Below are positions 1-64,000 of a stretch of DNA of 64,000 bases, piece by piece. A program made the position numbers and the translations under genes. Below the pieces are notes generated by a model that saw nothing but the letters and a program-made list of their open reading frames with translations, made no database searches and was not told where the DNA came from. Within the stretch, counting starts at the first letter, position 1, and the number at the start of each line of letters is the position of its first letter. This DNA is from Myxococcota bacterium (lineage in GTDB: Bacteria; Myxococcota_A; SURF-8), in NCBI GenBank assembly GCA_965140415.1, contig OZ223209.1:4352001-4416000 (forward strand), given 5' to 3'.

Positions 1-822
1 CAACCGGTGCAGACGCAATGGGAGGCCAAACCGCACCTGCTTCTGGTGCCATTTGAAGAGATGCATTCCCTGCCCTTCTCCGCCTTCGGTATGAAGGATC
101 AGCCGTTGCTCGACCAGCGCGCGGTGCAGTATCTTTCAAGCGTGAATCAGCTACGTTTCGTAAAACCGCAAGAAAAATGGGAGGACATCCGGGAAAAAGG
201 GCTGGCTTTCGGCTATGACAGCAAAGAGGACTCCACGCCGCTACCTTTCATTCATCAGGAACTATCCGCATTTTCATACACCTTCCCGCAGGCGACGACG
301 CGCACAGGTGAACTAGCCACGGAAACAAGCTTCAAACATCTTGCGCCAACGGCATCCTGGTTGCATCTCGCCGCCCACACGACACTGGACCCGGTGCATC
401 CGTTGAACTCCGCCATACAGCTTGCGGATGGCAAGGGTGAAGATGGCAAGGTACAGATAAAGGAAGTGTTGCAGCTCGGCTTGAAAAGCGAGTTGACCGT
501 GCTTTCCGCCTGTAATACGGCCAATGGAGATACTGGTTCGGGAGATGAAATCATTGGGCTTAACCGGGCTTTTCTGACTGCCGGCTCCAAGCAGGTGCTC
601 GCCAGCTTGTGGCGCGTATCCGATTTAACCACTGCCATTTTAATGAAACACTTTTTCCGGCAGTTGAAACACGCACCACCGGCAGTTGCATTACAGCAAG
701 CGCAGCAGATCGTCCGTAAGCTGTATCCGCATCCCGCCTACTGGGCGGGCTTCCGTCTCGAAGGCGCACCCACTGCCGAAGAGCAAACCGGCAAAACAGA
801 ACAATCGGCAAACAATCCGTGA
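1..822 (+). CDS. CHAT domain (caspase-like, clan CD) protein, C-terminal part; 5' truncated by window
   Basis: Frame is open from base 1. Motifs HLLLVPFEEMHSLPF, WLHLAAH (His), LTVLSACNT (Cys), ASLWRVSD and HPAYWAGF are typical of CHAT. Confidence 0.92.
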   Translation, partial: QPVQTQWEAKPHLLLVPFEEMHSLPFSAFGMKDQPLLDQRAVQYLSSVNQLRFVKPQEKWEDIREKGLAFGYDSKEDSTPLPFIHQELSAFSYTFPQATTRTGELATETSFKHLAPTASWLHLAAHTTLDPVHPLNSAIQLADGKGEDGKVQIKEVLQLGLKSELTVLSACNTANGDTGSGDEIIGLNRAFLTAGSKQVLASLWRVSDLTTAILMKHFFRQLKHAPPAVALQQAQQIVRKLYPHPAYWAGFRLEGAPTAEEQTGKTEQSANNP

Positions 823-913
823 TTTCGGTTGCACATCCGGCGGTTCTTTTTGTACCATAAGACCGGTCTCCCAATCTGTATCGGTTTTACTTGTGACGAT
901 TCATAGAACAGGA

Positions 914-1621
914 ATGGAAAGAATGGAAACGAAAACGGATCACGTACAACTCGGGATGGAAGCGTATCGTCAGGGTGATTTCAAACGCGCCTTGCATCAT
1001 TTCAATGAAGTCATGCAACAAAGCGATCAATACGCCGACATCTACAACCTGATGGGCGTGATTCACCAGCGCAGCGGTAACCTGTTAGCCGCGCGCCCAG
1101 CTTTCGAACAAGCGTTGAAAATCAATCCCGATTTCGAAGAGGCGCGTTTCAACCTGCTGATCTGCCTGAACGAATTAGGCGAGAACAGCCACCCCGATGT
1201 CGCTCCCGATAAATTCAACGATGCGCCGGAACCAGGTGAGTTATCCAAAAGCGTCAAAGGTCGGCTGGCCAACATGCATCGCGATATCGGCCAGGTCTAC
1301 CTGGACTTCGGACATTTTCAGCAGGCCGAGCAGCAATTCGTGGAGGCGTTGCATCTGCGTCCCAGTTTCCACGACATCCGCCTGACTTACGGCAATAGCC
1401 TGCGCGTGCAAAACAAGTTGGAACAAGCCATCGAACAGTACGAACTCATTTTAAAACAAAAACCGGATTATCATCTGGCGCGTACGTTTTTGGGGCTGTG
1501 CCATTTTCTGCAAGGCCAAAAGGAAGAAGCAGAGCGCTGCTGGCAACAGGTACTCGAAGCAGACCCAGAGCAAAAGCTCGCCATTACTTACATGTCCAAC
1601 CTGAAAGCAGATCGCGTCTGA
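914..1621 (+). CDS. Tetratricopeptide repeat protein
   Basis: Multiple TPR-like units (YADIYNLMGVIH..AFEQALKINPDF, FVEALHLRPSF, WQQVLEADPE). Start at ATG 914 or 923 rather than the ORF-track start at 686. Confidence 0.88.
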   Translation: MERMETKTDHVQLGMEAYRQGDFKRALHHFNEVMQQSDQYADIYNLMGVIHQRSGNLLAARPAFEQALKINPDFEEARFNLLICLNELGENSHPDVAPDKFNDAPEPGELSKSVKGRLANMHRDIGQVYLDFGHFQQAEQQFVEALHLRPSFHDIRLTYGNSLRVQNKLEQAIEQYELILKQKPDYHLARTFLGLCHFLQGQKEEAERCWQQVLEADPEQKLAITYMSNLKADRV

Positions 1622-1648
1622 CCGGTCTTTATAGTAGTAGGAGTTAGC

Positions 1649-4375
1649 ATGTCCTCCGCCCGAATCATCGTTCTCTTTTTAGCCCTCCTGGTCCTTATAG
1701 CTAGTACAACAACCGATCTGCACGCTCAAAGCGAGACAGGCGATTTCTACCTGCTGCCAATCACAGAACGAGCGCAAGTCGATCTGATCGGCATGGCGGG
1801 TGTCAGTGTCCGTCATCGCACCAAAGCCGGTGCAGTGGTTCGCGTATCGGATCTGCAACTCAAACGCCTACAAGCGCTTGGCTTCAGCACACAATATCTA
1901 CCGCGAGATCCGGCACTGCCGTCGGAAGATGCAATGACGAAGGTTTCTTTCGCCGATAACGAAGACGTGGATGCCACCTTCGCCCAAATCGTCCTTGCTC
2001 ATCCAGACATTGCCCGGCGTTATACGATCGGGGCAAGCGTCTACAATCGCCCGATATATGGACTTCTGCTCAGCCGAAATCCGGACATCGACGAAGACGA
2101 AGTCGAATTCCGCGTGGCGGGCTGCCACCATGGCAATGAATTCATGTCGATTGAAATTCCCCTCGCGTTGGCCCGAAAATTGGCGGATGAGTATGGCCAG
2201 GATGCCGAAATTACTGAACTGATCGACAACATGGAAATCCACATCATTCCTCTGGTCAATCCAGATGGACGCGCGAACAACTTCCGACCCAATGCCAATG
2301 CCGTCGATCTGAACCGCAACTACGGCTACCAGTATCATTCGGACAGTTATAGTGGAGAGTGGGGAGGCGATGGTCCCTACACCCAGCCTGAAACGCGGGC
2401 TTTTGCCGATCATCACTTTCAGCACAATTTCACTCTTTCCTTCTCCTATCACACCACAGCCGCTTACATGAATTACCTGTGGAACTTCGCAGCACGACCG
2501 ACACCGGATGAAACACTGATCATCGAGCTTTCCGAGCGCTACGCCGAAATAGTTCAGGATCTGCAACCGTACGACCCACACAGTTACGAGTATTTTACCG
2601 CCATCAACGGCTACGACTGGTACCAGACTTACGGCGACACCAACGACTTTTCCTACGGCACCACCGGCGACATCGACTGGACCATCGAAACCGGCAACAG
2701 CGATATTCCGCTGGAAACCAGTTCCCACGTTCCCGCCCTGCTCGACGCCTTGCAGCAAGCCAGACGCGGGCTTCGGGGCGTCGTTACGGACGCAGACAGC
2801 AATGCGCCTCTATTTGCGATGGTCCGCTGCGATAATGCTGCCTGGCCGGTTTACACGGACCCCGACATCGGCGATTTTCATCGCGTACTGCCTGCCGGAA
2901 CGAGTTCCTGTCGTGTGTGGAGCACGGGTTACGCCGAACAGAACCTGCCGGAAACCACGATCACAACGGGAGAAGCCACAAGACGTGATATCTCCTTGAT
3001 ACCGAACGGTCGCTATTACGGTATGCGCGTGATGGCTCTGACCACGGATGAAACCAATCCGACGGAAAGCTACGAACTACTTGGTCCCGCCGATGACACG
3101 AGTTTCTCTCTGGGCCATGACGGCGACGTCGTTGTGGATATGGCATTACCGATTCGAGATCATATCGGAAATGAACTCATGGTGCATGAAGGCGCACCGT
3201 ATGGCGGGGAACGCTACCGGGTGTATGTTTCCAACGACTACCCAAATCACGATGAAATCGCCTGGCTGTATCTGGGCGAAGGTCATGGCACGACCAGCTT
3301 CGATTTGGCTTCCTTGGGACCGAATGTCGAAGTCCGCTACGTGCGTGTGATCGATCTCGGAGACAGCACCAGTGGTACCCGACCTGGAGCGGATATCGAC
3401 GCCATTCGCTACCTGCCCGCACCGGAACAAACCGACGGCGACTTTGACGAAGAGGTAGCTCCCGAGTTCGAACAGGATGAAGAATGGGAGTTCGACGTGG
3501 AACCGGAATATGACGCAGAACCGGAATTGGAACCTGATGAAGAACGGTCGGAAAAATTGGAGAGCGAATGGCCACAGGATGGCGATCTGGATGAGCCTCC
3601 CGTTTCCGATGGCGACGAAGAAACGATGGAAGTTTCGGAAACAGACGCAGATTCCATGTTACCGGATGGCGATGAGGAAGCGGAACGTCCCATCGATGGC
3701 GATTTCGACTCGGATTTGCCTGTTGATGGAGACTTACCCACTGATGGCGATGTAGAGCAGGAAACACCTAATTGCCAACCGATTCTCGATTGCTACGACC
3801 TCAACCTGCAAATTACCAGCACCTGCGAACAGTCTGTTATCACTGGCCGCGTGGAAGTACAACCGGATTGCCGTTTGCACCTGAGTACCTGCGAATTCAA
3901 CGATTCCCGCCGCTTCACGCTGGCGCTGGAACAACAGGATGGAAATTTGATCGGCGCACAGGATTGCCGATTTATTGCCAGTGGAACCGGAAGATGGAAC
4001 ATGCAGGGAAATTGCGGCTTCGATAGCGACGTACAAGGCGAGCTTCTGGCAGTGAACTGCACGTCAGCATATGAAGAGCTGAGCTGCGATTACTCGAAAG
4101 ACCCGAGTTGTGGCAGAGTGGATGGCGATATTGAAGAATCAAGCGATGGCGATATGGACTTTGCTCCCCCCGCAGATAACGATCGGATCGAACTTGATGG
4201 CGATCAGAATACGGATGGAGACGACGTAGACGGCGACGACGGCGGAAGCGATGGCTCCGGCGGTGGCTGCCACCAAACCGAGTTCTCCGGCTCTGTTTGG
4301 GTATGGATGTTCCTGTTGCCTCTGCTCCTGTTTCGGCGACGCCTCACCAGAGCATACAAACCGAGCGCGTCTTGA
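1649..4375 (+). CDS. Secreted M14 zinc carboxypeptidase with carboxypeptidase-regulatory-like domain, acidic DGD linker and MYXO-CTERM-like tail
   Basis: Signal peptide; GCHHGNE, PLVNPDG, DLNRN, QPETRA, SYH motifs; C-terminal GGGC-TM-RRR; RBS AGGAG. Confidence 0.9.
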   Translation: MSSARIIVLFLALLVLIASTTTDLHAQSETGDFYLLPITERAQVDLIGMAGVSVRHRTKAGAVVRVSDLQLKRLQALGFSTQYLPRDPALPSEDAMTKVSFADNEDVDATFAQIVLAHPDIARRYTIGASVYNRPIYGLLLSRNPDIDEDEVEFRVAGCHHGNEFMSIEIPLALARKLADEYGQDAEITELIDNMEIHIIPLVNPDGRANNFRPNANAVDLNRNYGYQYHSDSYSGEWGGDGPYTQPETRAFADHHFQHNFTLSFSYHTTAAYMNYLWNFAARPTPDETLIIELSERYAEIVQDLQPYDPHSYEYFTAINGYDWYQTYGDTNDFSYGTTGDIDWTIETGNSDIPLETSSHVPALLDALQQARRGLRGVVTDADSNAPLFAMVRCDNAAWPVYTDPDIGDFHRVLPAGTSSCRVWSTGYAEQNLPETTITTGEATRRDISLIPNGRYYGMRVMALTTDETNPTESYELLGPADDTSFSLGHDGDVVVDMALPIRDHIGNELMVHEGAPYGGERYRVYVSNDYPNHDEIAWLYLGEGHGTTSFDLASLGPNVEVRYVRVIDLGDSTSGTRPGADIDAIRYLPAPEQTDGDFDEEVAPEFEQDEEWEFDVEPEYDAEPELEPDEERSEKLESEWPQDGDLDEPPVSDGDEETMEVSETDADSMLPDGDEEAERPIDGDFDSDLPVDGDLPTDGDVEQETPNCQPILDCYDLNLQITSTCEQSVITGRVEVQPDCRLHLSTCEFNDSRRFTLALEQQDGNLIGAQDCRFIASGTGRWNMQGNCGFDSDVQGELLAVNCTSAYEELSCDYSKDPSCGRVDGDIEESSDGDMDFAPPADNDRIELDGDQNTDGDDVDGDDGGSDGSGGGCHQTEFSGSVWVWMFLLPLLLFRRRLTRAYKPSAS

Positions 4376-5348
4376 GAAACTGTGGAGAAAGATCCTGTAG
4401 TTCCGCTTGCAGGCAGTGACCGATATCGGCAAGCAATAACCAATCTCCCGTTTGGGCTTGCAACTCATTAAATGCAATCCTCACCGGTTCTGTGTCCGGT
4501 TGTGCCCCAGGCAATTTCGCGACGTGCAGCGCGGGAATTCGTTCCGTTAACTTAGAAACCCGTTTCTGCAATGCTCCGCCATCGTCTGGCCAATGGCCTT
4601 CTTTCGCCTGCCATACTAGCGCTGCACAGCTTTTCACCAGCGCGCCACCGGGAATCAACCACAACTCCGAAGGCTCCGCCTCCAGGCGCAAGTCATCCAG
4701 CAGATCGTCCAATTCCGCCAGCTTTGCTTCATCCCGTGCCGATTTCGTCCCGACATGCAGATCCAATTCCAGCGCCAGAATGGGAGCCCCATCTATTTTC
4801 TGTAGCTTTTTCAAGGCCGCAGAAATGTAAGGAATCGCGTTTTCCAGTTGGTCAACACAACCACGTAACCACAATCCCGTATTCTTTTTAAGTTCCTGCA
4901 AATGTGCCTGGATCCAGCTTCCCGCCTCTTCTATGGCTGGGTATGCAGCATCCGAATCTGAAAATGAAAAAGGAAGAAATTGGCGTTTTCCGGCTTCCGC
5001 ATCCAATTTATTTTGCAATTGCGTCACGATGCCGAAAACATGCGGATCCTCGCTTAAGTCGAAACTTCCACCAATACACAACTGACCATCGATTTCGTCA
5101 CAAAAAGACACCCCATGTCCCGACAGCTTTTCGCAGACCTGCACCTGGTGATTGAAAGCCAAAGGATGGATTAGTCGATCCACCTGCTTTAACGCCAGAA
5201 AGGAAAATGCCGTTTCGTTCAATTCCTCTTCGTTAACGACAACCACCGCGCCGGAAGCAGCCAATTCCGTCAATTCTCCACAACGCTTCCACCACCAGGG
5301 CCACAGTTCCTTTTCCGCTCTGTTTTTCGGTCGTTGTCGTAACGTCAT
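4344..5348 (-). CDS. Degenerate diaminopimelate decarboxylase-like (fold III PLP) protein
   Basis: WWWKR..EL N-terminus, LHVGT (cf. HIGS), LWLIPGGALV (cf. LxxEPGRxLV), GDWLLLADIG (cf. GDxLxxxDxGAY). Catalytic motifs are altered. Start uncertain (ATG 5348 chosen). Confidence 0.55.
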   Translation of the reverse strand: MTLRQRPKNRAEKELWPWWWKRCGELTELAASGAVVVVNEEELNETAFSFLALKQVDRLIHPLAFNHQVQVCEKLSGHGVSFCDEIDGQLCIGGSFDLSEDPHVFGIVTQLQNKLDAEAGKRQFLPFSFSDSDAAYPAIEEAGSWIQAHLQELKKNTGLWLRGCVDQLENAIPYISAALKKLQKIDGAPILALELDLHVGTKSARDEAKLAELDDLLDDLRLEAEPSELWLIPGGALVKSCAALVWQAKEGHWPDDGGALQKRVSKLTERIPALHVAKLPGAQPDTEPVRIAFNELQAQTGDWLLLADIGHCLQAELQDLSPQFLKTRSVCMLW

Positions 5349-5560
5349 CCGATCATCCTCTGCTTTCTTGCTTACATCCAATAAACTCGCCGCGCTATTA
5401 TCGGTCCAAGCCGCCAACCCGTCAAGCCGGGTTGTCCTATTTATCTGGTTATATATTCTCACCTTTTGCATCGTTGCAATCCGAGGTGAAATGTCTATAA
5501 TGAAAACTCGACTGGCTGTAGCGTCACCTACAGCTTCACACTGCATGAAAGGTCAATACG

Positions 5561-7888
5561 ATGCGCTACCTGTTAAGCCTGCTGCTGTTGTTGGGACTAC
5601 TGTATTCCTGCGACGACAACTCCACCGGATCGGACGAGACCGACGGCGACAACCTGCCTCCCAATTCGTGCGCAAGCGATGAGGATTGCGCTGTCGGTTA
5701 TTACTGCGATCTCGACATCGAACAATGCCGCGCTTTCGGTAACGGCACCCCCTGCACCGATGACAATGACTGCCCACAAGGCTACGTCTGTGCATCCGAT
5801 GGTAGCTGCGAAGTGGAAACCACTCCACCTGCGGATGGCGATAAGGAAGCGGAATCCACCAGCGATGGAGATCTCGCAGATGGCGACCTGATCGACGGAG
5901 ACCAAATTGACGGTGACCTGATCGATGGTGATCTGGTTGATGGTGACGAGCCGGTGGTGGATGGCGACACCGATCTGCCGGTACGCTGCGACGATCACCT
6001 GCCTTGCACCGAAGACGAATACAACGGTGTGCAATGTGTATTCACCCTGCTGTCGGGATATTGCCTGATCGATGACGTCTGCGATTCGGATGGCCAACTC
6101 AAACCGCAATTTCAATGCAGCGCCTGCCGCTCCGATCTCGTCACGGATGCCTGGAGTAACGCTCAGGACGATCTGCCCTGCGAAGATGGCCTTGTCTGCA
6201 CCACCAACGATCGCTGTCAACAGGGGGCTTGTCTTGGAGACACCGTCTCCTGTGATGATTCGGTGGACTGCACCACGGATCGCTGCACCGAGCCTTCCGG
6301 CTGCCAGTTCGTTCCCGATGATAGCACCTGCCCCGAAGGATATACCTGCGACCCGGATGAAGACTGCACCGCCATTCCCTGCACGGAAAATGACGCCCGT
6401 TGCGTGGACAATGAAGAGCGCCAGATCTGCGACGAAAACGGAGTCTGGCAGACGGATCAGATCTGTTCCGCCCCTACACCGGTCTGCACCGAAGCCGGTT
6501 GTGTCGCCTGTCAGCAGGGAGCGAAACGCTGCGAAGGCAATCAGGCGCTCGTTTGCAATACACAGGGTCAATGGGAATCCGAAACCTGTCTGGGACCGGA
6601 CCCCGCCTGTCAACAGGGAGAATGCGTACCCTGCACGGATGACGATCTCTGGTGCGGTCACACCGGGGACGAAGACTGGGCTTTGTATCGCTGCAACAAC
6701 GGTGAATGGCAGATCGAAGAAGATTGCGAAGGAGACACTCCCATGTGTGGCGAGTTGGATGGTGTGCTGCAATGCCTGGAATGTCCGCCGGGTAGTTATC
6801 GCTGCGATGGTCTCTCGCACCAGGTCTGCGATGAATACGGAATCTGGCAAATCGACCCCTGCCCCACCAATCGTCCTTATTGCGAAAGCGGACAATGCGT
6901 AGTCTGCCTGCTTGGCGATACGCGCTGCGGCGATGTGGAACAAAGCGAAAACGCAAACGACGTCTACACCTGCGAAGGTGGTGAACTCTCCAATCACTGG
7001 GAGTTGCAAGGCCCCTGTCCATCGGAAACCCCCAGTTGCAGCGATGGCGTCTGCGAAGCCTGCATTCCTGGCGATACACGCTGCGCCGACGATCCCGGCC
7101 AAACCGAAATCTGCAACGACGACGGATTGTGGGAAGCGGGCGAGGCCTGCGAAGGAGGTTATTTCTGCGATCCTGAAACAGGAGAATGCGGCGAAGGCTA
7201 CTCGTTGTACTTCGATGGTGAATCCCGCATGGAAATACCGGACAACAACGAATACGACCCCAACGCGGAATTCACGTTGGAAGCCTGGATCTTCCCGTTG
7301 AGCTTAAGCGGCAACTGCGACAGTTCCGGCAACACGGTTCTGGAAAAATGGGACGCCTGGCCCATCGGCACCTACATGCTGGCGGTCTGCTCCGATTTCT
7401 ATGGCCGCCCCAATGTGGCGCGCTTCTATGCCTATGTAGACGACGGCGTACAGGATTATTTCCACTCCAGCAACAACGCCATTGATATCGGCGAATGGAA
7501 TCACGTCGCCGTCGTCTGGGCCGATGACCGCATGGATATGTTCGTTAACGGTGTGCGCGAGCACCACCAACTCAATTACATCGGCTGGAAAACACCGAAT
7601 ACCTACCAGCAAAACGTCCTGGCGGTAGGCCGCCTGAATCAGCGGCTTGGCTGGGGATTTCATGGTTACATCGATGAAATCCGTATCAGCAAGGTGGCGC
7701 GTTACGATGGCGAAAGCTATACCCCGAGCCAGCATTTCCAGGTGGATGGCTTAACCACTGGTCTGTGGCATCTGGACGATGTCAGCGATGAAACGGTCTG
7801 CATCGACTCGAGTTACAATCATAACGGCGATAACAGTTTCGGCGCCAGCTACGATCCGGCAGGTGTCGGCGAAACTCCTGCGGATTGA
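5561..7888 (+). CDS. Cys-rich repeat lipoprotein with DGD pentapeptide linker and C-terminal LamG/concanavalin A-like domain
   Basis: Lipobox LYSC; many Cys-rich repeats; FTLEAWI..W.HVAVV..M.VNG..GYIDEIRIS LamG signature. Confidence 0.88.
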   Translation: MRYLLSLLLLLGLLYSCDDNSTGSDETDGDNLPPNSCASDEDCAVGYYCDLDIEQCRAFGNGTPCTDDNDCPQGYVCASDGSCEVETTPPADGDKEAESTSDGDLADGDLIDGDQIDGDLIDGDLVDGDEPVVDGDTDLPVRCDDHLPCTEDEYNGVQCVFTLLSGYCLIDDVCDSDGQLKPQFQCSACRSDLVTDAWSNAQDDLPCEDGLVCTTNDRCQQGACLGDTVSCDDSVDCTTDRCTEPSGCQFVPDDSTCPEGYTCDPDEDCTAIPCTENDARCVDNEERQICDENGVWQTDQICSAPTPVCTEAGCVACQQGAKRCEGNQALVCNTQGQWESETCLGPDPACQQGECVPCTDDDLWCGHTGDEDWALYRCNNGEWQIEEDCEGDTPMCGELDGVLQCLECPPGSYRCDGLSHQVCDEYGIWQIDPCPTNRPYCESGQCVVCLLGDTRCGDVEQSENANDVYTCEGGELSNHWELQGPCPSETPSCSDGVCEACIPGDTRCADDPGQTEICNDDGLWEAGEACEGGYFCDPETGECGEGYSLYFDGESRMEIPDNNEYDPNAEFTLEAWIFPLSLSGNCDSSGNTVLEKWDAWPIGTYMLAVCSDFYGRPNVARFYAYVDDGVQDYFHSSNNAIDIGEWNHVAVVWADDRMDMFVNGVREHHQLNYIGWKTPNTYQQNVLAVGRLNQRLGWGFHGYIDEIRISKVARYDGESYTPSQHFQVDGLTTGLWHLDDVSDETVCIDSSYNHNGDNSFGASYDPAGVGETPAD
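5864..5953 (+). repeat. Six in-frame 15-bp units encoding DGDxx pentapeptides
   Basis: DGDLA DGDLI DGDQI DGDLI DGDLV DGDEP; codons vary synonymously. Confidence 0.9.
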
Positions 7889-8036
7889 TCGAGTAAAAGA
7901 TTTGTCACTTACTGTGGGAGGGTGATGTAGTTGCGAGTCATTGCATTCTCATCCGTCCTTGACGCCCTCCCCCGCTTCTGTTAACAATGAATCGGAAGGA
8001 TAGGAATAGCTTCGCATCCAACAACAGGAGACAAGC

Positions 8037-9152
8037 ATGGGCGAACTCTTTACGCCGGTCGCAATTCACAATCTGACACTTCCCAACCGTATCATCCGCT
8101 CGGCCACTTGGGAAGGCATGGCCGATGACGATGGCAACGTCGGACCGCAACTCGTTAATTTCTACCGTGAGTTGGCACAAGGTGGTCTGGGTCTGATCAT
8201 CACCGGCTACGCCTACATACGCCCGGACGGAAAAGGTCTGCCGCGCCAGATCGGCGCATACAACGACGAACAGATCAAGGGACTGGCAAGTATCGCCAAG
8301 GCAATTCACGATGAGGGCTCATTGGCCTTTGTACAGATCGTCCATGCAGGTGGGCAAACGTCTACCAAAACGACGGGGCAGATCGAAGTGCTTGCACCTT
8401 CTTCGGTGTATTATCCAAGTAACGATGTCACTCCGCGTGAATTGAGTTTAGATGAATTACCGGGCTTGATGGCCGATTTCGCCGACGCCGCCCGTCGCGT
8501 CAAGGAAGCCGGTTTTGATGGCGTACAATTGCATGGGGCGCATGGCTATCTGGTCAACCGCTTTCTCAGTCCGGCCAGCAACCTCCGCGAAGACGAGTAT
8601 GGCGGCAGCCCGGAAAATCGGGCACGCTTTGCGGTGGAAATCATCCAGGCGATGCGCAAATGCCTGGGCGATGATTTCCCTATTTCCGTCAAGCTCAATG
8701 CCGAAGATTTCGAGGAAGGCGGCCTACAACCTGCCGACGCACTAATTGCGGCGAATCTGCTTGTAAATGCCGGAATCGACCATCTCGAAATCAGCGGCGG
8801 CACTCCGGCTGCGGGGAAACTGGGCGCAAGCCGTCTGGGTATCAACAACCCGGAAAAAGAAGCCTATTTCCGTACACAGGCCGCAGAAATCAAAGCCGCT
8901 ATCAGTTCGATTCCGGTAGGTGTGGTGGGTGGCATTCGCAGTTACGACGTCGCCGAAAGCCTGATCGCAAACGGCGAAGCAGACACCGTCAGCCTGGCAC
9001 GCCCGCTGATCTGCGAACCGCATCTTGCCAAGCGCTGGCAACAGGGTGACCATGCTCCCGCCAAATGTTTAAGCGATTCGCGCTGCTTTGTGGCCGGATT
9101 GAAAGGCGGGATTCAATGCACCACCGCCAAGCAGAAACCGCAAGAAGGGTAA
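8037..9152 (+). CDS. NADH:flavin oxidoreductase (Old Yellow Enzyme family)
   Basis: LPNRIIRSAT, QIVHAG, GFDGVQLHGAHGYL..FLSP.SNLR.DEYGGS.ENRAR; RBS AGGAG. Confidence 0.95.
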   Translation: MGELFTPVAIHNLTLPNRIIRSATWEGMADDDGNVGPQLVNFYRELAQGGLGLIITGYAYIRPDGKGLPRQIGAYNDEQIKGLASIAKAIHDEGSLAFVQIVHAGGQTSTKTTGQIEVLAPSSVYYPSNDVTPRELSLDELPGLMADFADAARRVKEAGFDGVQLHGAHGYLVNRFLSPASNLREDEYGGSPENRARFAVEIIQAMRKCLGDDFPISVKLNAEDFEEGGLQPADALIAANLLVNAGIDHLEISGGTPAAGKLGASRLGINNPEKEAYFRTQAAEIKAAISSIPVGVVGGIRSYDVAESLIANGEADTVSLARPLICEPHLAKRWQQGDHAPAKCLSDSRCFVAGLKGGIQCTTAKQKPQEG

Positions 9153-9301
9153 GTTTCCAATATCCCAGAATGATGGGTTTCCTGATCTTGCCTCTTCTCG
9201 TGATATAGGCAAGATCGGTTGTAATCCGACTTGCTGTTAATTCCTACCCCGCTTTCATTCAACTGGGTGCATCACAAGAAGTTGCAAACCTGTATGATTT
9301 T

Positions 9302-9358
9302 AGGGTGGCGCGGGCTAAGCCGCAGGCTTGCCCGTGTTAAAGAGCCACATGGGCAAGC
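9302..9358 (+). repeat. 57-bp palindromic dispersed repeat (REP/REPIN-like), copy 1
   Basis: 51/57 identical to the reverse complement of 61666-61722; forms alternative hairpins. Confidence 0.85.
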
Positions 9359-9559
9359 TCCGTTTCTCTTCGCTTGTCCAATAATTCCCGTCGCTTGCAT
9401 TTGACTGACCTTTTCCCTTGCACTATCCAACCAAAGCAGGGACAATAAGAAAATCAAGTAGTGAACTGGACGGGAGGCAGTAGCAATCGGCTTGTTGTAT
9501 CCGAAATGTGTCTTCCGATCGAAACAGAACCGGCAACTGAACCGCATTGGGAGGAAACG

Positions 9560-9982
9560 ATGCCGATCAAGGCTTTTTTCGTGACACTGTTTGTTATGTT
9601 CGTTTTATGCGCCTGCGGCGACAAAGTCGATCCCGGTGATGCCGTGACCCTTCCGGATGGAGATGGAACGGAGCAGGCGAACTGCATCGCCTATCAAAGT
9701 CGCATCAAGGATATCCTCGACGCGCGCTGCATCTCCTGTCATTCTTCGGCACTTGTGGGTTCCGATCGCAATAGCGCTCCGGCGGGTTACGACTACAATA
9801 CCTATTCCAACACCGTCGCCACCGCCGATTCCGCCAATAGCGCCATCCAGAACGAATCCATGCCCAAAAACGGAAGCATGCCGGAGTCCGAACGCGCCGA
9901 CTTTCAATCCTGGATCGAATCTGGCACTCCTGGTATTTGCACGACAGGCAGTGACGGAGATCTGGACAGCAGCGAAGAATAA
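9560..9982 (+). CDS. Monoheme c-type cytochrome lipoprotein
   Basis: Lipobox LCAC; CISCH heme motif; distal SMP; W(I)..G tail; RBS GGAGG before ATG 9560. Confidence 0.85.
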   Translation: MPIKAFFVTLFVMFVLCACGDKVDPGDAVTLPDGDGTEQANCIAYQSRIKDILDARCISCHSSALVGSDRNSAPAGYDYNTYSNTVATADSANSAIQNESMPKNGSMPESERADFQSWIESGTPGICTTGSDGDLDSSEE

Positions 9983-10048
9983 CCCCTGTTTATCACTCAC
10001 CTCCATCCTATCGAACTTGTTGGGTGATATAAAAGGAGACGGATTAAA

Positions 10049-11059
10049 ATGACGATGCCCACCAAAATCATGGCGCTGTTTTCATTGCTGGCGTGGCTGC
10101 TGTTATACAGCACTCCGATTTACGCACAAACCCCGGAGGCGGAACAAGAACCGTCAACTTCCGATTTGGCCGCAGCGGAAGAAGCCACAACCCAAGTATC
10201 CACATCCCCAACTCCTGCGCAGGCAAACGAATCGGAGGATGAAGAAATCGAAGTCGTCGATGACGTCGAGGATGTCACGCAGCAACCGCCGCTGTACAGT
10301 TCCGAAGCCTGGGCCGATAAAACCGCCTTTCCTGCCATCGAACGGGGCGTCAACCTGGCTACCGCACGCACGACCAAACGCAATGCGGTCTTGATCGTCA
10401 TCGATCATCGTACGAATCAGGCGTTCACCAAAAACACCTGGCGCGATTATTTCGGTCTGGATGCCGGAAAGCTGAAAATCGGGATCGGGGTTCGTTACGG
10501 CATTCTGGACAATCTGGATATGGGTATTTATCGACTGGGCGGCGCACATGAAATCTTCGATGCCTATGAACTGGATCTGCGCTACCGATTTCTAAGTCAG
10601 CAGGATTATCACCTGGATATGGCCGTGCGGGCGGGTGTGACCTGGTTTTATCAACCGGATCGGGATGACGCAGTCGGCGGTTTCGGCCAGTTGATGCTCA
10701 GCCGCGAATTCTTCAACCGGCTGCTGCTTTCCGCCAGTGCCCTGTTCCACTCCGAATCTTCCTACCAAACGAAAAAATCCACAGACGATGAATGGAGTTT
10801 CGCGGTAGGCGGACTAGTAGAAATCCGCCTGATCAAATGGCTGGCCTGGAATCTCGAAGTGATCGGCGGAGTGGCGGGCTATCACGAAGAATACCCCAAT
10901 TTCTCCTCCGCGCTGAAGTTCATCACCAGCATGCATACCTTTTCCCTGGTTTTATCCAACACCCAGTATCTCAATGCAGACGGCATCGTCTCCGGCTCGC
11001 ACCGCGACTGGGACAACCTGGTGGTCGGATTTCAGATCACTCGTGAAATCACTTTCTAG
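10049..11059 (+). CDS. Outer-membrane beta-barrel protein, DUF5777-like
   Basis: Signal peptide, IDHR motif, amphipathic strands, HTFSLVLSNTQ and terminal GFQITREITF. Confidence 0.7.
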   Translation: MTMPTKIMALFSLLAWLLLYSTPIYAQTPEAEQEPSTSDLAAAEEATTQVSTSPTPAQANESEDEEIEVVDDVEDVTQQPPLYSSEAWADKTAFPAIERGVNLATARTTKRNAVLIVIDHRTNQAFTKNTWRDYFGLDAGKLKIGIGVRYGILDNLDMGIYRLGGAHEIFDAYELDLRYRFLSQQDYHLDMAVRAGVTWFYQPDRDDAVGGFGQLMLSREFFNRLLLSASALFHSESSYQTKKSTDDEWSFAVGGLVEIRLIKWLAWNLEVIGGVAGYHEEYPNFSSALKFITSMHTFSLVLSNTQYLNADGIVSGSHRDWDNLVVGFQITREITF

Positions 11060-11074
11060 GCAATGGAGGTTCCC

Positions 11075-11476
11075 ATGTTGACACGTCGCTTGTTTCTGCT
11101 CGGTTCCGCCATCAGCGCAGTGGCCGCCTGGTTCTATTCACCACTGGTTTCTGCAAAAGCGAAAAAGCTGGCCCTGCCGTTAAGCAAAGCTCCCAAACTC
11201 AGCAGTGTAGAGGGCTGGGCGGTTTTAAAGATCAAAGGAAAAGAGATTCTGTTTATTCGGAATTCCGAAACATCGGTCACAGCGCTCAGCGCGCTATGCA
11301 CGCACAAAAACTGCCAACTCTCCTACGATCCCAAAGAAAAACACATTGCCTGTGCCTGTCACCGCTCCAGTTTCAATCTCGAAGGCAAACCACTTGGCGG
11401 ACCGGCCAAAAAGCCGCTGGCCAACTATCACGCCAAGCTTTCAGGCGAAAGGATTCTCTTTGAACTCGAAGAATAA
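11075..11476 (+). CDS. Tat-exported Rieske [2Fe-2S] protein
   Basis: TRRLFL twin-arginine signal; CTHKNC and CACH.S.F ligand boxes; GPA..PL; RBS GGAGG before ATG 11075. Confidence 0.92.
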   Translation: MLTRRLFLLGSAISAVAAWFYSPLVSAKAKKLALPLSKAPKLSSVEGWAVLKIKGKEILFIRNSETSVTALSALCTHKNCQLSYDPKEKHIACACHRSSFNLEGKPLGGPAKKPLANYHAKLSGERILFELEE

Positions 11477-11501
11477 GTCATATCATTTTTTCCCAAGGCC
11501 A

Positions 11502-12083
11502 TTGTTTGTTGTTGTTTGCACGCTGGCAGTTTGCCTTGCTTTTCTAACGTCGTCGGCAACGACACTCGTATTTGCAGAAGACAATGAGGACGTGGAAGAA
11601 GTCCTGGATGTCGAAGAGGTCGAAGTCGCGCCCTCTTCACAGGAACGGACCAACTCTGCATTGCCGGATTCAATTCTCAGCACATTGATTCACTCGCTGC
11701 ACCGACCGCTCGTTCATTTTCCGATTGCCTGGCTGATCCTGCTGTTCTTTGTCGATGTCGCCACCTTCGGGTTTCACAGAAAATGGGAGAAAGCCGGCTA
11801 TTATCTGGGCTGGGCAGCATTGGTGGCCTTTGTTCCCGCTATACTCAGCGGCTGGCTGCGCTCGCAACAGATGCCCGTTTCCGGGGAAACCTTGGAAATG
11901 CTCCTGGAGCATCGCAACCTGGCGTTAGTAACCATGGTAACGCTTTCCGCTTTGGTCGCTTGGCGACGGCTTCACAAAAACCACATGAATGCAAAACAGC
12001 AGGCAATCTACATGATTCTACTATTGATTGCGGTTTCACTCGTACTGGAAACTGGCCACCATGGCGGAAAATTGCTTGGATAA
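11502..12083 (+). CDS. DUF2231-like membrane protein
   Basis: HRPLVHFPIA, 4 TM helices, LEH and GHHGGKL motifs. Start uncertain (TTG 11502). Confidence 0.75.
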   Translation: MFVVVCTLAVCLAFLTSSATTLVFAEDNEDVEEVLDVEEVEVAPSSQERTNSALPDSILSTLIHSLHRPLVHFPIAWLILLFFVDVATFGFHRKWEKAGYYLGWAALVAFVPAILSGWLRSQQMPVSGETLEMLLEHRNLALVTMVTLSALVAWRRLHKNHMNAKQQAIYMILLLIAVSLVLETGHHGGKLLG

Positions 12084-12221
12084 TCAAACAAATACAGTCT
12101 TAGCGCTTTAGAATATCGCTAGCCCATTCAGCGAAAAGCTTGCAAAAAGCCTTGTCGAAGCGCCCAGGCTCCTTTTATACTATGGCCTCTGAAATCGTCG
12201 AGTCATATGGAGTTTGACAAC

Positions 12222-12380
12222 ATGAGTTCACCTTCGTTACTGAAAGAATTGTGGATGTTCTTACGGGTCAGGAAGAAATTCTGGATGGCCCCCATCATCC
12301 TGACATTGTTGCTTCTGGGTGCATTGATTCTCTTTTCCGAGAGTTCCGCATTGGCACCGTTTATTTACGCGCTGTTTTAA
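12222..12380 (+). CDS. Small membrane protein, DUF5989/SxtK-like (52 aa; not in ORF track)
   Basis: Translates to MSSPSLLKELWMFLRVRKKFWMAPIILTLLLLGALILFSESSALAPFIYALF; RKK.W..P and APFIY.LF are family hallmarks; GGAG upstream. Confidence 0.88.
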   Translation: MSSPSLLKELWMFLRVRKKFWMAPIILTLLLLGALILFSESSALAPFIYALF

Positions 12381-12427
12381 ATCGCTCGAAGCAAGCGAAT
12401 CACTTCTATCGCGCGATACTGGTAAGC

Positions 12428-12904
12428 ATGGACGAACTCCGCTTTATCTGCGACGCCATGCTGGGACGGCTGGCGAACTGGCTGCGTATTCTCGGCTATG
12501 ATACCGTTTTCATTGCGGATATTGCCGATAACGAATTGATTGCAATCGCCGAAACGCAAAAGCGTGTGCTGCTAACTCGCGATACGCACCTGCTGAAACG
12601 GAAGCTTTTTCGTTCACTGTCACACGGATTCATTTCCAGCAATGATTTCCGAGAACAAGTACGACAAGTTATAGCAGAATGGCAACTGACGAAAGCGCAC
12701 ATCGGCACGCGTTGTTTGCGTTGTAATGAAGTGTTGCAGCAAACGTCGAAAGCCAGCGTACAGAACGTGCTGCCGTTTTTCGTCGCCGCTACGCAAACAC
12801 AATTCAAGCGCTGTCCGCGCTGTCGCCGCGTGTATTGGCCTGCCACACATCATGAATCATTCCAACGCGAAATCGACGCCATGTTCACGGACTGCGATTT
12901 CTAG
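12428..12904 (+). CDS. Mut7-C RNase (PIN-like) domain protein
   Basis: RFICDAMLGRLANWLRILGYDT, RVLLTRD, RCLRCN, CPRCRRVYW..TH. Confidence 0.92.
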   Translation: MDELRFICDAMLGRLANWLRILGYDTVFIADIADNELIAIAETQKRVLLTRDTHLLKRKLFRSLSHGFISSNDFREQVRQVIAEWQLTKAHIGTRCLRCNEVLQQTSKASVQNVLPFFVAATQTQFKRCPRCRRVYWPATHHESFQREIDAMFTDCDF

Positions 12905-12942
12905 GAAAATCCGGAATAGAGCTTTTCACTATCAGGAAACTT

Positions 12943-12972
12943 TTGACAGCCCACGCCACTTTTAGGTAGACT
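12943..12972 (+). promoter_or_regulatory. Putative sigma70 promoter
   Basis: TTGACA-18bp-TAGACT upstream of the 13018 gene. Confidence 0.5.
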
Positions 12973-13017
12973 CTGCGGCGAATCACCTTTCGACCTTTTC
13001 TCATGCAGGAGAACGTC

Positions 13018-14973
13018 ATGAAATTCTGTACGCTTTTAACACTTGTACTTACCATTCTCGCTGCACCGTTCTTGCTGCTGGCGGATGCGTCCGGCACTTG
13101 GGAATTGCAGTTTTTGAATTTCAATCAGGGTAACGTGTTTAACGCCATGGATGCCGCCGATGCGGATGTAATCGTCGCCAGCGGAGTGGAAACCAATTCG
13201 CAAGGCGGACAAGATCCGGTCGTCAAACGTTCGATCAATGGCGGCACCACCTGGAACGCCGTTCAAATCCCGACCAATGGCGGTTTGTTTCCGGCGATGT
13301 TCACCGAAATTCAGATGATCAACAAAGATATCGGGTTTGCGGTCGGCTCGGAATTCGGTTTCACCGGCAGCGTCGCAGGACCAGCCTGGAAAATCACCGG
13401 TATGGGAGCGACCTGGGAACCGCTCGTCACACTGGATGCCAACTACCATCCGATGTGCTCCCACATTTTCTGCCTGAACGAAACCCATTGCTGGCTCACC
13501 TGCCTGGATGGTGAAATCCTGTACACCGCCAACGGGGGAACGTCTTTCTCTTCGGCCACGATTTCTCAGACCGATCTCGAACCGGGTCCGATTCACTTCA
13601 TCGATGAAAACCATGGTTGGGCGGCTTTTGGTTTGTCTGAAGGCGAGGATGATGAACCCAGCACCGTTCTGAACCGTGGTACGATTTACAGCACCTCAAA
13701 CGGCGGTGTGGACTGGCAACAGTTAACGACCGACCAGCCCTATGTATACTACCAGATGGACTTCGTCAATACACAGGTCGGCTATCTTTCCGCCTCCGAT
13801 GACAACTACGCCTACTTGTTGAAAACCAGCAACGGCGGTGTAGACTGGTTCGTGCTGCCGTTACCATCCGAAATTCAGGGACAGTTCGGTACTTCTCCGT
13901 TGTGGCTGGTCAGCGATTTGAAATTCTTCGATGAAAACACCGGCTGGGTGGCTGTCAGCTACGGTACACAAGAAGGAAGCGTGGGTAACACCTTGTATAT
14001 GAAGTACACCGAGAACGGCGGTTTAAACTGGTTCGATCATCAGATCATCAACCCGCAGGACAGCAGCGCCATCGGCGGACATATTCTGGACTTCGATTTC
14101 ATCGACGAGCACTTGGCATTCGCTGCCGGTGAAATGCAGGTAATCGCGAAATACGAAGATGGGCAGTACGTCCCACCTGATGGCGACTCTCCGACCGACG
14201 GCGATGGTGTAACCGATGGCGATGGCAGCGATGGCGATGTGGATCAGGAAAAAGAGCCGCTGTATCATGGTGGTCCCGGCGAACCCTGCCCGATTCCCGG
14301 CTCCGAGCCAGATTTCGACATTCAACGCTGCGACGCCGAAAAAGGCTCACCATTATGCGCCTGGCGCGATTCGGCGGAAACCTTCTGTACCGCTTTCTGT
14401 CAGAAAAACGAAGACTGCCGCCCGCTAAGCGCCGATGCGCAGTGCAAACCGGTAACGTTGGAAGGCCAGAGCAAACACATCTGCCTGCTAAAGGGAGAAT
14501 ACATCACCGACTATTCCGGCGACTGGTACGGCTACTGGCGTCCGCTGTTGGGCGAAACCTGCGCCGATAGTGACCCGCTCTGCGATTTGAATTACACCGG
14601 AAAGATCTGCATCAATGAACCCAGTGTCACTCCCTTCTGCTCGACGTTATGCCTGACCGACGACGACTGCCTGGGCGGCTTCATCGAAACGGTCTGCTGC
14701 AACGGCAACGCAGGCGGCGGGCAGCTTTACTGCCGTTACGGCGACTTGTGCGAAGAGCCGGAACCCACAGACGGCGACGGCAGCACCGATGGCGACAGCA
14801 ACACCGACGGCGACAGCCCAATCGGTCCGGGACCGGTTACGGATGGCGACGATGGCGGCTCGTCTGAAGACGGCGGCAGCAGTGGCTGCATGCAATCGCC
14901 CGAGACTTCCATGCTGCTGTTCGGATTGCTTGCGCTCTCCATCCTGTTCATCAGGAGAAAAGCACGAATCTGA
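13018..14973 (+). CDS. YCF48/BNR-repeat beta-propeller surface protein with Cys-rich domain, DGD linkers and MYXO-CTERM-like tail
   Basis: Signal peptide; repeated (S/T).NGG..W Asp-box motifs; C-terminal GSSGC-TM-RRK; RBS AGGAG. Confidence 0.85.
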   Translation: MKFCTLLTLVLTILAAPFLLLADASGTWELQFLNFNQGNVFNAMDAADADVIVASGVETNSQGGQDPVVKRSINGGTTWNAVQIPTNGGLFPAMFTEIQMINKDIGFAVGSEFGFTGSVAGPAWKITGMGATWEPLVTLDANYHPMCSHIFCLNETHCWLTCLDGEILYTANGGTSFSSATISQTDLEPGPIHFIDENHGWAAFGLSEGEDDEPSTVLNRGTIYSTSNGGVDWQQLTTDQPYVYYQMDFVNTQVGYLSASDDNYAYLLKTSNGGVDWFVLPLPSEIQGQFGTSPLWLVSDLKFFDENTGWVAVSYGTQEGSVGNTLYMKYTENGGLNWFDHQIINPQDSSAIGGHILDFDFIDEHLAFAAGEMQVIAKYEDGQYVPPDGDSPTDGDGVTDGDGSDGDVDQEKEPLYHGGPGEPCPIPGSEPDFDIQRCDAEKGSPLCAWRDSAETFCTAFCQKNEDCRPLSADAQCKPVTLEGQSKHICLLKGEYITDYSGDWYGYWRPLLGETCADSDPLCDLNYTGKICINEPSVTPFCSTLCLTDDDCLGGFIETVCCNGNAGGGQLYCRYGDLCEEPEPTDGDGSTDGDSNTDGDSPIGPGPVTDGDDGGSSEDGGSSGCMQSPETSMLLFGLLALSILFIRRKARI

Positions 14974-14992
14974 TGTGAGTTCGCTGAGTTTT

Positions 14993-15025
14993 AAAGGACC
15001 GGCCTTACCCGCCGGTCCTTTTTTT
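14993..15025 (+). terminator. Rho-independent terminator
   Basis: AAAGGACCGGC-loop-GCCGGTCCTTT followed by a T run, just after the 14973 stop. Confidence 0.85.
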
Positions 15026-15094
15026 ACATAGTTTCATGATGTTATCCATACCACTCATGCTATCATTGGCCGCGCAGGCGCTTCGTTCTTTTCC

Positions 15095-16084
15095 TTACTC
15101 CTCCACCGGTTGGCAGGGGGCGTTGCTCCAGGTGAAGCCGTTTAGCAGCGGCGTGCCGGTCGGGTCAGAATCGACCTTGTAGAGAGCTACGGGGCTGTTG
15201 GGGTAGATGGGGTCATTGATACCAGGAACATTCTGATTCGACCAGGTGATAATGCTTGTTGATTGTTCGAAAACCACCACCCAGTCCGTATTCTGAATAT
15301 AGCGTGCTTCACCGGGCTGCAATACATACCAGCATTGTTCGTGCTTGACCCACAGCTCATGGTAATACCTTTTTTCCCCATCCGCCTGCGTGCCGCGTGT
15401 TTGACTGCAAATGCGATGAGGGAGGATCTCCATGTCAGCCGGGTGCTGCAAACCTTCCGCAATAGGAGCCGTGCTGGTGTTGAAAATGTGGTATACGAGT
15501 TCATCTTCAACGTATAAATCCAGCCAACCCAAGCCCCAATCCCGTTCCTGCCACATCACGATTTTCACGTTCTGTCCGGTTTGCAGGTTGGGATTCAAGC
15601 CTGCACCAAGCAAACCAAAAGACCAAACGGTTCTTGATTGATCCTCGAAAGAGAACCAATATCTTGAACCTTGATCGTATGGGTAGTCCCCGCTTATTCC
15701 AGAAATGGAACTCGATTGAGATCCGCAGAATCCTGTCCGTTCCGGTTCGGTGCCGACATCGCTGATGGGACCGTTGAACATGTAAGCATCTTCGCCATAA
15801 TCCTGATCGCCATAACCGAGCCAGTCCTCTGGCCTGTCCAGAACCTTCCAACAGGCTGTCAGTCTTCTAGGAACGACATATTCCTCGCAATTGCCTTCGT
15901 ACAAATCCAACTCTGCTTCCGGTTCCTGCTCTGCATCGAAATTCTCAGTGAAATCCGTGTCCAAATCGCCATCGGTTACAATGTCGCCATCGCTATTTGT
16001 ATCCGATTCGTTGCAGTCACAAAAAAGCAGCGCGATGATTCCTGCAAAAAAGAATACTTTTAATCGGTTACATTGCATGTTCAT
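15095..16084 (-). CDS. Hypothetical exported protein/lipoprotein with DGD linker
   Basis: 329-aa ORF, hydrophobic N-terminus with Cys, SDGDIVTDGDLD linker. Confidence 0.7.
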   Translation of the reverse strand: MNMQCNRLKVFFFAGIIALLFCDCNESDTNSDGDIVTDGDLDTDFTENFDAEQEPEAELDLYEGNCEEYVVPRRLTACWKVLDRPEDWLGYGDQDYGEDAYMFNGPISDVGTEPERTGFCGSQSSSISGISGDYPYDQGSRYWFSFEDQSRTVWSFGLLGAGLNPNLQTGQNVKIVMWQERDWGLGWLDLYVEDELVYHIFNTSTAPIAEGLQHPADMEILPHRICSQTRGTQADGEKRYYHELWVKHEQCWYVLQPGEARYIQNTDWVVVFEQSTSIITWSNQNVPGINDPIYPNSPVALYKVDSDPTGTPLLNGFTWSNAPCQPVEE

Positions 16085-16420
16085 CCCTTTACGCTATATG
16101 GCAGTGCTTGAATTCATTTATCGATATCAACCGCAATGTCATTGTCCGCGCAGGCGGACAATCCATTGATTTTATTTAAGAACCTGGATTACCTGCCTTC
16201 GCAGGTAATGACATGGACCTCGCTAAGTTCAAATAGTAACCCGTATAGTCGGACTTTCGTCCGTAACATTGTGTTTTGCTTACAGAATACGATTGGACAG
16301 CATGTCTGTCCGATAAAAGAAAATCGTGATCGGCTCTCGTGGCGAGTATGTAACAAGTACCATACACGATGGGAGCTTGTCAAGCAGCTTCATTCAATAG
16401 TGATTCATGTATTGTTTATA

Positions 16421-16584
16421 GGCTGCCTCTAAAAATAGCTATTCGTCGCGAGAACGCATCCTTTGCGAGACCGGGCGTTTTTCGCAATCCGCAGGCATAT
16501 CCTGTAGATACGTCGAGGATTGAGAGAAACGATCCGGGCCGGAAAGTGGCGTTCGTAGCAGAATATGGATTTTTAGAGGTAGCC
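16421..16584. mobile_element. MITE-like element (164 bp)
   Basis: Terminal inverted repeats GGCTGCCTCTAAAAAT / ATTTTTAGAGGTAGCC (15/16 match), TATA on both flanks, no transposase. Confidence 0.8.
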
Positions 16585-16672
16585 TATAGTAAAGTAAGCA
16601 TTCAAACATCTCAAGTAACAACGAGCCAGTCCACATCTCCCTCTTTTTCTCCCTGTTATATCTACTTTTAAC

Positions 16673-16701
16673 TTGAACTTATATAGTATGCCGAATATAC
16701 T
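16673..16701 (+). promoter_or_regulatory. Putative sigma70 promoter
   Basis: TTGAAC-17bp-TATACT, ~230 nt upstream of ATG 16931. Confidence 0.45.
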
Positions 16702-16930
16702 ATGCACCGTATTTCTATGAATGTCGACTCGCCACAATTTTCACGGGATAAAATTCCTTTATGAGGTAAAGGGTTTGGCTTGTTCATACGATCAAGCCAC
16801 ATCGATTGTCGGTCAAAAGTACATCATCACGGAACGTACCTGTCTTGACGAACGACTGACACCCTCGACTCATGGATGTGAATACATGAAGGACTCGGTT
16901 GTACAGCCCTTTCGGTCAGGAGGTAAGACG

Positions 16931-19786
16931 ATGAGCAGAATCAATCGAAACTGGTTCCTTTTTGCAACGATGCTGATAATGTCCCTGTTTGCATTCGGCT
17001 GCTGGGGAGAAGACGAGAACGAAGTCGATCCCTGCACGCGCGACGCACAATGCCCTAATAGCGAACGTTGCGTAGAAGGCGTCTGCACTCCGGTAGATGA
17101 TCCGTCCGATGGAGATGAAGAAGACACGCGCGACTGCCAAACCGGCGAAATCGATTCCTGCCCCTGTTTAGGCGGAACGACCGGCTCCCGCCTCTGCCAG
17201 CAGAACGGGACATGGGGAAGTTGCAATTGCCCTGCGCCACCGGATGGCGATGCAACCGATGGCGACACTGCTGACGGCGATAAAGCCGATGGTGACTTCA
17301 CCGACGGCGATGCAATCGACGGCGACCACACCGACGGCGACAGGGACTTCGACTGGGACGATATCGATTGGTGTATCGATGGAGACTACTGGGTAGACGG
17401 CGATGCCCCCCCAGTCGATGGCGATGCCGATTTCCAGCCTCCGGATGGCGACGATCCGGTTGATGGCGACAGTATCCTTCCAGACGGTGACCTACTGGAT
17501 GGGGACTATACGGACGGAGACCAAATTGTCGATGGCGACGAGCCTCCGAACTACATCTACACCTGCGACGGCAACAACGTTCTTCGTCAAGACCCGAGTA
17601 TCGGCAACTGGGAGTTCTTATATAATTGCGAAGAGTATTACATGGTGTGTGAAAACGGTGCCTGTACCACACCGAATCCGGGAGACGAAGACGTTCCCAA
17701 CTATTGCAGCCACGATCTCGAATGTCCTGCCGGCTATGCCTGCCACGATGAATTGAACGAGTGTCGTCCCCTGGAATGCCAGTATCATCAAACCTGTCTG
17801 GGACAGTACGGCAACGGTTTCACCTGTCATTCCGATGGCTTATGTTATCTCGATTGCCTTTACAATGAGGATTGCCAGAGCGGCTATAGCTGCGTGCAGG
17901 GCATCTGTCGTGCCAGCAATGATTGCAACCCGACCATCGATCATCTCATCATTGCCGAAGGCGATGGTGTGATCAAAACAGGAGTGAGTAAGTCGCTTTC
18001 CGTACGAGCAGTCGATATCTACGGCAACTTGGTCAACCATGCCCTGGCATTCATCTGGGAAAGCGATTCGCCAAGCGTGGTGAGCGTAAACGCCAATGGA
18101 GAAATTACCGGGCAATCTGCCAATGGCACTGCCACCATCAGCGCGCGTATCTCCTGTAACTCACTGGCAGTAGCGCAGGTCAGCTATACCAACTACACCG
18201 TATCTAGCAGCGGACTTCGAGTGATCGCAATCGACACCATAACCGGTCTGCCTGTTTCAAACGCTACCGTACTTGCAGTGCAGGGCGAAACCCCTTACAG
18301 TCAAACGACCGTGAACGGCCAGGCAACATTCAACAATCTGGATTGCGGCAATACCGCCTGCGACGTGCATATCCTACATCCGGATTACAGCTATGTCAGC
18401 GCATTCGGTCTGCAAAACAACGATCTGTATTTCCCGCTTCAGCCGAACCGGGATCTATCGATTGCGGCGGGAGTCAAAGGAAATCTCGATTTCGAACCCA
18501 TCCCTGATATCATTCGGCAAGACATCGACTCCGGAGCCGCAGCCTTTTCCATTACCGGAGACTGGGCCGACATCGCCTATGAAGATCTGCTCGGTGAAAC
18601 CGTCATGACCCGCCTGAGACTCGGATCGGTTTTCGATGATATCGTCCCCATCGACAGCGCACGTGAATCCTACCTTCACGATGATCCGATGTTCGAACAA
18701 TACCGGGCGCTTGCGCAACCCGGAGCCAAGGCATTGTGGGGGTTTGCCGGATCTTTCAGTTTAAATGACATTATTACAATTGTAACCTCAGTCATGGGAG
18801 ACGAGTTTGATCTGATCCTATACCAGCAATTAATGAGCCCAATGCTGGAAGACTATTACTTCGACGTTCAGCCCGGCTTCGATCTCCAACCCGAACCGCG
18901 TCTGTTCGATGCGGAAGACCTGAACGGAAATAACAGCACCACCGACATGATACCCGATTACGCCGCACTGGATGATGTCGGCGGAATTCTCCGGGCGGAA
19001 TTCGTCCAAGGCCAGCGTATCGCGCTTCAATTCGGTGATTTGCCCGACATGCAGAGTGGTTGCGGTGACAGCGTATTCGCCATGATCGCGGCCAACGAGG
19101 CGGGAAGCGGTCTGACGCCGCAAGGATTCACCTGGGGACTGGATGATGATGCGGAAGACTTCAATCCCGGAGATTGCAAAGTCGGTTCCGAAAATAATGG
19201 AGTCTTCACCCTGCCCAGCAGCATCTCCGGTTCGATTTTGCAGCCGGAAAATTACACGATAATGGGAATGGCGCTTTCCTTATCCGGAATCAATATCGAG
19301 CAGGACCAAATGATGGCTTCGATGGTCATAGGCCCCGGTATCGACCTCCCCAGCTTCGCCCGATATGTGGATCATTCCGTAGTCTTCAAGCGCTTCGCCT
19401 CGCTGCCGCTTACAGCCCAGATGCCGGAATTCCTGGACATTCCACTTTCCGCGCAGTACGACTATACCAATGAGGCGCACACGTTACAGACAGATGCCGT
19501 GGCGGGTGCGTCTTTCTACCGGGCGCTGCTGTTCAGCGAAGATGAATCGAGCCAGCAGCGGCGTTGCTGGCAGGTTTACTGGCCGGCGGACCGGCAGAGC
19601 GTCAGTTTCGAGCAACCGGAAGGTGCGCAACAACGATTGGTCGATTTGCTCGGATTTTCGAGCGTGCAGGCGTTGAAACTGACCGGGCAAGTGAACTACC
19701 AGTATCTGATGCAATTTAACGACTTGAACCTGGATCAACTTAACCATGTCTTACAGGCGTATTCACAACATCCCGTACAGGATTAA
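16931..19786 (+). CDS. Large Cys-rich lipoprotein with DGD repeats and Ig-like (Big_2-like) domain
   Basis: RBS AGGAGGT; lipobox AFGC; Cys-rich modules; W.SD.PSVVSVNANG.ITG Ig-like signature. Confidence 0.82.
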   Translation: MSRINRNWFLFATMLIMSLFAFGCWGEDENEVDPCTRDAQCPNSERCVEGVCTPVDDPSDGDEEDTRDCQTGEIDSCPCLGGTTGSRLCQQNGTWGSCNCPAPPDGDATDGDTADGDKADGDFTDGDAIDGDHTDGDRDFDWDDIDWCIDGDYWVDGDAPPVDGDADFQPPDGDDPVDGDSILPDGDLLDGDYTDGDQIVDGDEPPNYIYTCDGNNVLRQDPSIGNWEFLYNCEEYYMVCENGACTTPNPGDEDVPNYCSHDLECPAGYACHDELNECRPLECQYHQTCLGQYGNGFTCHSDGLCYLDCLYNEDCQSGYSCVQGICRASNDCNPTIDHLIIAEGDGVIKTGVSKSLSVRAVDIYGNLVNHALAFIWESDSPSVVSVNANGEITGQSANGTATISARISCNSLAVAQVSYTNYTVSSSGLRVIAIDTITGLPVSNATVLAVQGETPYSQTTVNGQATFNNLDCGNTACDVHILHPDYSYVSAFGLQNNDLYFPLQPNRDLSIAAGVKGNLDFEPIPDIIRQDIDSGAAAFSITGDWADIAYEDLLGETVMTRLRLGSVFDDIVPIDSARESYLHDDPMFEQYRALAQPGAKALWGFAGSFSLNDIITIVTSVMGDEFDLILYQQLMSPMLEDYYFDVQPGFDLQPEPRLFDAEDLNGNNSTTDMIPDYAALDDVGGILRAEFVQGQRIALQFGDLPDMQSGCGDSVFAMIAANEAGSGLTPQGFTWGLDDDAEDFNPGDCKVGSENNGVFTLPSSISGSILQPENYTIMGMALSLSGINIEQDQMMASMVIGPGIDLPSFARYVDHSVVFKRFASLPLTAQMPEFLDIPLSAQYDYTNEAHTLQTDAVAGASFYRALLFSEDESSQQRRCWQVYWPADRQSVSFEQPEGAQQRLVDLLGFSSVQALKLTGQVNYQYLMQFNDLNLDQLNHVLQAYSQHPVQD
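17243..17347 (+). repeat. Seven in-frame 15-bp units encoding DGDxx pentapeptides
   Basis: DGDAT DGDTA DGDKA DGDFT DGDAI DGDHT DGDRD. Confidence 0.9.
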
Positions 19787-20492
19787 CCGGCACAACACAT
19801 CGATTGCCCGGTGGTTTCGCTCTTTTACAAATCTACTCGTTATAGCCTTCTGCTTCAGTGGCTGGCTTTTAGCTTGCGGTTCGGATAAAGCCGAACCCGA
19901 ATGCTATGGCAGTGCCGATTGCCAGACCGGACAGATCTGCATCAACGGCGTTTGCAGCGGAAGCAGCACGGGAGACGGTGACAGCGACCAAAGCTGCGAG
20001 GAGGGAGACGCTACCATCTGTACCTGCGCCAATGGCGCTCCCGGCTTGAAAGAATGCCTGGCCAGTGGAAGTTGGGGAAGTTGCGAATGTGAAATTTCCC
20101 TTTCAGACGGCGACGATGAAACCAACCCCTACGTTCCCGATGGCGATGAAGACGACCAGGAAAGCGATTTGCTTTGCGTCCCCTACTCCCTGCGACTTTG
20201 CACCTGCAATTCGGGAGCGTCGGGAACTCAATTCTGCCTGGAAGATGGTCAAAGCTGGGACATCTGCCGCTGCTCGTCTAGCACAGATGGCGACGATGAA
20301 AGCAGCGAACTCGATGCAGAACCGGAAACAGTCTGCCTGCCCGACGAGGTTCGCTGCGATGGCGACCGCTTGATGGGCTGCGTCGATGGCGACTGGCAAC
20401 TCGTTCGCAACTGCGGTTTTGAAGGACTTATTTGTTTGGATAACGCCTGTCAAAACGAAATTGACGGCGACGAAGAAACGGATTCGAAGTAA
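19746..20492 (+). CDS. Small Cys-rich lipoprotein with DGD linkers
   Basis: Lipobox LLAC; two C.C..G..G...C...G..W..C.C modules shared with the upstream protein. Start uncertain. Confidence 0.75.
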   Translation: MSYRRIHNIPYRINRHNTSIARWFRSFTNLLVIAFCFSGWLLACGSDKAEPECYGSADCQTGQICINGVCSGSSTGDGDSDQSCEEGDATICTCANGAPGLKECLASGSWGSCECEISLSDGDDETNPYVPDGDEDDQESDLLCVPYSLRLCTCNSGASGTQFCLEDGQSWDICRCSSSTDGDDESSELDAEPETVCLPDEVRCDGDRLMGCVDGDWQLVRNCGFEGLICLDNACQNEIDGDEETDSK

Positions 20493-20512
20493 AACAACCG
20501 CTTTTACCCGTT

Positions 20513-21214
20513 TTACCCACGTTTACCTTGCAATAACTGCTGAATAATCTCACGCGCGGATTGAGACTGCGGCGGGGGTTGCATGCGCTCGTTAATCAAG
20601 TCGGCCACGGTTTGGGCGGTCCAATCGGGAGAGACTTCGTGCTTAGCTGACGTCTCTTCATCGCTCTGTTGACCGCCTTCTTTTTGCCCACTCGAAGCGG
20701 ACGAATCGGAAGCATCTTCTGATTTTAAAGAATTGTCAGCATTCGGACTCTGTGCGCGTTCGCGTTCGTACGCATCATAGGCCTCGGCCAGCAAGTCGCC
20801 TTTTTCCACCAGCCGCTGGGCAGTACCGGCCTTGTCGTCCACCAACTCGTCGAATTCCTCCAGCAACTCGCCGATATCGCCGTTGTCACCGTTGTCACCA
20901 TTCTCTTCCAGGCTTTCATCGTCCGCCTGTACCACGACTTCCGGCTGCGGCTCTTGTTGCTCATCGAACTCACCGGAGGTAAGCTGATGCACCATTTTCC
21001 GGTGCGAACGCCGCATGATCGCAATGACTTTTTTTTCCAGCTTGTCGGGCTCCAGCTCCAAGTGCTCGTTATACTTGGTTTTTACAGACGCCAGTATCGT
21101 GCCATCCAAAAACAGATGTGAAATCACATGACCGTATTTCGGTCCGGAATCCTCCGTTTGGATATGGTAGATTTTTTCGTTTCTTTTGATATTGCTGTTG
21201 AGACCCGGAATCAT
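20513..21214 (-). CDS. Conserved hypothetical protein (N-terminal G.N.NI..YHIQTEDSG domain, acidic tail)
   Basis: N-terminal ~85 aa resemble an uncharacterised domain I associate with deltaproteobacteria/Myxococcota; RBS GAGG. Confidence 0.75.
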   Translation of the reverse strand: MIPGLNSNIKRNEKIYHIQTEDSGPKYGHVISHLFLDGTILASVKTKYNEHLELEPDKLEKKVIAIMRRSHRKMVHQLTSGEFDEQQEPQPEVVVQADDESLEENGDNGDNGDIGELLEEFDELVDDKAGTAQRLVEKGDLLAEAYDAYERERAQSPNADNSLKSEDASDSSASSGQKEGGQQSDEETSAKHEVSPDWTAQTVADLINERMQPPPQSQSAREIIQQLLQGKRG

Positions 21215-21394
21215 GTGCGCCCTCGGAAGAGAGAAGAATACCTTAATACGAACATCCGCTATTCTTCGGTATACTTGGATGCGGGAAAGCCGTCAATCGT
21301 TTCTTTTAATCGTTTCAGTATCCGAACAATCGAAACGATGCGGGAAACTCCCCCAAATTCGTTCTCTGTCATCGAATCGGGGAGACAAGCACAC

Positions 21395-23623
21395 CTAACG
21401 CCGTTTGTGCCAACGCCGGGATCGACTTCCAAGCCAACCACCTTTTTGCTGTTGCATCAATTCTCTAAGCTTCGTGGCGGCTCGCTCCTGGCTGATTTTC
21501 CCACTCAGCAAATCATTCGTGATGTTATCCGCCTGCACGGTTCGCCAGATGCTGGCCACGAAATCGAATAACATCTCGATTTGTCGCGCACCCCATAGCG
21601 CCGGAGACAAAGCCCGGTGCTCGTGTAAGCCTTTGGCCGCTTCCGAGTACACCCCATTCAAGCGATCATACAATTTTCGCAGAGCGGGCCGCAAAGGCTC
21701 CCAGGCGGCGCTGGTCTGATCCAGCAGACTTTCGATCTTCATCAGTGCGGCGTGGCTGTCCATCACACCATAGTCCTCAAACGACATCAACTGGATGATC
21801 GCATCCTGCCAGTCATCCGGATTCTCGGTATCAAAACGCCCCAGTTGGGTCAACACACGATCGTATGCCTGCCAACGATACACAATCTCCAGACCCGGTC
21901 CTTTGATGTTCTGCATTCCCATGATTTTAGCATGATAGCCCGGCGGCACCTGACCCGCGATAAAGTGAATCAGCGGATCGCCCTTGATGGCGGAATCTCT
22001 TAGAACGACGACACTGCGTAAAACCTGCTCGACAAGGCGCTTACGATACTGGCGATTCAACTGTTCGATAGCGCCATTGGAAGCGCCTTTCTCTTCGAAT
22101 AGCTGTTGCAAGTCCCTGGCGATTGAATCCATCACCAGATGTCTGGCGGCGGTTTCGGCAAGAAACGGAAGGCTTGCGGAACCGACTGAAAATCGGAATT
22201 CCTTGTCCTGCAACAAAATGGACTCTACTTCCTGTAGCGAATGCCCCTTGATCTTTCTATGCTGCGCTTCACACCAGTTTTCCCACTGCTCTTCGCTCCA
22301 CTTACCGATGCGGTCGCTTTCGGGTAGTTGCTCAAACATCATCCGAATCGCAGTCAGAGCATCGGAATCCAGCCGCATGGCCGTGCATATCATTTCCAAA
22401 CGTTTTTCAGCCCGTGGCCGTTCCCGCTCGGGATCGTTCTTGAATTCCGTAATGTCAATGAGCGCCCACTTTCCGTAGCGCAGTTTCAACTCGTTATTGA
22501 TAAACCCACGCATACCGCGAACGTTCGATCCGACCACGATGTAACGATGGGCGAACACATCTTCAACGAGAATGCGGGCAAACACCTGAGACCGGCTGAT
22601 GCGATCGGCACGGTTATTGATCAAAGCCACCGCCCAACGATTTAGATCCCCTTCCTGCCCAATGCGTTCGAAACCGGTTCGTCTCCAATTGTTCATGAAA
22701 CCGGCGCGTTCGTTGGCCGACATGCCATTAACGAACTGCAACCAGCGCCCGGAAACTTCGGCCTGCGGAAATACGCGCAGCACTCCTATTTCCGGCACGA
22801 CCCGTTCGGTCATTTCCACCAGTGCCTGCTCGCGATCGATTCCCAACTCCTCCGCCAATCTCAACACCAATGCCACGTTGGCGGGATGTTCCTCGTAAGG
22901 AAAGCGCTGCATCATCATGCGTGGCACCAATAAAGGATCGCGTTCATTGACCACCATCAACTCGCTATCCATACGCCGCGCCTCTTCCTTTAACAACGGA
23001 AGCATCTGCACTTCGGTCGTCAGCACTTTTCCCTTTTTCGGAATGAAGTGCGAGATCACCTGGGCGACATCGAAACCGCTTGGACCTTGAATATCCTCGT
23101 GGTCGGGATAGGCATTGGTGATGGTGGTGTAATCATCGCGCATCCACTGGCGCTGGAGAATTTCGACATAACGTTGGTTTAATGCCATGCACTCCCACAA
23201 AAACACCTGGGAATTGCTCTTTGCCGCCAAAGACAACAGCTTTTCCTGTTCCCAAATGGAAGCCTTGTCGTAAGGTCGGAAGATGTAAAGCTCCAAAGGA
23301 TCGCGTCCGGGCAGCGAACGAATGAACATGGCCGAGGAACCGGTGGTCTTGGCGACTACATGGCTATCCAGACTCGCGAAAAGCGCAGCTTTCAATCGCT
23401 CGGTGCCGCTTTTTCCCCGCGTTCCCCAACCACCGATCACCAATGGTACTTTTGCCCGACTTCTGTAAATCCTCTGAAATGCAAAGGAATGCCGAGCAAG
23501 AAAATAAAGTGCCACGAGTAACGTAAAGACCATCAAGCTGAAAATAAGATTACCGGTGGGCGACAGGAAGTAACTCAAATAGGGACGAATGGCCAGTTCC
23601 AAGCTGGTGTATAGATCTTTCAC
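21395..23623 (-). CDS. pgsB: Poly-gamma-glutamate synthase PgsB/CapB-like Mur-family ligase (enlarged)
   Basis: N-terminal TM; GTRGKS P-loop, AKTTG, WECMAL, TITNAYPDHEDIQG, FVNGMSANE, NNRADRISRS, GMQNIKGPG match CapB motifs in order; GTG start with GGAGGA RBS. Confidence 0.85.
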   Translation of the reverse strand: MKDLYTSLELAIRPYLSYFLSPTGNLIFSLMVFTLLVALYFLARHSFAFQRIYRSRAKVPLVIGGWGTRGKSGTERLKAALFASLDSHVVAKTTGSSAMFIRSLPGRDPLELYIFRPYDKASIWEQEKLLSLAAKSNSQVFLWECMALNQRYVEILQRQWMRDDYTTITNAYPDHEDIQGPSGFDVAQVISHFIPKKGKVLTTEVQMLPLLKEEARRMDSELMVVNERDPLLVPRMMMQRFPYEEHPANVALVLRLAEELGIDREQALVEMTERVVPEIGVLRVFPQAEVSGRWLQFVNGMSANERAGFMNNWRRTGFERIGQEGDLNRWAVALINNRADRISRSQVFARILVEDVFAHRYIVVGSNVRGMRGFINNELKLRYGKWALIDITEFKNDPERERPRAEKRLEMICTAMRLDSDALTAIRMMFEQLPESDRIGKWSEEQWENWCEAQHRKIKGHSLQEVESILLQDKEFRFSVGSASLPFLAETAARHLVMDSIARDLQQLFEEKGASNGAIEQLNRQYRKRLVEQVLRSVVVLRDSAIKGDPLIHFIAGQVPPGYHAKIMGMQNIKGPGLEIVYRWQAYDRVLTQLGRFDTENPDDWQDAIIQLMSFEDYGVMDSHAALMKIESLLDQTSAAWEPLRPALRKLYDRLNGVYSEAAKGLHEHRALSPALWGARQIEMLFDFVASIWRTVQADNITNDLLSGKISQERAATKLRELMQQQKGGWLGSRSRRWHKRR

Positions 23624-25689
23624 GATTGTTCCTCCAGTTCAAAGAACGAGCGAACATCAGGCAGATCCAAATCGACCTCGACTCCAAACAACTCGTAACG
23701 ATAGGGTTCAAATGAAATGCTGAAACCGAGCCGACTGCGTAGCGCCTCGATATAATCGATTCGCTTGGGTCGTTCAAGCTGCTGCATGGCATCATAGCGT
23801 TTGCGATTATACCATTCGTAATCAAAGTTCAATCGCTGCCTGGCGCGCAAACGCGAAAAGACTCCCTTGGGTTGTTGCACCTTTGTAATGCCGCAAGAAC
23901 TATAAAGGGAAACCTCCTTGGAGGCTTCGAGGCAATCGTCTGGTAACGGCAGATAGCGCCCCCATCCTCCCATTCGTTCCACCAATACGCGCTCGCCGGG
24001 AATGGTGGTCGGGTTGACTTCCGCCAGCCGTTCCGGGTGAGCCCGATGCGCAAAGCCATAAACCCGTCCGCGCGTATGCACGGTGTCGGAACGCATGTTG
24101 GGTCGCAGATGGCGAAACTCGTGCAATAATCTCCAAAGTTTGCGCCGAAAGCGCTCGCCTCGCTGCACTTTCAGCTTCCCATTTTTCACCGTGGCATACA
24201 AACCGGCGTCTGTTCTGGTCAAGCTGGCCATGATCCGCACCGCCTCGACGGCAGAGACTCCCTCTGGCAGCGCAACTTGAAATCGCTTTCCCCAATCCGT
24301 CTTTTCAGCCAAAGAGAATATCCGGTCCCGCAAATCTGTAAGAACGGGATCGATCCCGATTCGAATTTCTTCCAGTAACCCGGCAATCCGTTCCGTCTCT
24401 CCCGCTTCCTCACGAGCAACCAGGCGTTTGACCAAAGCCTGAACGAGTTTTACTTTTACCGCCTCGCTGTTTTCACCCTCCAAATCAAGAACCAGCCGCG
24501 CACATTCCTGCTGTGCAATCATGCGCACGACATCATTGGTGTCGCGACTCGCCCACCATCCCAAATAAGCAACCGCTTCATTCGCCTGACTATCGCCGGC
24601 GTTGATTTGGCGCAACAGGCGAGAAATCGTCTCTGCCAGGCGCGCGCGAATCGTGTACACCGAATCCGTCCTGGCGTTTTCCGCCTCGGCGATTTGCAGC
24701 AAGATTTCCAACCCGCCAATCGCCGTAAGCCGATCGCAGGCTTCAACACAAGCCAGTCTGGTATATTCGCTCGCATCGGGACGATCGGCCAACTCGGTCA
24801 ATTCCTTCAAGACCTGCTTTATCGGAACATCCGAATCCGCTAATGCGTGCACCGCATGGGCGCGCAGCAGGTAGCGGTCTCCCGATTCATCACCATCGCG
24901 CAATATGGGTAGCAGGTGCGTAAGAACGGCCTCTGTCCCCAGTCTTCCCATCAGATCGACCAGAGCAACTCGCACCCAGCGATCTTCTTCGACATTATTC
25001 AATAGCGACAGCAGCTCCTCGCCGTGTCGACTGTATATGCGCTGCTGCAACTCCGGCAACAGGTCAAGTATGGCCAGTATCACTCTCACCGCCGCCCTGC
25101 GAGCCTGTGCCTGACCTTCCCTGTTCAGGTAGTCGATCAGCGATGCGATGGTATTCTGGGCCAGTTCGCTGCCTGAAGGCGAATGAAGCGAATCGACATT
25201 CGCATCGATGGGCCGATATAAGCCTTCCAAAGCTTCCAGCGCCACGATCTGGCGCACCCACAAGGCCCAGCGTCCGATGGTCAGGCGTTCTTCCATCGCT
25301 TCCCAGTCTTCACTGGGAGCACTTTTCTTCCACTTGTCTCCCCACTCCGGCCACAGGTCCGGGCGCTTTCGAATCGTGTCTTCCAGAATGCTGCGACGTT
25401 CTTCTTCATCGGTCGCACGATAATACAACCCACGCCAGCGACGGATATTCTCGTATAATTCCTCTTCTGCCCCATGCCACTGCACCAGCAGACGAAGCAG
25501 CGTCACGTGCAACGCCCGTGCGACCTCCTGCGGTTCCTTTTTGCGCACACCCGCAGGAATCGACAACGTCACGGAAAGATCCTGCGCAACCTGTTCCACC
25601 GCCTCCGGGTTCAAACGCGCAGTGATGGGCCGAATCAGGCGGACCAGTTCCACACTCCAATCGATTTTGCCTCGTGCTTCGGCTACCAT
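23620..25689 (-). CDS. HEAT/ARM-repeat protein
   Basis: Helical repeats (ARRAAVR, WVRVALV, LLRAHAV, YTRLAC, VVRMIA); overlaps both neighbours. Confidence 0.75.
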   Translation of the reverse strand: MVAEARGKIDWSVELVRLIRPITARLNPEAVEQVAQDLSVTLSIPAGVRKKEPQEVARALHVTLLRLLVQWHGAEEELYENIRRWRGLYYRATDEEERRSILEDTIRKRPDLWPEWGDKWKKSAPSEDWEAMEERLTIGRWALWVRQIVALEALEGLYRPIDANVDSLHSPSGSELAQNTIASLIDYLNREGQAQARRAAVRVILAILDLLPELQQRIYSRHGEELLSLLNNVEEDRWVRVALVDLMGRLGTEAVLTHLLPILRDGDESGDRYLLRAHAVHALADSDVPIKQVLKELTELADRPDASEYTRLACVEACDRLTAIGGLEILLQIAEAENARTDSVYTIRARLAETISRLLRQINAGDSQANEAVAYLGWWASRDTNDVVRMIAQQECARLVLDLEGENSEAVKVKLVQALVKRLVAREEAGETERIAGLLEEIRIGIDPVLTDLRDRIFSLAEKTDWGKRFQVALPEGVSAVEAVRIMASLTRTDAGLYATVKNGKLKVQRGERFRRKLWRLLHEFRHLRPNMRSDTVHTRGRVYGFAHRAHPERLAEVNPTTIPGERVLVERMGGWGRYLPLPDDCLEASKEVSLYSSCGITKVQQPKGVFSRLRARQRLNFDYEWYNRKRYDAMQQLERPKRIDYIEALRSRLGFSISFEPYRYELFGVEVDLDLPDVRSFFELEEQS

Positions 25690-28600
25690 TCACTCACCCA
25701 TTCTCGATGCGGATCGATTTGCCAGGCTGCGAAATCTTCGCCCGGCAAGGAGTCGCGCAGGCCCCTGTCCGTTGAAAATGCAAAACCAAGACCGGCAAAA
25801 AATCCGTGCTGGAGGCGATCCGGGTAGAAGTCGTACGAAATCTCCGGGGCAACACGCAACCAGCTAAGCGGCCAGAAATTGTATCGTCCTTCCAGATGCA
25901 CCTGATGCCGGTACAACCAGCCATCCCGATCGGCGTCGTCTGCAAGCGGTTGGAACCCATAATAGATCTCGCCCTGGAATCTGCCGAAAGCGATCTGATC
26001 GCCAATTCGCAACGCGAACCGGTCAGGCGAGTAGAAATCGTCGTTGGTGATGTAGCGCATGGACATAAACAGGCTGTTGTTAATCCAAGGCTGCCATGCC
26101 ATACGCAACCCGGCAAACAATCCGTAAGGATGATCCTTTCCATAGGGAGAGTAGACGTCCTCATCCATGTAATCCGGCACTTTGCGTAAGGTCCAGTCGT
26201 TCAAGCCCTGCCACTTCCAGAACGCACCGATTTCCGGTGTTAAAGAGAAACTGGAATTCGGCTCGAATCTGCGCCCGATACTGCCACTGAGCCGATTACC
26301 GCCAGCCAATCCCGTTTGAGTGTCCTGAACGGCGAACCGATTGGACAAGCTTATCCGCAATTCCGGTCCAGGAGTGATCCAGTATAGCTTTCCTTCAAGC
26401 AGGCTGGTCGGAGCCTCGTCTAACCGGAAGCGGCCCTCCGCCGCCATCGCCAGCCACAGATCCGCCCCTTCGACCCGACGTTTATACCCGAGCCGCGTGG
26501 ACAAATAGTGGTCGACCTCTTTAATCGGGCCGGTTTCATCGCGCAGTTCTCTACGTACACCCACTAAAAACGACAGCGTCCCCATACCGCTGTCATAGGA
26601 CACCGGATAGTCTTCCATCAAACGTAATGGAGTGGTAGTGGAAACCGGCATTGAGGCGGTGGCGGTTTCCGTTTTCTTGGACTTCCGCCGATCTTCCAAA
26701 CGAACTCCCTCGCCGCGATCCGCTTCCCGGGTATACAGTCGCAGTAACGCCGTAGACTGATTGGTCGGCCCAATCACGATGTGATAGTTTTCCGCATCTT
26801 CCAACCATAGTTGACGGCTGCCATCGGACATGATCTGGAACGGCTCTACCGAATTTCCGTTCGTCCGAACCTGCACATCCACGGCAGAAGCGACGCCCGA
26901 TCTTTCAAAGGAATCGACACGCAGAATCGTCGGACCCAACAAATGGAAACTCACCGGGCGCGCCGCGCTTGCACGCACTAACGATGTCTGCACGACCGGC
27001 AATAACCAGTACACATCGCCATCTTGTTGCGTCGGAATCCCTGCGACCTGCCGATCCACACCGAAACGAACGGTCGTTGCCGGAGTGTACAGATGCGAAG
27101 CAGGCCAGTGGTACAACTCAAGAATGTAATCCCCCGCTGTGGCCAAAGGTCTTTTCAACCTGCGCACTTCGCCTCGTTTAAGGTCCACGGTTTCAACGGA
27201 GACGCCATTCAACAACATCTCTATACGACAGGCTACAGGCGCATCGTGTACGGGCGGCGAAAACTGATAGCAACCGACCTCCATTACGGCGTTGGCGGAC
27301 CCATCCACCGGAAGATGCACGGAGATCGAAGAACCGGGTAACAGCATTTCCGCTGCGCCAACCTCTTCTTTCATACCCAATATCGCTTTCAGTAACGCCA
27401 GGTAGTTTTCATGCGCCTGGGGCAACAGGCGGGCTGCCTCTTCGCTGATGCGTTCCACCCCATCCATGCGCTCCACTCCGGCAAGCGGTTCCCAGTGGGT
27501 CGCCGACCAGAGCAGCGGGAACCACAGCCCCAAAGCGTCCCAATGCGTCTGCTCGTTCCAGCGTGCGGCACGTTGCAACATCGCCCGGAAAGACGATGGA
27601 ACGGGTTCGCCTGCTCCCACTTTTTGTGCGGCTGTTTGTATCCACCACGGTAAACAACCGGTATGCGACACACCTTTGAGCACCAAATCACTACAGGTGA
27701 GCATAGACTGCTCGTTACGCCCCTTTTCTACCTGCTTGACAAAACGTCGCCGCAGTTTCTCGCTCGCCGGACCGTGTCTCTCACCAACATCCACAGTAGC
27801 CGATAACGGAAGCGGTTTCTCGAAAGTAGCCGTACGATTGCAATAGCCGCGATCCAGCCGCTCCCTCAATCCAAGCATGCGCTGCTCGTTTTCCTGAGTT
27901 TTTGACACTTCGGCAGCGGCTCGCATCAGGTCTTCGCGAGCAAATTTCGTGTGCCCCAACCGACACAGGCAATCCGAGCGTTGCAACAACCATTCACCAC
28001 GTTGCTCGTTTTTTTCCGCTGGGAGGGCAGCCAGTTTCTCGCTTAGCGACTGTACCTCTTTCAACCGGCGGAAATAGTCAGACGTGCTTTCCTGCTTCGC
28101 AGTAGCAGTCACCTCCGGTTCGTTAACTCCCTCCAGTGGCCGGGGCATACGCAGCAGCATGCGAACGTGCCAGGCCTGCCGTGCAGCAGGGTCCATCCGC
28201 ACGCGAATGCGCTCGGAGCAATCCCCGGTCTGGAATGAAATGGAAACGGGTTGTGAAACGAAGGCATTGGGGCGGTTTGCCAATGGATAGCGGATACCGC
28301 TCGAACCGGAATTAACCTGTAATTGTACTTCTCTTGCTCCCATGCCCACGGTAAAGGTCACGGCCTCATCGGCGGAAGCAGTCGTGGGCGGGAATGCCTG
28401 GAACAGGGCATAACCACTGTATCCTTCCCTGGGAGCCTCGAAAACTACATCCTCTCCCGGCTTCACTTCCCAGGCCTGCACCAGCTTGGCTCCAGCCACT
28501 TGATCGCTTTGCCGTTCGATCATGCGCACCTGCATCCAGACATCCACGTCGTTGCGAGTCATCACGCGGACGGGCACGGAATCCGCCACCAGCACTCGAT

Positions 28601-30500
28601 GCAATTGAACGGGAGCCGTCGAGGTTAGCCAGACCGGCGTTTCATCGAAACGCAACTGTGCTCGCGCGTCTTTACCGGACGTAATCAGAGTCAAGGATCT
28701 TGCCACATTCGGTGCAAAACGAGAGGAGGTCAGCGTCGGTTGCTCTCCCAAACGCACAAGCGACAATCCTCCCGGCAGCGCATCGCTTTCAGGATATAGG
28801 GAACGCTGCTGGAAAACATACTCGCCGTGGTTGAATTCGTCTGCGGGCGGTTCCAGTTGTTGCCATATCGAATCGAGATACCACAACTCACGTAAAGCAC
28901 TGATCTGCTCCGTGCTTGCTTCTCCCTTTCGTAACGACGGCTCCAGTTGCCAGCCGGGATAGTAATAGCTGAACTGCGTGAAAACATGCTCCACCTGCTC
29001 GCGCCGGAACTGTTCCCCGCGTCGATCTTCCCAGGTCATCGATTCATGCGGCACGTCTACATCAAGCAACTGTAACCCTTGCTCCAATTCGGAAACGGTA
29101 AGAATCTCTCCTTCCGCCGAACAGTGATCCAAACGAAACGCGATCAGCTTCAGTATTTCTTCAGAGAATGCGGATTGATTGATCAAATGGCCATAATGCA
29201 GTTGCGCCACGTCGCATTGACCCAGGCGAATCGCCTGTTCGGTCTTTTCGAAGCAGGAGAACGAATCATGATCGTCGGAATAAAGAGCGTTCAGATTCTC
29301 TTCCCCATGCGCGGCATCTTCAATATGGCGTTTGTGCGTGCCGCTCTGAATGGACCACCAGGAGGCACGGCCACTCAACTCAACATGAAATCGGTGTTCG
29401 CCGGGAGGCACAAACACTTTGATCGTATCCCGCTTACCTAAAACGGCTCCCAAAGGCGAACGCAGTAGCGGAGCTTCTATCATCCATTCGTTTTCCGAAT
29501 ACGGTTCCCGATCCGGATACACCGGAATCGCATGTTCGAAAACGGAATCGCCATCTCGACGGACGCTCAATAAGGTTTCTTCTAAAACAGGCGTCGGCTC
29601 CAGCCTTACTTCCGGGCGGTATCGAATTTGCAATACGGCGGGACCGGTTGCGGTAAACTCGAAGGGCCGCTGCCCTCGGCAATATTGCAGTTCCTGATCC
29701 TCATCTTCCAACAGGTCGAAACATTCTTTGCCCGCCAGCTTTGACAGATCCACCACGTCATAGGCCCATTCCATCATTGGACGCTGACGGCTGACCTCCC
29801 AGATCGCCTGCTGTTGCAGAAACAACCGCACTCGTTCCGGTTTTACCTGTTCTGCCAGACCGCTGAAATGCACCCATTCCGATAAAAACCATAAGCGATC
29901 CGCAAGACTGCTCTGCACGGTCAACGGAGAATTTTCAGGGCGACCGGGTCGTAAGGCCGCCCGTTGCGCCCAATCCTTCAAACCTTCCTCGTAGTGCTCC
30001 CACACATAACTCCCAGAAACGGTACTGGCCATCCCGACCTTTAGCGAGGCATCTTTCCTACTGATCTGCCGACACATGATGGCCGGATCGCCCGGCATGC
30101 GCAAAAAGGCATCCGCCTGCAAAGTCTGTCCGTCTTTTTCCGTCGGGTACCAGGCCACGCCCTGCCCGTCCAGGGAAAGCCGGATATAGGGATTCTCATC
30201 CGAGTCGGCAGCCGGGCTGAAAAGCAGGATGTTACTGGAAGTCGATTCGGCACATAAGTAACGACCGGCTTTGGCTTTATAGGGACGCAGCGCTCTAAGC
30301 GCTTTTCCGCTTGCGGGATCGAGTGTTTCATTCAACGTGAATGTACGAACCGGAGCGACGAGCAACGTGGGGTTCTCTGTTTGAGCAGACAACGGCATCG
30401 CACTGCAAAGCAGCAGCCAATTAACTGCAAGACAAATTGTCCACCAAAGTCGTTTCACGTTATACGCCACCTTTGTCCCTAGCGTCCTGCCGATTTCCAA
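25683..30500 (-). CDS. Very large exported protein with TPR-like segment and predicted C-terminal outer-membrane beta-barrel
   Basis: 1605 aa; signal peptide; C-terminal ~300 aa of alternating aromatic/Gly beta-strands; helical TPR-like stretch (GEWLLQRSDCLCRLGHTKFAREDL). Confidence 0.65.
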   Translation of the reverse strand: MEIGRTLGTKVAYNVKRLWWTICLAVNWLLLCSAMPLSAQTENPTLLVAPVRTFTLNETLDPASGKALRALRPYKAKAGRYLCAESTSSNILLFSPAADSDENPYIRLSLDGQGVAWYPTEKDGQTLQADAFLRMPGDPAIMCRQISRKDASLKVGMASTVSGSYVWEHYEEGLKDWAQRAALRPGRPENSPLTVQSSLADRLWFLSEWVHFSGLAEQVKPERVRLFLQQQAIWEVSRQRPMMEWAYDVVDLSKLAGKECFDLLEDEDQELQYCRGQRPFEFTATGPAVLQIRYRPEVRLEPTPVLEETLLSVRRDGDSVFEHAIPVYPDREPYSENEWMIEAPLLRSPLGAVLGKRDTIKVFVPPGEHRFHVELSGRASWWSIQSGTHKRHIEDAAHGEENLNALYSDDHDSFSCFEKTEQAIRLGQCDVAQLHYGHLINQSAFSEEILKLIAFRLDHCSAEGEILTVSELEQGLQLLDVDVPHESMTWEDRRGEQFRREQVEHVFTQFSYYYPGWQLEPSLRKGEASTEQISALRELWYLDSIWQQLEPPADEFNHGEYVFQQRSLYPESDALPGGLSLVRLGEQPTLTSSRFAPNVARSLTLITSGKDARAQLRFDETPVWLTSTAPVQLHRVLVADSVPVRVMTRNDVDVWMQVRMIERQSDQVAGAKLVQAWEVKPGEDVVFEAPREGYSGYALFQAFPPTTASADEAVTFTVGMGAREVQLQVNSGSSGIRYPLANRPNAFVSQPVSISFQTGDCSERIRVRMDPAARQAWHVRMLLRMPRPLEGVNEPEVTATAKQESTSDYFRRLKEVQSLSEKLAALPAEKNEQRGEWLLQRSDCLCRLGHTKFAREDLMRAAAEVSKTQENEQRMLGLRERLDRGYCNRTATFEKPLPLSATVDVGERHGPASEKLRRRFVKQVEKGRNEQSMLTCSDLVLKGVSHTGCLPWWIQTAAQKVGAGEPVPSSFRAMLQRAARWNEQTHWDALGLWFPLLWSATHWEPLAGVERMDGVERISEEAARLLPQAHENYLALLKAILGMKEEVGAAEMLLPGSSISVHLPVDGSANAVMEVGCYQFSPPVHDAPVACRIEMLLNGVSVETVDLKRGEVRRLKRPLATAGDYILELYHWPASHLYTPATTVRFGVDRQVAGIPTQQDGDVYWLLPVVQTSLVRASAARPVSFHLLGPTILRVDSFERSGVASAVDVQVRTNGNSVEPFQIMSDGSRQLWLEDAENYHIVIGPTNQSTALLRLYTREADRGEGVRLEDRRKSKKTETATASMPVSTTTPLRLMEDYPVSYDSGMGTLSFLVGVRRELRDETGPIKEVDHYLSTRLGYKRRVEGADLWLAMAAEGRFRLDEAPTSLLEGKLYWITPGPELRISLSNRFAVQDTQTGLAGGNRLSGSIGRRFEPNSSFSLTPEIGAFWKWQGLNDWTLRKVPDYMDEDVYSPYGKDHPYGLFAGLRMAWQPWINNSLFMSMRYITNDDFYSPDRFALRIGDQIAFGRFQGEIYYGFQPLADDADRDGWLYRHQVHLEGRYNFWPLSWLRVAPEISYDFYPDRLQHGFFAGLGFAFSTDRGLRDSLPGEDFAAWQIDPHREWVSEW

Positions 30501-33082
30501 ATCATGTATCCCTGTCCGACTTTCGGTTTCTCGACGGACGCGAATGCACGAACCCAGACTTCCCCCTGCCCTTTCAGCGTCAGGCGCAGCTGATGTCCGC
30601 CTGCCGCCGCTTCTTCAAACAGCGTCATCATAAATACTTCCGGCTGGCGAACCGTTTGCGAACGGGCGGCATCCAACACGGCGGAACTGGTCGGAGCGAT
30701 CATCAACTCCAACTCCTTATTGGCCGGTGTCACACCGGTCGAAATCGCCCAGCTTTTCAAGCGCGGTGCTCCCCGATCCAGTAAGCCGCTTAAGCGGGTT
30801 GCGCTGCGTTTTTTACCCACGCCATACGCCAGTACATTAATCGTTCGTTTGCCGCGCCCGGAATGCGAAACCGGAAGCAACATGGAACCGTCTTTTTGCA
30901 ACCGGCAAACCGTGCGCATCGCAAAAACATCCGCCCACGGAGCCTGCTTGACCGGCAGGTTGATCCAGTAACGCCCACCCTGTGAAGGTGCATGGAGCAG
31001 AACCTGATGTTCCCCACTTGCAACACGTTCGCTTAGTTCACCAACGACCATTCGAGCAGGACCGCCGGTTACCTTCTTGGTTTCCCATGTCAGACTAACC
31101 AGTTCTCCCAGTCGTTCGGAATTCCCCAGATCGTAACGCAGCATTACAGGACGCCCCAGGTAATCCTCCGGCACCGTCACATCGTAGTTCTGGCCCGGTC
31201 GAATTTCGGTGAACGTTCCATAACTCCAGGGCATCTCCCGCTCGGCTGGATCTTTTAAAGGCTCCAGCAACCCGGAACAGGTGGGAGTCCCCTGCGGTTG
31301 CAGCACTTCGTAGAAATTCGTCAACGATTCCTCGCCCGGCACAGGCAGATCCAATCGAGGCTGGGCGGCAATCCGCACCCTGCGCCCTTGTTTTATAAGA
31401 CGCTTTTCAGCCAGCGGCGGAACCGCCATCCAGCGGGAACGCGCGAAACTCTCGTTGCGCCAGCGATACGGTTCAACGTTTACAGCATACGCTTCGTCGA
31501 GTTGTTCCTCGCAATACAGACAACTTGGAGTCTGCACGATCACATCCACCGTTTCGGGCGAAGAAAGTCGCAGGGTATACTGACCTTCGGGAAAACGCAG
31601 AAAGCCCACCTGGGCATCACCGACAACCTGCGGGCTGGCCGGGTCCATGTCCGGATAGGATTCAAGCGCAGAAGGCAATGTAGTCGCCTGCATCTCGCCC
31701 GCGTACTTGACCTCTCCCTGCTGATCCACAACCTCGACCCCGATTGTGAACTGCGTTTCGCCTTTCTCCTCCGGCGTCATGGCCAGATAAGCCAACAGGC
31801 GCACGCTATCTCCTCTTCGTTGACCCGCATACAGTGGATACTCAACCGGCGACTGGCCAGGCAGAATGCGCGTAGCGGTAAAAGTTCTTGCCTTCGGTTG
31901 AATCAACGAAGCCGAATCTCCCACCAGTGGAGACGGCAACCACGTGACCTCTCCCAATACCGAGTCTCTCTCCCCCTTTTCCAATAGAGGCGCGATCGAC
32001 AGGTAATTCTCGCTTTGATTGGTGAGTGTCAGAGTCGTGGGTTGCGATTCGCTATAGCTGAATTCACCAAGCTTTCGAAAAGCTCCGCCCACGAGTTTGG
32101 TAGAAAGAGAACGGTCTTTCACCTGATCCGGCGCTATCAGCCATTGCAGCGACACAGTAGCGTCTATTGGTCCCGCCGGTGGTTCCGGTTCGGGTTTGCG
32201 AGCAGCCTGCTCGGCAAAGGACAAAGGTGCCGCCATTATCCGAGCTAGAACAGATAACGTCACCGGTCCACGCAGCGTAATCGCCAGCGCCTGCCCGGGA
32301 GCAAGCATGGAACCGGCAGTATCTTCAGGAAGCGGATCGGGACGTCTGTAGGTCGTCACAAATACCTGTGAAGTGGTGTAATCTACCCCGCTCATACCCA
32401 AGGCCGTTAAGCGTTGCCAATCTTTGGACAGCAGCAGCTCGCGCTCCAAAGCGGTCAAATCACGCCAGTCGCTGCGGAAAATCCGTTCCGCCTGTCGGAA
32501 CCTCTCCTCCGCCGTCAACGACAATTCCAGGCTGGTAATCTCCAGAATCGAGCGAGGTTGCGTGCGATACGCCCTTACAAACAACGTTGCGTTAGGCCAA
32601 CCAAGCAACTCCACCTGCATCGCGCCTTTTTCCTGCGGCACGTCCAAAGGCATATGCACCACCGTCAAGCGGTCATCGGTAATAGGATCGCCTTCGTTAT
32701 TGAATGCGCATTCCTTCAACCAGACACCGTCTCTAAGTTCATCCTTGCTTTGCCGCGTTTCCACCCAGTATTCATGCGACCAACTTTCCGTCTCGCCCTG
32801 CTCCACAATGGAAATCCGCATACCGTAGGTGTAGGTTTTGTCCGGATCGTAAACCGAATTCTCCGGCAATTTCAAATGAGAAATCAGGCGCACATCACGA
32901 TCGGAAGCGAATACGCCTAAAGACAGCGGGTTTTCCGGTGTCACGTCGTAATAGAGGATCGATTTGGCATTCGCCAGTTTCCAGTCCCAGGGATTCTGCC
33001 GTAGCAGATAATCTTTCGCGCCGAAAAGCATGATGGTAATCAGCACCAGCGCGAGCAACAACGGGCCCAGAATGCGCATCAT
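30479..33082 (-). CDS. Hypothetical membrane-anchored periplasmic protein (867 aa)
   Basis: N-terminal TM/signal; beta-rich; ATGA overlap with the upstream capC-like gene. Confidence 0.75.
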   Translation of the reverse strand: MMRILGPLLLALVLITIMLFGAKDYLLRQNPWDWKLANAKSILYYDVTPENPLSLGVFASDRDVRLISHLKLPENSVYDPDKTYTYGMRISIVEQGETESWSHEYWVETRQSKDELRDGVWLKECAFNNEGDPITDDRLTVVHMPLDVPQEKGAMQVELLGWPNATLFVRAYRTQPRSILEITSLELSLTAEERFRQAERIFRSDWRDLTALERELLLSKDWQRLTALGMSGVDYTTSQVFVTTYRRPDPLPEDTAGSMLAPGQALAITLRGPVTLSVLARIMAAPLSFAEQAARKPEPEPPAGPIDATVSLQWLIAPDQVKDRSLSTKLVGGAFRKLGEFSYSESQPTTLTLTNQSENYLSIAPLLEKGERDSVLGEVTWLPSPLVGDSASLIQPKARTFTATRILPGQSPVEYPLYAGQRRGDSVRLLAYLAMTPEEKGETQFTIGVEVVDQQGEVKYAGEMQATTLPSALESYPDMDPASPQVVGDAQVGFLRFPEGQYTLRLSSPETVDVIVQTPSCLYCEEQLDEAYAVNVEPYRWRNESFARSRWMAVPPLAEKRLIKQGRRVRIAAQPRLDLPVPGEESLTNFYEVLQPQGTPTCSGLLEPLKDPAEREMPWSYGTFTEIRPGQNYDVTVPEDYLGRPVMLRYDLGNSERLGELVSLTWETKKVTGGPARMVVGELSERVASGEHQVLLHAPSQGGRYWINLPVKQAPWADVFAMRTVCRLQKDGSMLLPVSHSGRGKRTINVLAYGVGKKRSATRLSGLLDRGAPRLKSWAISTGVTPANKELELMIAPTSSAVLDAARSQTVRQPEVFMMTLFEEAAAGGHQLRLTLKGQGEVWVRAFASVEKPKVGQGYMIWKSAGR

Positions 33083-36000
33083 GGCAGCACCTCCCCGTTG
33101 CAGACTCCGGCACCCTGGCCATACCGCAGCGTGTTGAGTTCCAACTCACCGGTGGTATTGATTTCCGCATCGCTTGCAGCAGGGCTTTCCATACGAACGA
33201 CACAGCGCGGACCTTGATTGTCCTGCACGAGTAACAAGAAATATTTTCCGCTGCACGAATCACGCAACAGGCTCGGGAGCACGTCTCCCTTCCCTGCCTT
33301 TTCGGATATCGCTTTTAACAGCGAGACGTTTCGCAAGCGGGAAAACTCGTTTGCCAATTCCAGTGTTTCTTTCAATGTCGCGGAAGCCGGTTGTTCAGCG
33401 GGAATTTTTAAAACGTCTTCCATGCTGCTGGAAACCAGCGGATAACCGAGATCGCGAATGGTGGCGACCCAGCGAGCGATTTGCTCGCCGCCTGGCTGCT
33501 GCATTCTCACCTCCGCATTCACCCACAGTACCGCCGCCGATTGCGGGTCCAGCGATGCGGAATAGCGCAGTTGCAGATCATCCACGCCCTTCAATCCAAG
33601 CTGGTATTTGTCTCCCGCATACAACTGCCATTTCAAGCCCTCCAGATCCAGATCGTGCAGCAGATCGTTCATCATCATCGAACGCGGCGAGCGCTCCGGC
33701 AGATCCATGGCAGCGGAAATCAACACGTCTTCATCAATCGGTCTGACTTTCGAAATGCCGCGAACGATCAGCACCCATGGCGTAGTCGCGCCCGGCTTAA
33801 CGGGATAGGCTGCCCGATGCGCGGCATGGAATGGATTGACGACATTCTCCAACCTCGTGATGTCCGCCAGCCCGTCGCGTCGCGCCTGTAAATCCGCCGT
33901 AGCGACATACAAAGCCGACGCATTCAAGCGTCCATACAGATCCATGGCCATCTCGGCCACTCCGGTTTCCAGTAGCGGTCTGGGAACTTCGATGGTCCAG
34001 CGAGACGATCCCGCGCGGAACAGGTAGGCTCCCCAATGTCTCTCGCCATGCGCTTCATGCAACAGCACTTCGAATCCCTTGCGCCCTTCCGAGCGAAAGA
34101 GGGACAGCTCATAACCCAATACCGAAGCACGCTGCTTGATCAAGGTCAAGCTCAGCCGCATATCGGTCTCACTGCGCTTATAGTTCAGTAGTTCACGCCG
34201 CAGCGGTCGAATGATCGCGTTTTCCAAGTAGGTCATCTCAATCGGCATCGGCGTTCGATACGCTTCCGAGTATGGCGGTGCAATCGCCTCTTCGTCGGAG
34301 TCGAGCAACTCGCGCAACGTCGCCAGGCCGGATTGCGACTGCTCCTGCTCGCTCGGCTCGCTTGTCGGCCATAGGTTAAGCAATTCCTGTTCGTTCAACA
34401 CCAGTTCCATAAACTCGATATCCGCGCGGTTTCTGGCCGGATTCTTTTTCTCGTACGGATCGAAACGAATGCTGTAGGTTGGAAAACGATTTTTCAACTC
34501 CGTAAGCGGCATGGCCTCCGGAACACGCTGCTGCACGTAGGCGACCGTCGGTCCCGGACTCGTGCGAATCTGCACGACGGCCTGTTTTGCGAGCAGTTCG
34601 TGTGCAACGGAAAATGGCGATCCCACCGCATGCAGCACCGACCGTTCACGAGGACGGAAAGAGCGCCAGCCGTTTACGAGCAACCCGCAGGCATGCACGG
34701 AAGGGAATATCGCCAGCGCGGCGTCCAGAGCCGCCGCTTCTTCATAAGGATACGGCACTTCAAGCAACACCCCGTCTTTGCAGCCGGGAACGAACACAAC
34801 GGTGCCCCAGCCTTGCAATTGATGCAGCGGACTGTCCAGCGGCTCGCGCAATACGATCAAGGTGGTTTCCGGATCGTCCGGAAGTTGCGTTCGAACAACT
34901 TCCAGGTGCAGGCGCTTCAAGTCTTCGGTAAAGCTCTCATCCAGAAATTGGTTTCCGCGTACGATATTCTTGTTCAATACCAGGTTACGCACTCCGGCCA
35001 ATACTCGCTGATAGCGCAGTCTGGCCGCAGCCGAGGTGGGACGGAAATCCTCCGGCAATACTGCAAAGGTCTGCACGGAGGCCAGATGTAGTTGCAGCGG
35101 GTCCGCATCGAGCAATTGCGATTCGGCATGCGCAACCGAGGACTCGGCCACACCTTCAGCCACAAAGAGCTTATCCACCTGAAACAGAGCCAAGCCGACG
35201 ATGTTTCCGAAAATGAACGCCAGAAACGAAGTCAATAAAGTCGGACCGATCACCAGCGACCAACTGCGGCGCTCCCAGATATTCAACGCAACCAGACTGG
35301 GCAGCAAATAACCGAAGCCGAACAGATCGGATACGCGAAAACCGGGAGCAGTTTCGGTAAAATAGTACCCGAGCATGAACTTCAATCCCAGCCCTACCGT
35401 AAAAATCAGAATCAGTCGCCTGGAACCTTCCAGATTGCTGCGCATGAAAATCGGCAGCGAGGCGATCATCCAGGCGATTCCAGCCACCAAAGAAGCTTCG
35501 ACCAGCGTGGCTGCAACCTTTATCGGCATGTACCAGGCCACGGCCAACAGGGCCGGAATCATGATGCCGTTGAAATCCCAGCCCAGTTTCAAATTGAAAC
35601 GAGCCGCCAGCATCATACCGACGATCAGTGTAATGTAAATTTTTGGAGAGCTGGCAAAGTCCAGCGCCAGATCCTGGAAAGTCAATTCGAAGTTTGCAAT
35701 GGAAAAATTCGTATTGGGAATCAGCAGATATACCAGAATCAAATAGGTCAAAACGACCGGCGTTCCCACCTGTATCGCTCCACGCACGAATCCTGGCTTC
35801 CACATCGCGTGCGCCGTCAGCGGAACGATGACCAGGCCGATTCCGTATAGATGGCTCACCGCCTCCAGCGGCAGACCGAAAAGCTGCACGGTCCAGTCCG
35901 AAAGCGACTGGAAAAACCACGCCTCATAAAACAGGCGCACCAATAGACTGATAATGAAAAAGGCCAGAAAACGATCGCGACCGAACAAGCTGTGCCACCA

Positions 36001-36252
36001 ACCGAACCGGCTCAATAGTTCCGATAAGGTGTAAACCACCACATAGGTGGTTACGATTTCCATGCAGATCACCAAACCGGCTTGCGGCGCAATGACAAAA
36101 ACCGAAGCCAGGTATCCGCTAACCACCAGACCGGCAAAACTCCAGCCCAGCGACTCGGTGAAGAAGGCATGGATCAGCAACCCGATATAAATCGGAATCA
36201 GAATCGAGTTATCCAGCCCCCGAGAGGGGAAAATGGCAAGAACGTCTTCCAC
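33079..36252 (-). CDS. pgsC: PgsC/CapC-domain membrane protein (tandem CapC repeats plus ~700-aa soluble C-terminus)
   Basis: IGLLIHAFFTESLGWSFAGLVVSGYLA / GRDRF / GIGLVIVPLTA resembles CapC; a second copy follows (LKLGWDFNGIMIPALLA / GSRRL / GFGYLLPSLVA). Confidence 0.8.
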   Translation of the reverse strand: MEDVLAIFPSRGLDNSILIPIYIGLLIHAFFTESLGWSFAGLVVSGYLASVFVIAPQAGLVICMEIVTTYVVVYTLSELLSRFGWWHSLFGRDRFLAFFIISLLVRLFYEAWFFQSLSDWTVQLFGLPLEAVSHLYGIGLVIVPLTAHAMWKPGFVRGAIQVGTPVVLTYLILVYLLIPNTNFSIANFELTFQDLALDFASSPKIYITLIVGMMLAARFNLKLGWDFNGIMIPALLAVAWYMPIKVAATLVEASLVAGIAWMIASLPIFMRSNLEGSRRLILIFTVGLGLKFMLGYYFTETAPGFRVSDLFGFGYLLPSLVALNIWERRSWSLVIGPTLLTSFLAFIFGNIVGLALFQVDKLFVAEGVAESSVAHAESQLLDADPLQLHLASVQTFAVLPEDFRPTSAAARLRYQRVLAGVRNLVLNKNIVRGNQFLDESFTEDLKRLHLEVVRTQLPDDPETTLIVLREPLDSPLHQLQGWGTVVFVPGCKDGVLLEVPYPYEEAAALDAALAIFPSVHACGLLVNGWRSFRPRERSVLHAVGSPFSVAHELLAKQAVVQIRTSPGPTVAYVQQRVPEAMPLTELKNRFPTYSIRFDPYEKKNPARNRADIEFMELVLNEQELLNLWPTSEPSEQEQSQSGLATLRELLDSDEEAIAPPYSEAYRTPMPIEMTYLENAIIRPLRRELLNYKRSETDMRLSLTLIKQRASVLGYELSLFRSEGRKGFEVLLHEAHGERHWGAYLFRAGSSRWTIEVPRPLLETGVAEMAMDLYGRLNASALYVATADLQARRDGLADITRLENVVNPFHAAHRAAYPVKPGATTPWVLIVRGISKVRPIDEDVLISAAMDLPERSPRSMMMNDLLHDLDLEGLKWQLYAGDKYQLGLKGVDDLQLRYSASLDPQSAAVLWVNAEVRMQQPGGEQIARWVATIRDLGYPLVSSSMEDVLKIPAEQPASATLKETLELANEFSRLRNVSLLKAISEKAGKGDVLPSLLRDSCSGKYFLLLVQDNQGPRCVVRMESPAASDAEINTTGELELNTLRYGQGAGVCNGEVLP

Positions 36253-36258
36253 CCGCGC

Positions 36259-38199
36259 CTACTCCCCTTCTTCCTTTACGGCTTCCATTTCAGCAGATGA
36301 ATCCGCACGCTGCCCGGAATCCAGTTGCGCCAGCAACAAGAATCCCTCCGGCAAAGGCACGCCGCGCTCGCCGACGCGATACAGCAAACGAACCACAAAA
36401 CGATAGCCATGAGAATGAAACACGTTTTCGGCTCGCTGCTGATGCAGGCGGAACATCCAATCCCCCTGTGCACCATCGGGAACGGCTTTGAGCTTGTGCA
36501 GGAAATCCGACAGCGAATTGAAATCCTCGCGCCTGAAACCACACCAGTCCAGAATATCCTTCATGGGCCGGTTGTAATGCAGCAGGCGGCCAAACATATC
36601 GGTAAAGGCAACACCCTCATTCAGTCCGTCCAGTACCGAATGCAGAATCACTTTCTCTTCTACCAAATTGCCGAAAATCCGGTCGATGTCGTCCAGTTGT
36701 TTTTGCATGCGATCGCCGGATAGACGCTCGCGCATCGAACTCATTTCCTTGCGAACCTGATTAGCGCGGCTGTAATACAGCAGCCTCGCCACCTGCTGGC
36801 CGATGGTCATCAGTAATGGCGCGCGCTCGTTTTTCGTTGTTGCATCGAAACTGATGACCCAGAATCCGACAAACTGAGACGGGTAGAACAACGGCACCAG
36901 ATACGTCACCAGGGATTCATCCTGCATGTAGCTCTCGGTCTTTTCCACATACGAGCGTGTAATGGCCGAGGCATAGGGCGCTCGCGCAATATCGCGCCGC
37001 CGTTCCTGGATCGCACTCTCATCCATGCCGTAGAACCGCTTGAATTGAACCTTTCCATCCTGAGAACCGGGCAATGCCAGCGCCATATTTTCCGGCTGCA
37101 AATGAACCGAGGCAAATCCGATCAGGCGCTGCCAGATATCATCCAGCTTGATTTCGCGCGTGTCGGTGGATACCGGGCGCAACGTCAACTCCCAGGTAGA
37201 CGTATTGGCAATCTCACGAGTTCGCGACTGTAACCATCTGGATTTACGTTCGAAGGAAACCAGCAGCGTCAATCCCACCCCTAATGCCATACCGGAAATC
37301 GGCAACAGGATATTCAAGAATAACAAGGCGCAGATGGAACCCACTAGCAAAATGCTCGACCACAGAATTCCCAGCAGCAGGTTGAAGCGCATCGTCGTGC
37401 GCAAAAGAAACAACCAGAACACCAGCACCACAAGCGATAAAATCAATAAAGTCTGCCACACCAGCAGTTTTACAATGCCATTGCCTTCCAATAGCGTAAT
37501 CAAGGCGTTGGCATGGAATTCCGCTTCACTCATCGGATGCGTCAGATCGGAAACGGGCACCGCGACGAAGCGAGTCAGATCGGGCAGATCCAGCCCGATC
37601 ACCACAAAGCGATCCTTTAAAAATTCTTCCGGCGCCGCGCCCTGCACGACATCCGCAACGGACAGATTGGAAATGCTGTTGACGGGTCCGGCGAAATTCA
37701 CGTAAACGCGTTTTTTATCCACCGGTCTTTTAACGACGTCATACTCCCAGGCATATCCTGAGAATCGTCGGTCCGGATAGCGGTCGTAAAGATGGCGCAC
37801 GATGCCGTCTTTATCCGGCAAGGTCACCTGAATCGGAATATCATTTTCATTTTTGCCTGTGCCAACATTCGGCAGTAGCAGCCAGGGTCGATGCTCGTTT
37901 GAAGGATCGGCCAGCACCATCGATGCACTCGAAGCCAAAATCACCCGTTTCGGTCCCATACTGCCGATGGCATCGAAGACCTGATCCGCCGCTTTTCTGC
38001 TCCAGGGAAGCGGTCCAACTTTTTGCACGGTAGCCGCATCGATGCGCAAAAACACGACATCATCGGAAACGGTACGCGCACCACGCAAATACATGACGGT
38101 ATCGCCGAAACGTAAATCGACGGACTGACCGAACCCGGCAGCGTAATACAACAGCACCGCAACCAACACTGCTACAAGTAGTAAAGCAGTTCTAAACAT
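36259..38199 (-). CDS. CHASE2 sensor membrane protein with GAF-like and PAS-like cytoplasmic part, no kinase/cyclase output
   Basis: VVFLRIDAAT...GPLPWSR, D.DGIVR, VNF.GP, KDRFVVIG, E.HANALITLL, then 3 TMs; LDGLNEGVAFTD.FG.LL.YN PAS start. Start ATG 38199 (RBS GGAAGG) or TTG 38301. Confidence 0.85.
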   Translation of the reverse strand: MFRTALLLVAVLVAVLLYYAAGFGQSVDLRFGDTVMYLRGARTVSDDVVFLRIDAATVQKVGPLPWSRKAADQVFDAIGSMGPKRVILASSASMVLADPSNEHRPWLLLPNVGTGKNENDIPIQVTLPDKDGIVRHLYDRYPDRRFSGYAWEYDVVKRPVDKKRVYVNFAGPVNSISNLSVADVVQGAAPEEFLKDRFVVIGLDLPDLTRFVAVPVSDLTHPMSEAEFHANALITLLEGNGIVKLLVWQTLLILSLVVLVFWLFLLRTTMRFNLLLGILWSSILLVGSICALLFLNILLPISGMALGVGLTLLVSFERKSRWLQSRTREIANTSTWELTLRPVSTDTREIKLDDIWQRLIGFASVHLQPENMALALPGSQDGKVQFKRFYGMDESAIQERRRDIARAPYASAITRSYVEKTESYMQDESLVTYLVPLFYPSQFVGFWVISFDATTKNERAPLLMTIGQQVARLLYYSRANQVRKEMSSMRERLSGDRMQKQLDDIDRIFGNLVEEKVILHSVLDGLNEGVAFTDMFGRLLHYNRPMKDILDWCGFRREDFNSLSDFLHKLKAVPDGAQGDWMFRLHQQRAENVFHSHGYRFVVRLLYRVGERGVPLPEGFLLLAQLDSGQRADSSAEMEAVKEEGE

Positions 38200-38301
38200 G
38201 ATCCTTCCAATCCAATCCCGGAAGAAGATAACGAAAAAAAATACTTTCCTTATACCTCTCCCGGCTCGACCATCACCCGCCGCTTTGGACGAAACCGACA
38301 A

Positions 38302-40029
38302 TCAAGGAATCAAATCCATCCACTCACTAAATACCGGCACCCCCCACCCACACGCGAAATCCCAACCGGGTGTGGTTTCTCCTGCAAAACCGGGGATGAT
38401 GGTTTCCGTAATATCGAAAAAAGTCGCCTGTAACGCTTCGTTTTCGTACAATGCCCGGTTCAACCAGCCGAGTTGCCCTTTTTCGCTGCGAGCCTGATTC
38501 AAACATCCGACCCAGCCTGCCAGCATCGGAGCCGCCAGCGACGTTCCCCCGGTAGGGAACCACTCCTCCTGGTGAACGACAAAGATGGAGGTGCTCTCCA
38601 ATGTCGGCGTACAATGCAACGCCAGATCGGGAATGGCGCGACGATCCGACTCGGGATCGACGGCAAACTGCCAATAGGGTTTGGCAAACAAGGCACTGCG
38701 TCCACGTCCGCCGAAGAGCGGATCGAGTTCCGCTTTGCGCCCGCCCTGCTCGTCCAGTTGCAACAGACTCGCTCCCACAGCCGTTACCCAGGGAGCGTTG
38801 GCCGGATTATCCACGTTGGTGGAATCGCCGCTGGCGGCCAAAAAGGTAATCCCCTGTGCCGCCGCGATTCGTCCTTCCGTATTCTGAAACTGCTGCAACT
38901 CCCAGGCGGTAATGACTTCCTGGTGAGAAAACGAGTAGGAAATAATGTTGCATCGTCCACGACCGATGGCCTCGTTGATGGCCCATGTCAACGAGAAATC
39001 CGTGTTGTCGTTGGCCAGATACACCAGAATATCGGAATCCGGAGCGGTAATACCGACCATCTGCACATCGACCGTGGTTTCGTTGGAAAAGCGTCTCGGA
39101 GGAACATCTGTATAGATGTACTCCGTCTCTCCGCTTCGCTCCGTTCCCATCAAACGCCAATAGCTGGTCACATCCGCCCGGCGCGCCTCCCAACCACCAA
39201 TCACGCAGATCTGCTGCCCGCGCCCGGTGAAGTTTCCTTCGTACAGGGTGTCCATGTCGTATACATTTCCGATTTGCTCCGGCGTGATCCCCAGTTCCGG
39301 GAACGGCTCGTCAATCGGCTCTGTGGTGTCGTCGATCGGATCGATTAGTTCAGGCTGATCCCGAATCGCCAGCACGGCATCGATGCTCCCTTCCAACCAG
39401 CTCGGAACGGTGAATGGCTTCTCTACTGCAAAATCCTTGCGCTCCACGCGCACGATGCGATGAACTTCCGTATCGAAAGCCCGTTCGACATCGGCAATGG
39501 TTCCTTTAACCAATAATAGCAAGCGATTGGTGGCCAGCTGATCCAGTTTCAAACCATTACGATCCAGATAAGCGATCAGTTCCGCAATTTTCTTCGGATC
39601 GGGAGCATGCATGGCGGTGAAGCCGCTGGCAGAGAAAAACTGCAAGTACTCCGGCAACTCCGGCGTATAAACCAGTTCGAGCCAGTCCTGCAAATCCCCC
39701 GAGCGTTGCAACGGTAAAGACATCAGCACGCGCACCTCATCCTCGCTCGTGGCCTTTCCCTTATCGATGACATCCTGCGTAAAACGCCATAAGCCGTCGC
39801 GCACTTCAATGCGTACGTCCCCATCATCGGGTAGATCATCGGCTGTAAGCTGCGGAATTTCCTCCAGTTGCACCTCCGCCGGTTCACTTATGCGTTCTCC
39901 CGTTTCAGGATTCACGATAATCCGCGCGGCAGGGCTGCTCGGATAAGGAACCGGTGCATCGTCCTTGCAAGCCAGGACCATCATAGCCGCTATCAGCACG
40001 AAAATAATTATCTCTATGCAGCGCCCCAT
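38302..40029 (-). CDS. S53 (sedolisin/kumamolisin) family peptidase lipoprotein
   Basis: Lipobox VLAC; pro-domain; ETTVD (E..D), AASGDS, GGTSLAAP, GWDFACGWG. Confidence 0.92.
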   Translation of the reverse strand: MGRCIEIIIFVLIAAMMVLACKDDAPVPYPSSPAARIIVNPETGERISEPAEVQLEEIPQLTADDLPDDGDVRIEVRDGLWRFTQDVIDKGKATSEDEVRVLMSLPLQRSGDLQDWLELVYTPELPEYLQFFSASGFTAMHAPDPKKIAELIAYLDRNGLKLDQLATNRLLLLVKGTIADVERAFDTEVHRIVRVERKDFAVEKPFTVPSWLEGSIDAVLAIRDQPELIDPIDDTTEPIDEPFPELGITPEQIGNVYDMDTLYEGNFTGRGQQICVIGGWEARRADVTSYWRLMGTERSGETEYIYTDVPPRRFSNETTVDVQMVGITAPDSDILVYLANDNTDFSLTWAINEAIGRGRCNIISYSFSHQEVITAWELQQFQNTEGRIAAAQGITFLAASGDSTNVDNPANAPWVTAVGASLLQLDEQGGRKAELDPLFGGRGRSALFAKPYWQFAVDPESDRRAIPDLALHCTPTLESTSIFVVHQEEWFPTGGTSLAAPMLAGWVGCLNQARSEKGQLGWLNRALYENEALQATFFDITETIIPGFAGETTPGWDFACGWGVPVFSEWMDLIP

Positions 40030-40077
40030 AAAGCTACCTGACTCCTTCAACAATCACCCGGATTCAGATCCGAGTTC

Positions 40078-40854
40078 CTAATATTCACAGCAGCGAAAAC
40101 CGATCCGTGGTCCGGAAAGGTCGCGATAGGTATCCGCTCCGAAATCGTAATCGCAGCGAAGCACATCCTCCACATTGGCGAAACTACCGCCGCGTATCCG
40201 ACAAGCACCCAACTCCCCGGCGCCGGTACTGCAAACCCCAGTCCATTCGATAACGTTGCCGCTCATATCCCACAGATGCTCTTTGCCTCCTTCGCAGGAG
40301 GTGAACGCGCCAACCGGAGAAGGCGCTTCCACACCCATCGAAAAGCCATTGCAGGCGAATGGATCGAATTCGTCCCCGTAAGGGTAGTTTAAACGTCGAT
40401 TGTTCGAGCAGGCGAGATACCACATATCTTCTTCCGGCTCTTCCCATTCTCCCTTGCATAGTTCTTTACCGGCCCACTGGCAATACGCCTGGGCATCGCA
40501 CCAGTCCACACAGGTTGCCGGACGATCCCCGCGTTCTCCCTCCGGCCAGTCGCAAGTCGGCTCGAAGGTTTCTTTCCAGGAACAATGCTCACTGAGCGGA
40601 TCGATCTGGGGAGAGCTTTGCAGAAAGGCACGATACTGATCGCGTGTCACTTCCGTCGCATCGATGCTGAAAAACCCGAAGTCGATCATGCGCCCGATAT
40701 CTTCCGACGGAGGGTAATAGTAATCCTCCGGTTCATCCGGACAACCGGCCATACCGAAAGTCAGAACCAACACGGCAACGCCAATCAAGACGCGCCAACA
40801 CCAACTCTTGATTCTGCCGATTCCGCAATCCACTTTTACACGTGCGCTATCCAC
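40078..40854 (-). CDS. FGE-sulfatase (SUMF1/EgtB/PvdO) domain lipoprotein
   Basis: Lipobox MAGC; FSIDATEVT, P..CVDWCDA.AYC.WAGK, DMSGNVIEW, RGGSF, GFRCC. Start uncertain (GTG 40854). Confidence 0.88.
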   Translation of the reverse strand: MDSARVKVDCGIGRIKSWCWRVLIGVAVLVLTFGMAGCPDEPEDYYYPPSEDIGRMIDFGFFSIDATEVTRDQYRAFLQSSPQIDPLSEHCSWKETFEPTCDWPEGERGDRPATCVDWCDAQAYCQWAGKELCKGEWEEPEEDMWYLACSNNRRLNYPYGDEFDPFACNGFSMGVEAPSPVGAFTSCEGGKEHLWDMSGNVIEWTGVCSTGAGELGACRIRGGSFANVEDVLRCDYDFGADTYRDLSGPRIGFRCCEY

Positions 40855-41349
40855 ACGTCGCCCCTTTTGAAAATGGCCTACCCGTAAACGGGTCTGACTC
40901 AAAGTCAAGGCTAACTTCTCAGAATGATTTTCCAATCCTAATCCACCACTACTCCCTAGCACCGGTAAGGCAAAAAGTCAAGTTATTTCTTATATTTCTA
41001 TAACTTCTACAATAAGTTTCCGTTCTCGAATCCTGCCTACACCCACAACCTTCCGGAAATTGATTTTTACCTGCATTTACTACGACTTTCGGTCGGTGAA
41101 ACCGATGCACCCCGAAAATTGCACATGATATCCATTCTTAATTATCGGCCATTATACCAGATTCATTACCTAATTTTATAGGAAGGAGGGTCGGTTTTGC
41201 CAACTGTGACCAGGGAAACACAACGAAAGAAGGGTTTTTTCACGAATTCTACCATCAGCTAGTACTCCACGTTACAAATCAGATAAGCCAATGGCCACAT
41301 CGCGCAGGCCGCGCTTTTTTGAACCACTACTTAAAAACAGGAGGGATAA

Positions 41350-42045
41350 TCACAGACCTACAATACCGTCGATGCCAAAGCTGACCATGAAAATCTTGGT
41401 ATTGTGCTCGATTCCATCGGTCTTGAAAGGGGTATATTGGAACGACACTTCGGCATTGAATCCCAGATGTGCGCTGCGCAGCATCAATCCCACGGCAGGC
41501 TGCACGTTCCAGGTGTGCGCATTCTTGAATTGCTTGCCGATATTCGTATCTTCGCTGTTTACATTAATGAAGGTATACCCTGCGCTTGCACGCAAGTACG
41601 GGGTAATGACGTTGCTCGGATAAAGGAAACGGAATCCACCGTTTGCATTGATCTGATAGAACTTGGTGGTGGAAATAGCCAGTTCATCATCTTCACCGGC
41701 ATCATTCAGGAATAAAGCCTGAAATTCCGGAACGATGCAAATGGTCATCCAGGAAACCGGAAAATACTCGATTACGCCTTTAACGCCACCGCTGATGGCC
41801 AGTGGTTTCGTACTTTCCACTTTCTTATTCGCCGAATCCGTCGCCTCCGAATAAAAAGCGCCATCGATGATGTAACTTCCCATCAGGCTGAACAGAAATT
41901 CGTTTCCATTCGCATAGTCGACCTTCTCCGCTTCCTCCAGGCCCACTCCATCCGAAGCTTCCGCCCCGTTTTGCTCGTCCTGAGCATAGGCGAAAGAACT
42001 CAGCAACAGACATAAGAACGCAGCCATGAGAAGTTGCTTCAGCAT
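41350..42045 (-). CDS. Outer-membrane beta-barrel protein (OmpA/OmpW-like 8-strand)
   Basis: Signal peptide AYA; ITPYLRASAGYT strand; RBS GAGGAGG. Confidence 0.75.
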   Translation of the reverse strand: MLKQLLMAAFLCLLLSSFAYAQDEQNGAEASDGVGLEEAEKVDYANGNEFLFSLMGSYIIDGAFYSEATDSANKKVESTKPLAISGGVKGVIEYFPVSWMTICIVPEFQALFLNDAGEDDELAISTTKFYQINANGGFRFLYPSNVITPYLRASAGYTFINVNSEDTNIGKQFKNAHTWNVQPAVGLMLRSAHLGFNAEVSFQYTPFKTDGIEHNTKIFMVSFGIDGIVGL

Positions 42046-42362
42046 CGATATCCTCCTCGGTAAACACTTGAAATTACAAGCAAGCGTATTCGAGTTGCCT
42101 GGTTACGGACACGTCTTCCCGTCTATTTCAACAGGTAAAAAACCAAACTCGGAAACGCGCTGCCAAATTTGTACTAAATCTTGGAATCGGATCATAACAT
42201 GCACGAAGGGATTAATCAGCAAAAAAATATCGCCATTCCATTCAATTAAGGAAAAAGCCCGCAATTTCAGAAAATCACGAATTCTTTCTCTTACTTTTCG
42301 GAGTCCATCGAATAGCACTTTGAAATCCCAAATTCTAAATAAAGACATTTTTGTGAAAAAGG

Positions 42363-42391
42363 TTGCAATGACGACCCGGCTTAGATATTGT
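42363..42391 (+). promoter_or_regulatory. Putative sigma70 promoter
   Basis: TTGCAA-17bp-TATTGT upstream of ATG 42491. Confidence 0.45.
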
Positions 42392-42490
42392 CGTACGGAC
42401 GATTTTTCGTTGGGATTTCAAAAAATCCAAACTATAAAGCATGGAATTTTATTGCTTTCGACCACATTTTTGGGAAGGAGAGTTGTCGTG

Positions 42491-44194
42491 ATGAAACGAG
42501 CGTTGTGGCTGTCCATTATTTTCTGTCTTGTCCTACCGGTTGTTTCTTTAATCGGTTGCAGTTCGGAAATGGACGAAGACGATTGGGTAGACGCGCTGCG
42601 CGACAAGCGAACCCGCGATCAAGCCCTGATGTACGTTCAGGAACACCGAACGAAAAAAGCGGTTCCGGTGCTGCTCAGCTTGATCCAAAAACGCTATAGC
42701 ACGCTGAAAGCGATCTACACCCTGGGTATCATTGGTGATCCCGTTGCCGTTCCGCCTTTGCTTGAAGTGCTCAATTCTGTCGTCACCAAAGACAGTTTGG
42801 ACCACGACCGTATGTCCGAGCAGATCTGCATGGCGCTGGGCATGATCGGTAATTCAACCGCCGTTCCCCCGATGATCAAATTGCTGGACAATCCGCAGTC
42901 CGGTGAAATGGGACGCGCCGGTGCGGTGCAGGCCATCGGCATGATCGGTGATCCGCGCGGCACGGAAAAACTGATTGAGGTTCTCAAGAACGAAAAAGAA
43001 AAGCTGCTGATTCGCCACTATGCTGCCATTGCGTTAGGTCGCATCAAGGCCAAAGAAGCGGCGGATGCGTTGGTTTACGCCCTTTACGTCGACGACGAAA
43101 CCGGACGTAACCTGTTCCGCGACGGTCAGCTTTCGTTGTTGCAGATCGGTGGCGAAGCCGCTCGTAACGCCCTGATCAAGGGATACGAACTGAAGAACGA
43201 AGATGTGACGACAGTTGCCAAGAAAATCGAATTGAAAGACGAGTGGGTCAAAATCAAAGCCATCAACGTCATGGGTCAACTCCGTGATCCGAAGATGGCC
43301 GATTTCATGATGGGCGAACTGGACAAGGCGCTGAAAAATGAATTGGTCTATGAAATCGAAGCCAAGTTGATTCAAGCGCTGGCTTTTACTCCGCTGAGTA
43401 AAGAACAAAAAGGAAAGATCGCTGATGCCTTCCTAAAAAGAGTCACCGGCACCGAGTTCTTGAACGAACGCGAACTGCTTTCGCAGGTGCTCATCAAGAA
43501 CAATGCAACCGAAAAGCTGGACGACATCATGAAACTGGCGGAAGCCGGCGATATCAGAATGAAAAACGCCAAGGGCCAGTACAAGGAATTCTCTCAGCAT
43601 TGCGTGGCAGCGGCTAACATCGTTTCCTTGTTGGGCGATCAGTCGTTTGCCGATCGCTTCGACGCCTTTGTTAAAGAAGGCAAATGCGTTTCCGACATCT
43701 GGGGTCTGAAAAAGAAAACCCCCGAATTGCTGGCCGAATTCAACCAGCGCATGAAAGCCGCCAAAGAATGCGGCAACAACATGGCCTGCTGGCAGGGTAA
43801 ACTGGCTTCCAAAGATTGGCCCGTGGTCGAGAAAGCAGTCATGACGTTGGCCAACACCGGTGACAACAAATACATGCCTGACATCATGAAGGTTTTGACC
43901 TTCCCGAATCAGCAAGTACGCGAAGCCACCGAATACGCCATCTGGAAACTGGCCACCCCGGAACTGCTGCCGCAGTTGATCCGTTACTGGCAGGATCAGA
44001 AGATCAATCGCGAATTCCAGAAGGTTACCGAAAACATCGGCTACATCATCTTCCTGCATATGCGTGACTGGAACATGGACAGCCCGGAAAAACGTCGCGA
44101 AGTCATGCGCGAAGCGGAAGCGCTTCGTGGCACCGGCAAAGGCTTGCTGTTGCCGCAGGCAGAAGACGATCTCGCCCCCGAACCGGCCAACTAA
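42491..44194 (+). CDS. HEAT-repeat (PBS lyase-like) lipoprotein
   Basis: RBS AAGGAG; lipobox LIGC; repeated A..LG.IGD..AVP.L units. Confidence 0.88.
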   Translation: MKRALWLSIIFCLVLPVVSLIGCSSEMDEDDWVDALRDKRTRDQALMYVQEHRTKKAVPVLLSLIQKRYSTLKAIYTLGIIGDPVAVPPLLEVLNSVVTKDSLDHDRMSEQICMALGMIGNSTAVPPMIKLLDNPQSGEMGRAGAVQAIGMIGDPRGTEKLIEVLKNEKEKLLIRHYAAIALGRIKAKEAADALVYALYVDDETGRNLFRDGQLSLLQIGGEAARNALIKGYELKNEDVTTVAKKIELKDEWVKIKAINVMGQLRDPKMADFMMGELDKALKNELVYEIEAKLIQALAFTPLSKEQKGKIADAFLKRVTGTEFLNERELLSQVLIKNNATEKLDDIMKLAEAGDIRMKNAKGQYKEFSQHCVAAANIVSLLGDQSFADRFDAFVKEGKCVSDIWGLKKKTPELLAEFNQRMKAAKECGNNMACWQGKLASKDWPVVEKAVMTLANTGDNKYMPDIMKVLTFPNQQVREATEYAIWKLATPELLPQLIRYWQDQKINREFQKVTENIGYIIFLHMRDWNMDSPEKRREVMREAEALRGTGKGLLLPQAEDDLAPEPAN

Positions 44195-44217
44195 ATCGTA
44201 CCCGGTTGTAAACGATC

Positions 44218-44251
44218 AACGCCCTCCCGATATCGGGAGGGCGTTTTTTTT
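44218..44251 (+). terminator. Rho-independent terminator
   Basis: AACGCCCTCCCGAT/ATCGGGAGGGCGTT perfect inverted repeat followed by a T run. Confidence 0.88.
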
Positions 44252-44271
44252 ATGGAGCATCGAATATTGTA

Positions 44272-44330
44272 TGTCGGGTGATTTCACCCGACAATTCCTG
44301 GATGGATCGGGATTGCAATCCCGATCCATC
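44272..44330. repeat. Two REP-like palindromes
   Basis: TGTCGGGTGA-tt-TCACCCGACA (44272-44293) and a perfect 30-bp palindrome GATGGATCGGGATTGCAATCCCGATCCATC (44301-44330). Confidence 0.75.
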
Positions 44331-44386
44331 TTAGGGCACCCACTTCCAATCAATCAAATCAACTAATGGTAACGTCTAAACCACAC

Positions 44387-44917
44387 TCACCGAATATAGA
44401 GCCAATGCAACAACTGCTCCCACAAAGCCATGAAATAACGCTGTGCTTCAGGATCGACAACCTTCGTCGACCACACATGCTTCCCGACTCCGATCTGGCA
44501 TAACACATATTCGCCTAACGCCATCTGGCCGATGGCCACCATGCCGCAGGCGAATTGCCCCAAGCCGAACAAGCCACCCATCGCGAACTGGGCGATCACC
44601 ACCAATCCGGCAATAAACTGACCGAAACCGAAAAGCAGCCCCACGCCGAATTGAGCCACGGTAATCAAACCGATGGCGAACCAGCCGATGGCGATGATTC
44701 CCTTGGCGACCAGCAGTTTTCCCGTCTGCTGATCGAAACCAATGGCGATGTGTACCAGCGGCCAGCCCAATAGCGACGTTTCGCTTTTCCATTGCCAACC
44801 CCAGCGCTTGCGCCGCACGACAACCGGAACCTCTCGCAAAGGATACCCGCAATGCGGGCAGGAATATGCTTTTTCGCTGATACTGCTTTGGCATTCAGGA
44901 CAGGAAATGTAGGCCAT
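44387..44917 (-). CDS. Zinc-ribbon domain membrane protein
   Basis: CPEC..ISEKA.SCPHCGYP, followed by GWPLVHIA..AKGIIAIG and Gly-rich hydrophobic repeats. Confidence 0.82.
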   Translation of the reverse strand: MAYISCPECQSSISEKAYSCPHCGYPLREVPVVVRRKRWGWQWKSETSLLGWPLVHIAIGFDQQTGKLLVAKGIIAIGWFAIGLITVAQFGVGLLFGFGQFIAGLVVIAQFAMGGLFGLGQFACGMVAIGQMALGEYVLCQIGVGKHVWSTKVVDPEAQRYFMALWEQLLHWLYIR

Positions 44918-44943
44918 GCTCGTCTACCTCGACCTTAGATATA

Positions 44944-44963
44944 TAATGAGTGAACGCTCATTA
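44944..44963. promoter_or_regulatory. Palindromic operator-like site (TetR-type)
   Basis: TAATGAG-tgaacg-CTCATTA, 26 bp upstream of the 44917 start. Confidence 0.5.
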
Positions 44964-45046
44964 CATACCACTGGGAAACGCAGCTTGCAAGCCTTAGACG
45001 AGAAACACGGCGCTATTCAATTAACGGATTTTCCGCAACGGTAGCT

Positions 45047-45073
45047 GTAGGTTGGTCAGATTTTCTGCCCGAC
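45047..45073 (+). repeat. GTAG-type REP-like palindrome
   Basis: GTAG-GTTGGTCAGATTTTCTGCCCGAC; closely similar to the reverse complement of 51628-51654, including the following AATATTGA. Confidence 0.7.
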
Positions 45074-45117
45074 AATATTGACTAACCATTCAATTGCATT
45101 TTACGATGAGATTGAGT

Positions 45118-46401
45118 TTACAGCTTGGCTCCGGCGCTGAAAGCACGCAGGGGAGCGGTCGCCTTTTTAATCCAGCGTGGCGTTTTGCTTTTTGTCGCTT
45201 CCGGTTCCGGAATCGGCAGTGCGATCGTATAGCAATCATCCTGTACGGAAGGCAGCGAGTTGACGAAAGCGGCCAGGTCGGTATTGCGTTTGTTGCTGCG
45301 ACCTTCGTAGGTTTGCAAACGTTCTTGTACGATCTCGAAAGCGACGCTGAAACCATGCGTCATGTTGCCTTTGAGCATGCTTTTATTGTGCCACAAGTTG
45401 TACGCAACGATGCGCAAGGCTTCGCTGTAAAGCGAGAGCCAGGAACTGCCGTGGCCTTCGTGACGAATGTAGGCGGCCTGTGGTTGTCCCTGCTGCAACA
45501 ATTGCAGAAAACGTTGGGCCGGGTCGTAGGGCTCGTGGGAGCGATATTGAACGACGGTCACCACGCGATCCAGATTGCGCAGGTGAGCGTCGGAGCCTGC
45601 CAGCGCGATTTGAGGTTTGCCGTTGGCGGATTCGAGCAGATCGAGATACGCCAGCGCCTGGGCTTTTCCCTGGCAATGTTCGCGTACCTGTTTCGAATTT
45701 TTACAGGCGGTATTATGAAAAGCAACCCATTTCGCCAAATAAGGATAAGTCGAATCCGGGAAACCGCCGTTTAGCACTTCGACCGCGCGTGCGTTGACCA
45801 GCAGTTTCTGAAGCTGCTCGAAGGTCAAATCGTTTCCATCCATGGGATGCGGAACGGCGTAGGCGTAGCCGTGCGATTCCACGAATTCAAGCACGAGTTC
45901 AAAAAGCGCTTCCGGCGCTTCGTCCGGGGCGCAGGCATCGTACAAGAATTCCAGATCCTGCTGAACCAGGCCGTAATGCTGCCGGTTTTCCGTTTGGCGC
46001 AATTGCGGCGGTCCGTAAACAATAATCTCCGGTGCGCGCAGCCAACTGCCGTCCTCGCCCTTGACGACGCAGCTTATTTCCGCGCCGACAATGACACTGC
46101 TGTATGTCTCGGCCAGTCGCAGATTGGAAGGATGCAGCACGTGAGCGCGTTTGGACATGTGATCGGTGATGCACATCACGTCGATATCCGACTCATGCCC
46201 GGAAGCGAATTTCTCCAGCATATGGAAGGAAATCAGCGCCTCTTTCCAGTAAAGGTCGTCGGCCCGTTCCTCTCCGACCAGGCGACAGATGCCGTCGCGC
46301 ACGTATGGATATAGCGGGCTGGCGGGTCCGTCGGAAGCCTGGCTATGCAGGTGTGTGATAAGCCGGTGTGTCTGTTTGTTTGGTTCGTGGTGTTTGATCA
46401 T
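45118..46401 (-). CDS. PHP (polymerase/histidinol phosphatase)-like metal-dependent phosphoesterase
   Basis: THLHS.ASDG, ITDH, GAE, VPHP, EVLNG, GSDAH motifs. Confidence 0.82.
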   Translation of the reverse strand: MIKHHEPNKQTHRLITHLHSQASDGPASPLYPYVRDGICRLVGEERADDLYWKEALISFHMLEKFASGHESDIDVMCITDHMSKRAHVLHPSNLRLAETYSSVIVGAEISCVVKGEDGSWLRAPEIIVYGPPQLRQTENRQHYGLVQQDLEFLYDACAPDEAPEALFELVLEFVESHGYAYAVPHPMDGNDLTFEQLQKLLVNARAVEVLNGGFPDSTYPYLAKWVAFHNTACKNSKQVREHCQGKAQALAYLDLLESANGKPQIALAGSDAHLRNLDRVVTVVQYRSHEPYDPAQRFLQLLQQGQPQAAYIRHEGHGSSWLSLYSEALRIVAYNLWHNKSMLKGNMTHGFSVAFEIVQERLQTYEGRSNKRNTDLAAFVNSLPSVQDDCYTIALPIPEPEATKSKTPRWIKKATAPLRAFSAGAKL

Positions 46402-46749
46402 GTCCCAACTGACTGTATGTATTCGTTTGGCGTTCGTACAGCTACGGAGTCCGAAGCTACTTCGTCAAATGCCAACATGTGAAAGATAATGCTGCCACGG
46501 CGCCGTATCGGAAGCCATGACGAGAACTTTTTGAAAGTGTGATACACGTCGCAAGCAATTTAGGCTCGCGCGAAAGTATGAACGATTCTGCTTTGTTCGA
46601 ACGGGAAGGAAATGGTTGATCTCCTTGTTGAATGCAGGTAAACCTCCCCGCTGAATCCAGAATATTTTAACTATCGGAATGCAAAAAGTCAAGGCAAATG
46701 CACTGGTTGGTGTAAATCGAAGCAGTAGCTAAGGGGCTGGCCCTCCGTT

Positions 46750-46774
46750 GGAGCAGTGGCTCCAGTCCTGCTCC
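46750..46774. repeat. REP-like palindrome with GGCTCC.GTC loop
   Basis: GGAGCAG-TGGCTCCAGTC-CTGCTCC; intact relative of the IS4 target/flank sequences at 58.9-61.6 kb. Confidence 0.65.
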
Positions 46775-46805
46775 TAGTGCTTGTCTTGGGCAAGCCCCCA
46801 AAACC

Positions 46806-46835
46806 AAAAACGGCGCAGAGAGTGACTCTGCGCCG
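46806..46835 (-). terminator. Rho-independent terminator of the acyltransferase gene
   Basis: On the minus strand CGGCGCAGAG-TCACT-CTCTGCGCCG-TTTTT. Confidence 0.8.
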
Positions 46836-46856
46836 GGAATTCAAACTGTGTGTGTA

Positions 46857-47684
46857 CTACGCTGCGGGCAGCGGTTTTTGATCGCGGGGCAGACGTTCGC
46901 GGAACAGTTCCCAGACTTCCATGATTTTCTCGTCCATGTTTTCCAGGGTCCAGTCGCTGGTGTCGATGGGAGGCAGCACTTCCATCGTAACCGGAACGGG
47001 TTTGACCATCAACGAGCCGGGTTTCCAGCAATGATGCGCGCCGCTGACGACGAAGGGAATAATCGGCAGGCCGGTTTGAACGGCCATGTGAGCGAAGCCC
47101 TTTTTAAAGGCTTTCAGGCGACCGTCGCGCGAGCGGGTGCCTTCCGGCCAGATAAAGGCGCTAAGCCCGTTTTCCTCCATATATTCGCTCATTTCACGCA
47201 TGCTGTTTTTGGCTTTATCCGTATTGCTGCGATCGATGACCAGATGGCCGGAGAGCGCGTAAACCTGTCCGAAAAAGGGAATACGCAGGATTTCTTTTTT
47301 CGCGACGCCGCTGGTGCCGGGAGGCGTGCGGCTCATGGCGAGAAAAAGGTCGAGCACGGAAGTATGATTCGAGATGTAGATGCCGGGGGTTTTCTTTTTC
47401 AATTGTTCTTTGTTGATGATTTTCAGCTTGCAGCCGGAGATGGTCACCATGCCGCGCCCGGCGAAATTTCCGAAGCGGCTGGTGGCGCGCAGTCGCAGCA
47501 GGCGGCTGGGCAAAATCAGCAATAACAACATGAAATGAAGCGTAAAGGTCACCGCCATAAACGAAAAGCCAACAACGGCCTTTAATAGGCTGATCAGGCG
47601 CTGCCAAGTTTTAATCAGGATATTTGGGTTTGCAATCGTAATGCCGAGATCGCTCATAATCTTGCTTCCTCCCGTTTGCGCCAT
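46857..47684 (-). CDS. plsC: 1-acyl-sn-glycerol-3-phosphate (lysophospholipid) acyltransferase
   Basis: NHTS.LD, AKKE, IDR, WPEGTRS, FKKG motifs. Confidence 0.9.
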   Translation of the reverse strand: MAQTGGSKIMSDLGITIANPNILIKTWQRLISLLKAVVGFSFMAVTFTLHFMLLLLILPSRLLRLRATSRFGNFAGRGMVTISGCKLKIINKEQLKKKTPGIYISNHTSVLDLFLAMSRTPPGTSGVAKKEILRIPFFGQVYALSGHLVIDRSNTDKAKNSMREMSEYMEENGLSAFIWPEGTRSRDGRLKAFKKGFAHMAVQTGLPIIPFVVSGAHHCWKPGSLMVKPVPVTMEVLPPIDTSDWTLENMDEKIMEVWELFRERLPRDQKPLPAA

Positions 47685-47794
47685 GTTGCAGCACAGGGCA
47701 ATTTCGTTGACACTCGCCAGGCATCATAGCGCATCTTGGAAAGGCGCATTGTAAAAGTAATGTAAAAATAGGAAATATGGGATGAAAGAGAAGT

Positions 47795-47967
47795 GATTAC
47801 AATGAGATAAAGATTCAGGGCATGTCGGGCAGATGTCTTGCCCAACATGAATTTGAAAAGGTCGGGGTAAGAAATTCTCGACGATTACAATGAAAGATTC
47901 AGGATCGGTCGGGAAAAAATCTTGTCCGATGGAAATTGGGAAATGTCGGGGTAAAAATTGCCCCGAC
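47795..47967. repeat. Degenerate tandem duplication (~87 bp x2) carrying four GTCGGG...CCCGAC-type hairpins
   Basis: GATTACAATGA..AAAGATTCAGG..GTCGGG..TCTTG.CC.A..GTCGGGGTAA.AA.T...CGAC repeated at 47795 and 47883. Confidence 0.7.
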
Positions 47968-48003
47968 TTCCTTCCACGGGAATTGAAGGTTTCAGCCATC
48001 TTT

Positions 48004-49425
48004 TCAGCGGCGTCTTCCTTTTCCTTTTTCCTTCTGCTTCGGTTCGGCCTGTGTCTTCACTTCTTCAACCGTTTGTTGGTCAGGATATGTGACTTCATCA
48101 TACCTGTAGACAGACCATGCTCCACTTTTCCAGTAGCAATCCACACCATCCCGCTTTTCTCCTTTTTGTACTTTAAAATTTATTGGGATTCTGTATGTCG
48201 TGCCTTCGGGTTTGGTTTCCGCGCCAAACCCGGAAACGGAAAACGTGCCTATACTATTGTAACGGTTATTATACTCATTATCCAAATAATAATAAGTCCC
48301 CGAAATTTCATTCGGACGAACATTGCCGAGATCCGTCGAGGAAAATTCAAGCAAAAGCCGTATGGACTTCTTGTCCGTCGATGACGAATTCTTTTCCACC
48401 AACATCAGGCTCGGGATTTGCAGGATTTCCGGGGAAAGGGACAACAATGAGTAGCGGGCTTCTTTGCCTTTTTCTGTCTCGCCGCTGACCTTCTTTTCCT
48501 CTCCGGGCAGCAGAGTCAGAAAATAGGTTTGCCACACTTCGATCTGGAGGAGCATTTGAACTGCGACCTTGCCGTTATTCTTGATGATGAGATCATATGG
48601 ATTGGAAAAGGCCGGGCTGAATTTCTTTGTGTAGGAAACTTTCAAGGGCACCGACTTTTTCAGCCGGGCATCCACTTCTTCCATCCACGGCTTCAGATAC
48701 GCGTTCAGGCTTTTATTAATTGGTGAATGCGGATGCGATTTCATCAATTCCGCCGCCGCCTTGGGATCGCGGCTTTTAACAACATCGGCATAGGCTTTCG
48801 CGAGATCCGCCGGAACTACAAACAGATCGACCAGCGTTTTTTTTGTGTCGATTTCCGGCTTTTTCGGACATGCAAAGCTGCGCTTGCATTGTTTGCCTCG
48901 TCCCGAATACTTAGGTTTCTGACTGCATCCTGTGCCCTTGACATTGATCGCTTTTACGAACTTCTTTCCCGGCTGAATAAAAGTCACCTCGTAAATAGTG
49001 GTGGTTTTCCCTTTCGGCATCTTGTGTTCCAGAAACGCCAAGGGATATTTCGTTGTATTGATTATCGTCTGTGTGTGTTTAAAAGCCGTGTAGAAAGTGG
49101 GAGGGACACCGGAACCGCAGATTTGAAGAGCTTTCGCACTCTCTTCCATCATCCAGGTTACGTGAAATTTTTTACTGCCTGCCGGTGCAAGCTTGTTGGT
49201 GATCTTGATTTCTCCCGGTAGAACGTCCTTCATCAAGCGATAGGCTTCGCCAGCATCTTTCTCGGTCGGATTCGCTTCGATAAACGTCATATAGGCGTCC
49301 ACGGTATTTTCGCGTGTTACATCTTCGAAACTCATCGGAGCCTGCTCATCCTGACTCCAGGCAAACGATAAAAAGGAGAACATCGCAACACTCGCTATTA
49401 CGGCTACCCTGTTCATGAATCGCAT
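48004..49425 (-). CDS. Hypothetical secreted protein
   Basis: 473 aa, signal peptide ending AWS; no recognised domain. Confidence 0.75.
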   Translation of the reverse strand: MRFMNRVAVIASVAMFSFLSFAWSQDEQAPMSFEDVTRENTVDAYMTFIEANPTEKDAGEAYRLMKDVLPGEIKITNKLAPAGSKKFHVTWMMEESAKALQICGSGVPPTFYTAFKHTQTIINTTKYPLAFLEHKMPKGKTTTIYEVTFIQPGKKFVKAINVKGTGCSQKPKYSGRGKQCKRSFACPKKPEIDTKKTLVDLFVVPADLAKAYADVVKSRDPKAAAELMKSHPHSPINKSLNAYLKPWMEEVDARLKKSVPLKVSYTKKFSPAFSNPYDLIIKNNGKVAVQMLLQIEVWQTYFLTLLPGEEKKVSGETEKGKEARYSLLSLSPEILQIPSLMLVEKNSSSTDKKSIRLLLEFSSTDLGNVRPNEISGTYYYLDNEYNNRYNSIGTFSVSGFGAETKPEGTTYRIPINFKVQKGEKRDGVDCYWKSGAWSVYRYDEVTYPDQQTVEEVKTQAEPKQKEKGKGRRR

Positions 49426-49613
49426 AGTTGCACCCTTTCATGAGAAAGAAATTCAGAAAATCGATACTAAACGGAATGCAGCCAATCTATGCTTTTTCAA
49501 CAGGTTGTCAATCAAAATATTCGAAGAGACAGATAGAAGGCTGATTTGAAGTCGGATATTGCCCGACGCTGCGGCAGATGGCCTTTTTGGACGCTAACCG
49601 ACCGGTAAACGTA

Positions 49614-49754
49614 CACTAAATGACCGCTAGATGAACGTAAACGCGCAGTGCTCCAAACGCCGATGCTGCCTGCTGTTATCTCGTACTGCGATGCACTCCG
49701 ACGCGCTGCCTCATGCGGCGTGAAAGTGCACTGTCATGCACCGGTCATTTAGTG
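49614..49754. mobile_element. MITE-like element (141 bp)
   Basis: Perfect 13-bp TIR CACTAAATGACCG/CGGTCATTTAGTG, extending imperfectly inward; no clear target duplication. Confidence 0.65.
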
Positions 49755-49861
49755 CTTGTTTGGTGTTGGTTTCCCGGTCAAACAGGTGCTTTTGCGTACC
49801 GACTCGGACAGGGGATTCCATCGGGCTTGCATCGTTGAAAAAATAGCGATTGAGATAGCCG

Positions 49862-49897
49862 AAAAAAGCGACGGGCGTCATCGAGACGCCCGTCGCT
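49862..49897 (-). terminator. Rho-independent terminator
   Basis: AGCGACGGGCGTC-loop-GACGCCCGTCGCT with a T run on the minus strand, after the flavodoxin gene. Confidence 0.88.
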
Positions 49898-49919
49898 CAC
49901 AAGTCAAATGATAGCGGTT

Positions 49920-50399
49920 TTACCCGGCCAGCTTTTTCGTCAGGGTCGCCGTCTGTTCGCCGTAACGTTGACATTCGCGCAGGCCGGCGTCGTCGGGAGC
50001 GTGAACGGCCACCGGGCCGTAATGACTGCCTGCTTGCAAGCCTTGAACCACCATGCCATGTACCAATAGGCCGCTTAAAATGCCCATGATCGTCGTTTCG
50101 TTGCCGCCCGCCGGACCGCCGGAAGACGTGAATGCGCCGCCCACTTTGCCGTTTAAGCGCCCGAAAACTTTGATGCTTCGATCGATCAGATCTTTGACTT
50201 CGGCGGCCATTTGACCGAAGTAGGTGGGGCTGCCTAAAATAATGCCGTCAGCCTGTTGCAGATCCTCGATGCTGGTATCGGCGATGGTTTTCAGTTCGAC
50301 TTCAACACCGTCTACGCTTTTTGCGCCTTCGGCAATGGCGCGAGCCATTTTTTCCGTATTGCCGGATTTGGTGAAATAACTGATCAGAATGCGTGTCAT
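49920..50399 (-). CDS. Flavodoxin-like NAD(P)H:quinone oxidoreductase (WrbA family)
   Basis: TKSGNTEKMA, GSPTYFG, GKVGGAFTSSG..GGNETT; RBS GGAGG. Confidence 0.9.
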   Translation of the reverse strand: MTRILISYFTKSGNTEKMARAIAEGAKSVDGVEVELKTIADTSIEDLQQADGIILGSPTYFGQMAAEVKDLIDRSIKVFGRLNGKVGGAFTSSGGPAGGNETTIMGILSGLLVHGMVVQGLQAGSHYGPVAVHAPDDAGLRECQRYGEQTATLTKKLAG

Positions 50400-50543
50400 A
50401 GTTCCTCCAAACAATAATGATGTGCGGTGATAAAACGCGCCACGGACTAGCTAATTGATCAACGGCAGACTACGACAAAGCCGGGCGAGTGTCCAGGGCG
50501 TTTGGTGGCTTAATTCAAAACTTCATGAAACCGGCTTGTGCGA

Positions 50544-50933
50544 CTAGCGGCTCAATGCGTCCTTCGCGAGCTTGATGTCGTCGGCCTGGATTACGCAGGT
50601 GGCGGATTTGCTCTGGTCGTCGCCGACAATGTAAACACCCTCGATATTGACGTGCGCTCGTTGCAATTTTGCAAGAATACGCAGCAGGCTGCCTGGAGCG
50701 TCTTTTACGGTGACGATCAACACGTCCTGCTTGGAATAGGAGGTGTTTTCCTGTTTCAGGATATTCTGAAAGCTTCCGGGATCTTGCGGTACCAGGCGCA
50801 TAATGGCGCCGTCTTTCGAGGCGAAAGTGGCAGCGGCAGTCAGGTTCAGGCGCTTGACTTTGTGCAACAGCTTTTTCAGTTCGCCGGGTTTATTGGTAAG
50901 AAAGATACTGAACTGCTTGGCTAGCTTGACCAT
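50544..50933 (-). CDS. Tandem ACT-domain protein
   Basis: QFSIFLTNKPGEL ... DAPGSLLRILAKL...VNIEGVY. Confidence 0.88.
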   Translation of the reverse strand: MVKLAKQFSIFLTNKPGELKKLLHKVKRLNLTAAATFASKDGAIMRLVPQDPGSFQNILKQENTSYSKQDVLIVTVKDAPGSLLRILAKLQRAHVNIEGVYIVGDDQSKSATCVIQADDIKLAKDALSR

Positions 50934-51113
50934 GGGCAAGAATCCTTTTTCCTACAGGTAATTGAAGCTATCAGTATAGCCGAAAACCTCTGTTGGGTCG
51001 AAATGTTTTCCGTTTCGGCATGTTTAGAAATCACCGATGGGAATAATGCGCCGGGCTTCTTCGTCCATCAGCAAGGGGAGTGAAAGAACAATTTGGAAAC
51101 AGGAGAATTTACA

Positions 51114-51401
51114 ATGAAGGTTTCATATAAAATCGATGGACGTGAGCATAGCAGCAAAGATTATTCCGAGCAGCAGTTGCGTAATACCGATTTGATGGAT
51201 GCGCTGCTCGATGTCTCTTCCAGCAATCTGCAAGAGGCGAAAGTCTATGTATCCATCGAGAATGGCGAGGAAAAACTGGTGGGTACCTCCAACGGGCAGA
51301 GCCTGTTCGATGTGTTAAACGAAGTCGGTAATGGCGATTTGAAACGGAATTTCGTCGTTGAAATGGTGCCGGACAAGCGCACCTGTGGTCCGAAATTCTA
51401 G
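51114..51401 (+). CDS. Hypothetical protein
   Basis: 95-aa ORF with AGGAG RBS before ATG 51114. Confidence 0.65.
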   Translation: MKVSYKIDGREHSSKDYSEQQLRNTDLMDALLDVSSSNLQEAKVYVSIENGEEKLVGTSNGQSLFDVLNEVGNGDLKRNFVVEMVPDKRTCGPKF

Positions 51402-51581
51402 AGGAGATATTACTCATTCCTGTCCATCGAGTAATCTGGATGTGCCATGGTCTCACGGAATGGAAATTCCGGGAGGCCGTGTGTAACCGTATAGAAACAC
51501 ACAGCCTTCCACGATCTTCGACCGCGTAACACTATGGCACTTTTTCGCCGATTATGCGGCCCATAACGACCATTACCTAGT

Positions 51582-51654
51582 ACAGGTCGGCCATATTTCA
51601 TGCCCGACACAAAGGGAAATCAATATTGTCGGTCAGAAAATATGCCCGACCTAC
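51582..51654. repeat. Inverted pair of GTAG-type REP-like palindromes (REPIN/BIME-like)
   Basis: AGGTCGGCCATATTTCATGCCCGAC ... GTCGGTCAGAAAATATGCCCGACCTAC between convergent genes. Confidence 0.72.
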
Positions 51655-51665
51655 TCTGAAATCTC

Positions 51666-52289
51666 TCAAAACTTCAATGCCGGGCCAAACAATGCGCCGA
51701 AGTCCGTGTAGAGTTGACGAATCCAGCGTTGATGCAGCAGCACGTGCGCGGTAAGTCCCACTGTTGAATTGAAATAATGAACGTAGCCCAGCCGCAGCAA
51801 CCAGCCAGCCCCGATGCGAGATTCCTGGTAGCCGTCTTTTGCCAAATAGCTCCACGCCACGCCACCGCCCGCGCCAAGATACAAACCTTTTACCAGCCGA
51901 TAACGAACTTCAATCCCAGCCGTATGAAAACTGGAGGTCGCATCTTCCCAGGGATGAAACTTGTTTCCGTAGTTCAGCCAAAGCGACCAGTCTTCCCCAA
52001 GTCCCAATCCGGCTCCGGCGCTGAAGAGCATTTCGGCGCTTTGAGAATGATTGGAAAACAAGCCGCCCGCACCGAGTTGCGCTTCCAATAAAACGGTAAC
52101 GAATCGCGGCTGCGTTTCGGCAGAAGCATCCGAAAGGACTTGTTGCTCCTTTTGCTCGCCCGACTCCGGTCTCCCCGATTGCGCATGCAGATCCATCGGC
52201 CAGATCAACAAACAGAGCGCCACTAGCAGGCACACGGCCCCAAAGCCGCCAAGATCTTTCAGTTGTTTGAAACAGGCTCTTTGATTCAT
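51666..52289 (-). CDS. Small outer-membrane beta-barrel protein
   Basis: Signal peptide, amphipathic strands (GLYLGAGGGVAW), terminal Phe (ALKF). Confidence 0.7.
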   Translation of the reverse strand: MNQRACFKQLKDLGGFGAVCLLVALCLLIWPMDLHAQSGRPESGEQKEQQVLSDASAETQPRFVTVLLEAQLGAGGLFSNHSQSAEMLFSAGAGLGLGEDWSLWLNYGNKFHPWEDATSSFHTAGIEVRYRLVKGLYLGAGGGVAWSYLAKDGYQESRIGAGWLLRLGYVHYFNSTVGLTAHVLLHQRWIRQLYTDFGALFGPALKF

Positions 52290-52392
52290 ACAGGCATTGT
52301 ATCCCGAATATTGCGCATTGGCAAAAAAAAGACCGCACAGCGTGAAGCCATGCGGTCCAAGGGAAGACGTGGCAAATCCAAAGGGGATGGAA

Positions 52393-55300
52393 TCAGGATT
52401 CCGCCACATCGGGGGTATTGACAGTTGCTTCCACTTCCGCCGATTCTTTTTTGCCAAGCAGCAGGCGAGCCAGGCGGCTGTGCTCCAGATCGTCGATCAG
52501 CGTGTAGACAACCGGAATCACGACCAGGGTCAACACGGTCGACGCGATCAGACCGCCGATCACCGCCACCGCCATGGGAGCGCGCATTTCCGAACCCAGT
52601 CCGTTACTTAACGCGACCGGCAACATACCGAAAACCATGGCGCCGGTGGTCATCAAAATCGGACGTAAACGAGTGGGTCCGGCCTTCAATAAGGCCTCTC
52701 TCCGGCTGAATCCATCGCGCCTGCGCAACGTATTGGTGTAGTCGATCAGCAGAATCGCATTTTTCGTCACCAATCCCATGAGCATGATAATTCCGATCAT
52801 GGAAATAATACCTAGCGCCTGCTTGGCCAGCAGCAATCCGGCGAGTGCACCGATCAACGACAACGGCAGCGACAGCATGATGGTAAACGGTTGCAGGAAA
52901 CTTTCGAACTGGCTGGCCAGCACCATATACACGATGATGATCGCTAAAAACAGCGCCACCGACATATGCTCGAAGTTTTCCTTCATGAACTTGGCTTCGC
53001 CTTCCCATTCACGCATCAGATGCTTGGGAACCACTTTTTCCGCCACGGCATTGATTTTCTGTACGGCATCGCCCAATGGCAAAGTCGTATCCAGGTTTGC
53101 CAGCACCGTGATTTCACGCTGGCGCGCACTGCGGTCGATCTGTGTCGGACCGGAGCCGACGTAGATATCGGCGGTATTGGCCAGTGACACGAGCTGGCCA
53201 TTGGAAGAGCGGATCTTCAACATGCCCAACTGTTCTTCCCGTTCACGATCGGTTTCCGCCAATTGCACCCGGATTTCGTAGTCCTCGCCAGAGTCTTTGT
53301 ATTTGGAGGCTTCGACTCCGGCCACAAACGCACGCAAGGTCTGGCCGACCTGGGCGGTCATCAAACCGAGATTCGCAGCCCGTTCGCGGTCGATATTGAC
53401 TTTAAGTTCCGGCTTGCTCGCTTCGAAGGTCGTATCCAGATCGACGACGCCGGGAATGAGCTTGATTTCATCCGCCAGTTCGCGTGTCACGCGGTCCAGT
53501 TCTTCCAGATCCCCACCACGAATGCTAAGCTGAATCGGCGCACTTCTAAACCCACCGGAAGAAGCAAAGGCATCGACATCTTCAACGGTGATGGTGGCTT
53601 CCTCGGAACTGGTCAATTCAGCGCGAAGAAGTTCGATAAACTTGCCCTGCGAAATATCGCGCTCACCCTTACCGCACAGCTTCACGTAGATCTGCGCAAC
53701 GTTCTTCTTTTTCTGAGCATCGGAACCGACTGTTGTGACCGTACTTACCACCACATCACGGTGAGCGCGAACTTTTTCCGCCAATTCGGAAGCCATCCGT
53801 TCGGTATGTTCGATGGTGGAACCCGTGGGCAATGTCAATACGACATTGATTTCACCCATATCCGCCCTCGTTTTCATTTCCGTACTGATGAACGTTCCCA
53901 TGTACAGAGAAAGGATAAAAATGGAGATGGCGGCAATTACCGTAGTCTTGCGATAGTTCAGCGCCAAACTGATGACCGAGCGATAACCGGAGTCGATCCA
54001 GTTAAGGAATCGTTCGATGGCATCGTATACCTTATTCTGGCCCCCCTTCTTCAAGAAGCGGGAACTGAGCATGGGCGTTAGCGTGAATGAGACGAACAGT
54101 GACAGCAACACGGCGACCGTAACCGTCAATCCGAACTGATACATAAATCGTCCGATGATACCACCCATAAAGGCCACCGGCACGAACACCGCGACAATGG
54201 ATAAGGTAGTTGCAAGAACCGCCAGCCCGATTTCGTCGGTCGCAAAAGCAGCCGCTTCACGCGCTGACATGCCCTCTTCCATGTGCCGGTAGATATTCTC
54301 CAGCACAACGATGGCGTCATCGATCAAAATACCGATGGAGATGGAAAGCGCCAGCATCGTCAAGGTGTTGAAGGTGAAATCCATCACGTAGATAAAGGTG
54401 AATGTTCCGATAACCGAGGTCGGAATGGCAAGCGCGCTGATAATCGTGCTGCGTCCGTTTCGCAGGAAGAAGAAGATGATCACCACGGCCAGAAACGCGC
54501 CGAAAATCATATCGAACTGCACGTGCTCGATGGACGTCTGAATAAAGGGCGTACTGTCCGCTGCGATGATTACCCGCCAGCCATCCGGGAAAGCGGGTTG
54601 CAATTCGGCCAGGCGCTCTTTCAGTTTTTCCGCGACAGCAACGGTATTCGTACCCGACTGCTTGAGCACTTTCAAAGTAACGGCGCGCGTTCCATCCAGT
54701 TTGGCGGCGGATTCACGCTCTTCCAGACCATCTTCCACCGTGGCGATATCCGCGATCCGAATACGCCTTCCCTGCTGCTCAACAACAGTCAGGTTGCGGA
54801 TTTCGTCCAGATTCTGAAACTCGCCATCTATTTTCAGTACGAATTCGGTGTCACCGGCAGTAACCCGTCCGCCAGGAATACTCAGATTGCTGGCAGCCAA
54901 TACCTGCACGATATCCGTAACCGCCAGGTTCCTCGCTTCCAGTTTACGGGGATCGACCCAGACTTTGATTTCGCGTTCCTGTCCACCGATGATGTCGATA
55001 CTACCGACACCTTGAATTTGCTGGATCTGCTCTTTGATTCGCTTACGGGCGAATTCCGTAACTTCGCTGATCGTTCCGGGTCCACTGACCGCAAGGGTCA
55101 TTACCGGGATGGCGTCCATGTCGAATTTTTCGACTTTGGGAGATTCGATTTCCGCAGGCAGATCCGGCAGAATACGTGAAATCTTATCCCGAACATCCTG
55201 AATGGCCTGTTCGGCATTGACTTCCATTTCGAACATGATGATTACCTGGGAAACGTTCTCCGCGCTGATGGAGCGCAGCGAACGAATACCGTTGATGGTG

Positions 55301-55515
55301 CTCACCGCTTCTTCGAGTTTTTCGCTGATCTCGGTTTCCACAGTCTCCGGGTCGGCGCCGGGATAGATCGTTAATATCGTGGCAACCGGGAATTCAATAT
55401 CCGGGTACAAATCCACGCCGATACGCGGATAACTCACCGCACCAAACACCACGATAGCCAGAATAACCATCGTGATGAAAACGGGGCGTTTGATCGATAC
55501 ATCAGAAAGGACCAT
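52393..55515 (-). CDS. RND efflux permease (AcrB/AcrD/AcrF family)
   Basis: SIKRPV, PDIEFP, GILIDDAIVVLENI, GLVTKNAILL, RLRPILMT. Confidence 0.96.
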   Translation of the reverse strand: MVLSDVSIKRPVFITMVILAIVVFGAVSYPRIGVDLYPDIEFPVATILTIYPGADPETVETEISEKLEEAVSTINGIRSLRSISAENVSQVIIMFEMEVNAEQAIQDVRDKISRILPDLPAEIESPKVEKFDMDAIPVMTLAVSGPGTISEVTEFARKRIKEQIQQIQGVGSIDIIGGQEREIKVWVDPRKLEARNLAVTDIVQVLAASNLSIPGGRVTAGDTEFVLKIDGEFQNLDEIRNLTVVEQQGRRIRIADIATVEDGLEERESAAKLDGTRAVTLKVLKQSGTNTVAVAEKLKERLAELQPAFPDGWRVIIAADSTPFIQTSIEHVQFDMIFGAFLAVVIIFFFLRNGRSTIISALAIPTSVIGTFTFIYVMDFTFNTLTMLALSISIGILIDDAIVVLENIYRHMEEGMSAREAAAFATDEIGLAVLATTLSIVAVFVPVAFMGGIIGRFMYQFGLTVTVAVLLSLFVSFTLTPMLSSRFLKKGGQNKVYDAIERFLNWIDSGYRSVISLALNYRKTTVIAAISIFILSLYMGTFISTEMKTRADMGEINVVLTLPTGSTIEHTERMASELAEKVRAHRDVVVSTVTTVGSDAQKKKNVAQIYVKLCGKGERDISQGKFIELLRAELTSSEEATITVEDVDAFASSGGFRSAPIQLSIRGGDLEELDRVTRELADEIKLIPGVVDLDTTFEASKPELKVNIDRERAANLGLMTAQVGQTLRAFVAGVEASKYKDSGEDYEIRVQLAETDREREEQLGMLKIRSSNGQLVSLANTADIYVGSGPTQIDRSARQREITVLANLDTTLPLGDAVQKINAVAEKVVPKHLMREWEGEAKFMKENFEHMSVALFLAIIIVYMVLASQFESFLQPFTIMLSLPLSLIGALAGLLLAKQALGIISMIGIIMLMGLVTKNAILLIDYTNTLRRRDGFSRREALLKAGPTRLRPILMTTGAMVFGMLPVALSNGLGSEMRAPMAVAVIGGLIASTVLTLVVIPVVYTLIDDLEHSRLARLLLGKKESAEVEATVNTPDVAES

Positions 55516-55526
55516 CTGTGCCCCCC

Positions 55527-56654
55527 TTAGATTTGCTGCTTAGGCTGGATGTCTTGACCATCCTTCAAATCGTCGACGCCGCTGACAATCAACTGATCGC
55601 CGCTGGACAATCCCTTGTTCACCAGCACGCGCTCTCCCTGGCTTTCCCCCAGAGTCACAAATACCACCTGAGCCTGTTCGCCTTTGGCGAGGTACACAAA
55701 GCTCTTGTCGTTGATGTCGCGCTTGACGGCGCGCACCGGCACGAGAATCGCCTGATCCACGCGATTGCGTTCCAGACGAATTCGGCAGAATGCACCAGCC
55801 TTGATGTCTCCAGTAGGATTGTCGATGCGCAGCCGCACTTCGAAATTCTGCGCGCCCTGCTGAATACGATTACTGGCGAAGATGATTTCGCCGGTGGTTT
55901 CCTTATCCGCGTAACCGATCGTGATCTTAGCCTTGTCGCCTTTTTTCACGTGGGCGGCAGCGTCTTCCGGCAGAAACGCCTGCACTTCCAAAGAGGAGGC
56001 ATCCACGATCTTGATCAAGGGCGTCAACGGCATGGAGGGCGCGTATTCGCCGATTTCTTTCAGGATCATGTCGATCACCCCATCATAGGGGGCTTTCAAT
56101 ACGGAGTCGGACAGCGCCTTCTGCGCCTGTTCCAAACCGCTTTCCGCCATCTGCAACTGAGCCACGGCACCATCGTACTGCGCTTTGACACGATCGTAAT
56201 TCGACTGCGAGGTCGCACTGGATTCAAGCAGTTGACTCATGCGGTCCAGTTCCAGCTTCATTAAATCGGCCTGCGTCCGGGCGGCCTCGCGGGCGGCTGT
56301 GGCTTGCTTGACGCCCAACGAATACCCTCGCTGATCGAAGCGCACAAGCACTTGCCCCTTCTTCACGACATCACCTTCTTTGACCCGGATTTCTTTAATT
56401 GTACCAGGCACTTCGCTGCTCAAAAAACTTTCCCGGAGAGGAAGAGCCGTACCGGTCACTTCGATTTCCGAGGTAAACGGCTCCGTTTTCAGTTCGATTA
56501 CACTGACCAGCTTACCTTTTTGATCCAATACCGCCGCCTGGGCCGGAGATTCGACTTTCGCCGGCTGGCAGCTCAACAACACAAAGGACAGCAGCATCAT
56601 TGCCAGTAATGCACTGTACCTCGTTTCCACTTGTGTTTGCCTTGGATGACTCAT
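55527..56654 (-). CDS. RND membrane fusion (periplasmic adaptor) lipoprotein
   Basis: Lipobox LLSC; G.I.EI.VKEGD.VKKGQ.L, coiled coil, KAPYDG, GL..GD. Confidence 0.95.
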   Translation of the reverse strand: MSHPRQTQVETRYSALLAMMLLSFVLLSCQPAKVESPAQAAVLDQKGKLVSVIELKTEPFTSEIEVTGTALPLRESFLSSEVPGTIKEIRVKEGDVVKKGQVLVRFDQRGYSLGVKQATAAREAARTQADLMKLELDRMSQLLESSATSQSNYDRVKAQYDGAVAQLQMAESGLEQAQKALSDSVLKAPYDGVIDMILKEIGEYAPSMPLTPLIKIVDASSLEVQAFLPEDAAAHVKKGDKAKITIGYADKETTGEIIFASNRIQQGAQNFEVRLRIDNPTGDIKAGAFCRIRLERNRVDQAILVPVRAVKRDINDKSFVYLAKGEQAQVVFVTLGESQGERVLVNKGLSSGDQLIVSGVDDLKDGQDIQPKQQI

Positions 56655-56691
56655 GCTCCAAACTCCTTGCTCTGGTTGGTTCTTTTCGAAA

Positions 56692-58113
56692 TCAATTTAA
56701 CAGATCGTTGCCCATGCTGAGCATGAGAGCGGTTTCAGCAATCTTGACGTTCATTTCCGCAACAATCAGGTCGTTTTCCGCTTTGATCGCCTGGGTCTGG
56801 GTACCCAGCAAATCGGTGGTCGTCGCTTCCTGCACTTCGTAGCGCACTTCCTCGATTCGCAGGCTTTCCTTGGCTTGTTTCAACTGCGCGCTGGCAACTT
56901 CCACTTCTTGCAGAGCTTCTTTGAGATCCAGGCGCTTCTGTTCCACCTGCAAGCGTACACCGTCGGTAGCCGCTTGCAGACCGTAGGTGGCGATGTCGTG
57001 CTGGGCGTAGGCGCTTTTCGCTTTGTAGAAATCGGCACCCCACTCCCAGATGTCCCAACTCAACACCAACCCGCCGAAATAGGCGTGTTTTTGCGACATG
57101 TCTCCCAAGCCGCCTGCATATTCATACTGGAAGACGGCATTCAGTTCCGGCAACATGGCCGCGATAGCCGCATGTTTGCCCGCTTTGGCCGCTTCTTTCT
57201 GATGTTGGATGGCTTTCAGCATGGGATGGGTTTGCACCGCCGTACTTTTCTGAGCCTGCAACGAATCGTTCAACAACTGCGTTCCGACCTGTTCTTCATA
57301 TACCGGAATCAGTGGAGAATCGAAGCTGCGGCCCATGTACATGTTCAGCGCAGCCTTAGCCAGTTGAATGCCCTTTTCCACCTGGAAAATATTCTTCTGG
57401 ATTTCGGCTTTCTGGACCTGAACTTTCAACAAAGCGTTACGCTCGACCAACTCGGCTTCCATGTAAGCTTCGACCTGCTTTTCGTAGGCTTCCACCTGCT
57501 TGTACGCACTTTTCACGGTTTCGAGCATGCGGGTAGCCGAAATCAAGCTGTAATAGGCTTTTGACACGGTGCCTTCGATATCCTGGCGTTTGGTGTCCCG
57601 ATTGTAGCGGGCGGCGTCCGTTAACTCGTCGTTGGCCCAATATCCGGAGTAAATCTGGTACAGTTGCGTAAGCGGCTGGGCGACGGTCACCTTGGCGCCA
57701 TAAGTAAGCTGCTCGCGCAGCACCATGCTGGTATCCGCCGTCAACAAGGGCTGCAACTGCGCCTGAGTATCTGCCGACAGAAACGGTCCCATTTCTTCGA
57801 ACACCGCGCCCAGTGGTCCCATGAAGTCTCCAAGCATGTCGCTTGTAAACTCATCACCCCAGTACAGGAGATTCGCTTCCGCGCGCACCATCGGCAAGAA
57901 ACGTCCGCGAATGCTGTTCCGCTCGCCAAGCTGTTTCTCGACTTCGGCGTTTGCTGCCTTCAACTGGCTGTAATTACTAACGACTTCATTCAGGCATTGC
58001 TCCAGGGTCATTCGTTCGGCCCATGCCTGATTCGCGGGAAAAACAACCGTTAGCAGCAATACAACAATCAGCCACATCGGAATTTTGATCCACACTTTCC
58101 GCTTCATGTTCAA
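56692..58113 (-). CDS. TolC family outer-membrane efflux protein
   Basis: Signal peptide; two OEP repeats (FLP.V, QPL, HP.LKA, LSWDIWEWG). Confidence 0.92.
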   Translation of the reverse strand: MNMKRKVWIKIPMWLIVVLLLTVVFPANQAWAERMTLEQCLNEVVSNYSQLKAANAEVEKQLGERNSIRGRFLPMVRAEANLLYWGDEFTSDMLGDFMGPLGAVFEEMGPFLSADTQAQLQPLLTADTSMVLREQLTYGAKVTVAQPLTQLYQIYSGYWANDELTDAARYNRDTKRQDIEGTVSKAYYSLISATRMLETVKSAYKQVEAYEKQVEAYMEAELVERNALLKVQVQKAEIQKNIFQVEKGIQLAKAALNMYMGRSFDSPLIPVYEEQVGTQLLNDSLQAQKSTAVQTHPMLKAIQHQKEAAKAGKHAAIAAMLPELNAVFQYEYAGGLGDMSQKHAYFGGLVLSWDIWEWGADFYKAKSAYAQHDIATYGLQAATDGVRLQVEQKRLDLKEALQEVEVASAQLKQAKESLRIEEVRYEVQEATTTDLLGTQTQAIKAENDLIVAEMNVKIAETALMLSMGNDLLN

Positions 58114-58697
58114 TTCCTCTTTGTTAATCCTTCAAAGATTAGATCCAGATACTCTTTTACTTTTTGTCTTCCCTGCTCGAATGTCATGTTTCCCATGAAA
58201 ATCTGGTTCAACGCTTCATCCATGGAAATATTCAACAATTCCGCCGCTACCGTAGGTCTCCGGCAGGCGATTTCATTACGCTGTACACCTTCTAGAATCA
58301 CTTCAGTAAAGACGTCCACCGCCTGTTTATGATGAAACTTCAGGCCTATCTCGATTTCACTTTTCATTTCCAGCCAGATCTCGGGAGAAATCGCTTTGCC
58401 ATCCAGGATACGGATCGTGCTATCCAGAATGCTGTCGAACATCTTTTCGAACGTGTCACGCACCGTCTCGCCAAGCTGCCGCGCCTTGTCCATTCGAATG
58501 AAATGGCTTTCGGCGATCCGATTGATACAAGCTAAAAACAGCTCCCGCTTGCCGGGAAAATATTTGTAAATAGCTGATTTTACTAAACCTAAGTCACCTG
58601 CAATATCCTCTAACCGGCACCTGCGAAATCCATTGTGGAAAAAGTACCGTTCCGCAGCATCCAATATCTGTTCTCGTCTCATGTTTTCCGTGCTCAT
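58110..58697 (-). CDS. TetR/AcrR family transcriptional regulator
   Basis: REQILDAA...F...GF....LEDIA..LG..KSAIYKYFPGKREL HTH. Confidence 0.93.
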   Translation of the reverse strand: MSTENMRREQILDAAERYFFHNGFRRCRLEDIAGDLGLVKSAIYKYFPGKRELFLACINRIAESHFIRMDKARQLGETVRDTFEKMFDSILDSTIRILDGKAISPEIWLEMKSEIEIGLKFHHKQAVDVFTEVILEGVQRNEIACRRPTVAAELLNISMDEALNQIFMGNMTFEQGRQKVKEYLDLIFEGLTKRN

Positions 58698-58715
58698 CTT
58701 ACCACCTGGTGACCA

Positions 58716-58742
58716 AGTGAACAATTCGTTCATTTGTTCACT
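58716..58742. promoter_or_regulatory. Putative TetR autoregulatory operator
   Basis: AGTGAACAA-9bp-TTGTTCACT just upstream of tetR; minus-strand TTGACA at 58756-58761. Confidence 0.6.
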
Positions 58743-58893
58743 ATTGCAATAAAAATGTCAAGCGTTTTTTTGTTGAGTAATATTTTCATGAGAGTAAGCC
58801 GGAAGAATAAGCGCACACACCAGCTTATGCCCCAATCGACAAGAGATTGCAGGTCGGGTCAGATGACCCTTTGGATGGTTCAAGGCTCCCGTC

Positions 58894-60215
58894 CACATCT
58901 GTCCGGTTAACTTTAACGCAAACCACAGTAACTATCCAGTATCTTTAACAAAAACACCTCTTTCAATGTGCTTGCGATAGATTTTCGTTCTCGTGCAAAA
59001 TGGACTTGTTTTCCATGACCCATTTGCAGGAGGAGCATATGCCTCAAACTGTCTTTTCGCAAGTACTTGATTACTTGCCCAATTGGCATTTCAGACGTTG
59101 TGTCCACCGCTATCAGGGGAACAAGCGCATTCGTACCTTTTCCTGCATGGATCAATTCATCTGCATGGCATTCGCGCAGTTGTCTTACAGGGAAAGTCTG
59201 CGCGACATCGAAGCGACCTTGCGTGCGTTGGGATCAAAACTCTACCGAATGGGGGTTCGAGGAAAAGTATCTCGAAGTACACTGGCCGACGCCAACGAGC
59301 ACCGCGACTGGCGTATATACGAAGATCTCGCGCAACCTCTGATACGGCGCGCTCGCACACTGTATGCGGACGAAAAGCTCGGCGTCGATCTGGATGCCAC
59401 CGCTTACGCTCTGGACACCACGGCCATCGATTTGAGTTTGTCTCTTTTTCCCTGGGCCAAATTTACACGTCACTATGGATCGCTCCGACTGCATACGCAG
59501 ATGGATCTGCGCGGACGAATTCCTACCTTTATTTCCATTACAGACGGTAAAAGCCAGGACAAGCGTCTGCTGGATATTCTGCCCCTGGAAGCGGGTGCTT
59601 TTTACATCATGGATCGCGGATATCTGGATTACAAGCGGATGTATAAAATCAATCAAGCAGGAGCTTTCTTTATTCTTAGAGCACGAAAGGATACGCACAC
59701 AAAAAAGATTTATTCTCGTCCTGTTGATAAAAGCACAGGTTTGAGAACAGACCAAACCGTTTCTCTTGTTGATCGCGCTTCCCTCAAGCGTTACCCCGAC
59801 CAGTTGCGGCGTATCAATTACACCGATCCGGAATCGAAAAGCCGATTTGTCTGGCTGACCAACGCTTTCGATCTGCCATCGGAAACGATTCCGGACTTGT
59901 ATCGGCTTCGTTGGAGCATCGAAGTGTTTTTCAAATGGATCAAGCAGAATCTACGCATCAAGGCGTTCTACGGGACCAGTGCCAACGCGGTGAAAACGCA
60001 GGTATGGATTTCGATAACAGTTTACCTTTTAGTGGCGATTTTGAAAAAGGATCTGAATCTCGAGCACAGTTTGATGACGATTCTACAGATTTTGAGCGTC
60101 ACACTTTTCGAGGAAAGCCCCATTTTACAGGTACTGAAGGCAAATGGTGATTCAGCGAAATCCCCCCCTTTCGGTAAACAGTTGGAATTATTCAATAGTT
60201 AACCGGACAGATGTG
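58894..60215 (+). mobile_element. IS4-family insertion sequence, copy A
   Basis: Perfect 19-bp TIR CACATCTGTCCGGTTAACT / AGTTAACCGGACAGATGTG enclosing a transposase. Confidence 0.92.
59039..60202 (+). CDS. IS4-family DDE transposase (DUF4372 N-terminus)
   Basis: SLRDIE, SRSTLADAN, ALDTT, MDRGY, YRLRWSIEVFFK (YREK); RBS AGGAGG. Confidence 0.95.
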   Translation: MPQTVFSQVLDYLPNWHFRRCVHRYQGNKRIRTFSCMDQFICMAFAQLSYRESLRDIEATLRALGSKLYRMGVRGKVSRSTLADANEHRDWRIYEDLAQPLIRRARTLYADEKLGVDLDATAYALDTTAIDLSLSLFPWAKFTRHYGSLRLHTQMDLRGRIPTFISITDGKSQDKRLLDILPLEAGAFYIMDRGYLDYKRMYKINQAGAFFILRARKDTHTKKIYSRPVDKSTGLRTDQTVSLVDRASLKRYPDQLRRINYTDPESKSRFVWLTNAFDLPSETIPDLYRLRWSIEVFFKWIKQNLRIKAFYGTSANAVKTQVWISITVYLLVAILKKDLNLEHSLMTILQILSVTLFEESPILQVLKANGDSAKSPPFGKQLELFNS

Positions 60216-60288
60216 GATATAATCCTGATCCATCGCAAGAGATACTGTCCCGACCATGAAGACAAACGCAAGGAGCAGGACGGGAGCC

Positions 60289-61594
60289 CACAGCTGTCCC
60301 GCTAACTTCCAGGTTCAGCGCTACAACTACTTATTATTACAGATTGAATTTGTGATTATCAGGTGTCCGCGATAGTTTTTCTGCATTTCGAATAGTCAAG
60401 AAATGCAGGAGATCAAAATGACACAGACTGTCTTTTCGCAAGTGCTCGACTATTTGCCGGATCGCCATTTCCGCCGTTGTGTCAATCGCTATCAGGGGAA
60501 CAAGCGCATTCGTACCTTTTCCTGTATGGATCAATTCATTTGCATGGCATTTGCCCAGCTGGCCTACCGCGAAAGCCTGCGCGATATTGAAGCGACCTTG
60601 CGGGCTATTCAGCTGAAACTTTATCACATGGGTCTGCGTGGAAAAGTCTCTCGCAACACACTGGCCAGAGCGAATGAAAAACGCGACTGGCGCATTTACG
60701 CAGATCTCGCTCAGCCCCTGATACGGCGCGCCCGCGCGCTGTATGCGGACGAGAAGCTCGCCGTCGACCTAGACGCCACCACCTACGCGCTCGACACGAC
60801 AGCGATTGATTTGAGTTTGTCGCTTTTTCCATGGGCCAAATTCACGCGATACAATGGATCATTGCGTCTTCACACGCAAATGGACCTTCGCGGACGGATT
60901 CCCGCCTTTATTTCCATTACGGACGGCAAGAGCCATGACAAGCGTTTACTGGATATTCTGCCTTTGGAAGCGGGCGCATTTTATATCATGGATCGCGGTT
61001 ATGTCGATTACGGACGCATGCATCGCATCCATCGGGCGGGAGCCTTCTTCATTCTTAGAGCCAGCAAGAACACCAGCACAAAGCGAATCTATTCACACCC
61101 CATCGACAAGAGCTTGGGATTGCGCGCCGATCAGACCGTGAGCTTCGTGGACCGTGCTTCCATTCGACGCTATCCGGATCATGTGCGGCGAATCAACTAC
61201 ATCGATCCAGAATCGAACACCCGATTTGTCTGGCTGACCAACAACTTTGATCTTTCTTCGGAAACGATTCCGGACTTGTACCGGCTGCGGTGGAGTATCG
61301 AAGTGTTTTTCAAATGGATCAAACAGAATCTGCGAATCAAGGCGTTTTACGGTCGCAGCGCCAATGCGGTAAAGACACAAGTGTGGATTTCGATTACGGT
61401 TTATCTGTTGGTTGCGATTCTGAAAAAGGATCTGAATCTCGAGCACAGTTTGATGACGATTCTACAGATTTTAAGCGTCACGCTTTTCGAGGAAAGCCCC
61501 ATTTTACAGGTGCTAAAGGCAAACGCCTCCCTGCCTACCAATATCCCTTTTGGTAAGCAGTTGGAATTATTCAATAGTTAACGGGACAGCTGTG
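60289..61594 (+). mobile_element. IS4-family insertion sequence, copy B
   Basis: TIR CACAGCTGTCCCGCTAACT / AGTTAACGGGACAGCTGTG (18/19 match). Confidence 0.92.
60418..61581 (+). CDS. IS4-family DDE transposase
   Basis: Paralogue of the copy A transposase (roughly 85-90% aa identity by eye); same motifs. Confidence 0.95.
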   Translation: MTQTVFSQVLDYLPDRHFRRCVNRYQGNKRIRTFSCMDQFICMAFAQLAYRESLRDIEATLRAIQLKLYHMGLRGKVSRNTLARANEKRDWRIYADLAQPLIRRARALYADEKLAVDLDATTYALDTTAIDLSLSLFPWAKFTRYNGSLRLHTQMDLRGRIPAFISITDGKSHDKRLLDILPLEAGAFYIMDRGYVDYGRMHRIHRAGAFFILRASKNTSTKRIYSHPIDKSLGLRADQTVSFVDRASIRRYPDHVRRINYIDPESNTRFVWLTNNFDLSSETIPDLYRLRWSIEVFFKWIKQNLRIKAFYGRSANAVKTQVWISITVYLLVAILKKDLNLEHSLMTILQILSVTLFEESPILQVLKANASLPTNIPFGKQLELFNS

Positions 61595-61665
61595 GGCTCC
61601 CGTCTTGAACCTTCGGCTTTCGGTCGGGGCTCCTGTCCCGACCACAAAGACAAAAGTCAAACGAC

Positions 61666-61722
61666 GCTTGCCCATGTGACCCTCGAACACGGGCAAACCT
61701 GCGGTTTAGCCCGCGCCACCCT
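61666..61722 (-). repeat. 57-bp palindromic dispersed repeat, copy 2
   Basis: Reverse complement matches 9302-9358 at 51/57. Confidence 0.85.
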
Positions 61723-61831
61723 GACTGTTGAATACACAAGCAAAAACGGCAGGCTTACGCTCCGCCGCTACAGAAGTCAAAAAGTTGTATCGTCTAAAAT
61801 AATGAGGAACCGCGATAGACCGGAGTTGGGC

Positions 61832-62638
61832 TTAGCCAACCGACAGCATAGAAGAAATCCTATCGGGAGTACAGGTTTCCAAGATGCAACGATCCACGGC
61901 ATAGCAGTATTTCGAGAATCCCCGTTGCTGCAATTCGAAATGCTGGATCATGCGCAGCACCCAGCGCGGAACATCCGTTTCCGTTTTGATTTCCAGCACG
62001 ACGGGAGAATCGTCTTCGTTGCACGAAGCCGTTTCGGCATCGTCGAAGTAGACAAAGGTGTCATCCGTTAGGAAGTTAGTATCTCCATGCGTTGCGCGGG
62101 AGGAAATCCCCCGGTCGAAGGTGATTCGACAGTAGTTCTCGTAATCGCTGATATAGGGTTCACGACTGTAACGAACGTGTATAACCGGAGCGGCGCCATA
62201 TCGTAGAACCGCGTTTTCAAACGACTCACGCAAATTGCTCTTGATGACCGCACCGGGGCGCTCGCCGTTTTCCACCATCCGGCTCGCGGCTTCATCGAAA
62301 ATGCCTTCCCAGCGATCGTATTCGATTCTGCGTCGCGTCTTCCAGGTAATCTTTTGAAGCTTGTGCTTCACCTCGAGCCACAGGTATTTACCCGGCTCGT
62401 TGCCGTAAAAACGCACCCGCAACTTGAAGCGATTGAACTGCTTGAATTTCGTATCGTAGTAGAAGCGCAGATCCGGTGTGTCGAAATAGAAATTGTTCAC
62501 GTTGTAGCGATTATCCGGCCCGGCATAGGAATCCGGCGAGCACATGCACTGGATATAATCCCGAATCGCCCGAGCTTTAGACTCGCTGATGAGGCACTTC
62601 GTTTCGTAACGACTGATGACAACTCGTTCATCCTTCAT
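61832..62638 (-). CDS. VTC (polyphosphate polymerase/CYTH-like) domain protein
   Basis: RYETK, Y.V...YFDTPDL, RFKLRVRFY, LEVKHK, RITFD, LEIK, FSKY. Confidence 0.9.
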   Translation of the reverse strand: MKDERVVISRYETKCLISESKARAIRDYIQCMCSPDSYAGPDNRYNVNNFYFDTPDLRFYYDTKFKQFNRFKLRVRFYGNEPGKYLWLEVKHKLQKITWKTRRRIEYDRWEGIFDEAASRMVENGERPGAVIKSNLRESFENAVLRYGAAPVIHVRYSREPYISDYENYCRITFDRGISSRATHGDTNFLTDDTFVYFDDAETASCNEDDSPVVLEIKTETDVPRWVLRMIQHFELQQRGFSKYCYAVDRCILETCTPDRISSMLSVG

Positions 62639-62658
62639 GATCCACCTCGATGTAAATC

Positions 62659-63933
62659 CTACTTGGTCAATGAACGCTCGCTTTGCACCCCTACTATAGT
62701 AGACACATTGATGGCTTCAATTGTTACATCGTAAACCGCTTCTTTGAGCATGATTTTCATTTCAATATCCGAAATCTCCAGATCTAGGATCTCATCCTGT
62801 GGCAGTTGCTGCGACTTCGCCTGCTGGATCAGTTGCTCCATTTCACCAAGCGACACTTGTGCCTCTTGCTTCAAAGCCTGATATTCCCCAAATGCCTGCC
62901 GGTATTTCACCATTGCCTTTGAGAGATCCCGGTCGACTTTCGTCTGCTCGGCTTCATGGAAAAGCGAGAGGTTGTTTCGTTCGATTTTCGTGGAGCGCAA
63001 CTTTCCGAGATTCCAGTTGAACAGGGGCACCTCGATTCCCAATACCAGTTCACCCCAATCCGTCTTTTGACTTTCGTAGTGATAGTTCGCCTCGACGAAG
63101 GAAAACCAGGGAATGAGCTTGAAGCGTTCCGCCCGGTAACGACTTTGCGCCAGAGCCATCCTTCGCTTGGAAAGCTCCGCTTCCGGGCGATTGGAAAACG
63201 CCACGGTTTGCAGTGTCTCATCATCCAGCACAAGTTCCACCGGCTCGGATTCAATTACGGTCACGTTCTCTGAAACGCCAACAAGCCTGGCGAAATGCTT
63301 TTTGGTTTCGCTATAGCGACCAGCAATTCCCATGGCCTCGCGCTTGGCCTTGACGAAACGCCGTCTGGCCTTCATGCGATTCCCAAGCGAACGACTACCT
63401 AATTCGCAAAACTTGGAGACGATTTCATTTCGACGTTCTTCCAACTCCTGCTTGCGCTGTGTCAACTCCGTAAGAGATTGCAATAGAACCAGTTCCGCAT
63501 AGGTTTCGCGAATGTCGGAGATCACGTCCATCTTCAAGTCGAAGGCATCGACCCGTTCTTCCCAAAGATCGACCTGACTTTCAGCCTGCTTCTCACTCAA
63601 CTCGCCGATTCTCGGCAAACGCCAGCGAAGGCCGATTTGGAATTCCTGATTGTCCACGCTCGAATCGAAATACTTCGTGGAAAGATCGCGAAAGCGAAGT
63701 TCGGGGTTATCGACTTCGAAGCGGGAAAAGTCGGCGACTTTCTTTCTTGCCAGGACCTGTGCGTTTGCCTTGTTGAGTTCGGCACTTTTTTCAAGTCCTC
63801 GTTCAATCGCAGCGGCTTCGGTAATGACGTTTGTACCTTGTTCGGCAGAGGCCGCCAGACTCGGAAGCAGCAGAAACGCAACGAATCCGACCAGCACTGC
63901 TTTTTGTAGTGTTGCGTATGTCATGACGATCAC
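62659..63933 (-). CDS. TolC family outer-membrane protein
   Basis: Signal peptide; NPEL, NRPE, IPW, GIEVPLFNWN.GK OEP-like motifs. Confidence 0.82.
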   Translation of the reverse strand: MIVMTYATLQKAVLVGFVAFLLLPSLAASAEQGTNVITEAAAIERGLEKSAELNKANAQVLARKKVADFSRFEVDNPELRFRDLSTKYFDSSVDNQEFQIGLRWRLPRIGELSEKQAESQVDLWEERVDAFDLKMDVISDIRETYAELVLLQSLTELTQRKQELEERRNEIVSKFCELGSRSLGNRMKARRRFVKAKREAMGIAGRYSETKKHFARLVGVSENVTVIESEPVELVLDDETLQTVAFSNRPEAELSKRRMALAQSRYRAERFKLIPWFSFVEANYHYESQKTDWGELVLGIEVPLFNWNLGKLRSTKIERNNLSLFHEAEQTKVDRDLSKAMVKYRQAFGEYQALKQEAQVSLGEMEQLIQQAKSQQLPQDEILDLEISDIEMKIMLKEAVYDVTIEAINVSTIVGVQSERSLTK

Positions 63934-64000
63934 AACTTGGTGTTGGAGGAATCGGGTGCGGCCTCCGGTTTTGCGGCATCACTTGCAGCAGGAGGCAGCA
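63930..64000 (-). CDS. C-terminal fragment of an upstream gene (truncated by window)
   Basis: Open frame ...PPAASDAAKPEAAPDSSNTKL* whose TGA overlaps the TolC GTG start. Confidence 0.5.
   Translation of the reverse strand, partial: LPPAASDAAKPEAAPDSSNTKL

Follow-up and report, generated by a model that had tools for sequence, protein, structure and literature searches.

A conserved gene cassette of Gram-negative-type bacteria that may synthesize and export a poly-gamma-glutamate-like polymer

Among the systems closest to the locus described here are Bacillus PgsBCA(E) and Bacillus anthracis CapBCADE, in which a gene for a P-loop ligase, anchored by a hydrophobic N-terminal segment, accompanies one for a PgsC/CapC-type membrane protein; the CapE component is a small peptide. 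Francisella has a capBCA locus, and Fusobacterium nucleatum is reportedly a polyglutamate producer with a compact locus. Also relevant are PghP and PghL (MEROPS M86, Pfam PF05908), the zinc poly-gamma-glutamate (PGA) endo-hydrolases of Bacillus phages and prophages. The Gram-negative synthase-dependent exopolysaccharide systems (cellulose Bcs, PNAG Pga, Pel, and alginate) offer a further comparison, which combine a polymerase and conduit of the inner membrane with an anchored protein and an operon-encoded polymer hydrolase in the periplasm, dedicated sensory input, and an outer-membrane barrel bearing a large periplasmic domain. CapB and CapC are the two mandatory components in the CapsuleFinder PGA model, and PGA systems are described as present "in most phyla" and abundant in Planctomycetes (PMC5542703). 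PgsB and PgsC pairs have been counted in 250 bacterial species from 58 genera (PMC4497714), and the CapB-CapC-PgsF locus of Cloacimonadota is compact, with two or three genes (10.1101/2025.11.11.687785). In the passages of this literature drawn on here, compact diderm capB-capC loci are short, with no outer-membrane component named, and giant CapC proteins, the families of the 867- and 1605-amino-acid (aa) proteins described below, the CHASE2 pair, and hydrolase folds go unmentioned.

We analyzed a window of 64,000 nucleotides (nt) from a Myxococcota bacterium (contig OZ223209.1, positions 4,352,001 to 4,416,000). An eight-gene operon occupies 21395-40962 on its minus strand (Table 1), as evidenced by co-oriented open reading frames (ORFs) whose junctions touch or overlap in the ORF listing. 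Four overlaps (33079/33082, 30479/30500, 25683/25689, and 23620/23623) fall exactly where the original prediction put them, and the remaining junctions are spaced by 0 to 24 nt. The operon genes are real, because the six core proteins each have numerous homologues. Moreover, the domains first assigned (FGE, S53, CHASE2, CapC, HEAT, and CapB) were borne out by Pfam and NCBIfam matches. A Pfam scan of 42 window ORFs (8 + 20 + 14; all those of at least 150 aa judged plausible) agreed with the earlier statement that CapA (PGA_cap) and CapD (gamma-glutamyltranspeptidase) are not recognizable in the window, and found no glutamate racemase.

Table 1. Genes of the operon and features of their products (window coordinates)
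Feature	Residues	Position (nt)	Strand	Length	Remarks
FGE-sulfatase-domain lipoprotein		40078-40962	-	294 aa	First gene of the operon
S53 (sedolisin-type) serine peptidase		38302-40053	-	583 aa	
CHASE2 sensor		36259-38301	-	680 aa	
CHASE2 domain, predicted periplasmic	45-298	37408-38169	-		PF05226
Giant CapC		33079-36252	-	1057 aa	
CapC membrane part	1-367	35152-36252	-		Two PgsC/CapC repeats
CapC C-terminal soluble part	368-1057	33079-35151	-		
CapC tail, predicted PghP/PghL-like domain 1	~402-630	34363-35049	-		
CapC tail, predicted PghP/PghL-like domain 2	~645-920	33493-34320	-		
867-aa protein		30479-33082	-	867 aa	Unnamed family
1605-aa exported protein		25683-30500	-	1605 aa	C-terminal barrel
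1605-aa protein, signal peptide	~1-39	30384-30500	-		N-terminus ...LLLCSAMPLSA/QTEN
1605-aa protein, helical stretch	~794-883	27852-28121	-		
1605-aa protein, beta-sandwich	~1051-1260	26721-27350	-		
1605-aa protein, predicted outer-membrane barrel	~1305-1585	25746-26588	-		C-terminal, 14 strands
HEAT-repeat protein		23620-25689	-	689 aa	
CapB/PgsB-type amide ligase		21395-23623	-	742 aa	Long form
Ligase, hydrophobic anchor	25-43	23495-23551	-		
Ligase, PgsB-like catalytic part	46-376	22496-23488	-		
Ligase, family-specific extension		21398-22495	-	~365 aa	

The operon shares the CapB/CapC pair with the Bacillus systems and, as a diderm locus, with the compact Gram-negative capB-capC(-capA) loci. 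In contrast to the Bacillus systems, its CapB has double the length and comes with HEAT as a partner or fusion, its CapC of 1057 aa has two PgsC repeats and a ~700-aa tail, CapA and CapD are missing, six further conserved genes (an outer-membrane barrel among them) are present, and the order is CapC...CapB, not BCA. The layout parallels that of the exopolysaccharide systems, but polymerization falls to an amide ligase of the Mur-ligase type rather than to a glycosyltransferase, the barrel is a 14-strand, OmpG-like one, and the TPR character of the barrel protein is not significant. Pfam scans of the eight proteins and 24 relatives found no PilZ, GGDEF, or other c-di-GMP modules.

Gene order was compared in 80 loci around giant-CapC relatives, spread over nine phylum-level labels. 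One order recurs, bearing out the co-occurrence on which the original prediction depended: CHASE2 kinase, receiver, giant CapC, 867-like protein, secreted PghP-like hydrolase, 1605-like protein, HEAT protein, and CapB. The 867-like protein directly follows CapC in 69/69 loci with at least 1 kb downstream, a 1605-like protein is present in 51/53 (at least 5 kb downstream), HEAT and/or CapB in 41/46 (at least 9.5 kb downstream), and a CHASE2 protein lies directly upstream of CapC in 45/57 (at least 3 kb upstream). The conserved core does not coincide with the eight genes first listed; where 4 kb or more of upstream sequence is available, FGE keeps its position in 2/50 loci and S53 lies upstream of CapC in 8/50. 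The usual cassette also includes a free hydrolase gene and a receiver gene, the latter located between the CHASE2 kinase and CapC in at least 23 loci. Both are missing from this window, which is thus left with no catalytic-type PghP copy. Searches of the full-text literature yielded no description of this cassette, in keeping with the earlier remark that no characterized system is known to have such an architecture, and it looks like an undescribed polymer machine of many Gram-negative-type bacteria.

The ligase matches the PgsB model TIGR04012 (2.2e-64; 217.6 bits, with the cut-off at 222.7), the sole NCBIfam model reached at E<=0.01, and its residues 31-365 share 29.8% identity with pXO2 CapB (tblastn, E 4e-31). 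Against plasmids, tblastn gave 94 matches, and among the matches listed, 15/15 fall in genes annotated as capB or pgsB. On these grounds, the protein groups with PgsB/CapB, as had been predicted. The P-loop GWGTRGKSG is invariant in 30/30 aligned sequences, and the same alignment reveals a conserved extension with invariant P560, G562, and Q571-N-I-K-G575; alignment with the compact PgsB genes from pXO2 and plasmids covers only residues 27-369. The 542 ligase homologues range from 408 to 1299 aa. Its neighbor matches HEAT_2 (8.2e-08) and, with no signal peptide, transmembrane, or hydrophobic segment, is predicted to be cytoplasmic. In many relatives, HEAT is fused to the CapB N-terminus: all 11 long CapB homologues examined contain a region like HEAT residues ~434-665 followed by the CapB part, 8/11 have one alignment spanning almost the entire CapB, and 9/11 have a hydrophobic segment between the two parts.

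Giant CapC matches PF14102 in two stretches (1.1e-37) and TIGR04011 at 65.7 bits, below the cut-off of 96.45. Because the ligase and CapC matches both fall under NCBI equivalog cut-offs, the identity of the substrate is not assured. The membrane part is all-helical in an AF2 model of CapC (mean pLDDT, 81.4) and contains an internal repeat (GWSFAGLVVSGYLA at residues 36-49 and GWDFNGIMIPALLA at 224-237); against plasmids, it found no capC by tblastn at E<=1e-3. The tail is probably located in the periplasm, because of positive-inside charge counts and by analogy with secreted paralogues, and ends in a small alpha/beta domain after the two PghP/PghL-like domains. In Foldseek searches with the model, a phage PM1 polyglutamate hydrolase ranked first in the PDB (E 1.5e-3, probability 1.00, TMt 0.51), where PghL-PGA (5onj) and PghP (3a9l) were also matched, and a phage Bobb polyglutamate hydrolase ranked first in BFVD. 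No match in either library reached E<=0.001 (TMt 0.45-0.52), and other zinc peptidases and N-formylglutamate amidohydrolases rank close behind. A profile HMM of the stand-alone hydrolase-like proteins of related loci matches CapC residues 411-516 and 662-817 (i-E 4.9e-5 and 1.6e-8). Judged by sequence, both tail domains lack the zinc histidines. The first is R, A, or Y in 30/35 sequences (H in 3/35) in domain 1 and R in 16/35 (H in 5/35) in domain 2; by motif position rather than scored alignment, both domains have Arg in 34/35 at the Q-x-H-G histidine, and domain 2 has Trp in 35/35 at the catalytic Glu position and keeps its arginine R916 in 34/35.

Many related loci carry a separate gene for a secreted, ~300-aa PghP-like protein, and 21/25 of these proteins have signal-peptide-like N-termini. 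Only one of the 25 matches PF05908 (E 0.0044), the other 24 being missed by that model, and one matches FGase (E 0.12). PghL binds zinc through H41, E46, and H102, with E165 as the catalytic residue and R171, six residues past it, anchoring a polyglutamate carboxylate (PMC6506827). Five residues invariant in the stand-alone proteins (H120, D124, H183, E258, and R264) match that set in order and with similar spacing, the carboxylate-anchoring arginine included. The stand-alone proteins have ~100 additional N-terminal residues, and local alignments with the phage PM1 enzyme land on the APH and E..S...R motifs. Sequence similarity to PghP/PghL is nevertheless at or below detection: hhalign of the stand-alone profile with the PM1 enzyme gives E 0.068 at a probability below 1%, the profile has no PDB sequence match, and tblastn against phages gave no match. 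The PghP-type link thus comes from four partly independent results, namely, profile, Foldseek, family matches, and motif spacing.

Two large proteins appear to occupy the cell envelope. The 867-aa protein has no Pfam, NCBIfam, or PDB sequence match and belongs to a family of 1258 cluster representatives at E<=1e-10; a hydrophobic segment at residues 4-22 suggests an N-terminal membrane anchor or signal, with the remainder exported. It is fused to a hydrolase-like domain in five cases (L011, L016, P0319, P0328, and P0392). The 1605-aa protein, which has no Pfam or NCBIfam match, shares a domain of ~260 columns with the 867-aa family (hhalign probability 94%, E 1.3e-7). It was modeled with AF2 over residues 456-1605, with unreliable structure over the first 350 residues of the model, so that the N-terminal ~800 residues are of low confidence or outside the model. 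In the barrel segment, block pLDDT is 72-97 (most blocks >=88), with 14 strands of 11-15 residues, and Foldseek matches OmpG chains in the PDB (E 4e-8 to 1.5e-7, probability 1.00, TMt 0.61-0.69). We are confident of this predicted OmpG-like outer-membrane barrel, which resembles the general porin rather than BcsC, PgaA, or AlgE. Of the "TPR-barrel porin" originally proposed, then, the barrel stands, and the TPR character is not significant (E 0.19-0.72). Separately, language-model look-alikes of the protein were BcsC, PgaA, and YaiO barrels (0.78-0.80), which serve as leads only.

We interpret the observed gene structure, family matches, folds, conserved order, and fusions as a two-membrane apparatus that, somewhat more probably than otherwise, polymerizes glutamate or a close analogue at the inner membrane, via gamma-amide bonds, and feeds the chain out to the surface. 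Comparison across loci and the folds support this original reading, through conserved order, ligase family, PghP-type folds, and barrel. Polymer identity, topology, all contacts, export route, and regulation are as we infer them in the following scheme. The membrane-anchored CapB-type ATP-dependent ligase would add residues at the cytoplasmic face with the HEAT protein. If the hydrophobic segment of the HEAT-CapB fusions spans the membrane, HEAT and CapB would lie on opposite sides, against this reading. The doubled PgsC-type domain of CapC would act as the conduit, and the chain would enter the periplasmic part, where the two PghP-like domains, devoid of zinc histidines but retaining a conserved acidic residue and arginines, may grip the polyanion without cleaving it. 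The periplasm would be spanned by the anchored 867-aa protein together with the exported portion of the 1605-aa protein, which have a homologous domain in common, and the 14-strand barrel would be the exit pore. Most relatives also encode a secreted PghP-like protein whose metal and catalytic motifs are complete and which may trim or remove stray polymer; control of the system would lie with a CHASE2 histidine kinase and a single-domain receiver. This window's lineage would have lost the free hydrolase, kinase module, and receiver and has S53 and FGE-fold lipoproteins instead.

The same machine might make something else: another polymer joined by amide bonds, or a carrier (lipid, protein, or glycan) bearing a short gamma-glutamyl modification, with envelope proteins handling the conjugate. 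We regard this as unlikely, at a level that still merits attention. It would fit the subthreshold PgsB and PgsC scores, the lack of CapA or CapD among the window ORFs scanned, the conserved ~365-aa extension and HEAT partner, which compact pXO2 and plasmid PgsB genes do not have, and a PghP fold common to N-formylglutamate amidohydrolases and other zinc peptidases. Polyglutamate is favored by ligase sequence matches that are all PgsB/CapB, by the first rank of polyglutamate hydrolases in both structure libraries, and by the anchoring arginine, invariant in the stand-alone proteins and kept as R916. It is improbable, in our view, that the polymer instead never leaves the envelope and buffers ions or water there, as a polyanion that is periplasmic or tethered to the outer membrane, with the 1605-aa protein as an anchor and not a pore. 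The barrel is small and like that of a general porin, the mass of the system is mostly periplasmic, and the CapC hydrolase folds look binding-type and non-catalytic; set against this, an OmpG-size pore could admit a linear chain, and export is the function of the known polysaccharide operons that bring together a synthase, a hydrolase in the periplasm, and a barrel with a large periplasmic domain.

We consider it very improbable that the cassette serves to import and degrade environmental polyglutamate, with the barrel importing, the hydrolase and S53 digesting, and CapC transporting. Within the set, conservation is highest for the ATP-dependent ligase, whose P-loop is invariant, zinc histidines are gone from the CapC hydrolase folds, and this window keeps ligase, CapC, and barrel without a catalytic-type hydrolase copy, despite the hydrolase-type folds and peptidase in the operon and a published suggestion that, beyond Bacillales, genes of the PghP type may allow polyglutamate to be used as food (PMC4497714). 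Adjacency of unrelated genes by chance deserves almost no credence: nothing was found in its favor, and it is contradicted by the retention of neighbors in one order under nine phylum labels and by two kinds of natural fusion (HEAT-CapB and 867-hydrolase).

The CHASE2 protein (PF05226, 1.4e-23) has transmembrane segments at 39-57, 279-297, and 317-335; its cytoplasmic part gives only a weak PAS signal (PAS_8, E 0.013), and no kinase module was found in it. Its relatives are ~900 aa, and 3/7 of those scanned have HisKA or HATPase_c. FGE and S53 are lineage-specific extras. The FGE lipoprotein matches PF03781 (1.6e-26) and, weakly and well under cut-offs, PvdO and GldK/PorK models. The original prediction began it at 40854, an internal GTG, whereas the longest ORF begins at 40962, the sole coordinate mismatch; the true start is probably internal, e.g., that GTG. 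A hydrophobic stretch precedes ...FGMAGC, with lipobox Cys74 (long-ORF numbering) retained whichever start is used. The S53 architecture is assigned because a Pro-kumamolisin activation domain (Pro-kuma_activ, 7.6e-19) and an S8 fold (Peptidase_S8, 2.8e-10) occur together, and a hydrophobic segment ending ...VLAC (Cys29) makes it a probable lipoprotein. It is an accessory confined to myxobacterial-type loci, with homologues in 10/80 loci (Corallococcus, Myxococcaceae, and L001), of which L001 retains the order FGE-S53-CHASE2-CapC.

Eight co-oriented ORFs on the minus strand, at 21395-40962 of the window, form the operon under study (see the table), and we judge it probable that the locus encodes a trans-envelope apparatus for the synthesis and export of a polyglutamate-type polymer. 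The original prediction, which had been made from the DNA alone, quoted four gene junctions, and all four proved exact. The other junctions are 0 to 24 nt apart, and since every junction of the eight genes is touching, overlapping, or within that distance, the layout is that of one operon. A scan against Pfam and NCBIfam bore out the predicted labels for FGE, S53, CHASE2, CapC, HEAT, and CapB; lipoboxes, transmembrane (TM) segments, anchors, and signal peptides were read from hydropathy and N termini. The 867-aa and 1605-aa proteins match no Pfam or NCBIfam family and no PDB chain by sequence, and none of the four large proteins matched a PDB chain in that way. When six sub-regions (the CapB extension, the HEAT C terminus, the CHASE2 C terminus, the CapC tail, the barrel, and the N-terminal part of the 1605-aa protein) were searched against Pfam at E<=5, noise and one PAS_8 signal (E 0.013) were returned. 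Flanking ORFs at 20513-21214 and 41350-42045 were left out of the operon because they have no homologue in any of the 80 loci fetched around giant-CapC relatives, and scans for promoter and terminator patterns at both operon ends did no better than shuffles. The window also holds, at 52-58 kb, an RND efflux operon that includes an outer-membrane factor, which indicates that the organism has two membranes.

Features of the operon and of its relatives, with supporting matches (E values) and recurrence around giant CapC genes
Feature	Length or location	Strand	Evidence	Recurrence
FGE-sulfatase domain protein (first operon gene)	294 aa	-	1.6e-26; lipobox	2/50 loci
S53 peptidase	583 aa	-	Pro-kumamolisin activation domain plus subtilase fold, the S53 architecture; lipobox	8/50 loci
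CHASE2 sensor	680 aa	-	CHASE2 1.4e-23; TM-CHASE2-TM arrangement	45/57 loci, adjacent upstream of CapC
Giant CapC	1057 aa	-	PF14102 1.1e-37, in two stretches	
867-aa protein	867 aa	-	one N-terminal anchor	69/69 loci, directly after CapC
1605-aa protein	1605 aa	-	cleavable-looking signal peptide at N terminus	51/53 loci
HEAT protein	689 aa	-	HEAT_2 8.2e-08; no hydrophobic segment	
CapB ligase	742 aa	-	PgsB TIGR04012 2.2e-64; one N-terminal hydrophobic segment	
HEAT and/or CapB, counted jointly				41/46 loci
Hydrolase-like gene or domain (relatives)				51/55 loci
Receiver gene, example 1 (relative)	L003:3224-3613			
Receiver gene, example 2 (relative)	L004:4335-4718			
Receiver gene, example 3 (relative)	L005:745-1119			

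Homologues of CapB and CapC come from sources that include Corallococcus, Pyxidicoccus, Sorangium, Pendulispora, Methylococcaceae, Crenothrix, Nitrosomonas, Legionella yabuuchiae, and Planctomycetes. An alignment of the window CapC with 34 of the 120 homologues listed (A1, 35 sequences) was scanned over genome contigs, where it matched at least 600 stretches; at least 535 of these encode a relative, some possibly a compact CapC. The best 80 of the at least 535 relatives were kept with 10-kb flanks as the set of loci. These carry nine phylum labels, most of which were given by depositors to metagenome-assembled genomes (MAGs): Pseudomonadota (gamma, beta, zeta, Magnetococcales, and "Rickettsiales" MAGs), Myxococcota, Desulfobacterota, Campylobacterota, Planctomycetota, Verrucomicrobiota, Acidobacteriota, Spirochaetaceae, and Poribacteria. 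Among the matches listed, the closest relatives bear Myxococcales and Deltaproteobacteria labels, and the closest locus is L001, from a Myxococcales MAG, with 60% identity and the same FGE-S53-CHASE2-CapC order.

With plain BLAST of the window proteins against ORFs that we called ourselves in the 80 loci, CHASE2 appeared in 50, a relative of the 1605-aa protein (1605-like) in 34, a relative of the 867-aa protein (867-like) in 18, HEAT in 11, S53 in 10, CapB in 6, and FGE in 2. Two rounds of profile building raised these counts to the values in the table, where each denominator is the number of loci long enough to show the gene; a phage locus, L081, was excluded from all neighbourhood counts. 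HEAT and CapB are counted jointly because their profiles contaminated each other via fused proteins. Co-occurrence in other genomes holds for CHASE2, CapC, the 867 and 1605 families, and HEAT/CapB; S53 and FGE are rare. In four of the five loci lacking HEAT/CapB, the 1605-like gene runs to near the end of the locus, and 9 of the 12 lacking CHASE2 are Corallococcus-type loci with S53 present instead. CHASE2, 867-like, 1605-like, and HEAT/CapB genes occur together in 29 of 40 loci with full context on both sides. Separately, a region of the FGE-sulfatase type occurs in a 923-aa protein of Candidatus Electrothrix laxa whose gene separates CapC from the 867-like gene (L073:13781-16549), a second, independent association of the FGE fold with the cassette.

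The usual order in the relatives is CHASE2 (~900 aa), a ~126-aa gene, giant CapC, 867-like, a ~300-aa gene, 1605-like, HEAT, and CapB. In 23 loci, BLAST groups the ~126-aa genes that lie between the CHASE2 kinase gene and CapC into one cluster, and in the three members scanned the product is a single-domain response-regulator receiver (PF00072, E 1e-24 to 3e-26). HATPase_c or HisKA domains were found in three of seven CHASE2 neighbours scanned. A receiver without an output domain beside a polymer synthase suggests direct protein-protein control. The window departs from this order: its 680-aa CHASE2 protein ends after a weak PAS signal (PAS_8, E 0.013) and has no kinase module, the 6-nt gap between CHASE2 and CapC leaves no room for a receiver gene, and the overlap of the 867 and 1605 genes leaves none for a free hydrolase gene between them. 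S53 and FGE lipoproteins stand instead of the missing parts, as they do in L001.

Capsules and slime made of poly-gamma-glutamate are known from Bacillus and a small number of other organisms. The window CapB scores 217.6 bits against TIGR04012, for which the equivalog cut-off of 222.7 was not reached, with residues 46-376 falling on positions 15-330 of the 380-position model; judged by sequence, it is a near miss, a relative of the PgsB/CapB family rather than a certified equivalog. TIGR04012 was its sole NCBIfam match at E<=0.01, upholding the earlier assignment to CapB rather than to MurC-F, FolC, or CphA. Against CapB of pXO2 plasmids, residues 31-365 show 29.8% identity (tblastn, E 4e-31), and this plasmid search yielded 94 matches, with all 15 of the records listed falling under genes annotated capB or pgsB. 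A hydrophobic segment spans residues 25-43, and the P-loop GWGTRGKSG (G64-G73) is invariant in 30 of 30 aligned long-form homologues; the homologues of the long CapB number 542 in all, with lengths of 408-1299 aa. The C-terminal extension of ~365 residues (377-742, window 21398-22495) is conserved across the same number of sequences (30), in which it carries the invariant motif P560, G562, G569, Q571-N-I-K-G575, G577, L578, R583 and, near its end, a conserved Q-K-G-G-W-L; it matches no Pfam family at E<=5.

Natural fusions argue that the HEAT protein and CapB work together. In all 11 of the long (963-1299 aa) CapB homologues examined, which include P0016, P0020, P0032, P0041, P0052, P0064, and P0099, HEAT residues ~434-665 were matched ahead of the CapB part; a single alignment spans nearly all of CapB in 8 of the 11, and in 9 the hydrophobic segment found at the N terminus of free CapB persists between the two parts. 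Should that segment span the membrane, HEAT part and ligase would face opposite sides of it. The free HEAT protein of the window has no export signal, which makes the topology a puzzle. A co-fold of CapB residues 44-742 with HEAT residues 430-689 (score 0.00, mark 0.32) counts neither way on binding.

PgsC/CapC proteins are usually ~150 aa in size and all-membrane. In contrast to this small type, the window CapC has 1057 aa, with an internal duplication of the PgsC unit visible in the sequence, giving two repeats, and a soluble tail of ~690 aa. Its 320 homologues range from 581 to 1850 aa, so large size is a family trait. CapC passes PF14102 (129.5 bits; gathering score 27) and lies below the equivalog cut-off of TIGR04011 (65.7 bits; cut-off 96.45), and its residues 1-370 gave no tblastn match at E<=1e-3 to plasmids, pXO2 records included; taken together, these results mark it as a distant member of the PgsC/CapC family. 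An AlphaFold2 model built on A1 (mean pLDDT 81.4) is helical at residues 1-367 and continues as a soluble alpha/beta region.

The fold of this region was compared with known structures. With Foldseek, the first PDB match was the phage PM1 polyglutamate hydrolase (21dc; E 1.5e-3, probability 1.00, TMt 0.51, 175 columns), and the list also held PghL bound to polyglutamate (5onj_A, TMt 0.52) and PghP (3a9l_A), at probability 1.00 and TMt 0.48-0.52, with M17, M28, and M14 peptidases falling between and after the polyglutamate hydrolases. In BFVD, the polyglutamate hydrolase of phage Bobb ranked first (E 4.9e-3, TMt 0.45), and N-formylglutamate amidohydrolases followed closely. As no match in either database reached E<=0.001, the modeled tail clearly belongs to the PghP/PghL-like fold class, and specific kinship to polyglutamate hydrolases is only suggested. 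By sequence, the tail (residues 402-1057) gave no match to PF05908, the PghP/PghL family, even at E<=5.

The neighbourhood also holds freestanding relatives of the tail. Most loci have a ~300-aa ORF between the 867-like and 1605-like genes; 26 of 28 such ORFs (250-370 aa) form one BLAST family, and the other two, from Corallococcus, match each other alone. A profile of all 28 matches the window CapC twice, at residues 411-516 (i-E 4.9e-5) and 662-817 (i-E 1.6e-8), and nothing else in the six-frame translation of the window or in the other seven operon proteins. In an alignment of 25 of the 26 family members (A2), 21 have a signal-peptide-like N terminus. One of the 25 matches PF05908 (Gamma_PGA_hydro; E 0.0044, 17 bits versus a gathering score of 22) and another matches FGase (E 0.12); the remaining 23 hit neither family. 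Their invariant residues, in the numbering of the L080 member, are H120, D124, R150, D154, Q181, H183, G184, H256, E258, and R264. For comparison, the zinc ligands of PghL are H41, E46, and H102, E165 is its carboxypeptidase-type glutamate, and R171 anchors the substrate carboxylate, such that an R171S change abolishes cleavage (PMC6506827). The motif order and spacings of the stand-alone proteins match those of PghL, with six residues from E to R in both, and the phage PM1 enzyme aligns locally, though weakly, at the APH and E-x-S...R motifs. These correspondences make the stand-alone proteins probable active PghP-type zinc hydrolases, a reading that rests on motifs without a significant alignment: hhalign of the profile against the single PM1 enzyme was not significant (E 0.068, probability 0.8%), tblastn of a stand-alone protein against phage genomes gave no match at E<=10, and the profile found nothing useful among PDB chains.

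The two CapC domains share the predicted fold with PghP/PghL but not the full set of zinc and catalytic residues. In A1 (n=35), the position of the first zinc His in domain 1 holds R in 15 sequences, A in 10, Y in 5, and H in 3 (Y501 in the window), and in domain 2 holds R in 16, H in 5, S in 4, A in 3, and V in 3 (R758). The acidic ligand position is kept, as E505 in 34/35 and E762 in 33/35, respectively, and the His position of Q-x-H-G, equated by motif position, is occupied by R563 (34/35) and R831 (34/35). In domain 2, the H-x-E-x-S...R motif reads L-W-L-S...R, with W910 (35/35) at the position of the catalytic Glu and R916 in 34/35. The set of His/Glu/His zinc ligands and catalytic Glu is therefore incomplete in the window domains, a comparison made partly by motif position. 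With zinc-His positions replaced and arginines retained, the domains look like noncatalytic derivatives that keep the carboxylate-binding arginines. The basic residues of CapC cluster on alternate loops, and R328 and R329 are left behind the last helix, followed by an acidic stretch; this charge pattern and the export of the free paralogues would place the tail in the periplasm.

The two proteins without family names belong to the exported side of the operon. A word-index search with the 867-aa protein found one homologue besides itself, but its profile recovers 1454 cluster representatives among 1.84 billion at E<=0.001; the number falls to 1258 at E<=1e-10 and to 925 at E<=1e-30, and most are of ~820-830 aa. 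Its Atlas search returned unnamed clusters alone, and the family profile found nothing useful among PDB chains. In some relatives, the hydrolase-like domain is fused to the C terminus of the 867-like protein (~1150-1230 aa; P0319, P0328, P0392, L011:8588-12085, and L016:13131-16631). In L011 the fusion stands in for a free hydrolase gene, and the 867-like ORF runs up to the 1605-like ORF without a gap; in L016, two unassigned ORFs still lie between the fusion and the 1605-like gene. The 867 and 1605 families match each other in hhalign (probability 94%, E 1.3e-7, 263 columns) in the exported N-terminal part of the 1605-aa protein, indicating that the two periplasmic proteins share a module.

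An AlphaFold2 model of the 1605-aa protein, built for residues 456-1605 from an alignment with 33 relatives (A4), was poor overall (mean pLDDT 60.9) and had three confident parts: a helical stretch at model residues 339-428, a beta-sandwich just ahead of the barrel, and the barrel itself at model residues 850-1130 (protein ~1305-1585), with 14 strands of 11-15 residues and block pLDDT of 72-97, mostly at least 88. Foldseek matched the barrel to OmpG chains in the PDB (E 4e-8 to 1.5e-7, probability 1.00, TMt 0.61-0.69), followed by other porins, ushers, and FhaC. Together with its signal-peptide-like N terminus, the closed 14-strand barrel in the model agrees with the barrel-tailed protein first proposed and makes this a predicted outer-membrane beta-barrel protein. 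The first-ranked Foldseek row for the whole model, PNGase, was rejected for its poor overlay (TMt 0.13). An Atlas feature search returned the barrels of BcsC, PgaA, and YaiO at 0.78-0.80, which are leads by the tool's own rating. The export barrels of synthase-dependent exopolysaccharide systems bear a TPR-rich periplasmic domain. Here, the helical stretch precedes the barrel, the 1605 profile matched designed TPR proteins weakly (E 0.19-0.72), and Pfam found no TPR in the operon proteins, the scanned relatives, or the sub-regions.

The Bcs, Pga, Pel, and Alg secretion systems each use a processive glycosyltransferase synthase, usually with a c-di-GMP receptor. The window cassette resembles these synthase-dependent exopolysaccharide systems by layout only, as no glycosyltransferase, PilZ, or GGDEF family was found by Pfam in the eight operon proteins or in 24 relatives scanned. 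It also differs from the Bacillus PgsBCA/CapBCADE systems, which have CapA and CapD. As had been proposed, neither is recognizable here: PGA_cap and gamma-glutamyltranspeptidase are absent by Pfam from the 42 window ORFs scanned, a scan in which CapE falls below the ORF size limit. According to the searchable text of the CapsuleFinder paper, polyglutamate systems (CapB plus CapC) occur "in most phyla" and are abundant in Planctomycetes (PMC5542703), and that of another survey counts PgsB and PgsC pairs in 250 species of 58 genera (PMC4497714). The presence of capB and capC in diderms is thus already known; a description of the cassette was not found in the searchable literature. As far as its accessible text goes, a 2026 review describes the Bacillus complex alone (PMC13721041), and a Cloacimonadota preprint, in the part available, describes a three-gene organization as typical of Gram-negative producers (10.1101/2025.11.11.687785). 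Full-text searches, with subscription journals and supplementary tables outside their reach, found no link of PgsB/PgsC with CHASE2, an outer-membrane component, Myxococcus, or a giant CapC; nothing relevant to "PgsF," a name used in one preprint, appeared among the matches listed, and the searchable literature offers no described answer to how polyglutamate is exported across two membranes.

The overall reading of the original prediction survives every check run, both on co-occurrence and on the ligase family. Through its ligase and CapC, the locus is of a known kind, and its periplasmic and outer-membrane parts depart from every described system. The main rival keeps the same apparatus and has it handle a different gamma-glutamyl or amide product. 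The ligase's position just under the equivalog cut-off and the mixed company of the CapC tail among structural matches are compatible with that idea, and the PgsB/CapB family membership and PghL-like motifs of the neighbouring hydrolases point to polyglutamate; we regard the rival as unlikely. A broader proposal, which we hold to be as likely as not, is that the cassette represents a class of secretion machine, not described before and widespread across phyla, that carries a polyamide through the envelope instead of a polysaccharide. In such a machine, a polymerase of the Mur-ligase type would act with a HEAT partner, and a doubled PgsC would serve as the conduit, with its own periplasmic tail, a tandem pseudo-hydrolase, gripping the nascent gamma-polyglutamate chain. 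The two unnamed protein families with their shared domain would span the periplasm, the 14-strand barrel would be the exit, and a CHASE2 kinase with a single-domain receiver would gate synthesis.

The cassette offers a concrete, testable candidate with defined parts for polyglutamate export in two-membrane bacteria. Its breadth is evidenced by its constant partner, the 867 family, with its 1258 cluster representatives at E<=1e-10, and by the nine phylum labels among the best 80 loci. If the proposal is true, environmental Gram-negative bacteria, including myxobacteria, methanotrophs, sulfur oxidizers, iron oxidizers, cable bacteria, and planctomycetes, would commonly form a matrix or capsule from polyglutamate-type polymers, a material so far overlooked. 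With confirmation, the synthase-dependent secretion systems would gain a polyamide branch, and two large protein families now without names would receive both a name and a function. The cassette would also exemplify the reuse of hydrolase folds as modules that bind a polymer, indicate polyglutamate-type material in the matrices of many uncultured environmental bacteria, and supply new enzymes to make or shape a polymer of industrial interest.

Other genes of the window were recorded in passing. A gene on the strand opposite to the operon (42026-44194, plus), ~1 kb upstream of the operon start and beyond the 231-aa ORF at 41350-42045, encodes a protein of 722 aa that has one TM segment and strong HEAT/PBS-lyase repeats (HEAT_2, 1.4e-29); blastp of this protein against the ORFs of the 80 loci gave no match at E<=1e-5. 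The plus strand begins with a CHAT-domain protein (1-1621; PF12770, 8.9e-55), cut by the window edge and followed by a TPR protein; an M14 zinc carboxypeptidase of 908 aa with a CarboxypepD_reg domain (1649-4375, plus), 17 kb from the operon; and, in tandem, a DUF5777 membrane beta-barrel protein and a DUF2231 membrane protein (10049-12083, plus). At the other end, two transposase genes of one kind (DUF4372 plus DDE_Tnp_1; 59000-60202 and 60403-61581, plus) sit side by side, next to a TetR-OEP-HlyD-AcrB efflux operon at 52393-58733. A VTC-domain protein (61832-62638, minus; PF09359, 2.4e-37) comes next, and then the gene for a second outer-membrane efflux protein at 62659-63933.
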